Below are positions 1 to 64,000 of a stretch of 64,000 nucleotides of DNA, in pieces; positions within the stretch are counted from its first letter, which is position 1; each line of letters starts with the position of its first letter. The notes under the pieces were generated by a model. It made no database searches, was not told the DNA's origin, and saw nothing but the letters and a program-made list of their open reading frames with translations. The stretch comes from Eledone cirrhosa (Eukaryota): assembly GCA_964016885.1 (NCBI GenBank), contig OZ024740.1, positions 213,466,001-213,530,000 on the forward strand. The letters are read 5' to 3'. The position numbers were made by a program, and so were the translations under genes.

Positions 1-120
1 TTTTCACCATGGACACAGCCAACAAAATATTCACATTGTAGCTAACTTTGAGAAATCAAGTGAGTATTGCCAAAAGGTGTATGCTTGTTTTGTAGACCTC
101 AATAAGTCATATGACCACAT
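1..120 (+). mobile_element. Decayed RTE-like LINE reverse transcriptase fragment
   Basis: Translation ...EKSSEYCQKVYACFVDLNKSYDH matches the non-LTR RT motif EK..EY...VYACFVDLEKAYD. It is cut off by the 39-bp array. Confidence 0.65.
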
Positions 121-127
121 GCATGTA

Positions 128-3100
128 ATTGTGACACCAGCACTACCACCTTACACTGTGGGCTGGATTGTGGCACCAACACTACCACCTTACACTGTGG
201 GCTGGATTGTGCGACCAACACTACCACCTTACACTGTGGGCTGGACTGTGGCACCAACACTACCACCTTACACTGTGAGCTGGATTGGGGCACCAACACT
301 ACCACCTTACACTGTGGGCTGGATTGTGGCACCAGCACTACCACCTTACACTGTGGGCTGGATTGTGGCACCAACACTACCACTTTACACTGTGGGCTGG
401 ACTGTGGCACCAACACTAACACCTTACACTGTGGGCTGGACTGTGGCACCAACACTAACACCTTACACTGTGGGCTGGATTGTGGCACCAACACTACCAC
501 CTTACACTGTGGGCTGGATTGTGGCACCAACACTAACACCTTACACTGTGGGCTGGACTGTGGCACCAACACTACCACCTTACACTGTGGGCTGGATTGT
601 GGCACCAACACTACCACCTTACACTGTGGGCTGGATTGTGGCACCAACACTAACACCTTACACTGTGGGCTGGACTGTGGCACCAACACTACCACCTTAC
701 ACTGTGGGCTGGACTGTGGCACCAACACTACCACCTTACACTGTGGGCTGGATTGTGGCACCAACACTAACACCTTACACTGTGGGCTGGACTGTGGCAC
801 CAACACTAACACCTTACACTGTGGGCTGGACTGTGGCACCAACACTAACACCTTACACTGTGGGCTGGATTGTGGCACCAACACTACCACCTTACACTGT
901 GGGCTGGATTGTGGAACCAACACTACCACCTTACACTGTGGGCTGGATTGTGGAACCAACACTACCACTTTACACTGTGGGCTGGACTGTGGCACCAACA
1001 CTAACACCTTACACTGTGGGCTGGATTGTGGCACCAGCACTAACACCTTACACTGTGGGCTGGATTGTGACACCAACACTACCACCTTACACTGTGGGCT
1101 GGATTGTGGCACCAGCACTACCACCTTACACTGTGGGCTGGATTGTGGCACCAACACTAACACCTTACACTGTGGGCTGGATTGTGGCACCAACACTACC
1201 ACTTTACACTGTGGGCTGGATTGTGGCACCAACACTACCACCTTACACTGTGGGCTGGATTGTGGCACCAACACTAACACCTTACACTGTGGGCTGGATT
1301 GTGGTACCAACACTAACACCTTACACTGTGGGCTGGATTGTGGCTCCAACACTACCACCTTACACTGTGGGCTGGATTGTGACACCGACACTAACACCTT
1401 ACACTGTGGGCTGGATTGTGGCACCAACACTACCACCTTACACTGTGGGCTGGACTGTGGCACCAACACTAACACCTTACACTGTGGGCTGGATTGTGGC
1501 ACCAACACTAACACCTTACACTGGATTGTGGCACCAACACTACCACCTTACACTGTGGGCTGGACTGTGGCACCAACACTAACACCTTACACTGTGGGCT
1601 GGATTGTGGCACCAGCACTACCACCTTACACTGGACTGTGGCACCAACACTAACACCTTAAACTGTGGTCTGGATTGTGGCACCAACACTACCACCTTAC
1701 ACTGGACTGTGGCACCAACACTAACACCTTACACTGTGGGCTGGATTGTGGCACCAACACTAACACCTTACACTGTGGGCTGGATTGTGGCACCAACACT
1801 ACCACTTTACACTGTGGGCTGGATTGTGGCACCAACACTACCACCTTACACTGTGGGCTGGACTGTGGAACCAACACTAACACCTTACACTGTGGGCTGG
1901 ATTGTGGCACCAACACTAACACCTTACACTGTGGGCTGGATTGTGGTACCAACACTAACACCTTACACTGTGGGCTGGATTGTGGCACCAACACTAACAC
2001 CTTACACTGTGGGCTGGAATGTGGCACCAACACTACCACCTTACACTGTGGGCTGGATTGTGGCACCAACACTAACACCTTACACTGTGGGCTGGATTGT
2101 GGCACCAACATTACCACCTTACACTGTGGGCTGGATTGGGGCACCAGCACTACCACCTTACACTGTGGGCTGGATTGTGGCACCAACACTAACACCTTAC
2201 ACTGTGGGCTGGATTGTGGCACCAACACTACCACTTTACACTGTGGGCTGGACTGTGGCACCAACACTAACACCTTACACTGTGGGCTGGATTGTGGCAC
2301 CAACACTAACACCTTACACTGTGGGCTGGATTGTGGCACCAACACTAACACCTTACAATGTGGGCTGGATTGTGGCACCGACACTACCACTTTACACTGT
2401 GGGCTGGATTGTGGCACCAACACTAACACCTTACACTGTGGGCTGGATTGTGGTACCAACACTAACACCTTACACTGTGGGCTGGATTGTGGCACCAACA
2501 CTAACACCTTACACTGTGGGCTGGATTGTGGCACCGACACTACCACTTTACACTGTGGGCTGGATTGTGGCACCAACACTACCACCTTACACTGTGGGCT
2601 GGATTGTGGCACCAACACTAACACCTTACACTGTGGGCTGGATTGTGGTACCAACACTAACACCTTACACTGTGGGCTGGATTGTGGCACCAGCACTACC
2701 ACCTTACACTGTGGGCTGGATTGTGCCACCAACACTACCATCTTACACTGTGGGCTGGACTGTGGCACCAACACTAACACTGTGGGCTGGATTGTGGCAC
2801 CAGCACTACCACCTTACACTGTGGGCTGGATTGTGGCACCAACACTACCACCTTACACTGTGGGCTGGATTGTGGCACCAACACTACCACCTTACACTGT
2901 GGGCTGGACTGTGGGACCAACACTACCACCTTACACTGTGGGCTGGATTGTGACACCAGCACTAACACCTTACACTGTGGGCTGGATTGTGGGACCAACA
3001 CTAACACCTTACACTGTGGGCTGGATTGTGGGACCAACACTACCACCTTACACTGTGGGCTGGACTGTGGCACCAACACTACCACCTTACACTGTGGGCT

Positions 3101-6100
3101 GGATTGTGGCACCAACACTACCATCTTACACTGTGGGCTGGATTGTGGCACCAACACTACCATCTTACACTGTGGGCTGGATTGTGGCACCAACACTAAC
3201 ACCTTACACTGTGGGCTGGATTGTGGGACCAACACTACCACCTTACACTGTGGGCTGCATTGTGGCACCAGCACTACCACCTTACACTGTGGGCTGGATT
3301 GTGGCACCAACACTACCACTTTACGCTGTGGGCTGGATTGTGGCACCAACACTACCACCTTACACTGTGGGCTGGATTGTGGCACCAACACTACCACCTT
3401 ACACTGTGGGCTGGATTGTGGCACCAACACTACCACTTTACACTGTGGGCTGGATTGTGGCACCAACACTACCACCTTACACTGTGGGCTGGATTGCGGC
3501 ACCAACACTACCACCTTACACTGTGGGCTGGATTGTGGCACCAACACTAACACCTTACACTGTGGGCTGGATTGTGGCACCAACACTACCACCTTACACT
3601 GTGGGCTGGATTGTGGCACCAACACTAATACCTTGCACTGTGGGCTGGATCGTGGCACCAACACTACCACTTTACACTGTGGGCTGGACTGTGGCACCAA
3701 CACTACCACCTTACACTGTGGGCTGGATTGTGGCACCAACACTAACACCATACACTGTGGGCTGGATTGTGGCACCAACACTACCACCTTACACTGTGGG
3801 CTGGATTGTGGCACCAACACTAACACCTTACACTGTGGGCTGGATTGTGAAACCAGCACTAACACCTTACACTGTGGGCTGGATTGTGGGACCAACACTA
3901 ACACCTTACACTGTGGGCTGGATTGTGGGACCAACACTACCACCTTACACTGTGGGCTGGACTGTGGCACCAACACTACCACCTTACACTGTGGGCTGGA
4001 TTGTGGCACCAACACTACCATCTTACACTGTGGGCTGGATTGTGGGACCAACACTACCATCTTACACTGTGGGCTGGATTGTGGCACCAACACTAACACC
4101 TTACACTGTGGGCTGGATTGTGGGACCAACACTACCACCTTACACTGTGGGCTGGATTGTGGTACCAACACTAACACCTTACACTGTGGGCTGGATTGTG
4201 GCACCAGCACTACCACCTTACACTGTGGGCTGGATTGTGGCACCAACACTACCACTTTACGCTGTGGGCTGGATTGTGGCACCAACACTACCACCTTACA
4301 CTGTGGGCTGGATTGTGGCACCAACACTACCACCTTACACTGTGGGCTGGATTGTGGCACCAACACTACCACTTTACACTGTGGGCTGGATTGTGGCACC
4401 AACACTAACACCTTACACTGTGGGCTGGATTGCGGCACCAACACTACCACCTTACACTGTGGGCTGGATTGTGGCACCAACACTAACACCTTACACTGTG
4501 GGCTGGATTGTGGCACCAACACTACCACCTTACACTGTGGGCTAGATTGTGGCACCAAAACCAATACCTTACACTGTGGGCTGGATCGTGGCACCAACAC
4601 TACCACTTTACACTGTGGGCTGGACTGTGGCACCAACACTACCACCTTACACTGTGGGCTGGATTGTGGCACCAACACTAACACCTTACACTGTGGGCTG
4701 GATTGTGGCACCAACACTACCACCTTACACTGTGGGCTGGATTGTGGTACCAACACTACCACCTTACACTGTGGGCTGGATTGTGGCACCAACACTACCA
4801 CCTTACACTGTGGGCTGGATTGTGGGACCAACACTACCACCTTACACTGTGGGCTGGACTGTGGTACCGACACTAACACCTTACACTGTGGGCTGGATTG
4901 TGGCACCAACACTACCATCTTACACTGTGGGCTGGACTGTGGCACCAACACTAACACCTTACACTGTGGGCTGGATTGTGGCACCAACACTACCACTTTA
5001 CACTGTGGGCTGTACTGTGGCACCAACACTACCACCTTACACTGTGGGCTGGATTGTGGCACCAACACTACCACCTTACACTGTGGGCTGGATTGTGGCA
5101 CCAACACTAACACCTTACACTGTGGGCTGGATTGTGGCACCAACACTACCACCTTACACTGTGGGCTGGATTGTGGGACCAACACTACCACCTTACACTG
5201 TGGGCTGGACTGTGGCACCGACACTAACACCTTACACTGTGGGCTGGATTGTGGCACCAACACTACCATCTTACACTGTGGGCTGGACTGTGGCACCAAC
5301 ACTAACACCTTACACTGTGGGCTGGATTGTGGCACCAGCACTACCACCTTACACTGTGGGCTGGATTGTGGCACCAACACTACCACCTTACACTGTGGGC
5401 TGGATTGTGACACCAGCACTAACACCTTACACTGTGGGCTGGATTGTGGGACCAACACTACCACCTTACACTGTGGGCTGGATTGTGGGACCAACACTAA
5501 CACCTTACACTGTGGGCTGGATTGTGGGACCAACACTAACACCTTACACTGTGGGCTGGATTGTGGGACCAACACTACCACCTTACACTGTGGGCTGGAC
5601 TGTGGCACCAACACTACCACCTTACACTGTGGGCTGGATTGTGGCACCAACACTACCATCTTACACTGTGGGCTGGATTGTGGCACCAACACTACCATCT
5701 TACACTGTGGGCTGGATTGTGGCACCAACACTAACACCTTACACTGTGGGCTGGATTGTGGGACCAACACTACCACCTTACACTGTGGGCTGGACTGTGG
5801 CACCAACACTACCACCTTACACTGTGGGCTGGATTGTGGCACCAACACTACCATCTTACACTGTGGGCTGGATTGTGGCACCAACACTACCACCTTACAC
5901 TGTGGGCTGGATTGTGGCACCAACACTACCACCTTACACTGTGGGCTGGATTGTGGCACCAACACTACCACCTTACACTGTGGGCTGGATTGTGGGACCA
6001 ACACTACCACCTTACACTGTGGGCTGGACTGTGGCACCGACACTAACACCTTACACTGTGGGCTGGATTGTGGCACCAACACTACCATCTTACACTGTGG

Positions 6101-9100
6101 GCTGGACTGTGGCACCAACACTAACACCTTACACTGTGGGCTGGATTGTGGCACCAACACTACCACTTTACACTGTGGGCTGTACTGTGGCACCAACACT
6201 ACCACCTTACACTGTGGGCTGGATTGTGGCACCAACACTACCACCTTACACTGTGGGCTGGATTGTGGCACCAACACTACCACCTTACACTGTGGGCTGG
6301 ATTGTGGCACCAACACTACCATCTTACACTGTGGGCTGGACTGTGGCACCAACACTAACACCTTACACTGTGGGCTGGATTGTGGCACCAGCACTACCAC
6401 CTTACACTGTGGGCTGGATTGTGGCACCAACACTACCACCTTACACTGTGGGCTGGATTGTGACACCAGCACTAACACCTTACACTGTGGGCTGGATTGT
6501 GGGACCAACACTACCACCTTACACTGTGGGCTGGATTGTGGGACCAACACTAACACCTTACACTGTGGGCTGGATTGTGGGACCAACACTAACACCTTAC
6601 ACTGTGGGCTGGACTGTGGCACCAACACTACCACCTTACACTGTGGGCTGGATTGTGGCACCAACACTACCATCTTACACTGTGGGCTGGATTGTGGCAC
6701 CAACACTACCATCTTACACTGTGGGCTGGATTGTGGCACCAACACTAACACCTTACACTGTGGGCTGGATTGTGGGACCAACACTACCACCTTACACTGT
6801 GGGCTGGACTGTGGCACCAACACTACCACCTTACACTGTGGGCTGGATTGTGGCACCAACACTACCACCTTACACTGTGGGCTGGATTGTGGCACCAACA
6901 CTACCACCTTACACTGTGGGCTGGATTGTGGGACCAACACTACCACCTTACACTGTGGGCTAGATTGTGGCACCAACACTAATACCTTACACTGTGGGCT
7001 GGATCGTGGGACCAACACTACCACCTTACACTGTGGGCTGGACTGTGGCACCAACACTACCACCTTACACTGTGGGCTGGATTGTGGCACCAACACTAAC
7101 ACCTTACACTGTGGGCTGGATTGTGGCACCAACACTACCACCTTACACTGTGGGCTGGATTGTGGCACCAACACTACCACCTTACACTGTGGGCTGGATT
7201 GTGGCACCAACACTACCACCTTACACTGTGGGCTGGATTGTGGGACCAACACTACCACCTTACACTGTGGGCTGGACTGTGGCACCGACACTAACACCTT
7301 ACACTGTGGGCTGGATTGTGGCACCAACACTACCATCTTACACTGTGGGCTGGACTGTGGCACCAACACTAACACCTTACACTGTGGGCTGGATTGTGGC
7401 ACCAACACTACCACTTTACACTGTGGGCTGTACTGTGGCACCAACACTACCACCTTACACTGTGGGCTGGATTGTGGCACCAACACTACCACCTTACACT
7501 GTGGGCTGGATTGTGGCACCAACACTACCACCTTACACTGTGGGCTGGATTGTGGCACCAACACTACCACCTTACACTGTGGGCTGGATTGTGGGACCAA
7601 CACTACCACCTTACACTGTGGGCTGGACTGTGGCACCGACACTAACACCTTACACTGTGGGCTGGATTGTGGCACCAACACTACCATCTTACACTGTGGG
7701 CTGGACTGTGGCACCAACACTAACACCTTACACTGTGGGCTGGATTGTGGCACCAGCACTACCACCTTACACTGTGGGCTGGATTGTGGCACCAACACTA
7801 CCACCTTACACTGTGGGCTGGATTGTGACACCAGCACTAACACCTTACACTGTGGGCTGGATTGTGGGACCAACACTACCACCTTACACTGTGGGCTGGA
7901 TTGTGGGACCAACACTAACACCTTACACTGTGGGCTGGATTGTGGGACCAACACTAACACCTTACACTGTGGGCTGGATTGTGGGACCAACACTAACACC
8001 TTACACTGTGGGCTGGACTGTGGCACCAACACTACCACCTTACACTGTGGGCTGGATTGTGGCACCAACACTACCATCTTACACTGTGGGCTGGATTGTG
8101 GCACCAACACTACCATCTTACACTGTGGGCTGGATTGTGGCACCAACACTAACACCTTACACTGTGGGCTGGATTGTGGGACCAACACTACCACCTTACA
8201 CTGTGGGCTGGACTGTGGCACCAACACTACCACCTTACACTGTGGGCTGGATTGTGGCACCAACACTACCATCTTACACTGTGGGCTGGATTGTGGCACC
8301 AACACTACCACCTTACACTGTGGGCTGGATTGTGGCACCAACACTACCACCTTACACTGTGGGCTGGATTGTGGCACCAACACTACCACCTTACACTGTG
8401 GGCTGGATTGTGGCACCAACACTACCATCTTACACTGTGGGCTGGATTGTGGCACCAACACTACCACCTTACACTGTGGGCTGGATTGTGGCACCAACAC
8501 TACCACCTTACACTGTGGGCTGGACTGTGGAACCAACACTACCACCTTACACTGTGGGCTAGATTGTGGCACCAACACTACCACTTTACACTGTGGGCTG
8601 GACTGTGGCACCAACACTACCACCTTACACTGTGGGCTGGACTGTGGCACCAACACTAACACCTTACACTGTGGGCTGGACTGTGGCACCAACACTAACA
8701 CCTTACACTGTGGGCTGGATTGTGACACCAGCACTAACACCTTACACTGTGGGCTGGATTGTGGGACCAACACTAACACCTTACACTGTGGGCTGGATTG
8801 TGGGACCAACACTAACACCTTACACTGTGGGCTGGATTGTGGGACCAACACTAACACCTTACACTGTGGGCTGGATTGTGACACCAGCACTAACACCTTA
8901 CACTGTGGGCTGGATTGTGGGACCAACACTAACACCTGACACTGTGGGCTGGATTGTGGGACCAACACTAACACCTTACACTGTGGGCTGGATTGTGGCA
9001 CCAACACTACCACTTTACACTGTGGGCTGGATTGTGGCACCAACACTACCACCTTACACTGTGGGCTGGACTGTGGCACCAACACTACCACCTTACACTG

Positions 9101-12100
9101 TGGGCTGGATTGTGGCACCAACACTACCACCTTACACTGTGGGCTGGATTGTGGCACCAACACTACCACCTTACACTGTGGGCTGGACTGTGGCACCAAC
9201 ACTACCACCTTACACTGTGGGCTGGATTGTGGCACCAACACTACCATCTTACACTGTGGGCTGGATTGTGGCACCAACACTACCATCTTACACTGTGGGC
9301 TGGATTGTGGCACCAACACTAACACCTTACACTGTGGGCTGGATTGTGGGACCAACACTACCACCTTACACTGTGGGCTGGACTGTGGCACCAACACTAC
9401 CACCTTACACTGTGGGCTGGATTGTGGCACCAACACTACCATCTTACACTGTGGGCTGGATTGTGGCACCAACACTACCACCTTACACTGTGGGCTGGAT
9501 TGTGGCACCAACACTACCACCTTACACTGTGGGCTGGATTGTGGCACCAACACTACCACCTTACACTGTGGGCTGGATTGTGGGACCAACACTACCACCT
9601 TACACTGTGGGCTGGACTGTGGCACCGACACTAACACCTTACACTGTGGGCTGGATTGTGGCACCAACACTACCATCTTACACTGTGGGCTGGACTGTGG
9701 CACCAACACTAACACCTTACACTGTGGGCTGGATTGTGGCACCAACACTACCACTTTACACTGTGGGCTGTACTGTGGCACCAACACTACCACCTTACAC
9801 TGTGGGCTGGATTGTGGCACCAACACTACCACCTTACACTGTGGGCTGGATTGTGGCACCAACACTACCACCTTACACTGTGGGCTGGATTGTGGCACCA
9901 ACACTACCATCTTACACTGTGGGCTGGACTGTGGCACCAACACTAACACCTTACACTGTGGGCTGGATTGTGGCACCAGCACTACCACCTTACACTGTGG
10001 GCTGGATTGTGGCACCAACACTACCACCTTACACTGTGGGCTGGATTGTGACACCAGCACTAACACCTTACACTGTGGGCTGGATTGTGGGACCAACACT
10101 ACCACCTTACACTGTGGGCTGGATTGTGGGACCAACACTAACACCTTACACTGTGGGCTGGATTGTGGGACCAACACTAACACCTTACACTGTGGGCTGG
10201 ACTGTGGCACCAACACTACCACCTTACACTGTGGGCTGGATTGTGGCACCAACACTACCATCTTACACTGTGGGCTGGATTGTGGCACCAACACTACCAT
10301 CTTACACTGTGGGCTGGATTGTGGCACCAACACTAACACCTTACACTGTGGGCTGGATTGTGGGACCAACACTACCACCTTACACTGTGGGCTGGACTGT
10401 GGCACCAACACTACCACCTTACACTGTGGGCTGGATTGTGGCACCAACACTACCACCTTACACTGTGGGCTGGATTGTGGCACCAACACTACCACCTTAC
10501 ACTGTGGGCTGGATTGTGGGACCAACACTACCACCTTACACTGTGGGCTAGATTGTGGCACCAACACTAATACCTTACACTGTGGGCTGGATCGTGGGAC
10601 CAACACTACCACCTTACACTGTGGGCTGGACTGTGGCACCAACACTACCACCTTACACTGTGGGCTGGATTGTGGCACCAACACTAACACCTTACACTGT
10701 GGGCTGGATTGTGGCACCAACACTACCACCTTACACTGTGGGCTGGATTGTGGCACCAACACTACCACCTTACACTGTGGGCTGGATTGTGGCACCAACA
10801 CTACCACCTTACACTGTGGGCTGGATTGTGGGACCAACACTACCACCTTACACTGTGGGCTGGACTGTGGCACCGACACTAACACCTTACACTGTGGGCT
10901 GGATTGTGGCACCAACACTACCATCTTACACTGTGGGCTGGACTGTGGCACCAACACTAACACCTTACACTGTGGGCTGGACTGTGGCACCAACACTAAC
11001 ACCTTACACTGTGGGCTGGATTGTGGCACCAGCACTACCACCTTACACTGTGGGCTGGATTGTGGCACCAACACTACCACCTTACACTGTGGGCTGGATT
11101 GTGACACCAGCACTAACACCTTACACTGTGGGCTGGATTGTGGGACCAACACTACCACCTTACACTGTGGGCTGGATTGTGGGACCAACACTAACACCTT
11201 ACACTGTGGGCTGGATTGTGGGACCAACACTAACACCTTACACTGTGGGCTGGATTGTGGGACCAACACTAACACCTTACACTGTGGGCTGGACTGTGGC
11301 ACCAACACTACCACCTTACACTGTGGGCTGGATTGTGGCACCAACACTACCATCTTACACTGTGGGCTGGATTGTGGCACCAACACTACCATCTTACACT
11401 GTGGGCTGGATTGTGGCACCAACACTAACACCTTACACTGTGGGCTGGATTGTGGGACCAACACTACCACCTTACACTGTGGGCTGGACTGTGGCACCAA
11501 CACTACCACCTTACACTGTGGGCTGGATTGTGGCACCAACACTACCATCTTACACTGTGGGCTGGATTGTGGCACCAACACTACCACCTTACACTGTGGG
11601 CTGGATTGTGGCACCAACACTACCACCTTACACTGTGGGCTGGATTGTGGCACCAACACTACCACCTTACACTGTGGGCTGGATTGTGGCACCAACACTA
11701 CCATCTTACACTGTGGGCTGGATTGTGGCACCAACACTACCACCTTACACTGTGGGCTGGATTGTGGCACCAACACTACCACCTTACACTGTGGGCTGGA
11801 CTGTGGAACCAACACTACCACCTTACACTGTGGGCTAGATTGTGGCACCAACACTACCACTTTACACTGTGGGCTGGACTGTGGCACCAACACTACCACC
11901 TTACACTGTGGGCTGGACTGTGGCACCAACACTAACACCTTACACTGTGGGCTGGACTGTGGCACCAACACTAACACCTTACACTGTGGGCTGGATTGTG
12001 ACACCAGCACTAACACCTTACACTGTGGGCTGGATTGTGGGACCAACACTAACACCTTACACTGTGGGCTGGATTGTGGGACCAACACTAACACCTTACA

Positions 12101-12885
12101 CTGTGGGCTGGATTGTGGGACCAACACTAACACCTTACACTGTGGGCTGGATTGTGACACCAGCACTAACACCTTACACTGTGGGCTGGATTGTGGGACC
12201 AACACTAACACCTGACACTGTGGGCTGGATTGTGGGACCAACACTAACACCTTACACTGTGGGCTGGATTGTGGCACCAACACTACCACTTTACACTGTG
12301 GGCTGGATTGTGGCACCAACACTACCACCTTACACTGTGGGCTGGACTGTGGCACCAACACTACCACCTTACACTGTGGGCTGGATTGTGGCACCAACAC
12401 TACCACCTTACACTGTGGGCTGGATTGTGGCACCAACACTACCACCTTACACTGTGGGCTGGATTGTGGCACCAACACTACCAACTTACACTGTGGGCTG
12501 GATTGTGGCACCAACACTACCACTTTACACTGTGGGCTGGATTGTGGCACAAACACTACCACCTTACACTGTGGGCTGGATTGTGGCACCAACACTACCA
12601 CCTTACACTGTGGGCTGGATTGTGACACCAACACTACCACCTTACACTGTGGGCTGGATTGTGGCACCAACACTAACACCTTACACTGTGGGCTGGATTG
12701 TGGCACCAACACTACCACCTTACACTGTGGGCTGGATTGTGGCACCAACACTACCACCTTACACTGTGGGCTGGATTGTGGCACCAACACTAACACCTTA
12801 CACTGTGGGCTGGATTGTGGCACCAACACTAACACCTTACACTGGATTGTGGCACCAACACTACCACTTTACAGAGTAGGCTGAG
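128..12885. repeat. Minisatellite array, 39-bp unit CCTTACACTGTGGGCTGGATTGTGGCACCAACACTA(C/A)CA, ~327 copies
   Basis: Directly visible tandem repeat with 13-aa periodicity in all ORFs. A few units have 8-bp deletions (~1520, ~1630, ~1700, ~2780, ~12840). Confidence 0.99.
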
Positions 12886-13012
12886 TATATATATAAATCA
12901 TTAAAATGAAAGTTAACAACATTCAACTTGGAATATTAACATAAAGGTGCAAATAAAGAAAAATTAATAATGTATATACATATCATCATTTAACGTCCAT
13001 TTTCTATGCAAG

Positions 13013-13294
13013 CTTATATAAAATAGGGTGAAGACCTTAAAAGACGGAAAAAGAAGTTGCCATCAGCCGCTATGAGGAATTGAACCTGGTATCTCCCAGA
13101 CAGTGGCTATGTGCTGGTACAACGAGCCTAGCCAGTAGCTGAGAGATATGGGGTCCGATGAACCTGGTATCTCCCAGATAGTGGCTATGTGCTGGTACAA
13201 CGAGCCTAGCCAGTAGCTGAGAGATATGGGGTCCGATTCCTCATAGCAGCGACAGCAACTTCTATCTTTAAAGGTCTTCACCATATTTTATAAG
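13013..13294. mobile_element. Fold-back element: ~60-65 bp inverted arms around a 2 x 78-bp tandem duplication
   Basis: Left arm TATAAAATAGGGTGAAGACCTTAAAAGA..GAAGTTGC..GCTATGAGGAAT is the reverse complement of 13237-13294. Units 13081-13158 and 13159-13236 differ at one base. Confidence 0.8.
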
Positions 13295-13357
13295 ATATTT
13301 TATAACATCTGTGTGCATGAGTACATCATACTTTATATTAACTTTATCGAGAGATAT

Positions 13358-13401
<44 letters not shown>

Positions 13402-13513
13402 GTTCCTGTATGAGCAAGACCTGGTCACCCGACCTGGCATTGCCCACAATAGGACAGCCCGTCTAACTCATACTAGCGTGGAAGAGTGGATGTAAAATGG
13501 TAATGATGATGAT
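13402..13513 (+). mobile_element. 3' half of RTE-tailed SINE with (GAT)n tail
   Basis: CCCGTCTAACTCATACTAGCGTGGAAGAGTGGATGTAAAATG..GATGATGAT matches the tails at 51151-51212, 47788-47850 and 61408-61470. Confidence 0.75.
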
Positions 13514-13639
13514 ACATATTATATACACATACATATATATATACACACACACACACATACACACACACACATATACACATATATATATATATATATACAC
13601 ACATATAGACAGGCACATATATATATATATATATATATA

Positions 13640-13900
13640 GTAAAAAATTGAACGGGAACAAAACAGAGAGGCAGTACGAACAAAGGTTTATTAGTTTCAC
13701 GCCCTTGAGAGTGGGGTGGTGGTGGGGAACGACGTTTCGGGCATAAGCCCTTCTTCAGGTGAAAAGTGTGTGGGAAGAGAGTTCCAAGGGTGTGTAGGGG
13801 AGTGGTGGAGAGACATATAGCAAAGAGGGGGTGAGAGGAAACGGTGCAAATGAAATTAAAAATAAAGGCATGATCAAAATAAAATTAAAATGGAGTAAAA
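13640..13900 (-). mobile_element. Penelope-type terminal repeat (pLTR) with a minimal hammerhead motif
   Basis: Minus strand reads CCTGAAGAAGGGCTTATGCCCGAAACGTCG (~13730-13759). Homologous to 63300-63580 (+). Embedded in TA/CA microsatellites. Confidence 0.65.
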
Positions 13901-14158
13901 CAGGTGGTGGAAGGGTGTGGAGCGTGTAGGGGTGGTGGCGGGTGGAGTGGGGAGAGGGAGACGGGGTGTCCGAGCGGGGAGGGCTGAAGGTGGTGTGTGT
14001 GTGTAGGTGTACGTGTGTGTGTGTGTGTGTATGTGAAAGCAAGGGTTGGGGGAAGAACGGGGTTGCATGTTCAGGAAGAGGTGTGAGTGGGGTGGGGTGT
14101 AGGTCGGTGCGTGTGTGGATAGAGGGGTGGGGGGGGGGGGGGGGATATATATATATGT

Positions 14159-14206
<48 letters not shown>

Positions 14207-14779
14207 AATTATAAATATCATGGTAATTGTTTATCAATAATAGCATAAGTTAATTATTGATGGATAAATTACAACTTAGGTTGCAATTTGGTGCAGAGAA
14301 GATAAAATAAATAAGAGAGAGCAAAAATAAGAGAGATCTGAGCCAAACAAATGATTTATAAATAATTAGGAGAATCTAGGTCAATTTAGTACACTAATAT
14401 ATCACCTAATAACTTTTGTTTGTTTTTTATTGTAGGTTTTATTTCATTGCTTTTTTTTCCTGTTCAAACATTGTTTTGAAACAAAGACAGTTTTACTGAC
14501 AAAATATTTATTTTTATAGATAGATAATAAAATTAAGTATTTGTTTTTATCACAAATATTTTTTATTAGTTTTTATAACCAGCTGAACATCCATTTTTTA
14601 TGATTGCATAGAAAAGTATGCAACGTGATATCATTTTCAATTCAACAAAATGCATTGAAATTTTGAGTTAAAAATAAAGATTTTTTTTTTTAGTTCACTT
14701 TAAGCCTAAATATATAACTGCCTGCCTGGTTTAAAAGTTTGATTTGTAACCACATGGGTTATGGACTGGCAACTCAAGC

Positions 14780-15625
14780 TGGCTGTGAACAAATATACCA
14801 CCATGCATTTTGGGGGAAAAAACCCAACGTTCACATACTCCACAACATTAATTTCAAGAAGTCTTCTTGTGAACGTGACTTGGGCTTTACTGACAACAGC
14901 GATTTGCGTTGGATAAAGCAAATCTCAAAAGTTGTCAAAAAGGCCGAGGGTGTCTTAGCATCAGTCAGTAAAACCTTTGTTAGCCACTCTCCAGCTATCT
15001 ATTTAAGGCTGTATATAGCTATGGCACAACCACACTTGGAATTTGCATCACCAGTGTGGAACCCTATCTTGCTCAGAATATTGACTTCCTGGAAAATGTT
15101 CAGAGACGTGCAACCAAGCCAATACCCTGCATCAGGCATCTACCATACTCTGAACGCCTTGCTTTCCTGGGCATGGATACATTAAAGCAACTGCCAACTG
15201 ACTTCGTAGACACCTACAAAATTATTAACCATCTTGCCAACAACAAGCTTGAGTACCTTTTTGAATTCCATGTGTCTAACACCAGTGGACATGCTTACAA
15301 AATCAGAAAACAGTACAGCTCCCATGACTTCCGGAAACATTTTTTCACGTTCAGAGTTGCTGAAGCATGGAACAAACTACCTGCATCGGGACAATGCATG
15401 CTTCAAAACTACCATGCTTCCTGAAATTTGCTAACACTACACCCGATATTCCTCCTCCATATACACAAATGCATGTGTGTGTGTATATCATGACTCACAC
15501 ACTGTTTAGTTTCCTGGCATTTGTACATTATTCTATGTACTATACATGCACCTTTGATGAGTTGTAGTGCTCCTGAGTAATGTACACAATAATTTTCATT
15601 ATTATTATTATTATTATTATTATTA
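14780..15625 (+). mobile_element. CR1-clade LINE 3' fragment (RT C-terminus, 3' UTR, (TTA)n tail)
   Basis: ERDLG...RPHLEFASPVWNP-like and LENVQRRATK...LPYSERL motifs across frameshifts. Ends in (ATT)n. A second copy lies at 56390-56730. Confidence 0.9.
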
Positions 15626-15628
15626 CAA

Positions 15629-16150
15629 GGGCGGTGGATTGGCAGTATCGGTAGAGGGTCGGACACCATGCCTTGCAACATAGAGTTACGGCCCTTTATG
15701 ATCTGAGTTCAAATCTCGCCGAGGTTAACTTTGCCTTTCATCCTTACGGGGGTCGATAAAATAAAGTACCAGTATTGCACTGGGATAATTGCTGGCCTTG
15801 TGCCAAAAGTAGAAACAATTATTATTATTATTACAGGGCGGTGTTCAAATCTGAGTTCAAATCTCGCCGAGGTTAACTTTGCCTTTCATCTTTACAGGGT
15901 CGATAAAATAAAGTACCAATAATGTACTGGGTAATTGCTGGCCTTGTGCCAAAAGTAGAAACAATTATTACAGGGCGGTGGATTGGCAGTATCAGTAGAG
16001 CATCAGACACCATGTTTCGCGGCATAGAGTTAAGGCCCTTTACGTTATAAGTTCAAATCCTGCCGAGGTTAACTTTGCGGGGTAGGTAAAATAAAGTACC
16101 AGTAATGCACTGGGGAAATTGCTGGCCTTGTGCCAAAAATAGAAACAATT
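15629..16150 (+). mobile_element. Three head-to-tail copies of a tRNA-derived SINE (family B) at 15629-15833, 15836-15970 and 15973-16150
   Basis: Pol III A-box-like TGGCAGTATCGGT and B-box-like GAGTTCAAATC. Central GCCTTTCATCCTTACGGGGGTCGATAAAATAAAGTACCAG resembles the Meta-SINE domain as I recall it. 3' end GGCCTTGTGCCAAAAGTAGAAAC(ATT)n. Confidence 0.85.
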
Positions 16151-16226
16151 AGTATTTTATGTGGCACCTTGGGCCTTTCTACTATAAATTGGTAGAGAGA
16201 AATGGTGAAGAAATCTGTTGCAGATA

Positions 16227-16470
16227 TCATCATCATCACTCTCTAACATCTATTTTTCATGTTTACATAGGTTAGACATGTCAGATGGACATGCCTTGCT
16301 CATACTCTCTGTTTGGAGCTTGGTTTCTATGACTAAATGCCCTTCTAAATGCCAACCACTTTACAGCACGTACTGGGAACATTTTTCGAGGCACCAACTC
16401 CATCACTTTATATGGTAGATTCAGTGATTTTTGTTGTGGAACCAGTACTGTCACCTTATATGGTGGACTG
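16227..16470 (-). mobile_element. RTE-tailed SINE copy (family A) that seeds the 45-bp array
   Basis: (CAT)n tail, then AATGCCCTTCTAAATGCCAACCACTTTACAGCACGTACTGGG.., homologous to 38122-38380, 44790-44990 and 61408-61680. It grades directly into the 45-bp units. Confidence 0.85.
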
Positions 16471-19400
16471 GGTGACTGTTCTAGAACCAGAACTACCACT
16501 TTCTATGGTAGACTGGGTGACTGTTCTAGAACCAGAACTACCACTTTATATGGTGGACTGGGTGACTGTTCTAGAACCAGAACTACCACTTTATATGGTG
16601 AACAGGGTGACTGTTCTAGAACCAGAACTACCACTTTATATGGTGAACTGGGTGACTGTTGTAGAACCAGAACTACCACTTTATATGGTGAACTGGGTGA
16701 CTGTTCTAGAACCAGAACTACCACTTTATATGGTGAACTGGGTGACTGTTCTAGAACCAGAACTACCACTTTATATGGTGAACTGGGTGACTGTTCTAGA
16801 ACCAGAACTACCACTTTATATGGTAGACTGGGTGACTGTTCTAGAACCAGAACTACCACTTTATATGGTGAACTGGGTGACTGTTCTAGAACCAGAACTA
16901 CCACTTTATATGGTAGACTGGGTGACTGTTCTAGAACCAGAATTACCACTTTATATGGTAGACTGGATGACTGTTCTAGAACCAGAACTACCACTTTATA
17001 TGGTGAACTGGGTGACTGTTCTAGAACCAGAACTACCACTTTATATGGTAGACTGGGTGACTGTTCTAGAACCAGAACTACCACTTTATATGGTAGACTG
17101 GGTGACTGTTCTAGAACCAGAACTACCACTTTATATGGTAGACTGGGTGACTGTTCTAGAACCAGAACTACCACTTTATATGGTAGACTGGGTGACTGTT
17201 CTAGAACCAGAACTACCACTTTATATGGTGAACTGGGAGACTGTTCTAGAACCAGAATTACCACTTTCTATGGTAGACTGGGTGACTGTTCTAGAACCAG
17301 AACTACCACTTTATATGGTGAACTGGGTGACTGTTCTAGAACCAGAACTACCACTTTATATGGTAGACTGGGTGACTGTTCTAGAACCAGAACTACCACT
17401 TTATATGGTGGACTGGGTGACTGTTCTAGAACCAGAACTACCACTTTATATGGTGAACGGGGTGACTGTTCTAGAACCAGAACTACCACTTTATATGGTG
17501 AACTGGGTGACTGTTGTAGAACCAGAACTACCACTTTATATGGTGAACTGGGTAACTGTTCTAGAACCAGAACTACCACTTTATATGGTGAACTGGGTGA
17601 CTGTTCTAGAACCAGAACTACCACTTTATATGGTGAACTGGGTGACTGTTCTAGAACCAGAACTACCACTTTATATGGTGAACTGGGTGACTGTTCTAGA
17701 ACCAGAACTACCACTTTATATGGTAGACTGGGTGACTGTTCTAGAACCAGAACTACCACTTTATATGGTGAACTGGGTGACTGTTCTAGAACCAGAACTA
17801 CCACTTTATATGGTGAACTGGGTGACTGTTCTAGAACCAGAACTACCACTTTATATGGTGAACTGGGTGACTGTTCTAGAACCAGAACTACCACTTTATA
17901 TGGTGAACTGGGTGACTGTTCTAGAACCAGAACTACCACTTTATATGGTAGACTGGGTGACTGTTCTAGAACCAGAACTACCACTTTATATGGTGAACTG
18001 GGTGACTGTTCTAGAACCAGAACTACCACTTTATATGGTGAACTGGGTGACTGTTCTAGAACCAGAACTACCACTTTATATGGTGAACTGGGTGACTGTT
18101 CTAGAACCAGAACTACCACTTTATATGGTGAACTGGGTGACTGTTCTAGAACCAGAACTACCACTTTATATGGTGAACTGGGTGACTGTTCTAGAACCAG
18201 AACTACCACTTTATATGGTGAACTGGGTGACTGTTCTAGAACCAGAACTACCACTTTATATGGTGAACTGGGTGACTGTTCTAGAACCAGAACTACCACT
18301 TTATATGGTAGACTGGGTGACTGTTCTAGAACCAGAACTACCACTTTATATGGTGAACTGGATGACTGTTCTAGAACCAGAACTACCACTTTATATGGTG
18401 AACTGGGTGACTGTTCTAGAACCAGAACTACCACTTTATATGGTGAATTAGGTGACTGTTCTAGAACCAGAACTACCACTTTATATGGTAGACTGGGTGA
18501 CTGTTCTAGAACCAGAACTACCACTTTATATGGTAGACTGGGTGACTGTTCTAGAACCAGAACTACCACTTTATATGGTGAACTGGGTGACTGTTCTAGA
18601 ACCAGAACTACCACTTTATATGGTGGACTGGGTGACTGTTCTAGAACCAGAACTACCACTTTATATGGTGAACTGGGTGACTGTTCTAGAACCAGAACTA
18701 CCACTTTATATGGTAGACTGGGTGACTGTTCTAGAACCAGAACTACCACTTTATATGGTGAACTGGGTGACTGTTCTAGAACCAGAACTACCACTTTATA
18801 TGGTAGACTGGGTGACTGTTCTAGAACCAGAATTACCACTTTATATGGTAGACTGGGTGACTGTTCTAGAACCAGAACTACCACTTTATATGGTGAACTG
18901 GGTGACTGTTCTAGAACCAGAACTACCACTTTATATGGTAGACTGGGTGACTGTTCTAGAACCAGAACTACCACTTTATATGGTAGACTGGGTGACTGTT
19001 CTAGAACCAGAACTACCACTTTATATGGTAGACTGGGTGACTGTTCTAGAACCAGAACTACCACTTTATATGGTAGACTGGGTGACTGTTCTAGAACCAG
19101 AACTACCACTTTATATGGTGAACTGGGAGACTGTTCTAGAACCAGAATTACCACTTTCTATGGTAGACTGGGTGACTGTTCTAGAACCAGAACTACCACT
19201 TTATATGGTGAACTGGGTGACTGTTCTAGAACCAGAACTACCACTTTATATGGTAGACTGGGTGACTGTTCTAGAACCAGAACTACCACTTTATATGGTG
19301 GACTGGGTGACTGTTCTAGAACCAGAACTACCACTTTATATGGTGAACGGGGTGACTGTTCTAGAACCAGAACTACCACTTTATATGGTGAACTGGGTGA

Positions 19401-22400
19401 CTGTTGTAGAACCAGAACTACCACTTTATATGGTGAACTGGGTAACTGTTCTAGAACCAGAACTACCACTTTATATGGTGAACTGGGTGACTGTTCTAGA
19501 ACCAGAACTACCACTTTATATGGTGAACTGGGTGACTGTTCTAGAACCAGAACTACCACTTTATATGGTGAACTGGGTGACTGTTCTAGAACCAGAACTA
19601 CCACTTTATATGGTAGACTGGGTGACTGTTCTAGAACCAGAACTACCACTTTATATGGTGAACTGGGTGACTGTTCTAGAACCAGAACTACCACTTTATA
19701 TGGTGAACTGGGTGACTGTTCTAGAACCAGAACTACCACTTTATATGGTGAACTGGGTGACTGTTCTAGAACCAGAACTACCACTTTATATGGTGAACTG
19801 GGTGACTGTTCTAGAACCAGAACTACCACTTTATATGGTAGACTGGGTGACTGTTCTAGAACCAGAACTACCACTTTATATGGTGAACTGGGTGACTGTT
19901 CTAGAACCAGAACTACCACTTTATATGGTGAACTGGGTGACTGTTCTAGAACCAGAACTACCACTTTATATGGTGAACTGGGTGACTGTTCTAGAACCAG
20001 AACTACCACTTTATATGGTGAACTGGGTGACTGTTCTAGAACCAGAACTACCACTTTATATGGTGAACTGGGTGACTGTTCTAGAACCAGAACTACCACT
20101 TTATATGGTGAACTGGGTGACTGTTCTAGAACCAGAACTACCACTTTATATGGTGAACTGGGTGACTGTTCTAGAACCAGAACTACCACTTTATATGGTA
20201 GACTGGGTGACTGTTCTAGAACCAGAACTACCACTTTATATGGTGAACTGGATGACTGTTCTAGAACCAGAACTACCACTTTATATGGTGAACTGGGTGA
20301 CTGTTCTAGAACCAGAACTACCATTTATATGGTGAATTAGGTGACTGTTCTAGAACCAGAACTACCACTTTATATGGTAGACTGGGTGACTGTTCTAGAA
20401 ACAGAACTACCACTTTATATGGTGAACTGGGTGACTGTTCTAGAACCAGAACTACCACTTTATATGGTGAACTGGGTGACTGTTCTAGAACCAGAACTAC
20501 CACTTTATATGGTGGACTGGGTGACTGTTCTAGAACCAGAACTACCACTTTATATGGTGGACTGGGTGACTGTTCTAGAACCAGAACTACCACTTTATAT
20601 GGTGAACAGGGTGACTGTTCTAGAACCAGAACTACCACTTTATATGGTGAACTGGGTGACTGTTCTAGAACCAGAACTACCACTTTATATGGTGAACGGG
20701 GTGACTGTTCTAAAACCAGAACTACCACTTTATATGGTGAACTGGGTGACTGTTCTAGAACCAGAACTACCACTTTATATGATGAACTGGGTGACTGCTC
20801 TAGAACCAGAACTACCACTTTATATGGTGAACTGGGTGACTGTTCTAGAACCAGAACTACCACTTTATATGGTGAACTGGGTGACTGTTCTAGAACCAGA
20901 ACTACCACTTTATATGGTGAACTGGGTGACTGTTCTAGAACCAGAACTACCACTTTATATGGTAGACTGGGTGACTGTTGTAGAACCAGAACTACCACTT
21001 TATATGGTGAACTGGGTGACTGTTCTAGAACCAGAACTACCACTTTATATGGTGAACTGGGTGACTGTTCTAGAACCAGAACTACCACTTTATATGGTAG
21101 ACTGGGTGACTGTTCTAGAACCAGAACTACCACTTTATATGGTGAACTGGGTGACTGTTCTAGAACCAGAACTACCACTTTATATGGTGAACTGGGTGAC
21201 TGTTCTAGAACCAGAACTACCACTTTATATGGTGAACTGGGTGACTGTTCTAGAACCAGAACTACCACTTTATATGGTGAACTGGGTGACTGTTCTAGAA
21301 CCAGAACTACCACTTTATATGGTGAACTGGGTGACTGTTCTAGAACCAGAACTACGACTTTATATGGTGAACTGGGTGACTGTTCTAGAACCAGAACTAC
21401 CACTTTATATGGTAGACTGGGTGACTGTTCTAGAACCAGAACTACCACTTTATATGGTGAACTGGGTGACTGTTCTAGAACCAGAACTACCACTTTATAT
21501 GGTGAACTGGGTGACTGTTCTAGAACCAGAACTACCACTTTATATGGTGAACTGGGTGACTGTTCTAGAACCAGAACTACCACTTTATATGGTAGACTGG
21601 GTGACTGTTCTAGAACCAGAACTACCACTTTATATGGTAGACTGGGTGACTGTTCTAGAACCAGAACTACCACTTTATATGGTGAACTGGGAGACTGTTC
21701 TAGAACCAGAATTACCACTTTCTATGGTAGACTGGGTGACTGTTCTAGAACCAGAACTACCACTTTATATGGTGAACTGGCTGACTGTTCTAGAACCAGA
21801 ACTACCACTTTATATGGTAGACTGGGTGACTGTTCTAGAACCAGAACTACCACTTTATATGGTGGACTGGGTGACTGTTCTAGAACCAGAACTACCACTT
21901 TATATGGTGAACGGGGTGACTGTTCTAGAACCAGAACTACCACTTTATATGGTGAACTGGGTGACTGTTCTAGAACCAGAACTACCACTTTATATGGTGA
22001 ACTGGGTGACTGTTGTAGAACCAGAACTACCACTTTATATGGTGAACTGGGTGACTGTTCTAGAACCAGAACTACCACCTTATATGGTGAACTGGGTGAC
22101 TGTTCTAGAACCAGAACTACCACTTTATATGGTGAACTGGGTGACTGTTCTAGAACCAGAACTACCACTTTATATGGTGAACTGGGTGACTGTTCTAGAA
22201 CCAGAACTACCACTTTATATGGTAGACTGGGTGACTGTTCTAGAACCAGAACTACCACTTTATATGGTGAACTGGGTGACTGTTCTAGAACCAGAACTAC
22301 CACTTTATATGGTGAACTGGGTGACTGTTCTAGAACCAGAACTACCATTTTATATGGTGAATTGGGTGACTGTTCTAGAACCAGAACTACCACTTTATAT

Positions 22401-25400
22401 GGTAGACTGGGTGACTGTTCTAGAACCAGAACTACCACTTTATATGGTGAACTGGGTGACTGTTCTAGAACCAGAACTACCACTTTATATGGTGAACTGG
22501 GTGACTGTTCTAGAACCAGAACTACCACTTTATATGGTGAACTGGGTCACTGTTCTAGAACCAGAACTACCACTTTATATGGTGAACTGGGTGACTGTTC
22601 TAAAACCAGAACTACCACTTTATATGGTGAACTGGGTGACTGTTCTAGAACCAGAACTACCACTTTATATGGTGAACTGGGTGACTGTTCTAGAACCAGA
22701 ACTACCACTTTATATGATGAACTGGGTGACTGTTCTAGAACCAGAACTACCACTTTATATGGTGAACTGGGTGACTGTTCTAGAACCAGAACTACCACTT
22801 TATATGGTGAACTGGGTGACTGTTCTAGAACCAGAACTACCACTTTATATGGTGAACTGGGTGACTGTTCTAGAACCAGAACTACCACTTTATATGGTGA
22901 ACTGGGTGACTGTTCTAGAACCAGAACTACCACTTTATATGATGAACTGGGTGACTGCTCTAGAACCAGAACTACCACTTTATATGGTGAACTGGGTGAC
23001 TGTTCTAGAACCAGAACTACCACTTTATATGGTGAACTGGGTGACTGTTCTAGAACCAGAACTACCACTTTATATGGTGAACTGGGTGACTGTTCTAGAA
23101 CCAGAACTACCACTTTATATGGTAGACTGGGTGACTGTTCTAGAACCAGAACTACCACTTTATATGGTGAACTGGGTGACTGTTCTAGAACCAGAACTAC
23201 CACTTTATATGGTGAACTGAGGTGACTGTTCTAGAACCAGAACTACCACTTTATATGGTGAACTGGGTGACTGTTCTAGAACCAGAACTACCACTTTATA
23301 TGGTAGACTGGGTGACTGTTCTAGAACCAGAACTACCACTTTATATGGTGAACTGGGTGACTGTTCTAGAACCAGAACTACCACTTTATATGGTGAACTG
23401 GGTGACTGTTCTAGAACCAGAACTACCACTTTATATGGTAGACTGGGTGACTGTTCTAGAACCAGAACTACCACTTTATATGGTGAACTGGGTGACTGTT
23501 CTAGAACCAGAACTACCACTTTATATGGTGAACTGGGTGACTGTTCTAGAACCAGAACTACCACTTTATATGGTGAACTGGGTGACTGTTCTAGAACCAG
23601 AACTACCACTTTATATGGTGAACTGGGTGACTGTTCTAGAACCAGAACTACCACTTTATATGGTGAACTGGGTGACTGTTCTAGAACCAGAACTACGACT
23701 TTATATGGTGAACTGGGTGACTGTTCTAGAACCAGAACTACCACTTTATATTGTAGACTGGGTGACTGTTCTAGAACCAGAACTACCACTTTATATGGTG
23801 AACTGGGTGACTGTTCTAGAACCAGAACTACCACTTTATATGGTGAACTGGGTGACTGTTCTAGAACCAGAACTACCACTTTATATGGTGAACTGGGTGA
23901 CTGTTCTAGAACCAGAACTACCACTTTATATGGTAGACTGGATGACTGTTCTAGAACCAGAACTACCACTTTATATGGTAGACTGGGTGACTGTTCTAGA
24001 ACCAGAACTACCACTTTATATGGTGAACTGGGAGACTGTTCTAGAACCAGAATTACCACTTTCTATGGTAGACTGGGTGACTGTTCTAGAACCAGAACTA
24101 CCACTTTATATGGTGAACTGGCTGACTGTTCTAGAACCAGAACTACCACTTTATATGGTAGACTGGGTGACTGTTCTAGAACCAGAACTACCACTTTATA
24201 TGGTGGACTGGGTGACTGTTCTAGAACCAGAACTACCACTTTATATGGTGAACGGGGTGACTGTTCTAGAACCAGAACTACCACTTTATATGGTGAACTG
24301 GGTGACTGTTCTAGAACCAGAACTACCACTTTATATGGTGAACTGGGTGACTGTTGTAGAACCAGAACTACCACTTTATATGGTGAACTGGGTGACTGTT
24401 CTAGAACCAGAACTACCACTTTATATGGTGAACTGGGTGACTGTTCTAGAACCAGAACTACCACTTTATATGGTGAACTGGGTGACTGTTCTAGAACCAG
24501 AACTACCACTTTATATGGTGAACTGGGTGACTGTTCTAGAACCAGAACTACCACTTTATATGGTAGACTGGGTGACTGTTCTAGAACCAGAACTACCACT
24601 TTATATGGTGAACTGGGTGACTGTTCTAGAACCAGAACTACCACTTTATATGGTGAACTGGGTGACTGTTCTAGAACCAGAACTACCACTTTATATGGTG
24701 AATTGGGTGACTGTTCTAGAACCAGAACTACCACTTTATATGGTAGACTGGGTGACTGTTCTAGAACCAGAACTACCACTTTATATGGTGAACTGGGTGA
24801 CTGTTCTAGAACCAGAACTACCACTTTATATGGTGAACTGGGTGACTGTTCTAGAACCAGAACTACCACTTTATATGGTGAACTGGGTGACTGTTCTAGA
24901 ACCAGAACTACCACTTTATATGGTGAACTGGGTGACTGTTCTAAAACCAGAACTACCACTTTATATGGTGAACTGGGTGACTGTTCTAGAACCAGAACTA
25001 CCACTTTATATGGTGAACTGGGTGACTGTTCTAGAACCAGAACTACCACTTTATATGATGAACTGGGTGACTGTTCTAGAACCAGAACTACCACTTTATA
25101 TGGTGAACTGGGTGACTGTTCTAGAACCAGAACTACCACTTTATATGGTGAACTGGGTGACTGTTCTAGAACCAGAACTACCACTTTATATGGTGAACTG
25201 GGTGACTGTTCTAGAACCAGAACTACCACTTTATATGGTGAACTGGGTGACTGTTCTAGAACCAGAACTACCACTTTATATGGTAGACTGGGTGACTGTT
25301 CTAGAACCAGAACTACCACTTTATATGGTGAACTGGGTGACTGTTCTAGAACCAGAACTACCACTTTATATGGTGAACTGAGGTGACTGTTCTAGAACCA

Positions 25401-28400
25401 GAACTACCACTTTATATGGTGAACTGGGTGACTGTTCTAGAACCAGAACTACCACTTTATATAGTAGACTGGGTGACTGTTCTAGAACCAGAACTACCAC
25501 TTTATATGGTGAACTGGGTGACTGTTCTAGAACCAGAACTACCACTTTATATGGTGAACTGGGTGACTGTTCTAGAACCAGAACTACCACTTTATATGGT
25601 GAACTGAGTGACTGTTCTAGAACCAGAACTACCACTTTATATGGTGAACTGGGTGACTGTTCTAGAACCAGAACTACCACTTTATATGGTTAACTGGGTG
25701 ACTGTTCTAGATCCAGAACTACCACTTTATATGGTGAACTGGGTGACTGTTCTAGAACCAGAACTACCACTTTATATGGTGAACTGGCTGACTGTTCTAG
25801 AACCAGAACTACCACTTTATATGGTAGACTGGGTGACTGTTCTAGAACCAGAACTACCACTTTATATGGTGAACTGGGTGACTGTTCTAGAACCAGAACT
25901 ACCACTTTATATGGTGGACTGGGTGACTGTTCTAGAACCAGAACTACCACTTTATATGGTGAACTGGGTGACTGTTCTAGAACCAGAACTACCACTTTAT
26001 ATGGTGAACTGGGTGACTGTTCTAGAACCAGAACTACCACTTTATATGGTAGACTGGGTGACTGTTCTAGAACCAGAACTACCACTTTATATGGTGAACT
26101 GGGTGACTGTTCTAGAACCAGAACTACCACTTTATATGGTGAACTGGGTGACTGTTCTAGAACCAGAACTACCACTTTATATGGTGAACTGGGTGACTGT
26201 TCTAGAACCGGAACTACCACTTTATATGGTGAACTGGGTGACTGTTCTAGAACCAGAACTACCACTTTATATGGTGAACTGGGTGACTGTTCTAGAACCA
26301 GAACTACCACTTTATATGGTAGACTGGGTGACTGTTCTAGAACCAGAACCAGAACTAACACTTTATATGGTGAACTGGGTGACTGTTCTAGAACCAGAAC
26401 TACCACTTTATATGGTGAACTGGGTGACTGTTCTAGAACCAGAACTACCACTTTATATGGTGAACTGGGTGACTGTTCTAGAACCAGAACTACCACTTTA
26501 TATGGTGAACTGGGTGACTGTTCTAGAACCAGAACTACCACTTTACATGGTAGACTGGGTGACTGTTCTAGAACCAGAACTACCACTTTATATGGTGGAC
26601 TGGGTGACTGTTCTAGAACCAGAACTACCACTTTATATGGTGAACAGGGTGACTGTTCTAGAACCAGAACTACCACTTTATATGGTGAACTGGGTGACTG
26701 TTCTAGAACCAGAACTACCACTTTATATGGTGAACTGGGTGACTGTTCTAGAACCAGAACTACCACTTTATATGGTGAACTGGGTGACTGTTCTAGAACC
26801 AGAACTAGCACTTTATATGGTGAACTGGGTGACTGTTGTAGAACCAGAACTACCACTTTATATGGTAAACTGGGTGACTGTTCTAGAACCAGAACTACCA
26901 CTTTATATGGTGAACTGGGTGACTGTTCTAGAACCAGAACTACCACTTTATATGGTGAACTGGGTGACTGTTCTAGAACCAGAACTACCACTTTATATGG
27001 TGAACTGGGTGACTGTTCTAGAACCAGAACTACCACTTTATATGGTGAACTGGGTGACTGTTCTAGAACCAGAACTACCACTTTATATGGTAGACTGGGT
27101 GACTGTTCTAGAACCAGAACTACCACTTTATATGGTGAACTGGGTGACTGTTCTAGAACCAGAACTACCACTTTATATGGTGAACTGGGTGACTGTTCTA
27201 GAACCAGAACTACCACTTTATATGGTGAACTGGGTGACTGTTCTAGAACCAGAACTACCACTTTATATGGTAGACTGGGTGACTGTTCTAGAACCAGAAC
27301 TACCACTTTATATGGTGAACTGGGTGACTGTTCTAGAACCAGAACTACCACTTTATATGGTGAACTGGGTGACTGTTCTAGAACCAGAACTACCACTTTA
27401 TATGGTGAACTGGGTGACTGTTCTAGAACCAGAAACTACCACTTTATATGGTGAATTGGGTGACTGTTCTAGAACCAGAACTACCACTTTATATGGTGAA
27501 CTGGGTGACTGTTCTAGAACCAGAACTACCACTTTATATGGTGAACTGGGTGACTGTTCTAGAACCAGAACTACCACTTTATATGGTAGACTGGGTGACT
27601 GTTCTAGAACCAGAACTACCACTTTATATGGTGAACTGGGTGACTGTTCTAGAATCAGAACTACCACTTTATATGGTGAACTGGGTGACTGTTCTAGAAC
27701 CAGAACTACCACTTTATATGGTGAACTGGGTGACTGTTCTAGAACCAGAACTACCACTTTATATGGTGAACTGGGTGACTGTTCTAGAACCAGAACTACC
27801 ACTTTATATGGTGAATTGGGTGACTGTTCTAGAACCAGAACTACCACTTTATATGGTGAACTGGGTGACTGTTCTAGAACCAGAACTACCACTTTATATG
27901 GTGAACTGGGTGACTGTTCTAGAACCAGAACTACCACTCTATATGGTGAACTGGGTGACTGTTCTAGAACCAGAACTACCACTTTATATGGTGAACTGGG
28001 TGACTGTTCTAGAACCAGAACTACCACTTTATATGGTAGACTGGGTGACTGTTCTAGAACCAGAACTACCATTTTATATGGTGAACTGGATGACTGTTCT
28101 AGAACCAGAACTACCACTTTATATGGTGAACTGGGTGACTGTTCTAGAACCAGAACTACCACTTTATATGGTGAATTAGGTGACTGTTCTAGAACCAGAA
28201 CTACCACTTTATATAGTAGACTGGGTGACTGTTCTAGAACCAGAACTACCACTTTATATGGTGAACTGGGTGACTGTTCTAGAACCAGAACTACCACTTT
28301 ATATGGTGAACTGGGTGACTGTTCTAGAACCAGAACTACCACTTTATATGGTGAACTGAGTGACTGTTCTAGAACCAGAACTACCACTTTATATGGTGAA

Positions 28401-31400
28401 CTGGGTGACTGTTCTAGAACCAGAACTACCACTTTATATGGTTAACTGGGTGACTGTTCTAGATCCAGAACTACCACTTTATATGGTGAACTGGGTGACT
28501 GTTCTAGAACCAGAACTACCACTTTATATGGTGAACTGGCTGACTGTTCTAGAACCAGAACTACCACTTTATATGGTAGACTGGGTGACTGTTCTAGAAC
28601 CAGAACTACCACTTTATATGGTGAACTGGGTGACTGTTCTAGAACCAGAACTACCACTTTATATGGTGGACTGGGTGACTGTTCTAGAACCAGAACTACC
28701 ACTTTATATGGTGAACTGGGTGACTGTTCTAGAACCAGAACTACCACTTTATATGGTGAACTGGGTGACTGTTCTAGAACCAGAACTACCACTTTATATG
28801 GTAGACTGGGTGACTGTTCTAGAACCAGAACTACCACTTTATATGGTGAACTGGGTGACTGTTCTAGAACCAGAACTACCACTTTATATGGTGAACTGGG
28901 TGACTGTTCTAGAACCAGAACTACCACTTTATATGGTGAACTGGGTGACTGTTCTAGAACCGGAACTACCACTTTATATGGTGAACTGGGTGACTGTTCT
29001 AGAACCAGAACTACCACTTTATATGGTGAACTGGGTGACTGTTCTAGAACCAGAACTACCACTTTATATGGTAGACTGGGTGACTGTTCTAGAACCAGAA
29101 CCAGAACTAACACTTTATATGGTGAACTGGGTGACTGTTCTAGAACCAGAACTACCACTTTATATGGTGAACTGGGTGACTGTTCTAGAACCAGAACTAC
29201 CACTTTATATGGTGAACTGGGTGACTGTTCTAGAACCAGAACTACCACTTTATATGGTGAACTGGGTGACTGTTCTAGAACCAGAACTACCACTTTATAT
29301 GGTAGACTGGGTGACTGTTCTAGAACCAGAACTACCACTTTATATGGTGGACTGGGTGACTGTTCTAGAACCAGAACTACCACTTTATATGGTGAACAGG
29401 GTGACTGTTCTAGAACCAGAACTACCACTTTATATGGTGAACTGGGTGACTGTTCTAGAACCAGAACTACCACTTTATATGGTGAACTGGGTGACTGTTC
29501 TAGAACCAGAACTACCACTTTATATGGTGAACTGGGTGACTGTTCTAGAACCAGAACTAGCACTTTATATGGTGAACTGGGTGACTGTTGTAGAACCAGA
29601 ACTACCACTTTATATGGTAAACTGGGTGACTGTTCTAGAACCAGAACTACCACTTTATATGGTGAACTGGGTGACTGTTCTAGAACCAGAACTACCACTT
29701 TATATGGTGAACTGGGTGACTGTTCTAGAACCAGAACTACCACTTTATATGGTGAACTGGGTGACTGTTCTAGAACCAGAACTACCACTTTATATGGTGA
29801 ACTGGGTGACTGTTCTAGAACCAGAACTACCACTTTATATGGTAGACTGGGTGACTGTTCTAGAACCAGAACTACCACTTTATATGGTGAACTGGGTGAC
29901 TGTTCTAGAACCAGAACTACCACTTTATATGGTGAACTGGGTGACTGTTCTAGAACCAGAACTACCACTTTATATGGTGAACTGGGTGACTGTTCTAGAA
30001 CCAGAACTACCACTTTATATGGTAGACTGGGTGACTGTTCTAGAACCAGAACTACCACTTTATATGGTGAACTGGGTGACTGTTCTAGAACCAGAACTAC
30101 CACTTTATATGGTGAACTGGGTGACTGTTCTAGAACCAGAACTACCACTTTATATGGTGAACTGGGTGACTGTTCTAGAACCAGAAACTACCACTTTATA
30201 TGGTGAATTGGGTGACTGTTCTAGAACCAGAACTACCACTTTATATGGTGAACTGGGTGACTGTTCTAGAACCAGAACTACCACTTTATATGGTGAACTG
30301 GGTGACTGTTCTAGAACCAGAACTACCACTTTATATGGTAGACTGGGTGACTGTTCTAGAACCAGAACTACCACTTTATATGGTGAACTGGGTGACTGTT
30401 CTAGAATCAGAACTACCACTTTATATGGTGAACTGGGTGACTGTTCTAGAACCAGAACTACCACTTTATATGGTGAACTGGGTGACTGTTCTAGAACCAG
30501 AACTACCACTTTATATGGTGAACTGGGTGACTGTTCTAGAACCAGAACTACCACTTTATATGGTGAATTGGGTGACTGTTCTAGAACCAGAACTACCACT
30601 TTATATGGTGAACTGGGTGACTGTTCTAGAACCAGAACTACCACTTTATATGGTGAACTGGGTGACTGTTCTAGAACCAGAACTACCACTCTATATGGTG
30701 AACTGGGTGACTGTTCTAGAACCAGAACTACCACTTTATATGGTGAACTGGGTGACTGTTCTAGAACCAGAACTACCACTTTATATGGTAGACTGGGTGA
30801 CTGTTCTAGAACCAGAACTACCATTTTATATGGTGAACTGGATGACTGTTCTAGAACCAGAACTACCACTTTATATGGTGAACTGGGTGACTGTTCTAGA
30901 ACCAGAACTACCACTTTATATGGTGAATTAGGTGACTGTTCTAGAACCAGAACTACCACTTTATATGGTAGACTGGGTGACTGTTCTAGAACCAGAACTA
31001 CCACTTTATATGGTGAACTGGGTGACTGTTCTAGAACCAGAACTACCACTTTATATGTTAAACTGGGTGACTGTTCTAGAACCAGAACTACCACTTTATA
31101 TGGTGGACTGGGTGACTGTTCTAGAACCAGAACTACCACTTTATATGGTGGACTGGGTGACTGTTCTAGAACCAGAACTACCACTTTATATGGTGAACAG
31201 GGTGACTGTTCTAGAACCAGAACTACCACTTTATATGGTGAACTGGGTGACTGTTCTAGAACCAGAACTACCACTTTATATGGTGAACTGGGTGACTGTT
31301 CTAGAACCAGAACTACTACTTTATATGGTGAACTGGGTGACTGTTCTAGAACCAGAACTACCACTTTATATGGTAGACTGGGTGACTGTTCTAGAACCAG

Positions 31401-33085
31401 AACTACCACTTTATATGGTGAACTGGGTGACTGTTCTAGAACCAGAACTACCACTTTATATGGTGAACTGAGGTGACTGTTCTAGAACCAGAACTACCAC
31501 TTTATATGGTGAACTGGGTGACTGTTCTAGAACCAGAACTACCACTTTATATGGTAGACTGGGTGACTGTTCTAGAACCAGAACTACCACTTTATATGGT
31601 GAACTGGGTGACTGTTCTAGAACCAGAACTACCACTTTATATGGTGAACTGGGTGACTGTTCTAGAACCAGAACTACCACTTTATATGGTAGACTGGGTG
31701 ACTGTTCTAGAACCAGAACTACCACTTTATATGGTGAACTGGGTGACTGTTCTAGAACCAGAACTACCACTTTATATGGTGAACTGGGTGACTGTTCTAG
31801 AACCAGAACTACCACTTTATATGGTGAACTGGGTGACTGTTCTAGAACCAGAACTACCACTTTATATGGTGAACTGGGTGACTGTTCTAGAACCAGAACT
31901 ACCACTTTACATGGTGAACTGGGTGACTGTTCTAGAACCAGAACTACGACTTTATATGGTGAACTGGGTGACTGTTCTAGAACCAGAACTACCACTTTAT
32001 ATGGTAGACTGGGTGACTGTTCTAGAACCAGAACTACCACTTTATATGGTGAACTGGGTGACTGTTCTAGAACCAGAACTACCACTTTATATGGTGAACT
32101 AGGTGACTGTTCTAGAACCAGAACTACCACTTTATATGGTAGACTGGGTGACTGTTCTAGAACCAGAACTACCACTTTATATGGTGAACTGGGTGACTGT
32201 TCTAGAACCAGAACTACCACTTTATATGGTGAACTGGGTGACTGTTCTAGAACCAGAACTACCACTTTATATGGTGAACTGGGTGACTGTTCTAGAACCA
32301 GAACTACCACTTCATATGGTAGACTGGGTGACTGTTCTAGAACCAGAACTACCACTTTATATGGTGAACTGGGTGACTGTTCTAGAACCAGAACTACCAC
32401 TTTATATGGTAGACTGGGTGACTGTTCTAGAACCAGAACTACCACTTTATATGGTGAACTGGGTGACTGTTCTAGAACCAGAACTACCACTTTATATGGT
32501 AAACTGGGTGACTGTTCTAGAACCAGAACTACCACTTTATATGGTGAACTGGGTGACTGTTCTAGAACCAGAACTACCACTTTATATGGTGAACTGGGTG
32601 ACTGTTCTAGAACCAGAACTACCACTTTATATGGTGAACTGGGTGACTGTTCTAGAACCAGAACTACCACTTTATATGGTGAACTGGGTGGCTGTTCTAG
32701 AACCAGAACTACCACTTTATATGGTGAACTGGGTGACTGTTCTAGAACCAGAACTACCACTTTATATGGTAGACTGGGTGACTGTTCTAGAACCAGAACT
32801 ACCACTTTATATGGTGAACTGGGTGACTGTTCTAGAACCAGAACTACCACTTTATATGGTGAACTGGGTGACTGTTTTAGAACCAGAACTACCACTTTAT
32901 ATGGTGAACTGGGTGACTGTTCTAGAACCAGAACTACCACTTTATATGGTGAACTGGGTGACTGTTCTAGAACCAGAACTACCACTTTATATGGTGAACT
33001 GGCTGACTGTTCTAGAACCAGAACTACCACTTTATATGGTGAACTGGGTGACTTTTGTTGTAGAACCAGCACTACCACTTTATAG
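16404..33085. repeat. Minisatellite array, 45-bp unit CTTTATATGGTGAACTGGGTGACTGTTCTAGAACCAGAACTACCA, ~370 copies
   Basis: Directly visible tandem repeat with 15-aa periodicity in the ORFs. Nearly every unit has the palindrome GTTCTAGAAC (XbaI site). Confidence 0.99.
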
Positions 33086-33089
33086 GGAA

Positions 33090-33220
33090 CATCATCATTG
33101 TTAATGTCCATTTTCCATGTTTCTATGTATTAGATAGGTTGTTACGTTCTTGGACTCGACCAATCATATCACATGAAACTTATATGTTCCTTTTTGGTAT
33201 GGTTCCTACAGCTGGATGTA
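33090..33220 (-). mobile_element. Degenerate family A SINE 3' fragment
   Basis: CATCATCATTGTTAATGTCCATTTTCCATG...TACAGCTGGATG matches the family A tail. Confidence 0.65.
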
Positions 33221-33569
33221 TATATATCTGTATCTATCCTTTGTGATCCTGTCTCTATTCTTTGTACTCCTAAAGAAGGGCTAAAGCCCGACATGTTAAA
33301 CTTTCTTTACCCTTTTCCATATAAGGTGTGAAACTAATAAGAATTTTTGTACCTCTGTTTTATTGTTTCCTTATATTTGAAAGGGTCGAAGTCAGTGTTG
33401 CAGCATATATACAAACTATATACAATATCGATTAGCTCAGGGTACAATCAAGGTGATGGAGCTCAACCCTTTTTTGACATCTCGTCAGATATGCGAACTT
33501 ATATGTGCAAAGACACATCAAAACAGCATTGAGTGCTTTGAACTGCATGCCATCTTAACTGTTGTTACA

Positions 33570-35044
33570 CACCTAACATATATAAATACACAAACCAAAT
33601 AAACCCAGCCATCCTATCATTTCTGCTGCAACTTCCCGACCAAAATCATCTCAGAATACTTGGAAACCCTCCTCGGCCCGTTAATTGTCAACTTCTCCTT
33701 CCACATCCACGACACCAATCATGCCCTTAGACTCTTTAACTGCTTTCCCTTCCCACCTGGCCCCTCTTGCCTTCTCTCCACCCTGGACATCACCTCTCTC
33801 TATACCATCATCCCTCATGATGATGGCCTCCGCGCTCTCTGACCTTGTTTTGACCCTCAATGGGTTTTCCTTTTCTGGTGAATTCTATCAGCCCGTCTCT
33901 GGGGTAGCAATGGGAACCAAAATGGGCCTAAACCATGCCAACTTGTTTGTTGGCTACGTCGAAGCACAGATCTTCTCCCAGTACTCTGAACCTACTCATG
34001 AACTATACAGTCATATCGACGACTGAATCAGCACCACCTCTCTATCACGTTAACAGCTCGACTGCTTTCTCTCTTTTGTTCAAACTTTCCATCCTGCTCT
34101 CACCTTCACCATCTCCGTCTCCAATTCTTCTGTCCCTTTTCTCGATATCTCTTTATCTATCAATCACATTCACCACACCCTCTCTACTTCCATCTTCTAT
34201 AAACCTACTGACTCTTACCTCGACTCCACCTCCTCCCATCCAACCCACACCAAACTCTCCATACCCTACTCTCAATCCCTCCGTCTTCATCGGCTCTGTA
34301 GCCAGGACCACGATTTCGAAACCCATTCCTTCACATGACCTCCCGCTTCATCCAGTGTCGATATCCCCCCCCCCCTCCCTGATCCAAGTCGCTCTCACCC
34401 ACGCCTGTGAAACCAACCATACCACAGCTCTCTCACCCCCGCCAGCGCCCTCCCAACACCTGCCTTCCTTTCCCTCTCACCTACCACTCCAGCAACATAT
34501 TCTCTGTTCTGACCCGCCACTTCTCATTTTTTTCCTCACCCACCTATCACCGCTTTTAAGCACGCCCGTAATCTCCGCAGCCTCCTGATACGCATTTCCT
34601 TCTCGTCCTCTCCTACGACTCCACCTAGCTCTCATCCTTGTTCTCGCCCCGCTGTAACACTTGTCCTTTCATTTGTAACCTCACCACTCTCACATGCACC
34701 AACGGTTCATTCTGTGTCCGCCACTCCTTCACTTGCACCTCCACCCACGTTGTCTATGCCCTCCGGTGTTCCCTTCGTAGGTCCTCCTTATACATCAGAC
34801 AAATGGGACACCATTTGGCGGCCCGTTTTGCTGAACATTCGAGGGACAGACATTCGGCTCAATATGGATACGCTCGTCACTCATCATTTCTGTTCCCCCG
34901 GTCACTCTTCCCTACATGTCTGTCATTAGTGTCTTTTTACATCACGGATGACAGGCCTCACACATCAGGACTGAACAGAGTCTGATTTTCCACCTTGGAT
35001 CCTGTTTCCCTCTTGGACTCAACTCCCCTCCACAATTTCTTTAA
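33570..35044 (+). mobile_element. Decayed Penelope-like element (Neptune-type): RT, Cys-rich linker and GIY-YIG endonuclease
   Basis: Motifs: KIHKP..P..PIIS; LDITSLYT.IPH; GVAMGTKMG..ANLF; (Y)IDD; YL..TSSHP..K.SIPYSQ.LR; C..PRCNTC; FTC.S..VVY...C; YI.Q....L..RF.EH; terminal PLGLN. Multiple stops and frameshifts. A pLTR-like piece lies upstream at ~33230-33370. Confidence 0.92.
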
Positions 35045-35737
35045 TATTACACATATATGTTCGTGCTTACTTCTTTACCCTGTGACTCATCCCCCCCCCC
35101 CCCCCCCGTCACGTTTACTCTGTCCATTATCACACAAGCACTTGTACATTCACCCCTAGATTCCTATGGCTCTCTTATAGTCAGAAACATATACTCTTAC
35201 AGCTGATACAGACTAACAAAATATGCACAGTCTACTTTTCCCTTCATAGCTCTGTATACACACACTACTCCCTTATATTAACATGCTTTTGCTCACATCT
35301 TCATACTTACAAGCACACTCTTTTACTTACATATACACACACATATCCTCTTAAGTCCGTATGGACGTATAATACCACACACACACTCATACGCACACGT
35401 ATAGCTCTATATACAAAATGTTTTTTTTTACCATTTCCATCCACTTTTATAAAAAAAGTATATCATACACAAAACGCCAGCATCAACAGTTTTCCAAGAG
35501 ATGGCAACATGAATGGACCTATCATTTTTCTCTAAAAACATTTTTTCCAATTCCACCCTGCCCATCCCTTCAATCTATCTAATTTCTCATTCTTTCTTCT
35601 GATGAAGGACAAAATATTAAGACCCTCTTCCTGCTCTTTCAAGCATTAAACTAATATATTCCTTCCATATACTGTACCGATTGTGTTGTTATTTCTGTTT
35701 ACCTTTTTCACACACACACACACATATATATATATAA

Positions 35738-36135
35738 TAATTGTTTCTACTTTTGACACAAGGCCAACAATTACGACAGTGCATAACTGGTACTTTATTT
35801 TATCAACCCCATAAGGATGAAAGGCAAAGCTAACCTTGGCAGAATTTGAAATCAGAACGTAAAGGGCCATAACTCTATGTTGCAAAGCCTGATGTTCTAG
35901 CGATACTGCCAATCCACTGCCCTTATCTTAACTATAATAAAGAAAGGAGTGCGGGACTGCATCCAGAATATATTTTTTTATCCCGTTTGTAAAATAAGTT
36001 GGATTACTTTGAATAAATAATTGTTTCTACTTTTGGCACAAGGCCAGCAATTATCCCAGTGTATTACTGGTACTTTATTTTATCGACCCCGTAAGGATGA
36101 ATGGCAAAGTTAACCTCGGCGGGATTTGAACTCAG
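35738..36135 (-). mobile_element. Two family B SINE copies (35738-35925 and 36018-36135)
   Basis: Reverse complement of the 15629 element: TTGTTTCTACTTTTGGCACAAGGCCAGC...GGTACTTTATTTTATCGACCCC...GATTTGAACTC. Confidence 0.85.
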
Positions 36136-36367
36136 TCCAATGAATGAATATTACATAATTTATCTACTAAATTTTGTGGCTGTTTATTAAATATATTTTC
36201 AAATTGAGACAAGTCAGATCAGGTGACCGTGTCTTGCTTATACAGAACTGTTTCAGACATTTTAAGAAGAAGAAAAAGAAAAAGAAAAAGAATGATGATA
36301 CAAAGGATTTAATAATTATTTCATAAATTCTAGAAAATCTCAGGGAAATGAAAATGAAGCTGACCCA

Positions 36368-36450
36368 AACATTACCAGAATGTCTGGCATTATTACCAGA
36401 ATGTCTGGCATTATCAGAAGTATCTGGCACTATCAGAAGTTGTTTCTGGC
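36368..36450. repeat. Short 21-24 bp tandem repeat (ATTACCAGAATGTCTGGC), ~4 copies
   Basis: Directly visible. Confidence 0.7.
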
Positions 36451-36974
36451 AGATATCAATCCTTTACTTGGTATTAACCTGACTATCCACCATAGTACAG
36501 TTTAAGTTTAATTACAACAATCATCACCACCAGTAATGCACTTGGGTAATTGCTGGCCTTGTGCCAAAAGCAGAAACAATTATTTGGTAAACAGAAGGGG
36601 TGGGGTGGGGCAACAACTAAAGAAAAGTTGAAATGGAGAAGAAGTCACATAATGTATTGAGATCACTCTTAAAGCCATTAAAGATTTTGTGGTTGAAGTG
36701 TTAGACTCACAATCATAGGTCATGTGTTGGAATCTTGGACTGGTTGGTAGATTGTATTCTTGAACAAGATAATTTTGTATTGCTTTTCGTGATAGGACTG
36801 GTAAAAAAAACCTCCTTTGTGATACAACCCCATGAAGGGCAGATAAACCTACATAGGTCTGAGCTGTAAATTAATTTGTTTCCCCATTAAAGATTTAACT
36901 TAAGTAATACTAAATGAAACGTGTTTGGCTTCTGTAGAATTTACATAAAAATTAATATAAAGAATAATGTACTA

Positions 36975-37260
36975 ATGTGCAGATGTGGTGCAAGAGAGAA
37001 GAGTGCGTTGGTACTGACATGTGATGTGCATGGACCACCAACGGGTGAAAAAATGTCAGGAAATCCCAGTGGGAAAAAGTCGCAATAGAGGACAACCAAG
37101 AAAGACCTGGACAGAGGTTGTGAGAGCTGACCTCAAATCACTGAGCGTAGCAGAGGAGAAGACGAAAGAACATGACAAGTGGAGAGAAGCCATGCTGAGA
37201 AAGACCTGTCCAACCCATGCAAGCATGGAAAAGCAAACATAAAACCAATGATGATGATGT
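36975..37260 (+). mobile_element. RTE LINE 3' fragment with (GAT)n tail
   Basis: VKKCQEIPVGKSRNRGQPRKTWTEVVRADL matches the C-terminus of the 51498-54715 LINE family. Tail CCAACCCATGCAAGCATGGAAAAG..GATGATG. Confidence 0.85.
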
Positions 37261-37717
37261 GCAGAGACACTATGAGGAATAGACTGTGCATGAGTATATC
37301 ATCCTTTACATTAATTCTATATTCTTGGCTACGTATATTTTTGTTTATATAAAAATAGTTTAAAAGTTGTCAAAATCTAGTGGGTAGTTTTGCAAAATGT
37401 ATTATTGCAAAAAAAAAAAAAAAAAATTCTATAAGACATTCTTTCATTTCCTTCCTGAAATCAACAGAAAATTCAGTTTCTCTAATATGAATAGTTTTTT
37501 TTTTTTTCTTTTTGTAAATGATTTATATAATTTTAAAATATGAAGAAATAAAAATAAAATAGTGAATTGTCACAAGAAAACTGTTTTAATAGATTCTCAC
37601 AAGTCTGGGATTGCAAAGACTACCTACAAGTCATGTCCTTCCCCCTCCTTGGATTAAGAATAATATAAAGTTCCCCCTCCTCGACCATTTGATGTTACTT
37701 TTGTTAAGGTGTACATA

Positions 37718-38031
37718 TGAGGGTTGGCTGAAAAGTTCATAGGCTGACTATGAAGGCGAGATGCTAGAGCAGTGATATCTTGAATGGATTAATTTTAAAT
37801 TCTTCTTATTAATAACTGCATTGTTTCTTTCCAGGGACTATGCTGAAAATATATACCTTATTTGGTCATTCCATGAGAATACCTTGGTCAGCCTATGAAG
37901 GAATGATGTTGTTAGAGCTGTGAAATCTTACAAGCATTAATTTCAACTCTTCTTATTAATAACTACATTGTTTCTTTCCAGAGACTTGAAATGTATGTTA
38001 GTCAGCCTATGAACTTTTCAGCTAACCCTCG
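37718..38031. mobile_element. Tc1/mariner-type non-autonomous element (MITE)
   Basis: ~31-bp terminal inverted repeats (T/C)GAGGGTTGGCTGAAAAGTTCATAGGCTGACT and AGTCAGCCTATGAACTTTTCAGCTAACCCTCG. Flanked by TA on the left and TG on the right. Internal ~85-bp duplication. Confidence 0.85.
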
Positions 38032-38121
38032 TGGATTACAACACTAAATCTTCAAAGAAGTAATTAGTATTAACCTATTCTAAGTGGATATATGAAATGT
38101 CCAGTAGCTTAAAACTATTAA

Positions 38122-38590
38122 TCATCATCATCGTTTAACGACCATTTTCCACACTAGCATAGGTTAGATGGGTTGTCTCATTATAGGCAAGTTGGATCAG
38201 GTGACCATGTCTTGCAAATATAGAACTGTTTCTGGCTTGGTTTCTATGACTGGATGCCCTTCCTAACGCCAACCACATTTACAGTGTGTTGGGTGCTTTT
38301 AACCGTAAATCCTACAAAACCACTTTACAGTGTGAGCTGAGTGCTTTTTGTTGTGACACCTACACGACCACTTTACATTGGTTATTTTTTCATATTCTCT
38401 CCTAAAATGTTTTTTTTTTCAGAAGTTTAAATTGAATATTAACCACTATACCTCCATCCACCTACTTCTAAACACACCACCCAGTCCACACTGTAAAGTG
38501 GTCGTGTAGGTATCACAACAAAATGTATCCAACCCACACTGTAAAGTGGTCGTATAGGTGTCATGACAAAAAGCACTTAGCCACACAGTG
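38122..38590. mobile_element. Family A SINE (-, 38122-38380) with 2-3 internal ~47-bp units, plus an inverted block of the same units (+, 38480-38590)
   Basis: CCACTTTACAGTGTGAGCTGAGTGCTTTTTGTTGTGACACCTACACGA is repeated. 38480-38590 carries reverse-complement units. Confidence 0.8.
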
Positions 38591-39289
38591 GCCCATTTTA
38601 TATAATTGAAAACGAAAGTAGAATTAGCTGCTTTTTCAGTAGATCGATCAATCACGTGCTGGATTTTGTTTTTTGAATGCTTTTGTAAAGAAAAAAAAAA
38701 GATGAAAATATTTTAGAAGGAACATTTTTCAAAATAATTCTAATTATCTGACTTCATTATTCTTTTGTGGAATAATTTGCCTAAAATACGTAAAAATTAA
38801 AACAAGTGCGCTGTTTAGAGGTTAAGTGCATCGAGTTACGTTCCTTTATACCAAAACTTAAGACGGGTGGTGACAATCGGTCATACCCCAAAAAATCCCC
38901 TGATCCAAAGAAGCGGAACCTAGCCCAGCATAAAAATAGATGGATGGTGACAGTCGGTCATACCAACCAAAAATCCCTTAGTCCAAAGAGGAAGACCGTA
39001 ACCCACCATAAAAAATACAACTAAAAAACGAACAATTCATTCACGATTGCCAAACAAATAACAGATTATTTTGATGTCTTAAAGGAATGATAAATTAACA
39101 AATTTAAAATTTGTTGTAATCTGCCATTTATTTTTTTTTTCTATTTTATTGAGTATTCATTTTATTAAGGCTGTTGTATAAAAAGAGATATGATAATACT
39201 TCTAGAACGAAAGCACAAACAAATATAATATAAAGGAAAGGGAAAACAGAAAGAAAAAAAGTAAAAGTATCGCGAGGAGCACTGGCAAA

Positions 39290-39885
39290 CCTCTCTAATA
39301 ATTTTTGAGGCAAGCCAGCTCACTCGCAGCGTTACCTCGAGTGATGGCGAGGCTGAGGTGCTGGACGGGCTTCACCAGTTACCTCTGTTAGGCGAGCCCC
39401 AATGAAGATAGGAATCTTGCAGTCAGTAGCCCAACTCCCCCATATGTCTCGAACGCCACAGGCTGGAAAATATAGTTGGCCGACAGATCAGGGTATTCTA
39501 AGATTTTGTTCCGTTCGGCTGCGGCTCTCGCCCTAACCGCAGCATCCAGGATGTGGGAAGAAGCAAAAGAATCACTAACTGTGACGTTCCAGATAACGCA
39601 TCAGCCTCTCGAACAGGGGCACAGGGTAAGACCGTCAGGGATTTTCCCATCACTTCTGGACAACCTAGATGGTTCCAATATTATGGGGATGTTTGCCAGA
39701 GCCAAAGCTCTCTTGAAAATAAGGTTTAGCTCCGTGTAACGCACGAAGTGACCGGCATTCAGGCGGCAAGAAAGACCGTGTAGGCCTGTGGAGTCGAGGA
39801 GTTTGCCACAACGACATATCAAACTCGTATAGACATCAATTCCCACTCTGGGGGAAATGGAGACACGAACAATACGCAACACGTT
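39290..39885 (-). mobile_element. CRE-like non-LTR retrotransposon 3' fragment (Zn knuckle and restriction-like endonuclease)
   Basis: CRCG...GLHGLSC...R..ELN..KRAL..A.IP.ILEP..L.RSDGK.PDGLTL, then PVAFET.G and RGNAA. A second copy lies at 56735-57212. Confidence 0.8.
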
Positions 39886-40867
39886 CAAAATTATATATAT
39901 ATATCATTTATGTTGTGTGGTTTAACAATAGATAGATCTGGAGATTGCCGTTAGCAAATAATGATGTAATATGTTAAAACACTCGACGTTATGTAAATCA
40001 TTCATTGTAGATGTGGTATCCCGTGACAGGTGCAAGAACGGAGTTTATTATACATATATACCTCTTCAAATTTAGAAACAAAATACTTTCTTTTTTTTAA
40101 TCTACCATAAGCTTTCAAAAAATATTATTTTATTATTAAATAAATCAGCGAAAACACGTGATAGTTGTCGAGAAAATTCTGTGAATAACGGTTATTCCGA
40201 AATTTACAATGATGCGAATGTATTAAATAAAGAAGAATACATAGTTTACGTATTTTATAAGATGAAATGAAACTTATAGTTTACTAAAATATCGTAGTTT
40301 ACGTATTTTATAAGATATAAGTTTTATGAAGAAATTTTATTCTCTAGTAAATATTCGCACATGACAACCCTTACACACACTCACACACACATCAAAATAT
40401 TTCCCTTTCTTTGGATAAAGAAAAATGGGATTTTTAATTGACACTAACTAATAAAGGATGTTTTGCGTGGAAAGCTCCCATTAAATGATTGTCAATACCC
40501 AAAAATAAGTTCGTTTATTGTGGTTTTTTGATAAGAATTTGTAAATAATGGGTCACGAGGTGTCTGTCAGACGTACGATGTTTGAACAGTGTAAGAAAAA
40601 GCCATCTGTTTTAACACTCACACAAACACATATTGTATGTTTTAACACATACACACATATATTACATGTTTTAACACACACACATAATACATGTTTTAGC
40701 ACATATAATGCATGTTTTTTGTCTTGTTTTATTTTGGTTAGTAATATCGAAAAACCATTTTTACAAACATGAACTGAATTTTGCCGAGCATGACAAAAAA
40801 CAGCTATATGCACACACACACATATACTTTATATATATATATATATATAAAGTATATATATATATAT

Positions 40868-41040
40868 AGCCGTTTCGACGGCTATTTCTGGACTAATTAG
40901 TCCAGAATTAGCCGTCGAAACGGCTCGAGCTCAGCCGTCGGGGTCCTACTCGTTCATATTACCCACTCTACAACCTTAAGTATTGAGTACTTTGGTGCGT
41001 TATGGTCCATCTGGTTCCTTACCACATTTCCTTCGTTATA
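40868..41040. mobile_element. Small (TA)n-embedded element starting with a 58-bp near-perfect palindrome
   Basis: 40868-40925 AGCCGTTTCGACGGCTATTTCTGGACTAA/TTAGTCCAGAATTAGCCGTCGAAACGGCT, with one mismatch. Related to 46998-47185. Confidence 0.7.
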
Positions 41041-41814
41041 TATATATATTTATATAGGTGTGTGGAGGTGGACGTGTGTGTGTATGTAAATCATTGAGTA
41101 TGTTTCTAAAATATCAAATTACTATGATCTTCAATAATCAAATAACAGTAATTACTAGATTACAAACCAGATCAATTTTCACTATATACGATTGACACCT
41201 CTCATTTGCAGTGTTTTCGTTGTTGTTTTTTTAAATATTCCATCAGGTCAAAAAAATCGAATTTAAGTTGTAAATTATATGTACATATTCCAGTATATAT
41301 CTCACGATTCTTTCGATCGTGATTAAATTAAAACATGGTTGTTTCTAAATAGCATGTCAGGAATTTATTGAAACCACTTTGACGTGTTCTTCTAATGTAT
41401 AATTCCCATGATTGTATAACTTCTGTTTGTAAAATATAGTTGACATTGATTGTTATATTATAAAGTTTAAATGATGTTATCAGCAGAAGGAATATAACCA
41501 CAAAGATAACATGTTCATTTATAAACATGATAGCAATGGGGAAGCGGTTTATTGGTAAGAGAGGTGCGATGTTAATGTATCAACTAATAATCGTCATAGA
41601 CAGAAGGAAATGCCATTTCTTTACTAAACATGAAACCTAAATTTATAATAACGGATATATTAGGTTACCAAGAAAGAAATAAGGACATGTTATTTGTTAA
41701 TTAAACCGTCAATTTGTGTGTTAGGTTATGATCCAAATAGTAATTAAATATGAAGCCAGGTGATACGATTGACGTATGTGTATGTATGTTATTTTAGTTC
41801 AACAAATATCTTAC

Positions 41815-41900
41815 CTGCAGATATTCACAAGGTTCTTTCGTTGTACAGTCCATTGCCTGATGGCAAGTGCTTTTCGGCGAGATGACGCTGCAATATCCAT
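41815..41900 (-). CDS. RUNDC3: First coding exon of a RUN-domain protein, RUNDC3A/B (RPIP8/RPIP9)-like; partial, continues leftwards
   Basis: ATG at 41900 has a strong Kozak context (gcaaatATGG) and an upstream in-frame TAA. The exon reads MDIAASSRRKALAIRQWTVQRKNLVNIC-R and ends at a consensus donor CAG|GTAAGA. It resembles the vertebrate RUNDC3A N-terminus (..[22 protein letters not shown], recalled). It lies in unique, CpG-containing sequence. No exon 2 was found in the window. Confidence 0.72.
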
Positions 41901-42300
41901 ATTTGCAGCTATCAGCTTCCCTTAAAGATCGTACGCTAATAATTGCGCAGGTGATTTGTAAAGCACCCTAACAACAGACTAATTAGTGTTCGTTCGCTAC
42001 ACAGTTGTCGTCATGCATTGATTAAAGACACCAACTGGAAAATATTATCTATGATAATATATGCAGACGTCCTTCCTTATCTAGCTTTGTCGTCTCAGTC
42101 TTGTATCCGTAGTGATGTAGAAGAAGACGAAGGGAAAGAATTGTAAATGAGAAAGGGAGTGTTGGAATGAGAGAGAGAGAGCTGAAGTGAGAGAGGGAAA
42201 GGGTTGGAGTGAGAGAGAAAGGAAAACAGAGAGGGAAGGAGTGAGAGAGAAAGGAAAACAGAGAGGGAAGGAGTGAGAGAGAGGGAACGATAGACTAAGA
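41901..42300 (-). promoter_or_regulatory. Probable 5' UTR and proximal promoter of the RUNDC3-like gene
   Basis: Unique CpG-bearing sequence upstream of the ATG, followed by a CT-rich (minus strand) tract at 42120-42300. Positional inference only. Confidence 0.4.
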
Positions 42301-43654
42301 AAATGTATACGGGGGATTTGGAGAGAATTAGAGGAAAAAACTGAGTCCAAGAGGAATAGAGAAAGTAGAAAAGATATAAAATAGCGGTGAAAGATAATTT
42401 TTATTATGTAGCAAATTGGAGAGTATTGTTTTTTCTAAATATGAATTTGTCCATATTTATTTCTTGGAATTTTAATAGATAATAAATATTTTCTTTCGGA
42501 GTGGTGGGTGTATTCCGTTTCTGTGATAAAGGTAACGCAAAAAAAAAAAAAAAAAATAAGGCTTTGAAATTGTTATTTTAATGAACCATCGATCATTATT
42601 ATCATTTTCGTAGTCGTCATCATCATCATCGTTGTCATCAACAGTTCTACCGCTATCATCATCATCATCATAATCTTCGCTAGCTGACGAGGGAGGTTCT
42701 GTGTGATCGTTCGACCTGCTAGAAATAATAGCTTAATGCCCTTCAAAACAAACCCCAGCTTCTTAAATAAAAGAGACAATAAAACCCTGATGTAGGGAAA
42801 AACGGTACGATCATTGCTGGAATGTCTTTTATCAAAAATGTGTCCATTCAGAGATGATTAAGTATTAAACAACATGATAAAGTCGTCCATATATGATTCC
42901 TACTTCAACATTATCATCGGCCTAGTCATTTTCATTAACATCATCATCATCATCATCATCATCATAATTATACTCATCTTCATTCGTGTCATTTCGTCAT
43001 CACCAAGACCACCGCTAACATTAATTCTACCTACATATTTGTCATCAATATCACCATTGTAATTCATAATTAACTATTTAATTAAGAACCAGCATATAAA
43101 TATTTTGAATCAGTAATCAGAGGTGTTGTTTTTTTTTTTGTTTTTTTTTTGGGGGGGGGGGGGGGGGTCTGAAATTAATTCATGAAACTGTGCCCATTAC
43201 TGTTGTTGCTTTTGTTGTTGTTGCTGCTGCTGCTGGTAAGGCTACTGCCATCACAAGATGTACACGTGAAGAAACCATTAAAAATCAATATTCTGACGAA
43301 ATATCGATTAGCATAAATCTATAAAAGGCAAAATAGATCTTTAGCAGCGTTTTTCAAATTGTGGGGTTACAATCCACACGTGGTTGTGTGCGATTACCTG
43401 GTGGAGTATTTATAAAATTAATATTTATTTGTTGGGTGTGGGGGCTTACCAAAACCCTCTCATTTTAATAAAGGATTAATCACACTGGCGTTAGGTTAGA
43501 CTTTTGCAGATGATGGGATATAATTGAATATAGTGAATGGTATAGAGCCCTATATTTGTAATGTTATTCTGAAAGAATTGTGAGCAATTTGTAATATATA
43601 TATTTGTAATATACATATATTATTTAAGAAAAAACATTAAGAATTATATACATA

Positions 43655-43830
43655 CCCTAAACCTAACCTTAACTCTAACCTTAAACCTAACCTTAACTCT
43701 AACCCTAAACCTAACCTTAACCCTAACCATAAACCTAACCTTAACTCTAGCCCTAAACCTAACCTTAACCCTAACCATAAACCTAACCTTAACTCTAACC
43801 CTAAACCTAACCTTAACCCTAACCCTAAAC
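43655..43830. repeat. Degenerate telomere-like (CCCTAA)n tract with 24/48-bp higher-order periodicity
   Basis: CCCTAA, ACCTAA, CCTTAA, CTCTAA and CCATAA hexamers in a recurring order. Confidence 0.85.
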
Positions 43831-44789
43831 CACCGTCAATAGTGCATCGTTTACAGGCTCGCGGGTAATGCTTTACCCTAGTACTTATTTCATAGACACC
43901 CCCCCCCCCCCCATGAAGGAGTGAAGGGTAAAGGGTGAATAATGAAGCCTACTATCATGAAATTCAAGATTAGAAGTTAAATAAAAATAGATGGGTAAAG
44001 GTAATACCTTAAATATCATTTCTGGCACATTATTAAGTATTGATGTTTTACAAATGTATATATAATGATGTCTTGAACAATTTCTTTTAAGGAAGGAGGA
44101 GAAATTTGGAAATGATGTTGTGCACTTAAACTAAAGGGTGTTAACGATGTATGGGAAATTATTTCAAATGAAATGGAAACCAGGTCAAAAATTTGGTTCA
44201 TGAAAACCGATTGTTGCACCACAGCAGCTGCTACAAACTTTATCAATTGATTTTTTCTAATTAATTTTTTTTTTCTTGAGTCGGGGTGGGGAATAGGCAT
44301 GAAGCCAATTTTTATAGGGATAGGATTATAATTTGTTAAATGGAACATAATACATTAGAAGTAATTATGTATCTGTAACTCCTGGTGGAGTTGTAGGGGA
44401 GGCCTAGTGTCATACAACTTTTTTTTTTTAACATTTTTAAAAATCTGGCGGAGCACATCTCCTCTCCAGGTCTAAATACAGCTAAGTTCTTCCAGAGAAG
44501 GAGACGGGGGGATAGAGAGGAAATGAGATAGAGATATAGAGGAAGAACCGACCCTCAGTACTAGAATGGTACTTTTTTTATCGACCTCAACAGGATGAAA
44601 GGCAAAGTTGGGAAGAAGAAGAAGAAGAAGAAGAAGAAGAAGAAGAAGAAGAAATAACTGTTAATTAGTTATAACTGATTGATTCGTTGTTTGAAAGTCA
44701 TGTCAGCTTATCACCTGTAGAGAAACAATGATAGATATTAAAAATGGATTTAATTTGAAAAACTTGGTTCTCTTCATTTTAAATATATA

Positions 44790-44990
44790 TCATCATCATC
44801 GTTTAATGTTCATCTTCCACACTAGCATGGGTTGGACGGGTTTGTCCCACTTGAGGCAAGATTGGTCAGGTGACCATGTCTCGCTTGTATAGAACTGTTT
44901 CTGGCAGGTTTTGTATGGCTGGATGCCCTTCCTAACACCAACCACATTTACAGTGTGGACTGGGAGCATTTTTACCGTGACTCCTACATA
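44790..44990 (-). mobile_element. Family A SINE, 5'-truncated
   Basis: (CAT)n tail and CTGGATGCCCTTCCTAACACCAACCACATTTACAGTGTGGACTGGG. Confidence 0.85.
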
Positions 44991-44994
44991 TATA

Positions 44995-46910
44995 TAGAGG
45001 AAATAGGGGCTTCTGAACAGGGGTAGTACCTTTGGGTAGACAGGAAGCACTGGACCCCATTCATCCCCTAAATCTCTCACATGTGGTTCCAAGCACCATT
45101 TCCTGATAAACCACTTCAGCTAACGAGCTATACCATGTGAGGGGGTGATGTTAACACAGCATCACTGGGGGAAGGACCTCCTGGTGCAGGTCACCAGCCA
45201 GGATAGATGAGTCCCAGATTAACTACAACAGTCACGTGTTCATGATCAGGGCGTGCCACTTGGAGAAAATCAGTCGTGGTTAAGTTAGGAGAGGGATGGG
45301 CACCACCAGGTTCACACGGCATGAAAAATGATCAAATCCCCAATGTCAATACGGGCTTGGTTGTTGCCCAAGTTAACAAGGGCTGCACCATCTGCTGTAC
45401 ATTAGGGTGGAGGTGTTTAACATGCAACTGAATCTCATCAAAAAAGATCTGTATGAAGGAGAACATCACATTTGCCATCACATCACATCGAACATGAGAA
45501 CACTAGCCCAACATGACGAACTGCAAGAACTCCCGCATGAAGTGGAGAGATACAACTGGCACCTCGTGACACTCTGTGATGTTAGATGGAAAAATTTTGG
45601 TGAACACCTTATCGATGAACAGGCTGAAGTCACAAGCAAAGGAAATCATTGCGGAAGAGCAGGCTGGTCTCCATTGTGGAAGGAGCACTACAGAACAGAT
45701 TTTCAATCTGAGGGGTATATACAAAGGGTACAGCCAACACCAACAAGATTTTTACCACATACTCATTGAATTTCAACAGAGTGTGGTGTGATGTGCTGTG
45801 GGCGACCAGGAAAAATATAACATGGGCCAAAAGATCCTCCACACCATATAGCTGTACGTGGATGCCTCAAGTGTGGTACTTGTCAAAGGTAGAATGGGGG
45901 ACAGGTTCCACACATCAGTAAGCATCCACCAGGGCTGTCTCTTCTCCCTGACACTGTTCAACATCTTCCTTGAACAAATCATGACCAATGCCTTAGAAGG
46001 TAATCCTGACACAATCAGTATAAGAGGACGAATTGTCACAAACCTCAGGTTCATTGAGGACATCGACGGGCTAGCTGGAAGTGAAGAGGGACTCGTCAAA
46101 TTGGTGAACTGCTTGGGTATAACTTCTGTCAGATATGACATGAAGACCAGCGCTGAGAAAACCAAGCTGATGACAAACACCGCAAAGCCAATAAAGAGAA
46201 GGATCATAATCAGTGGTCAAGAGCTGGAGACTGTGATAAAGTATCTTGGCGCCATCATCAATCAGGAGGAATCAAGGCCCTTGCAAAGAGTGTTCTAACA
46301 ACCACAGCACTTGATGAACTGAAGTCTCTCTGGAGAGACAAAAACACCACTCTCGGGTGCAAAATAAACTCCTGTGTGAGTTGGTCCAATCCATCTTTCT
46401 ATACATATGCGAGTCATGGCCCATGTCCACTGAACTGCATAGAAAGATCCAAACAGTGAAGATGAGACACTATAGAAGAATCTTGGGAATCTCCTACACA
46501 GGACACATCACAAAGGAGGAGGTCTGCTGAACATGAGCCACTTTGAAGATGAATTAAACATAATGTTTAGTTCAGGGATTGTAAGAACACATCACGAATG
46601 AGGAGCTCCACAAAAGTATCACCCAGCACATGAACTACTTTGAAGACCTGCTGACCACAGTGAAAAGGAGGAAGCTAAGGTGGTATGGGCATGAAACAAG
46701 ATTGGATGGACTCTCTAAGACAATTCTCCAAGGATAGTGCAGGGAAAGAGAAGGCGGGATAGACAGAGTAAACAGTGGACAACATAACTGAGTGGACGGG
46801 GAAGAACTTTGCCACAACCCAAGCACTCAACCATGATTACCAGAGATGGCGGCAGTTGATATTGCAGTGTCCCAAAGACCCTGGAAAGGGTTAAGGGACC
46901 ATGATGATGT
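44995..46910 (+). mobile_element. RTE (BovB-like) LINE, decayed and internally deleted
   Basis: The APE N-terminus (NMRTL..EL..E.ERYNW...L.DVRW..GE) is fused at ~45610 to the RT (NRLK.QA.EIIAEEQAG...GRSTTEQIFNLR; HQGC.S..LFNIFLE; NLRF.EDID; KYLG; KRRKLRWYGH). Ends in GATGATG. Confidence 0.88.
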
Positions 46911-46997
46911 TATATATAAAAAGTGGTAAGAAACTTTCAGAAGAGCTGGACAGCAGGTCTTCAGTTCTTCATTGTTCAACACACACACACATATATA

Positions 46998-47185
46998 TCT
47001 TAGAAAGAGTCTGGACTCTACAGCTGAGCTCTTGCCATTTCAACAGCTTATTCCAGAGCCTGGAAAACGGCAAGAACTCAGCCATTGAGCCCTGACTCTT
47101 TCTAATATAGTCATATTCTACTATCCCAAGTATCGAGTACTCTGTTGACTAATGGTCTAACTAGTTTAATCCTGGTTTAATCCTG
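46998..47185. mobile_element. Fold-back element related to the 40868 element
   Basis: TAGAAAGAGTCTGGACTC..GCTGAGCTCTTGCCATTT pairs with AAACGGCAAGAACTCAGC..GAGCCCTGACTCTTTCTA. Confidence 0.65.
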
Positions 47186-47879
47186 ATATATATATATACA
47201 TGGTGGCTGCCAACTCGTTTTCGAGTACGGCCACTACTTTATATCCATGTAGGAGAACCCCTACTGATGCACTAAATGAGTGTGACTTTTTAGTCCAGCC
47301 AGCGACTTGAAAACTCTGGTACAAACACTACACTTGTGACAATTATTGACACATAGTGCTGGGCCCATGGTACCATGTGATGACAAGTGCAGAGAGATCT
47401 CCAGATATAAAGCAATGCCTGTGCCGTGAAGCTTTTATAGTGAGCAAAGACACTGCACAAAGCCAGTCCCACTCTCTTAACCAAGATGATATTTACCAAA
47501 AAGAAGAACAAGTCAACATCATTGGATACCATCAGGGCTGCAGGTGTTATATCAGAGTATTCCTTCTCCTAGAATTCTGCCTTGACAAAGGCTAAGGGGT
47601 CATCTCTCCCGGTGATTTTGGATGGCCGTTGACTCTTAAGAGCTCCTTTGCCCTTTGACAGGTTTTGTTTTTAGTCCTGCAGGATGTCCAAAGTCACCCT
47701 CCTCACAAGAAACCTTGGTGGGGTTGCCAGTTTAGTCGCAACATACATACATACATACATATTTATATACATATATATACATACATACCGTCTAACCCAT
47801 GCTAGCGTGGAAAACGGACGTTAAACGAAGATGATGATGATGATGATGATACATACATATATATATATATATATATTTC

Positions 47880-48391
47880 GTTTCTGAATTTGTTTAGCAA
47901 GATTCTTTATCTGAAAACGTGTGTTGAAACCGATATTGTTATGCTCTGGGAGGGTCATGTTGCCAATAAGAAACACACGCACCAGTTGCTTTCACTTCAA
48001 TTTATTATAAATTAAATAACACACACATAGAACAAACAACCAACCAGTAACATGTAAATAAACAGATAAATAAACAAATATAAACACACACAGACACCCG
48101 GATGTAACACATGCGCAAACTAAGCACACAACACACACAAAAACAAGATGGCGTAGGACAGAACAAAGGAGAGGCACAAAAACAAAGAAAATAATCCCCA
48201 GTCACTGAAGAGGTCACAGAATGTGTGACGAAAGAACTTTGACAATATATGAACAATCGTCTGGTTGTGGAACCAACCAGCCAACCGGAAATTTATAAAT
48301 TCCTAAATTTATAAATTTAATTTATAATAAATTGAAGTGAAAGCAACTGGTGCGTGTGTTTCTTATTGGCAACATGACCCTCCCAAAGTAT

Positions 48392-48400
<9 letters not shown>
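47880..48400. mobile_element. Element with ~84-bp inverted arms (47933-48017 and 48315-48399) and an internal hammerhead-like motif; probably Penelope-derived
   Basis: The arms are near-perfect reverse complements. 48201-48243 reads GTCA-CTGAAGA-g-GTCACA..TGTGAC-GAAA-GAACTT-TGAC. Confidence 0.75.
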
Positions 48401-48432
<32 letters not shown>

Positions 48433-49019
48433 AGTGTGTGTGTTGCACAATGAAAACAAAAGGTGAAGTTTAGTCCTTAATCAATTCGTTGTTTTACAAC
48501 CATTTCAGAAGGTTGATTGATCATGATAAATCAATATATTGACTAATCAATAGTAGTTATGTAATTCCATATTATTAATCTGGTAACTACAGATCTATCT
48601 CACAGTGTTCATCAGAAGACAATGTTATCTAGAACTTGATAAACTCAGGAGTATATTTAATTCTTACATGGCCATAAAATGATTTTCCCAGGGAAATTAA
48701 TGATATAAATAATAACACCATTAACGATAGAAGTATTAAAACAAGTGAGGTCGGATTAAGGCCAATTTGATGCCCCAAGCACAGCCCATTAATGGTTTTC
48801 CTACAATCCTTCCATTGTTTGATATGTGATATAATAGATTAAAAACTGAATTTTTTCCATTTCATCACCTAAGCCAGATTTAACACTAAAGCAATGTAAA
48901 TATTTTCTGAGACAAACAGTAAAGAAATGCAAGGCTCTTTTTTCTTTTTCTTTTTGTTTTACAATAAATGAAATGAATTTTATTTACTTAAATATTTTGC
49001 ATCTAGCCTCCTCTACTTA

Positions 49020-49270
49020 CCATCAGGAGACCCAGAGGCAGACCTACCCTGAACAAGATGGTTGGATAACATTCATGAGCTTGGCTGATCTCGCTTGGGA
49101 ATCCAGCAGGATCAGTTGGAGACGGTTGCTTCTGACAGTCTTACTGGAGGGAGTGTTTGAGGACTCTGCCCCCACCTACGATCCTCTCAGGAGTAAGTGG
49201 GAGAAGAAGAAGAAGAAGAAGAAGAAGAAGAAGAAGAAGAAGAAGAAGAAGAAGAAGAAGAAGAAGAAGA
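49020..49270 (+). mobile_element. RTE-like LINE 3' end followed by a (GAA)n tract
   Basis: Degenerate RP.GRP..W.D.I..L...LGI...VA.D...WR..L..LPP C-terminal pattern, then a long (AAG)n. Confidence 0.55.
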
Positions 49271-49919
49271 AAATAACAGAAAAGGGAGGAAAGGAAAAAA
49301 GAGAGGCAGACTCTAGACCCCAGTCTAGGTGGTATATCTCTATGGACAAGATGTGAGAAGCATTGATGTAGAGAACAGCCAATGACACCTGTTGCATCAG
49401 TCTCTCCACCTCAAGGATGGGATGTGGGGGTGCCTCAGCCTGGAAAACGGCAGTTTGAGACCAAGGACACTGGAGGTCTCAATGGCGACCTGCAGGAAAA
49501 GGAAGTGGTTAGTCATGTCCTGTTAGTTGGATATCATCCACTTTTCTACATGGTGGTAAAAATGATAAGGTTGGAGGCAGAGGACATGTATCCCCCCCGT
49601 GACATTTTAGATTAGAAATTTATCCCCCACCATACATACACATACACACACTCATAAATAAAGAAAGGGTTATCCTGTCTGGACCTTTGCTGTTATGACA
49701 GTCAAAGCTGACAGACTCCTGTTATGAAGGGAACCTGGCTGTGTGAAGGTTCTTTTTGGAGATGTCATTCAAGGCAGCGTGCTGAGGAAACTGATCTGTA
49801 TGTGACTATTTGTGAATGGATATAGCAGGAATTCATTGACAATGACTCCACAATCGCAGGCAGAGGCCAAGGTGAAGAACCACTTTAATGCAGGGGCATT
49901 TGTAGAGTATTTTATTGTT

Positions 49920-50375
49920 TGTTTTTACTTTTGATACAAGGCCAGCAATTTGAAGGGAAGGGGAAAGTCGTTTGAATTGAGCTCAGTGCATTACTGGTAT
50001 TTTATTTTATCGACCCTGTTAATTATGAAAGGCAAAGCTAACTTCAGTGGGATTTGAACCCAGAATGTAAAGGGACGTAACTATTTTCCACAAAGCATGC
50101 TGTCTGACACTCTACCAATACTGCCAATCCATTGCCCTTAAAATAATGGCTTCTGATTTAGGCACAAGGCCAACAATTTTTTTTTTTTTGGGGGGGGGGG
50201 GGGGGGGGTTATATCAAACGCAGTATTTAACTGGTACTTTATTTTATCGACCCTGGAAGGATGAAAGGTAATGTTGATCTTGACGGGATCTTAACTCAGG
50301 ATGTAAAAGGCTGAAAATAAACACTACAAAACATTTTGTCAGACACTTTAATGATTCTGCCTATCTACTGCCTTT
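49920..50375 (-). mobile_element. Two diverged family B SINE copies
   Basis: CAAGGCCAGCAATT..CTGGTA(C/T)TTTATTTTATCGACCC..GAAAGG..GGGATTTGAACCC occurs twice. Confidence 0.75.
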
Positions 50376-50389
50376 TCTTTCTTTACTAA

Positions 50390-51410
50390 TAGTCCTTAGG
50401 TCCTTCTATGCTTTGGGGCATATTGGGCAATGAGTCTTCTTCAAATTACACGATCAGCTGCAGTATCTTGCATAATTTCCCAGTCAGTCCAATTCACTGG
50501 AGATCTTTGAAAGTTGAGTGCCAGGTTTTCTTAGGTCTCCTTTTGTTCCGCTTACCACTGACTGGGATCCCTCTCATTGCCACAGATGGGTTTTGGTACT
50601 CAGACATGCGCAGAATGTGTCCAGTTTCAGGTACCTTTCAGTGATGGTGTCAGTCAGTAGCCTCTGTTTACTTCTCTTCAGCACCTCTACATTAATAATC
50701 TGGTTTCGGTAAATGATTTTCAGGATTTTTCTTAGGCTTCTTTGTTTGAAATCGTTGAGCTTTTGGCAGTCATTTTCCAGGTTTCACTAGCATATATGGC
50801 AGTTGTGACTATAATGCTGTTGAAGAGCTGCAGTTTGAGGGACGTGGAGATTATTTGCGATGACCCATGGAGGCACATGGCTTAGTGGTTAGAGCATTGG
50901 CCTTGCAATCGAAAGGTTGTGAGTTCAATTCTCAGACCGGGTGATGTGTTGTTTCCTTGAGCAAGGCACTTTATTTGACATTGCTCCAGTTTACTCAGCT
51001 GTAGAAATGAGATGATAGGGACTGGGGTCCATATCATTCCACTGCAAAGTGGTCGTGGAGGTGCCACGGCAAAAAAGCACCCAGCACTCACTGTAAATGA
51101 GGTTGGTGTTAGGAAGGGCATCCAGCTGTAGAAATCAAGCCAGAATCAGTTCCCGTCCCACCCTTGCAAGCAGGGAAAAGTGGACGTAAAATGAAATGAT
51201 GATGATGATGATGATGACCCAATGTTTATCATGCCCTGAAATACTCCTGATACCATTCCAATCCTGCAGTTTACATCTACCTCAGTGAGGCCTTCGTTGG
51301 AGACTATGCTGCCCAAATATATGAACTAGTTCACCTCTTCTATTGCCTGTGTTTCAATATGTACTTTCTCAGCAATTTTCGTGCCAGCTTGCATCACTTT
51401 GGTCTTTAAA
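50390..51410 (-). mobile_element. Decayed RTE LINE 3' fragment interrupted by a SINE
   Basis: Minus-strand FIYLGSIV, WTHSAH/GKRNKRRPKKTW-like RT C-terminal motifs. Confidence 0.6.
50868..51212 (+). mobile_element. Full-length family A SINE: tRNA-derived head, CORE-like domain, RTE 5'-derived body and RTE 3' tail, with a 9-bp TSD
   Basis: A box TGGCTTAGTGGT and B box GAGTTCAATTC. CCTTGAGCAAGGCACTT..CAGTTTACTCAGCTGTAGAAATG is CORE-like. The body matches 54600-54680 and the tail matches the LINE end at 51498-51557. GATGACCCA is duplicated at 50859-50867 and 51213-51221. Confidence 0.92.
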
Positions 51411-51497
51411 ATGAAGCGAAGGAAAAAATATGTATCTTTAAATGAAGGATTTTAACAAATATCATGATTGGTATTTAGAAAACTTACCACTAAATGA

Positions 51498-54400
51498 TGA
51501 TCATCATCATTCATCATTTTACATCCGCTTTTCCCTGCTTGCAAGGGTGGGACGGGTCTTATTCAGCACAGCATCTCCCCACTTGCCACGGTCCATCTCC
51601 ACCGTGAGCTTCAGTGATCTGAGGTCTGTTCTCACCACCTCCACCCATGTTTTTCATGGTCTACCTCTACCACATCTTCCTTCAACTGGCATTTCCTGGC
51701 ACTTCTTCACCCATCGATCATCCTCCATGCGCATTACATGTCCATACCACCTCAGTCTCCTCTCTCGCACACTACATTCTATCCCTCTCAGACACAGTTT
51801 ATCTCTCAACACATACATGCTGGGTCGTTCATGCACATTGACACTGCACATCCAACGGAGCATGCTTACCTCATTTCTCTCCAGCCATCACATATCCTCA
51901 GCAGTTGCTGCCCATGTCTCACTACCATGTAGCATCGTGCTCCTCACACAGGCATCATACAACCAGCCTTTCGTACGCAGGGATAAACCCTTCTTCGTCA
52001 ACAGAGGAAGCAGCTCCCTAAACTTCTTCCAACCCGTCCTTATTCTAGATACTATGGCCTCGGAACACCCCCACCCCCCTCCCATACTAATCTGATCTAG
52101 GTACCGGAAGCTATCCACCACTTCGATAGCGCCCGCCTGCATTTGAAAAATGTGTCTATCAATGCGACTTCTACTGTCTAATTTCCCTGTACATCTACTG
52201 CATACATATTTCTCCCTACCTGTTAGTTTGCCTGCTATCCCACTACATCTCTTATGTACCCAGGATCTGCTTTGTGTGCATTTTATAGAATTTATGCCAG
52301 TTTCTTTTCTGCATATCGAACATGGCCATTTCCCTGACGGAATCAGAATTTTGTCCTCTTTTCTACTCATCAACACTTTTGTCTTAGCTAGGTTCACTCT
52401 GTCCTCTTGATTCCAACTGCTGTTTTCATAGCCAGAATTTATTCTCTTGCTCCTCTACTGATTCTGCTATAAGAATAAGATCATCAGCATAGAGAAGTTC
52501 CCATGGACAGCCAGTCTTACACTCCTCTGTTATGGCTTGAAGGACTATAATGAACAAGAGCAGGCTGAGGACCGAACCTTGATGTACTCCTACTTGTATC
52601 TGGAATTCCTCACTAAACTCCATTCCTACCCTGACTTTACTGACAGCACCTCTGTACAAAGTTTGCACTGTCCTCACAAGCCATTACTTAACACCTAGTT
52701 TCTTTAGGGACGACCAGATGACTGATCGGGGTACCCTATCAAAGGCCTTCTCTAGGTCAACAAAGGCTAAGTATAGTGGCTTATTCTTCTTTAAGAACCT
52801 CTCTTGTAATTGTCTCACCAAGAAGAGGCACAAAACGAAACTGCATCTCATCTAGTTTGACCCTTTCTCTAATTAGTTGTGCTAATATCATTTCTGCCAC
52901 TTTCATAACTTGATCCATCAGTTTTATACCCCTATAATTGCTCCTCTCCAGAGCATCCCCTTTACCTTTGTAGCAATTTATGAGAATACTGCTGCACCAG
53001 TCTTTGGGTATGACACCACCATATATAGCCTGATTGATGATGCGTGCAACCAGTTTAGTACCTACGTCCCCTGATGCCTTCAGCACTCAGCAACTATCCC
53101 CGACGGTCCAGCAGCCTTACCATTTTTCATTTCCTTAATCGCTTCTTGGACCCTATATTCGTCAATCTCAATAGCTGGTCCCTCTGTCAGATCTACTGAG
53201 GGTAATTTCTCTCTCTCCCATTCGTTCATCAGCATTTCATAATGACATTTCCAGGCCTCCTTTTTCTGATCATTTGTGACACTAAGTACACCGGCATCAT
53301 TCCGGACACATTTATCTCCAACAACATCCTGATTTGCATTGACACACTGCCTTGCAATGTGGAACACCGCACACCTCTGATTTTCCCATCGCAGAACATT
53401 GGCAAACCTCCTACTCTCAGCCTCCCTGCATGCTAAGTATACCTGACATCTAACTTCTCTCTTAGCGGCTGTATATTCTTCTCTACTCCCACCCTTTTTC
53501 CAAGCCTTCCATGCTAGTCTTTTGTCTCTAATGGCCTTATCTATTGTGCTGTTCCACCACCAGGTCACTCTCTCTCAGGTTGGAGCTCTATTCCAGCCAC
53601 AAGTTTCATCAGTAGCCTGCAGTAAGTTGTCACGTAAGAAATTCCAGTTATTATCTGTCATACGTCTCTAAAACGTCTTCTTTTTCTTCATACACATCTT
53701 GAAGGGCTTTCCTAAATGTGTATTTTAGTGAAAGGTCTTTTAGCTTCCAGACCTTTCTTCTCCACACCTTCCTGTATGACTCATTCCATCTCTTGCTTAC
53801 CGAGATATCACTAACGACTAACCTATGCTGTGGGGTACATTCTTCCCCAGGGTATGCCTTGGTATTTGACACCATCTGCCTATCCCGCTGCCTAACTAGT
53901 AAGAAGTCAATCTGGCTTATATGCTCGCCTGATTTGTAGGTTATTAGGTGGTTGGCAGGTTTCTGGAAGTTAGTGTTGCAAATAGTCAGTGTACTTGCAT
54001 CACAAAATTCAAGAAGTCTCACTCCTTCTTCATTTCTTGAGCTGTAACCGTGCCCACCATGTACCCCAGTGTAACCATCCTGGAGCTGTCCGACATGACC
54101 ACTGAAGTCCCCTATTAGCATAATGATGTCTCCGTCCTCTGTCATTGCGGTTGTTTGTAAAAGTTGCTCGTAAAAGCAGTCTTTCTCTTCTTTGCCTAGG
54201 CCTGTTTGGGGAGCATAGGCAGAGATGATTGTCAGTAGTCTCCTGCCTACAACTAATCTAAGCTTAATTATTTGATTATTAACTACCTCTATTGTCTTAT
54301 TAACCCATCTCTCAGCCAGGAAAATGCCTACTCCCCCTAACCCATCATCCTTACCTACCCTGAAAAGCTTATAGCTAAGATGTTTGCCTGCGACTAGACT

Positions 54401-54715
54401 CGCAGAGGCACCTCTCCATCTCACCTCTTGCATGCAGCACACATCCACATGCCTTCTCTCCAGCATCTCCGCTATTTCAGCAGATCTACCTGTGAGAGTG
54501 CCAACATTAAGTGTTGCAACTCTGAGATGCGACGTCTTCATATTTTTTGTTGTTCCTATATACCTGTTGCTGTGCTTATAGTTGTTTTGGCATTGATACA
54601 CTGGTTAGATGCCCTTCCTAACACCAGTTCCACTTTACAGCATGGACTGGGTGCTTTTATTTGTGCCACCAGCACTAGAGAGGATGTCTTACTGGACTCA
54701 TAGGCCCTCTCTACC
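51498..54715 (-). mobile_element. Near full-length RTE-clade LINE (APE endonuclease and RT), pseudogenized
   Basis: Motifs: ATLNVGT, CMQEVRW, ISAYAPQ, GDFSGHVG, SQIDF, PQHRLVV; YKGKGD..SNYRGIKL, FVDLEKAFD, GVHQGSVLS, LLYADDL, LRWYGHV. (GAT)n tail. Several frameshifts and stops. Confidence 0.95.
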
Positions 54716-54949
54716 CCTCCATTTTACAGCATGGTCATACAAAAAAAAAATAATAATAAAAAAAAAAAAATAACAATCTCTAGCAATTAAGCAGTTAAGA
54801 ATAAGAAGACATTAGTGGTCATGGCTAGAACACCTGCTCAATCCCAGCTTCTGACCCTAAGAGGATGATGTGGCCAAATGTTTTACTGTGATGGCTGCAC
54901 ATTTATTTGATGTTATGATCAGCTTTTATATGAGAGGTGAAGCAATCAG

Positions 54950-55925
54950 AAAAGAAATGAATGTAAGCCCTATAATTGAGAGGAATCGAGTGGCGTGATT
55001 CTGGTGGTTTGGGCATGTTGTCAGGATGAGTGAAAACAACCCTGTCAAGCAAGTTGTTTGGTGTCTGGTTTGGTCTAAATCTCCAGGTGTACAAAACCTA
55101 GGACAAAGTAACAAGAAGGGTTGTGACTTTTACTGAGCAATGGGCCAAAAGAAACTATTTTTGACAGGTCAGGCAGATGTAACGAATGTGTATATAACAT
55201 CTGCCATCGACAACCATCTGACTGTTGAGCCTTGTTGTGGTCCACGTTTGACTGCACAGGAAAACCTGCTCTTTTGTTTATTGTGGAAGATGCATTCTAA
55301 TAAGCACTACAAAGATGGAAGTGTTGTCAGCCGAGTCTGTCCGAGATGCACTTAGCAACTGGAATGTTGTTAAGTGCTCACAGCCCTTTATCAGTCAAGT
55401 ACAGCGATTGACAGAAAATCCAAATACCGAAGGATAGCTTCCAGAAATCCTTGGCTTAGCAATGTTACCAGGGGCATTGCCAGTTTGAAATAATCTCTAC
55501 AGGCACATGATCGTATTCTTTCAGGCATTACCCAAGATTCATGACCATAAGTAAGAGTTGGCATGAATACTGAATTGAAGATAGCAAGTTTGGCTTTTAC
55601 ACCTACTTCCCTTCTTCTGATGGCTGAATCCTGAAGCTGGCGCATTACTGCACTAGCTCCTGCAATTCATGCACTTAATTCAGCCTCTTTCACTCGTGAA
55701 CATGAAACACTTAAACTTCTCCACCTGTTTCAGTGGAACTCCACTCACATACAAAGTGCACTGGGAAGGCTTCTTTGAGAGGACGAGTGTCTTGGTCTTT
55801 GAAGCACTGATTTTCACTCTTGCTGTGCAGCACTCGACAGCAAACCTATTGAGTGCATGTCAGCGATCCCCGAACGATTTAAGTAATACAATGTCGTCTG
55901 TAAATTCCTGCCGACTGATCTTACA
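54950..55925. mobile_element. Old RTE fragments: (+) 54950-55140 and (-) 55500-55925
   Basis: WFGHVVRM (+). FTDDIVLL and AKLAIFNSVFMPTLTYGHESW (-). Confidence 0.65.
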
Positions 55926-56389
55926 CGATGTCATTTCTCTCAAAATAAAATTCGGAAGATAACGCTTTCTTAAGTGATTACACCATTAAATTAATGTCAC
56001 TTGGTCTCCACTGTTCCCCTTCCTATATTTATTTAAGAGCAACCAATGATTTAAAAAAAAAAAGGTATAGTTCCACATTACTCAGGAACGTTGGCTGGGC
56101 GAATTTTATTTTAATAATAAACACAATTTTATTAAATAATATATATTTATACATAAATAAAATTACAAATTGCTCACAATTTTTTCAGAATAACATTACA
56201 AATATAATGTCATTGATAAACACAAATATAAATACATATAACAAATACAATTAACTATTGCTAGGAACCTCACAAAAACAACACGAAAATATATGACCAG
56301 AGTGAGAGAAAGAAGAAAGAAAAAATTGGGAGAGACGAAAACGACCATCAATTCACCACCAAGTGTGACGATCGGCCACACATCATACC

Positions 56390-56730
56390 ATAACACACGT
56401 GGGCATGCCCATAAAGTCAGAAAACAGCACAGTTCCCATGACTTTCGGAAACATTTTTTCACGTTCAGAGTTACTGAAGCATCGAACAAACTACCTGCAC
56501 CAATTGTTAGCTGTCGAGACACTGCATCCTTTAAAACCTCCATGCTTCCCGAGATTCGCCAACACTACACCTAATGTTCCCCCTCCATACACATACATAC
56601 ATGTATATCATGACTCATACACTATTCACTTCCCTGACATTTGTATATTATTCTATGTACTATACATGCACCTTTGACGAGTTGTAGTGCACCTGAGCAC
56701 TTTACACAATAATTTCATTATTATTATTAT
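56390..56730 (+). mobile_element. CR1 LINE 3' fragment, same family as 14780-15625
   Basis: TRGHAHKVRKQHSSHDFRKHFFTFRV, plus a matching 3' UTR and (ATT)n tail. Confidence 0.9.
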
Positions 56731-56734
56731 AAGG

Positions 56735-57212
56735 GTCAACGGAATATTTTGAGGCAAGCCAACACACTCACAACATAACCACGAGGCTAAGGTGATGAAA
56801 TAACCAAGCACCTTCACCGGCATCACCTGACACTTCAGTAAGGCGAGGTGATGGTGAGGCTAAGACACTGAAACAACCAGGCACCTCACGACCATCACTT
56901 GACACCTCAGTAAAGCGAGCCGCCAGTGATGACAAGAACTTCGCTGTCAGCGACACAACTCAACAAACGTCTCGAACGCCACAGCTGGGAAAAATAATTA
57001 TTAGATAGATCTATGTATTTCCGAATTTTATTCCGTCCAGCAACGGAAGCAGTGACCCTCACATTTACAGCGGCATCCCTCCATGTGGGAGGGAGCAAAA
57101 GAGTCACTGACTGTCGTGTCCCATATCAGGCATCTACCTTTTACTCCGGGACAAAGGGTAAGGCCGTCTGGTCTCTTCCCATCACTTCTGGATAGACCAG
57201 CCGGCTCCAGAG
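56735..57212 (-). mobile_element. CRE-like retrotransposon 3' fragment with an internal ~66-bp duplication
   Basis: [18 protein letters not shown] on the minus strand. The nucleotides match 39290-39680. Confidence 0.8.
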
Positions 57213-57645
57213 ATTGTGTTGTTTGGGTTTTGGTTTCATTCAGAACGATACGATATTAAAAACAAAAAACAAAACAAAACTGGGTAAATTTATATAAAAG
57301 AACACGCCATGGTTCGTTCAGAGCTCGAAATCGCCTTTTTTTCACCCAGAAAACGGAACTGAGGGATGAGATGAACCTCGGATTTTTCCCTCTTCAGAAT
57401 TCTCTTCGGCTGGAAAAACCCGAGGATCCCCCCTCACCTCAAGTCCTTATTTAACTTTTCTAAGAAAAAAATAAACAACTTTTTAAAAATTGCTTATTTG
57501 TTCTAAATAAGAAAAACTATTAACTTCGCCTGTTTTTAAACATCAATAGTAAAATATAAACTGTATTAAAATAGAAATAAATAATATTTCAAGGGAGATA
57601 ATCAATGCTTAACTTTTACTGGTTGCATGTTCTTGAATCGAGTCC

Positions 57646-57908
57646 TTGCATTCCTTAACTATATTTGTTTCTACTTTTGGCACAAGGCCATCAATTAGTT
57701 CAGTGTATTACTGGTACTTTATTTTATCGACCCCGTAAGGATGAAAGGCAAAGTTAACCTCGGCGGGATTTGAACTTAGACCGTAAAGGGCCGAGGTTAA
57801 CTTTGCGTTTCATCCTTACGGAGCCGATAAAATAAGGTACCAGTAATACACTGATATAATTGCTGGCCTTGTGCCAAAAGTAGAAACAAATATAGTTAAG
57901 AAATGCAA
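57646..57908. repeat. Palindrome of two head-to-head family B SINE halves, including their flanks
   Basis: The ~120-bp arms are reverse complements around a ~25-bp centre. The flank TTGCATTCCTTAACTATATT is also inverted. Confidence 0.88.
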
Positions 57909-58024
57909 TAGTTACTGAAGGAAGGAATTCATGATTTTTTGGCGTCCACTATCAGATTTACGTATACCTTGTACCTCACTGTCTATCTTCCTGTACTACA
58001 CTGAACCCCATAACACTCCCAACG

Positions 58025-58878
58025 CTCCCTATCACTGTTGTTGCTATGGTGACAGTTCTGGTTGGGTAGACCTAAATAAACAATAATGTTGATATATATA
58101 TATATATATATATATTGAATTAAGAACTCAGGGTAGTCTCTTACAATTAAATAGCTCTAAGAAAAAAGCTTTTCCGAGATTGAATAAACAAGAGAGATGA
58201 ACACTAATATAAACACATGTGTTCGAATCGTAAGGACCAAATTTGCTGGGGTGAAAAAATACTAACTACAGCAATATAGTTTGTTATCCTTAACTTTAAA
58301 TATTAAATTAAGAAAAATAAAGAAAAATAACAGACCTATAGTGGGCAAAAATGCCTGGTAACAACTAAACAGTGTTGGAGACTGTTTCGCAACGACTTAT
58401 TAAGTGAAGTTCCCACGTTTCTCTGCTCCTCCGAATGACACGTGCGATAATTCATATCGTACACAATTCATTCTCTAATATTTTTAGAAGTGAAAGGATC
58501 ACTAATTTCTCAACAACTACTGAGGAGCAGTGAAAAGTGAGAACTTCACTTAATAAGTCGTTGTGAAACAGTCACCAACACTGTCTAGTTGTTACCAGGC
58601 GTTTTTGCCCAATATAGGTCTTATTTTTCTTTATTTTTCTTAATTTAATATTTTAAATTAAGGATAACAAATTATATTGCTGTAGTTAGTATTTTTTCAC
58701 CCCAGCAAATTTGGTCCTTACGATTCGAACACGTGTTTATATTAGTGTTTATCTCTCTTGTTTATTCAATTATATATATATATATAATTGGTGTTGGATG
58801 CTTATATATATCAACATTATTGTTTATTTAGGTCTACCCAACCAGAACTGTCACCATAGCAACAGCAGTGATAGGGGA
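58025..58878. repeat. Long fold-back element (arms ~58025-58430 and ~58522-58878, ~90-bp spacer)
   Basis: Extensive reverse-complement identity, e.g. GTGTTCGAATCGTAAGGACCAAATTTGCTGGGGTGAAAAAATACTAACTACAGCAATATA versus 58673-58735. Confidence 0.92.
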
Positions 58879-58938
58879 GTTCAGGTAAAACTTGAACCGT
58901 TAACATCTCATTCCTGGATATTTATAAAATAAACTTTG

Positions 58939-58999
58939 TATTTTATCTGATGAGTGTGTACCAAAGTTTTGGTACTCTTGAAATATATATAATAGAATA
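58939..58999 (+). ncRNA. Minimal type I hammerhead ribozyme motif (Penelope-type), partly decayed
   Basis: TATTTTAT-CTGATGA-gtgtGTACCAAA/TTTGGTACtctt-GAAA-TATATA-TA-ATAGAATA: stem I, core, stem II and a palindromic stem III. Confidence 0.55.
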
Positions 59000-59214
59000 A
59001 ATATGGTTTTATGAATATAGTTTCCATTTATTTAATATCATTGATATTATACTCCAGAAAACTTGTTGAGTGCTTCGAATCAGTTATAAATATGTATATT
59101 TGTTGAATTACCAACAAATTAAATATCCCTTTTGCTTATATATAATATATATATATATATATACACATATACATGTATCCATCGTTAAATGATGATGATG
59201 ATGATATATATTCA

Positions 59215-59288
<74 letters not shown>

Positions 59289-59300
59289 TTAATATAGATG

Positions 59301-59351
59301 AGATTCTACAGGACTAGAACTGTTTCATTCTTTAGAAATCATCAGGAATCT
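59301..59351 (-). ncRNA. Type I hammerhead ribozyme motif
   Basis: Minus strand reads AGATTC-CTGATGA-tTTCtaaaGAAt-GAAA-CAG(ttctagtc)CTG-TA-GAATCT: perfect 6-bp stem I, stem III and a GUA cleavage triplet. The first stem II pair is U-U. Confidence 0.65.
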
Positions 59352-59815
59352 GGCTTTCCAAAATAAATGTTGTGGTATTTATATCTTTTCAGGTGGTAGG
59401 AGAGGGTGGGGAGTGGGATGGGTGGAGGTTATTGGTTGAAAGAAAAGGGAATTCATTAAAAGCTAATTCTTTAAGGCTATAATTTATATTTAGAGTGACA
59501 AAGGCAGAAAGAATTCTATAAACAGATTCAGATTGGAGAGCCACTCCTTATTTTTAAGTTTCTCTTAGGCTAACAATGCCTATATTTCAGGTGTCTATAA
59601 GATGGTTGGGGGTCGGCCATGGTTGATGGATTTAAAGAAAAGGGAAATTCTTTAAAAGCTAATTCTTTAAAGCTCTACTTAGAGAGACAAAGGCCAAGAG
59701 AATTCTATAAACCAGTTCAAAATATTGGGTGCCTATCATATCATTATTGTCATGTTTCTCTTAAGCTAAATTCCAGGTGTCAACAGACACATTCACATAC
59801 ACACACATATATATA

Positions 59816-60496
59816 ATAGCTTTTTTTTAGTTATTGCTCGCACCAACCTGAGGTATATGATTTTTAATGCGATGAAATACCAATGATGGTTGGCAAATCA
59901 CTGACGAGGGACTAATTTTATAATATGTAACCCATGTGCAACCAAGCAGTATTCCTCTTCTCATGTTTTTTATACTATTTACCTCGGCTGCGTTTGTCTG
60001 TTTCTCTCTTTCTCTCTTACTGCTTCCCCGTTCTCTCTGTTTCTCTCACCTTCTTTCGCCCCCTCTGTCAGTTACACTTTCTCTCGACTGATCTCTTCTT
60101 CGCACTTCCACTCATTCACTCTCTGTTTCTCCCCTTCTCACTTCTTCCCGTTTCGTTGGTAGTGGGGTTCTTTCTTTCTTTCTCACATCTCACTCACGTC
60201 GGACGGTCTGTATTCTGAACGCTCATGAAATTCACCCAGTTTATGCTGACCGGATAACCATGTTGCTTATTTTTTTTCCTAACTTCGGTTTGCTTTATCC
60301 TTCTATGTTGTTTACTTGTCCCCCTCGCTTTACGCGACTCACTTGTCCCAATAGCTTTTTTTAGTTATTGCTCGCACCAACCTGAGGTATATGATTTTTA
60401 ATGCGATGAAATACCAATGATGGTTGGCAAATTACTGACGAGGGACTAAATTTATAATATGTAACCCATGTGCAAACACGCAGTATTCCTCTTCTC

Positions 60497-60498
<2 letters not shown>
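59816..60498. repeat. ~147-bp direct repeats (59816-59962 and 60351-60498) flanking ~390 bp of CT-rich sequence
   Basis: AATAGCTTTTTTTTAGTTATTGCTCGCACCAACCTGAGG...GCAGTATTCCTCTTCTC occurs twice. Confidence 0.85.
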
Positions 60499-60539
<41 letters not shown>

Positions 60540-60788
60540 CCCAATTCCGTCCCTCATCCCAATTCCGTCCCTCCATCTCTCATTATTACCCTCTTTCCTC
60601 CCCTCTATCTCTCATTATTACCTTCTTTCCTCCCCTCCAGGTCTTATATATTGTGTTGTATGCCTCTGAGTTAAGTTCCGTGGCCGCACACACAAATTCA
60701 CGTATATACCTGCTCATGTTTGCATACGTGCAGTTATGAACTTCTGCACGCACACGTTCGTGATTTATTTATCTATTTATCTGTATAT

Positions 60789-60819
<31 letters not shown>

Positions 60820-60833
60820 GTTACTTTATTTAC

Positions 60834-60880
<47 letters not shown>

Positions 60881-61332
60881 CTTATTTACTGGTTTATTTG
60901 TTTATCTGTTTGTTTGTATGTTAGTTAACTCATTCATTTATTTATTAATTTATGAGTGAATGATTAGGTTAATGAATAGATAAAAGATAAAAGATAGGTA
61001 ACGAATAGTGAATGGTAAATAGTAAATAATAAATAGTAATTAATTACTTGATGATAATATTAATAACTTAGTAGTGATATTAATTATTTTAATCCTCTAT
61101 CAGGCCCAGTTTAAAATTTAAAGTTTAAAATTTTAAATTTAAAGTTTAAAATTTGAAGTTTGGAATTTAAAATTTAAAATTTAAAATTTGTCCCACTACC
61201 ATTATATTATAGACACATGTATGAGTGCGAACGAGTGCGTGTTTGTGCATATGCGTTTATGTGTACTTATTTGTATGTATGTATGTGTGTGTGCTTGTAT
61301 ATGTGTATATGTGTGTGTATGTATATATGTAG

Positions 61333-61386
<54 letters not shown>

Positions 61387-61407
61387 TTATATATGTATAT
61401 GTGTTTG

Positions 61408-61680
61408 TCATCATCATCATCATCATCACCGTTTTACGTCCGTTCTTCCACGCTAGCATGGGTTAGACGGGTTGTCCTGTTGTGGGCAGTGTCTGGTCGG
61501 CTGACCATGCCTTGCTCATACAGGAACTGATCTGGCTTGATTTCTACAGCTGGATGCCCTTCCTAACACCAACCTCATTTACAGTGAGTGCTGGGTGCTT
61601 TTTCGTGGCGCCTACACGTCCACTTTACAGTGTGGGCTGGGTGCTTTTTTGCCGTGGCACCTCCACGACCACCTTGCGGT
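61408..61680 (-). mobile_element. Family A SINE with two internal ~47-bp units
   Basis: (CAT)n tail; CATTTACAGTGAGTGCTGGGTGCTTTTTCGTGGCGCCTACACGT followed by CCACTTTACAGTGTGGGCTGGGTGCTTTTTTGCCGTGGCACCTCCACGA. Confidence 0.88.
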
Positions 61681-61709
61681 GGGGGGGGGGGGGGGCATAT
61701 TGTTTATAT

Positions 61710-62622
61710 GCTTCAGCATGTACCCATGGGAGGTCGGGTACCCTGTATTACTGCGTGACGCCAGAAGTCACGGTCGTGTGTCATTGACTTTGAGAGGTGT
61801 AGTTGGGTAAGGTCGGCTTTTATCACCTCATCCCAAGTCATCTTGGGTCTCCCCACTCCGCGGTTTCCATCAACTTCTAGTGCTCTGCACCTTTTTATGC
61901 AGCTGTCATCCTTCATACGCATCACATGTCCATACCAGCGTAACCGCCTCTCCTGCACGCAGCATTTGATTCCTCTTATGCTCAGTCTCTCTCTCAATTC
62001 ATTTATGCTTTGTCGTTCACGTATATTACTGTTACACATCCATCGGAGCATGCAGGCTTCGTTTCTCTCTAATCTACGTAAGTCTTCCACCTTCAGCGCC
62101 CAGGTCTCACTACCATGCAACATCGCTGTTCGGATACACGCATCATACAGTCTGCCTTTCATTCTGAGGGAGAAGCCTTTTGCAGCTAGCAGTGGTAGTA
62201 GTTCCCTAAACTTCTTCCATCCCGTTCTTACCCTAGTTATTGTACTTTCTGAGCACCCACCTCCGTTGCTAATTCGGTCACCTAGGTAGCAGAAGCTGTC
62301 TACTGTTTCTACAGGGCCCTCCCAGAGATTGGTGGTACTTGTTTCCTGTGGCTGTTTGCTTGCTGTTTCAGCACAGCTGCTGCATGTGAATCCTACATTC
62401 TTAATTAAGCTTCCTGAGATCCCGCTACATCTCTTGTGTACCCATTGTTTGCATTTGGGGCAAAGAATGGAGTTCCTACCTACACCTTTCCTACATACTG
62501 AGCAAGGCCATTTCCCTGAGGGGATCTGGGTTCTGTTTTCTCGTCTACTTATAAGGACCTTAGTCTTTGTCATGTTGACTTTGAGGCCCTTTCTCTCTAG
62601 TCCCTGCTTCCAGGTTTGGAAT
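61710..62622 (-). mobile_element. RTE LINE 3' fragment with an intact reading frame (RT C-terminus, Cys-rich insert)
   Basis: WKQGLERKGLKVNMTKTK..WPCSVC..C.KC..WVHKRCSG..FCYLGD..LHGSETW..LRWYGHVMR. Confidence 0.9.
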
Positions 62623-62764
62623 TTATTTGTATATATGTATATATGTGTTTGTGTGTGTGTGTATGTATGTGTATGTATGTGTGTGCATATGTATGTATGT
62701 GTATGTATAGTATAGTTTATACCGAGAGACATACATACATGTAGGTGTGTATATATATATATGT

Positions 62765-62798
<34 letters not shown>

Positions 62799-62811
62799 AT
62801 GCGCACGTGTG

Positions 62812-62852
<41 letters not shown>

Positions 62853-62982
62853 ATGTGTATGCGTGTGTGTATATTTGTGTGTTTGTGTTTTTTCTTGTGT
62901 ATATATGTATATATGTGTTTGTATGTATGTGTGTGTGTGTGTGTATATGTATGTGTGTGTATGTGTATATATATATATATAT

Positions 62983-63168
62983 TGCACTCAATGCTCCTTT
63001 GGGAGCCCCTACATGGACACACTAGAAGAGGAAGACCAAGGTTAACATATGTTGATGCCCTAAGGACAGACACTGGTCTGTTGGAGATGCAGGATATGGC
63101 AGCGATAATGAGGGACAGAGACCGCTGGAGAGAACTCGTCCATGGATCTCGGGAATTTTACCCGCCTT

Positions 63169-63170
<2 letters not shown>
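62983..63170 (+). mobile_element. RTE LINE 3' terminal fragment in a TA microsatellite
   Basis: LLWEP.HG..RRGRP..TYVD.L..DTG......M.DR..WR. Confidence 0.7.
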
Positions 63171-63220
<50 letters not shown>

Positions 63221-63299
63221 ATATGTGTGTATGTGTGTGTATATATATATATGTGTGTGTATGTGTAGGTATGCACACATATATGTATATATATATATA

Positions 63300-63580
63300 T
63301 ATTTGATCATGCTTTTATATTTAAATTTATTTCATTCCTTGTATTTTGATCATGCTTTATTTTTATTTTTATTTTTTTCATTCGCACCGTTTCCTTTCGC
63401 TATATGTCTCTCCACCACTCCCCTACACACCCTTTGAACTCTGTTCCCACACACTTCTCACCTGAGGAATGGCTTATGCCCGAAACGTCGTCCCCCACCA
63501 ACACCCCACTCTCCAGAGCGTGAAATTAATAAACATTCGTTGTACTGCCTCTCTGTTTTGTCCCTGTTCAAATTTTTCCA
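63300..63580 (+). mobile_element. Penelope-type pLTR copy with a minimal hammerhead motif, same family as 13640-13900
   Basis: CCTGAGGAATGGCTTATGCCCGAAACGTCG at ~63461-63490. The flanks align with the reverse complement of 13640-13900. Confidence 0.65.
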
Positions 63581-63585
63581 TTATA

Positions 63586-63684
<99 letters not shown>

Positions 63685-64000
63685 ATATATATGTATATAT
63701 ATATATGTGTGTGTAAGTGTTTTTGTATGTGGTTGTGAGTATGTAAATATATTTTATTCTTTCCATTCTGCAAAAACACTCTGGCCACCTGTGGCTTGTA
63801 TGTTAACTTGACCACTCACCCCAGTCTGTGCCATGATTCTGTCTTGTTTAATGTTTAATTTCTATTACCAACCCACCTAAAAAAAAAATTTCCCTACTAT
63901 ATATCTGTGGATTTACTATTCTTGGGGTTTTTATTTATTTATTTTTTTATTTATTTTATTTATTTATTTATTCATTTATCTATTTATTCATTTATTTATT

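Follow-up and report, generated by a model that had tools for sequence, protein, structure and literature searches.

Both giant minisatellites in the 64,000-nucleotide stretch of Eledone cirrhosa DNA analyzed here (the window) very probably descend from a 48-bp module present in RTE-like LINEs as a short tandem repeat of variable copy number. Each array would have grown at its present site, long after the element inserted, through successive duplications of blocks of units in a region where any tandem seed tends to expand. The window lies mid-contig, at 213 of the 443 Mb of contig C1 in a 3.0-Gb assembly, and the arrays and their edges are arranged as follows.

1..127, plus strand: end of a non-LTR RT-like fragment, cut off at the end of the 39-mer and extending upstream beyond the window
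128..12873, minus strand: 39-bp minisatellite of 328 units (TRF), corresponding to the 48-bp module without its A-rich linker of 9 bp; 3' end without an element body
12874..12886, minus strand: incomplete unit of ancestral type bordering the 39-mer on its 5' side, without a head upstream
16226..16431, minus strand: old host element of the 45-mer, with two degenerate edge units, body (conserved RTE 5'-UTR-type hairpin), RTE-type tail and (GAT)n
16432..33084, minus strand: 45-bp minisatellite of 370 units (TRF); first unit of 48 bp, A tract retained; blocks of 42, 52 and 61 units duplicated in nested fashion
33090..33218, minus strand: tail and part of the body (3' end) from another old copy, immediately upstream of the 45-mer

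TRF resolves the arrays into 327.7 copies of 39 bp (94% matches) and 369.6 copies of 45 bp (96% matches), separated by a gap of 3,558 bp and both carrying the motif on the minus strand, in agreement with the original prediction of two giant minisatellites about 3.5 kb apart on the same strand. The three motif and unit strings quoted there are correct, and the proposed descent of both arrays from a motif of about 48 bp withstands a shuffled control. Aligned in the best rotation and strand with the LINE motif at 54630-54677, the 39-mer scores 46 (dinucleotide shuffles: mean 21.8, maximum 35; z 6.3) and the 45-mer likewise scores 46 (mean 21.4, maximum 36; z 7.2), each above all 300 of its shuffles. 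The 45-mer corresponds to the 48-bp module less 3 bp, with additional substitutions. Its sequence contains 356 XbaI sites, 335 of them at 45-bp spacing, which is the restriction ladder that had been foreseen, and its most common unit is present in 199 exact copies among 366 units.

The two arrays differ at their 3' ends. The last units of the 45-mer grade into an element body, which is followed by an RTE-type tail and (GAT)n. This tail scores just 37 against the tail of the window LINE (shuffle maximum 36), and its family link is given by the family alignment, in which it is 80% identical to the majority. The 39-mer, which does not run into a body and tail, stops mid-unit at position 128 against the convergent, cut-off RT-like fragment, whose frames carry what we take to be non-LTR RT motifs, without a Pfam match. 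A Pfam search of four short frames beside the arrays found nothing.

Sequence comparison supports the independent origin of the two arrays, as had been claimed. Among the 46 chains that we could measure genome-wide, each window array ranks the other low (44th and 42nd of 45), and units closer to them (92% and 87%) sit on other contigs; between themselves, the 39-mer and 45-mer units are 72% identical. Their shared strand is a coin toss. We also considered that the two could be halves of one ancestral array, split or locally duplicated, given their 3.5-kb spacing, their common strand and the precedent of another array (L033) that an insertion has split. The ranks and identities above argue against it, as do the 45-mer's own body and tail, which stand between the arrays, and we regard it as extremely unlikely. 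Edge units were inspected for diagnostic changes of the other array, and they carry none.

The module in LINEs and a SINE

The module also occurs outside the two arrays, at six places in the window.

38122..38377, minus strand: headless copy with two modules (38283-38377), body and tail
38492..38582, plus strand: two modules without a body
44790..44988, minus strand: headless copy with one partial module, body and tail
50868..51235, plus strand: young SINE with a tRNA/CORE head, a single module (51046-51089), a body, and a tail that matches the LINE at 51500
51500..54760, minus strand: decayed single-ORF LINE (APE, RT, PHD), RTE-like, with one module in the 5' UTR (54630-54677)
61408..62620, minus strand: 5'-truncated RTE-like LINE, 3' UTR with two modules (61586-61675), body and tail

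The original prediction had assigned the motif to dispersed SINE copies with one to three modules. Copies with one or two full modules are indeed present in the window, but none has three. The copy at 50868 is a motif-bearing SINE, with a tRNA/CORE-type head and one module, although it lies on the plus strand. The stretch at 61408-61680, taken for a free SINE, instead belongs to an RTE-like LINE as its 3' UTR; the ORF of that LINE (amino acids 806-1103 of 1104 by tblastn) stops some 50 bp short of the first module. The LINE has a single ORF of about 1000 amino acids with APE and RT, a length of about 3.2 kb and a microsatellite tail. Its relatives encode 930-1100 amino acids on contigs of 3.1-3.9 kb and are also found in fish, plants, a nematode and insects. 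Judged by ORF layout, size and tail, the element fits the RTE clade; none of the homologs found for its protein is named RTE.

Searching with the end of one LINE together with modules yielded 25 LINE-end loci carrying one (one locus), two (12), three (4), four (4), five (1), six (2) or eight (1) units. Because unit number varies from one to eight across these loci, and the C-terminal part of the ORF lies at most 500 bp upstream in 13 of the 25, we conclude that the module is a VNTR inside LINE 3' UTRs. Expanded internal units at the LINE ends have locus-specific variants in common. In the young headed SINE, whose copies are 96-99% identical, one module is present in each of eight sampled module-bearing copies and two in one fetched copy (L026).

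Upstream of the arrays, a tRNA/CORE SINE head is found in 0 of 38 5' flanks and the end of a LINE ORF in one; the other 37 are headless, and array 5' starts are spread over many phases of the unit. With the LINE 3' UTR itself a VNTR, the role of array carrier that had been given to the SINE finds no support, and the simplest reading of these sequences is that the arrays sit on 5'-truncated LINE 3' ends. For the window arrays, the carrier is inferred from a relative: the LINE-linked VNTR of one to eight units is a sister subtype of theirs, and no LINE or headed master of their own subtype was found.

We propose the following course of events. The module occurs once in the LINE 5' UTR and, in older LINE subfamilies, in one to eight tandem copies in the 3' UTR, followed there by the hairpin body and an RTE-type tail; this arrangement would be the starting point. 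Retrotransposition with 5' truncation would have scattered headless copies, consisting of the repeated module, body and tail, by the tens of thousands, and each copy would therefore be a ready-made tandem seed. In a few of them, one internal unit would have changed in a locus-specific way, a 9-bp deletion giving the 39-mer and a 3-bp deletion with substitutions giving the 45-mer. Unequal exchange or replication-based duplication may then have amplified the changed unit in blocks of tens of units, the pattern seen in the arrays. Such internal amplification would leave ancestral units where they are observed, at the array edges. The site of expansion was presumably set largely by the region rather than by the module, and the body and tail of the 39-mer may have been lost in a deletion that also cut the neighboring RT fragment. 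The arrays are most likely non-functional.

The array family and its growth

The predicted series from one unit to hundreds exists genome-wide. We measured 46 chains of at least four units, which make up 42 arrays on 17 contigs, in 39 fetched stretches, the window and two sampled loci. The array-end searches gave at least 125 and at least 111 matches, from the best 39 of 1710 and the best 39 of 201 candidates; three chains with fewer than three measurable units and one locus (L017) without a chain of four were left out. The period is 48 bp in 39 chains, 47 bp in three, 45 bp in two, and 49 and 39 bp in one each. Among the largest examples are an array of about 23 kb on C888 and matches that extend over about 38 kb on C7 and about 40 kb on C5, where the ends were seen. 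Genome-wide, exact matches to a tandem-junction pattern number 1,586 (control 0), and the body motif has 96,651 exact occurrences. The original prediction had expected further SINE-seeded arrays in the genome. About 40 more arrays are present, but with a SINE head in none of the 38 flanks.

Array consensuses are on average 79% identical between loci, and only 5 of 1035 consensus pairs, including pieces of one array, are at least 95% alike. Within arrays, homogeneity rises with length (0.956 for at least 10 units versus 0.907 for fewer; Spearman 0.40, p 0.006). For the 41 chains with the 3' end in view, a body or tail above the control maximum follows 29, and no recognizable body or tail follows the remaining 12, the 39-mer included. 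Two fetched loci contain a second module array of at least 10 units. In the main texts of openly readable papers, we found no description of this family or of cephalopod minisatellites of this kind. With one ancestor, unit numbers going from one to eight to hundreds, and dozens of independent loci, the family provides a clean series in which the birth of a minisatellite can be dated against the tail of its host element and effects of sequence separated from those of position.

In the 22 arrays of at least 10 units, tails are 73% identical to their own majority, compared with 96% likeness among units, and units are more alike than tails in every one; bodies and tails of the 29 array-bearing copies together are 74% identical to their own majority. 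Variant maps of the window arrays show that blocks of 46 and 37 units recur in the 39-mer, offset by 92 and 84 (shuffles below 8), and blocks of 36, 32 and 24 units in the 45-mer (shuffle maximum 13), which has tandem duplications of 61, 42 and 52 units. The 39-mer and the 45-mer contain 53 and 49 distinct unit types, respectively, in hierarchical order. Because the tails are old, the units are alike and the block duplications are nested, the arrays likely grew after insertion, and the sequences point to growth long afterward and in kilobase jumps. Block-wise growth by unequal exchange or replication-based duplication is established minisatellite biology, and this route fits our arrays.

These observations weigh on other accounts of how the arrays arose. 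Formation at insertion, by RT template jumping or by rolling-circle copying of self-cleaved module RNA, would agree with the constant location of arrays at the 5' end of the element, and, in one of 20 metagenome loci scanned, the same downstream hairpin directly adjoins a twister-P1 match (E 1.8e-7, under the gathering score). This account is already largely refuted by units far more alike than their old tails in 22 of 22 arrays, by locus-specific variants in nested blocks and by 5' ends at many phases rather than one cut site, and we judge it highly improbable. An Rfam search of window positions 33000-64000 also speaks against it, having returned no ribozyme among 36 matches, just microsatellite-driven miRNA and weak tRNA (50878-50935). 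Tail-less arrays such as the 39-mer could have been transferred as DNA from a different array in the genome, by way of circular DNA or gene conversion; the mid-unit end of the 39-mer at an unrelated, cut-off fragment and the 12 of 41 chains without body and tail would suit such a move. However, no other 39-bp array appears among the best 39 of 201 candidates, the best of which are 48-bp arrays (73% over 290 bp), and the partial ancestral-type unit kept at the 5' edge of the 39-mer likewise makes a move quite unlikely.

It is scarcely credible that the arrays are assembly artifacts. Near-identical blocks could in principle be false duplications, and no read spans an array, but the 53 and 49 unit types stand in hierarchical, partly diverged blocks. 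For the 45-mer, to which the depth evidence applies, run X4 (possibly of the source sample) contains a 75-letter 45-mer contig at depth 1028 versus 5 for a 256-letter flank contig with 0 differences, a contrast near the 199 exact copies of the commonest unit, contig depth not being a copy number. Runs X5 and X6 of the same sample contain no 45-mer contig at 96% likeness. Reads at 12790-16540, taken at 85% likeness, were swamped by dispersed repeats, and runs X1-X3 hold small shares.

Related transposon-derived satellites

The original prediction regarded the route from transposon to satellite seen here as undescribed. It is already in print, as two papers show for squamates (PMC10702118) and Lathyrus (PMC7004042), and our arrays are a new example of it. 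The squamate sSat1-3 (Vassetzky et al. 2023, PMC10702118) are described there as SINE-derived satellites with units of 70-290 nt, mostly subtelomeric. On this description they resemble the present arrays in being made of part of a retroposon, in having few to hundreds of units and many independent origins, in having one terminal unit that continues to the end of the element (here in the 45-mer, not the 39-mer, and in 29 of 41 chains) and in being more homogeneous when longer. Unlike sSat1-3, whose long loci are described as alike both within and between loci, each of our loci has its own consensus (mean identity 79%), with units of 39-49 bp, a mid-contig position in the window and a seed that was already tandem in the LINE 3' UTR.

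Comparable cases are known from plant LTR retrotransposons: short arrays inside them expand in favorable regions in Lathyrus (Vondrak et al., PMC7004042), and satellites arise from their tandem repeats in the case of the Ogre 3' UTR and PisTR-A (PMC7004042; review PMC9659126). Here too, short arrays inside a dispersed retroelement occasionally expand in regions that presumably favor it, but the carrier is non-LTR and RTE-like.

The element structure itself recalls bipartite elements reported by Kojima (2018, PMC5786205). As described there, Bov-A, Bov-tA and Ceph-SINEs consist of an RTE 5'-UTR piece fused to an RTE 3' end, with an optional tRNA/CORE head, and AviRTE has two copies of a conserved 5'-UTR domain. 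Our elements likewise join an RTE 5'-UTR piece to an RTE 3' end, and the module may correspond to the conserved domain; unlike Kojima's, the fused unit is here also the 3' UTR of full LINEs. The words 'tandem' and 'octopus' occur 0 times in the main text of PMC5786205.

Transposon-born hypervariable minisatellites are, according to a review, represented by mouse Ms6-hm and Hm-2 (MaLR), a B1-derived family and human Alu-derived loci (PMC9659126). As in those cases, to judge from what is described there, the same stretch of repeat expands independently at separate loci; our arrays differ in reaching tens of kilobases. The SVA VNTR is a further transposon-born minisatellite. Related literature includes a review (PMC12692304) and a paper on octopus LINEs (PMC9115989).

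Regional setting and possible RNA structure of the module

To place the module against its genomic background, we used a systematic sample of 59 stretches of 10 kb (590 kb). It contains 59 module chains (47 single, nine double and one each of three, four and six to seven units; control 1), none with 10 units or more. The sample also includes 13 complex minisatellites covering 46 kb (7.8%), and 4 of the 59 stretches lie wholly within one array. None of the 13 sampled minisatellites derives from the module, and six match another place in the 0.93 Mb of sequence compared.

The module's own sequence might be unusually prone to expansion, seeding arrays far above its genome share wherever it landed. 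At least 42 arrays that keep a period of about 48 bp (exactly 48 in 39 of 46 chains), the one to eight copies inside otherwise intact 3' UTRs and the 1,586 exact tandem junctions against a control of 0 are all consistent with this view. We find it possible but doubtful: the sample yields 0 of 13 arrays from the module despite 59 module chains, 46 units show unremarkable DNA folding (mean z -0.12 and -0.06, with no hairpin excess), and other repeats form arrays too. Unrelated arrays, moreover, cluster alongside those of the module, and the inherent expandability asserted in the original prediction is not borne out. The 124 kb flanking module arrays, at loci chosen by similarity search, contain 12 unrelated arrays, compared with 9 in 550 kb of the systematic sample (p 8e-5); there are seven in 109 kb around the window and none in 79 kb around short-chain LINE ends. 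Chromosome class confounds this clustering test (4 arrays in 35 stretches of C1-C4 versus 9 in 24 of the rest). Pre-formed tandem seeds and permissive regions explain the data without intrinsic instability. With modules at about 0.6% of the sample, a 10- to 30-fold module enrichment may still be compatible with it. The background load and the clustering of unrelated arrays are the wider point, and in this group of animals such a minisatellite load would matter for genome size as well as for assembly and structural variation.

Two leads follow from this work, namely the giant, locus-specific minisatellite load and a possible structured RNA. They combine in a far-reaching scenario that we consider unlikely. 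In it, the module would be an ancient structured RNA of RTE 5' UTRs that has so far escaped description: an H-type pseudoknot occupying the position that a twister ribozyme has in another RTE, immediately 5' of a hairpin conserved among animals. Having moved into LINE 3' UTRs and SINEs and multiplied to a mobile VNTR, it would act as a dedicated minisatellite-seeding cassette, blown up to tens of kilobases in regional hot zones of a genome that is about 8% locus-specific giant minisatellite. Structured RNA is not needed for expansion under the explanation we prefer, in which a LINE-borne tandem seed expands in place.

The hairpin 3' of the module is present in at least 120 metagenome stretches; we analyzed 80 of these (72 distinct) and scanned 20 with Rfam. 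The hairpin motif has 0 matches in viral contigs, and the module itself lies upstream of the hairpin in seven metagenome loci of two types. A general pseudoknot descriptor matches 6 of the 72, with no enrichment over controls (4 and 8), and an HDV-like descriptor matches 1 of 72, elsewhere than at the module position. An HDV-like fold for the module and hairpin, drawn by eye, was rejected, with a misfit in the joining strand and 5' ends at many sites. All five stem-1 pairs are kept in 0 of 46 array units. Among the LINE, the headed SINE and the seven metagenome copies, stem 1 has changed on both sides and stem 2 is nearly invariant, which hints that the ancestral 5'-UTR module may have folded as an H-type pseudoknot. 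In the hairpin itself, three bases outside the search pattern can pair, closing the stem, in 66 of the 72 distinct copies, where one in eight is expected.

Hairpin and octamer motifs in and beside the module

On its 3′ side the module, the 48-bp motif of RTE-like LINEs, is followed by a hairpin of 25 nt whose loop reads AGGAAG, present at window 61555–61585 (minus strand) and in other copies. This hairpin is kept in at least 120 metagenome stretches, including L049–L128, and an Rfam scan of 20 metagenome stretches matched it to no family. At 1 of the 20 loci scanned, Rfam returned a twister-P1 match (L122:268–345, minus strand; E = 1.8e-7, below the gathering score), which sits immediately 5′ of the AGGAAG-loop hairpin and overlaps it. 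Upstream of the conserved hairpin, six metagenome loci (L072, L098, L081, L049, L102 and L107) have a hairpin-like motif in common, which we take to resemble the HDV-like ribozymes of retroelements; at these six loci, it was matched neither by Rfam nor by an HDV-like descriptor.

The LINE module copy also contains GCTGGTGG (window 54660–54672, minus strand), the E. coli Chi octamer, which has long been compared to minisatellite cores. The array units differ from GCTGGTGG by at least one base, and we gave the octamer no weight.

Minisatellite load and regional clustering

A systematic sample of the Eledone cirrhosa assembly (59 stretches of 10 kb, L169–L227; 590 kb in total) contained 13 complex minisatellites, spanning 46 of the 590 kb (7.8%). 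Several of them matched dispersed repeats, and 4 of the 59 stretches fell entirely within one array:

Sampled stretches entirely within one array
L169, period 27 bp
L179, period 49 bp
L217, period 84 bp
L227, period 64 bp

Arrays unrelated to the module are clustered beside module arrays and around the window (flanks of L010–L048; L253–L262), which suggests zones of regional expansion.

Further LINE-derived arrays

In the 3′ UTR of a young LINE subfamily, the module and the hairpin-bearing body 3′ of it occur together in 112-bp tandem copies (L020:329–560, L193, L194 and L224), a second expanding period. Another module array, with a period of 51 bp, appears among the pattern matches at G000:C2:13501400–13505048. 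At L033:2211–5995, a LINE fragment splits a module array, with the longer and more uniform portion on one side. At separate loci, 61-bp and 27-bp arrays are seeded by the 3′ part of a different LINE family:

Loci of this 3′ part and of the arrays seeded by it
L019:62–1773
L012:7628–7875
L169
window 56480–56560

Other repeats in the window

A putatively Penelope-like repeat with reverse transcriptase-like frames on the plus strand occupies window 33220–35700, with related ends at 13640–14110 and 63340–63580; a Pfam search of two frames gave no match. Beside the 39-mer module array, a short inverted-repeat element (window 13040–13290) holds a 78-bp direct repeat (98%). Window 43654–43831 is a degenerate telomere-like array, related to TTAGGG, with a 12/24-bp period and internal to the contig.

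What the first reader, a model, noticed from the sequence alone, without database searches (positions are those of the whole stretch)
16473..33040. ~370 tandem near-canonical heat-shock elements: a possible HSF-binding satellite
Seen: nearly every 45-bp unit contains tGACtgTTCtaGAAc (first at 16473-16487), a one-mismatch match to the three-pentamer HSE nGAAnnTTCnnGAAn with a perfect TTCtaGAA pair. The ancestral-type edge units (GATTTTTGTTGTGGAACC at ~16426 and GACTTTTGTTGTAGAACC at ~33050) and rare GTTGTAGAAC variants lack it, so the motif arose in the amplified unit. Established: HSF trimers bind such elements, and human Satellite III arrays recruit HSF1 and are stress-transcribed. Inference: this array could be an HSF sink, a stress-inducible enhancer or a stress-induced repeat RNA inside a host gene. 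It may also be a chance match amplified neutrally.
Basis: partly seen in the sequence, partly recalled or inferred. Interest (0 to 1): 0.7.

Follow-up and report, generated by a model that had tools for sequence, protein, structure and literature searches.

The report
Jumping-gene satellite with heat-shock-like sites
A 16.6-kb block of about 370 short repeats, grown out of a very common jumping-gene fragment inside an intron, carries an imperfect heat-shock-factor-like site in almost every repeat, but the site is likely a chance by-product because sister arrays lack it and unrelated repeat blocks in the same genome carry equally good ones.

Summary
In detail: 341 exact tGACtgTTCtaGAAc copies, and 348 of 368 units are one mismatch from a three-pentamer HSE; none is perfect. 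The 45-bp unit is a locus-private derivative of a 48-bp internal block of a tRNA-headed SINE (at least 111,828 core matches in the genome). The array sits in a truncated SINE copy in the inferred 43-kb first intron of a RUN-domain gene, beside a 39-bp sister array without the HSE. None of 36 sister consensus units has an HSE. HSE positions mutate as freely as the rest of the unit. Tandem TTCTAGAA is rarer genome-wide than its reversed control (939 vs 2,209), and unrelated arrays carry equal or better sites (C4, at least 770 units; C7, 82 units with perfect HSEs). Best reading: a SINE-derived satellite whose founder unit drifted into an HSE-like sequence and was then amplified. In-vitro binding is plausible; a selected role is unsupported. 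This keeps a small chance of a heat-inducible intronic promoter array.

The parts
16432..33084 (.). 45-bp minisatellite, about 368-370 units, 0.65% mean difference from consensus (the dimorphic positions 39-40 left out); internal block duplications of 42 units (1.89 kb) and 61 units (2.75 kb); eight length-changing indels
16473..16487 (+). First HSE-like 15-mer (relaxed GAC pentamer, then TTC and GAA); repeated every 45 bp
16545..16550 (-). TATAAA on the minus (host-sense) strand, 13 bp downstream of the HSE-like site of the next unit to the right; this pairing occurs in 333 units, TATAAA in 358
16222..16471 (-). Truncated SINE copy that seeded the array: (GAT)n-type tail, conserved core, and two diverged 48-bp blocks (16376-16423, 16424-16471) running straight into the array
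   Evidence: alignment with dispersed copies
33048..33087 (.). Right edge unit of the longer ancestral type (TTGTAGAA, no HSE), followed by the tail of another SINE fragment
128..12873 (.). 39-bp sister minisatellite (328 copies, 94%) from the same SINE block, shortened by 9 bp; no HSE (best match 4 mismatches)
50860..51220 (+). Near full-length copy of the parent SINE: tRNA-like head with box A (about 50878) and box B (about 50923), core with the 48-bp block, (GAT)n tail
41815..41900 (-). First coding exon of the RUN-domain host gene (RUNDC3-like label recalled); next exon lies 1,197 bases left of the window start, giving an inferred 43,011-bp intron, 68% of it filled by the two arrays
   Evidence: RUN domain in a later exon

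Best explanation
The array is a SINE-derived satellite in the inferred first intron of a RUN-domain gene, and its HSE-like site is likely a passenger that arose once by drift in the founder unit and was then copied about 370 times, likely by unequal exchange, without a selected heat-shock role. Shown: the unit aligns to a 48-bp block that dispersed SINE copies carry in one to three copies, and the array runs out of a SINE remnant. Inferred steps: the block duplicated in place; substitutions turned TTGTGGCA into TTGTAGAA and then TTCTAGAA; a 3-bp loss in the T-run brought GAC into register; block duplications of 42-61 units lengthened the array. Predicted: naked units bind HSF in vitro; in cells the array is probably mostly unoccupied.
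For: SINE origin: alignment; at least 111,828 exact SINE core matches; 4,099 exact 48-bp-period triplets genome-wide, the first 100 falling in 17 arrays on C1. Long arrays need no HSE: the 39-bp neighbour (328 copies) and a 292-copy array lack it; 0 of 36 sister consensus units come within 2 mismatches or have a TTCnnGAA pair, although 27 fetched stretches were picked by likeness to this array's edge. Private: 327 of 327 matches are in the window. No conservation: 8 distinct substitutions at 8 HSE positions vs 26 at 35 others (p=0.83); 20 vs 83 by unit count (p=0.64). No enrichment: tandem TTCTAGAA 939 vs reversed control 2,209, and 489 vs 1,172 at spacings that exclude this array. Not unique: C4:98.72 Mb, at least 770 units and 486 one-mismatch sites in 30 kb; C7:9.25 Mb, 82 units and 74 perfect sites. 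Real hsp70 promoters here have a four-pentamer HSE with a perfect core in 7 of 8 loci. Under 15% of strong HSE motifs are bound in Drosophila cells (PMC2936546, passages).
Against: Reaching a one-mismatch HSE from the SINE block by random change is rare: 0.015-0.09% per unit for 6-10 substitutions plus a 3-bp loss; with an extrapolated several hundred sister arrays that predicts only about 0.1-0.6 such arrays. HSE plus TATA 8-30 bp downstream occurs in 0.026% of shuffles. Perfect-HSE doublets exceed their control genome-wide, 165 vs 58, though one array supplies 74 perfect sites. The site equals in quality the weaker proximal HSE of six hsp70 promoters here. The selection test has low power (34 distinct changes) on a young array. 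348 sites in a transcribed gene could be bound even at low occupancy. No binding or RNA data were available.
Confidence: 0.74

Rival explanations
1. Accidental but active: the array arose neutrally, yet HSF binds it on heat stress and the HSE-13 bp-TATAAA units fire RNA polymerase II in the host-sense direction, giving a stress-induced repeat RNA or interfering with the host gene.
For: 333 units have HSE, 13 bp, TATAAA on the sense strand; two strict plus one relaxed pentamer is the usual in-vitro class (PMC3315474); HSF binds transposon-borne HSE clusters in Caenorhabditis even in repressive chromatin (PMC6927752, passages); HSF prefers HSEs within genes (PMC2936546).
Against: Most strong HSEs stay unbound without prior active chromatin; sites are 45 bp apart, not contiguous; in this genome's hsp70 promoters the nearest TATA lies 59 bp or more from the HSE, not 13; HSE plus TATA alone gave weak activity across insect species without GAGA sites (PMC4336284, passages).
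Confidence: 0.17
2. Selected regulatory element: the array was kept or lengthened because it acts as a heat-responsive enhancer or internal promoter of the RUN-domain gene, or as an HSF sink like human Satellite III.
For: Several changes were needed to build the site and the joint HSE-TATA layout is rare in nulls; the array is the longest of its family sampled here; exon 2 holds an in-frame ATG that an internal transcript could use.
Against: No conservation at HSE positions; no unit improves to a perfect HSE (0 of 368); single locus; an HSE-free sister array of similar length shares the intron; the TATAAA variant predates the expansion and occurs in 4 of 28 sister stretches; no good splice donor in the unit (best 5 of 9).
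Confidence: 0.05
3. Coding repeat: the 45-bp unit is 15 codons and could encode a repetitive protein.
For: Three frames of the consensus unit are open; longest stop-to-stop frame 1,335 aa on +.
Against: Six one-base indels shift the frame; on the host-sense strand the longest frame is 629 aa; the unit is SINE-derived and intronic; sister arrays have periods of 47 and 49.
Confidence: 0.02
4. Assembly artefact: the array length is inflated.
For: Contig depth over the unit is 125-165 times that of unique flanks, while the assembly holds a mean of 243 copies of each consensus 31-mer.
Against: Units carry ordered private variants and the duplicated blocks differ from each other. The depth still needs well over 100 copies and fits a shorter second allele. 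These runs are one sample, perhaps the source, so they are not independent.
Confidence: 0.02

Closest known systems
SINE-derived satellites (sSat1-3) of squamate reptiles (Vassetzky et al. 2023, PMC10702118; abstract and Discussion read)
   Same: Tandem repeats of an internal SINE portion, with the SINE remainder attached at one end, many independent loci, long loci homogeneous.
   Different: Invertebrate (likely octopod; recalled, not tested), 39-48-bp units, locus-private unit variants, mid-chromosome intronic position.
Helitron-borne HSE arrays of Caenorhabditis (Garrigues et al. 2019, PMC6927752; passages)
   Same: Repeat-derived cluster of more than 100 HSE-like sites.
   Different: There the element family carries overlapping HSEs at 953 copies, is ChIP-bound and acts within 2.5 kb upstream of genes. 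Here the parent SINE has no HSE, one locus has it, sites are 45 bp apart, and the nearest end is 8.8 kb downstream of the start codon.
Human Satellite III / nuclear stress bodies (review PMC9032817; passages)
   Same: Tandem repeat with predicted HSEs that could recruit HSF.
   Different: Satellite III is a pericentromeric 5-bp repeat with shown HSF1 binding and stress transcription. This is a 16.6-kb intronic minisatellite with neither shown.
HSE-bearing Alu copies inside genes (cited in PMC9032817, passages)
   Same: SINE-derived HSE downstream of a host gene's start.
   Different: Alu HSEs are conserved subfamily features proposed to drive antisense RNA; here the HSE is private, tandem, and its TATA points sense.

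Membership tests
SINE-derived satellite (sSat-like) | Repeat unit homologous to an internal SINE segment | tested here: met
   alignment to dispersed copies; unit vs 48-bp block alignment
SINE-derived satellite (sSat-like) | Terminal unit continues into the SINE up to one SINE end | tested here: met
   16222-16471 runs from the SINE tail into the array
SINE-derived satellite (sSat-like) | Parent is a tRNA-headed, high-copy SINE | tested here: met
   box A and box B strings in the 50860-51220 copy; 111,828 core matches. No Rfam hit at gathering score in 33000-64000; target-site duplications not checked
SINE-derived satellite (sSat-like) | Many loci; long loci homogeneous | tested here: met
   26 of 27 fetched stretches gave family repeats; 4,099 triplets; this array 96%
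SINE-derived satellite (sSat-like) | Preference for subtelomeric position (a tendency in reptiles) | tested here: inconclusive
   this locus is at 213 of 443 Mb, but 10 of the 17 arrays listed on C1 lie beyond 400 Mb
Heat-shock element | Three contiguous alternating nGAAn pentamers, perfect | tested here: not met
   0 of 368 units
Heat-shock element | Two strict pentamers plus one relaxed pentamer | tested here: met
   348 of 368 units; class described in PMC3315474; judged by consensus mismatch, no HSF weight matrix was available
Heat-shock element | HSF binding in vitro and heat-dependent occupancy in vivo | not testable with these tools
   no binding data; an HSF-type domain is encoded in the genome
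Satellite III-type stress satellite | Pericentromeric pentamer satellite | tested here: not met
   45-bp unit, 16.6 kb, intronic
Satellite III-type stress satellite | HSF-dependent stress transcription | not testable with these tools
   no heat-stress RNA could be examined
Transposon-dispersed HSE network (Helitron type) | HSE carried by the element family at many loci | tested here: not met
   327 of 327 matches at one locus; 0 of 36 sister units

The most novel reading that the evidence does not exclude
A SINE-derived minisatellite has become a tandem array of about 333 minimal heat-shock promoters (HSE, 13 bp, TATAAA), all pointing along the host gene. On heat stress it would recruit HSF and start transcription inside intron 1, giving a stress-induced repeat RNA or a shortened RUN-domain transcript, with strength set by array length. 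With the C4 and C7 arrays it would be part of a set of de novo HSF-binding satellites in an invertebrate.
Probability: 0.1. Interest if true: 0.7.

Novelty: new member of a known kind. Interest (0 to 1): 0.26.

Why it matters
As it stands it is a clear example of a SINE seeding two different giant minisatellites in one intron, and a caution that a motif repeated 370 times is one event. If HSF does occupy and fire it, it would show a stress-responsive promoter array arising de novo from repeat drift, with copy number as a dial. The natural TTG units, the HSE-free sister array and the C4 and C7 arrays give built-in controls for that test.

Tried and rejected
Coding-repeat reading: rejected (frame-shifting indels, SINE origin). 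Rfam scan of 33000-64000: 0 hits; the array itself was not scanned. Expression: no RNA holder listed among 7 runs, which says nothing on expression. RAD-seq reads of two other individuals (X5, X6) gave no cover of the array-specific positions: uninformative. Run X3 (another species label) has two 73-base contigs at depth 2.3 that match array units exactly, one with TTC and one with TTG, but no unique flank; a short orthologous array and stray reads cannot be told apart, so it is not used. A count of SINE-anchored arrays was not obtained; the number of sister arrays is only extrapolated. Exon 1 and exon 2 alone gave no RUN hit in Pfam (one search's exon-1 reference was out of frame); the RUNDC3 name is recalled. 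Literature searches listed no paper on cephalopod SINE-derived minisatellites or cephalopod HSE arrays; subscription papers such as Ohshima and Okada 1994 on octopus SINEs are not held, so the SINE could not be matched to a named family. No supplementary files were opened; repeat libraries in genome-paper supplements may already list this family. Look-ups of earlier findings near the locus, by sequence and by HSE words gave nothing relevant.

Full report
OBSERVATION. The array is as described: period 45, 369.6 copies, 96% matches, 16432-33084. Splitting by alignment gives 368 units, 0.65% from consensus outside one dimorphic pair of positions. The 15-mer tGACtgTTCtaGAAc begins at 16473 and occurs 341 times; TTCTAGAA occurs 352 times in the array and twice elsewhere in the window. 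348 of 368 units are one mismatch from GAAnnTTCnnGAA and none is perfect. The edge units and 8 inner TTGTAGAA units lack the site. A shuffled unit has such a site in 1.3-1.4% of trials. Because the units descend from one founder, the count of 370 adds nothing to that figure.

WHAT IT IS. The unit aligns to a 48-bp block inside an interspersed repeat whose copies in this window carry the block one to three times. A near-complete copy at 50860-51220 has tRNA-type A and B boxes and a (GAT)n tail, and a 24-base core pattern has 111,828 exact matches in the genome, so the parent is a high-copy SINE. At 16222-16471 a truncated reverse copy runs through two diverged 48-bp blocks straight into the array; the right edge is again a longer ancestral-type unit. 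The 39-bp array at 128-12873 comes from the same block. A DNA search with the left edge found relatives on many contigs; of 27 stretches examined, 26 held family repeats, and with the 39-bp array they gave 36 consensus units, some overlapping or only 2-3 copies long. One exact variant at period 48 gives 4,099 triplets, the first 100 in 17 arrays on C1, which extrapolates roughly to several hundred arrays. This matches the SINE-derived satellites of reptiles (PMC10702118; abstract and Discussion read). The organism is likely an octopod; that rests on recalled repeat features and earlier AI notes, not on a test.

HOST GENE. A first coding exon lies at 41815-41900 on the minus strand, the next exon 1,197 bases left of the window, and a later exon scores over the Pfam RUN cut-off. 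The join is inferred from splice sites and frame, not from RNA; the RUNDC3 label is recalled. The inferred intron is 43,011 bp and the two arrays fill 68% of it.

IS THE HSE SPECIAL? For chance: the HSE unit is private (327 of 327 genome matches are in this window, also with a looser pattern). None of the 36 sister units is within 2 mismatches, including arrays of 292 and 328 copies. HSE positions carry 8 distinct substitutions at 8 sites against 26 at 35 (p=0.83; by unit count 20 vs 83, p=0.64). Tandem TTCTAGAA is less common than the reversed, equally palindromic control, 939 vs 2,209 and 489 vs 1,172 without this array. An unrelated 31/34-bp array on C4 has at least 770 units and 486 one-mismatch sites in the 30 kb fetched, and a 38-bp array on C7 has 74 perfect sites. 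Seven of eight hsp70 upstream regions examined have a four-pentamer HSE with a perfect core, better than this unit. Against chance: descent from the SINE block yields such a site in only 0.015-0.09% of simulations (the starting block was my own composite of the copies), perfect-HSE doublets exceed their control 165 to 58, the site equals the weaker second HSE of six hsp70 promoters, and the selection test is weak.

On the host-sense strand each unit reads HSE, 13 bp, TATAAA; 333 units have both. This resembles the close HSE-TATA spacing of Drosophila hsp70 (recalled). The joint layout occurs in 0.026% of shuffles. But TATAAA is one substitution from the SINE block, is already in the left edge unit and appears in 4 of 28 sister stretches; in this genome's hsp70 promoters the TATA lies 59 bp or more from the nearest HSE; and the unit has no good splice donor.

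MECHANISM. Shown: SINE origin, stepwise intermediates at the edges, and block duplications of 42 and 61 units. Inferred: in-place duplication of the block, drift of one unit into the HSE-like form with a 3-bp loss, then amplification by unequal exchange. Predicted: HSF binds the naked unit, since two strict plus one relaxed pentamer is the usual in-vitro class (PMC3315474, passages) and the genome has an HSF-type domain. Occupancy in cells is doubtful, because under 15% of strong motifs are bound in Drosophila and prior active chromatin decides (PMC2936546, passages), although transposon HSE clusters are bound in Caenorhabditis (PMC6927752, passages). I put a neutral passenger at 0.74, an accidental but active array at 0.17, a selected role at 0.05.

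READS. Three runs of one sample, possibly the source, show unit depth 125-165 times flank depth, against a mean of 243 consensus 31-mers in the assembly. A large array exists; the second allele may be shorter.

COMPARISON AND NOVELTY. It passes the tested features of a SINE-derived satellite and fails those of Satellite III and of Helitron-type HSE networks (PMC9032817, passages). PMC4758252 (passages) notes an octopus CORE SINE but did not let me name this family; PMC4336284 (passages) bears on promoter context. Nine literature searches listed no report of this family or of cephalopod HSE arrays. Verdict: new member of a known kind, interest 0.26, with a 10% case for a heat-inducible promoter array.

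Noticed in passing
G000:C4:98719626 to at least 98745000 (L091-L093): Unrelated 31/34-bp minisatellite, at least 770 units and 25 kb, with TTCtaGAAggTTG in most units (486 one-mismatch HSE-like sites, 403 TTCTAGAA) and a TATA-like string in some; a larger HSE-like array than the one reported. Right end not reached.
   Followed up: partly
L069:2063-5175 (G000:C7, about 9,248,060-9,251,175): 38-bp minisatellite, 82 copies, 96% alike, with a perfect TTCnnGAAnnTTC in 74 units; the best HSE array seen. Gene context not examined.
   Followed up: partly
L066:1470-1545, L071:2369-2456, L072:2440-2520: Dispersed element (43 matches, a lower bound) with a contiguous run of about 6-9 near-HSE pentamers in 10/20-bp repeats and, on one strand, a TATA-like string about 15-25 bp away; decayed open frames follow. 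It looks more like the Caenorhabditis Helitron-HSE case than this finding does; element class not determined.
   Followed up: partly
L073:1941-2003 (G000:C2, about 126,325,940): Perfect 10-bp repeat x6.3 that forms a contiguous HSE of about 12 pentamers.
   Followed up: no
L078-L082, L084 (G000:C4:11.44-11.78 Mb) and L077, L083 (C2:179.3 Mb): Tandem intronless hsp70 cluster (five copies about 7.6 kb apart, plus one with an internal stop and one partial) with identical HSE-HSE-TATA promoters; a second pair on C2 in which L083 has lost one base of the perfect HSE core.
   Followed up: partly
L076 (G000:C5:71561313-71561654, minus): Second, divergent, apparently intronless HSF-type DNA-binding domain in a 338-aa frame, besides the intron-containing one on C1.
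   Followed up: no
window 38290-38370 (+) and 38470-38590 (-): Two SINE 48-bp-block segments in inverted orientation about 100 bp apart, able to pair in the host pre-mRNA.
   Followed up: no
G000:C1:213799218: A third array of the same family about 270 kb beyond the window end; further unrelated minisatellites of 29-84 bp fill the host gene's downstream introns.
   Followed up: no
window 13081-13237; 43654-43831; 51500-54600: 78-bp exact tandem duplication; a 24-bp degenerate telomere-like repeat upstream of the host gene; a decayed LINE on the minus strand attached to SINE-like ends.
   Followed up: no
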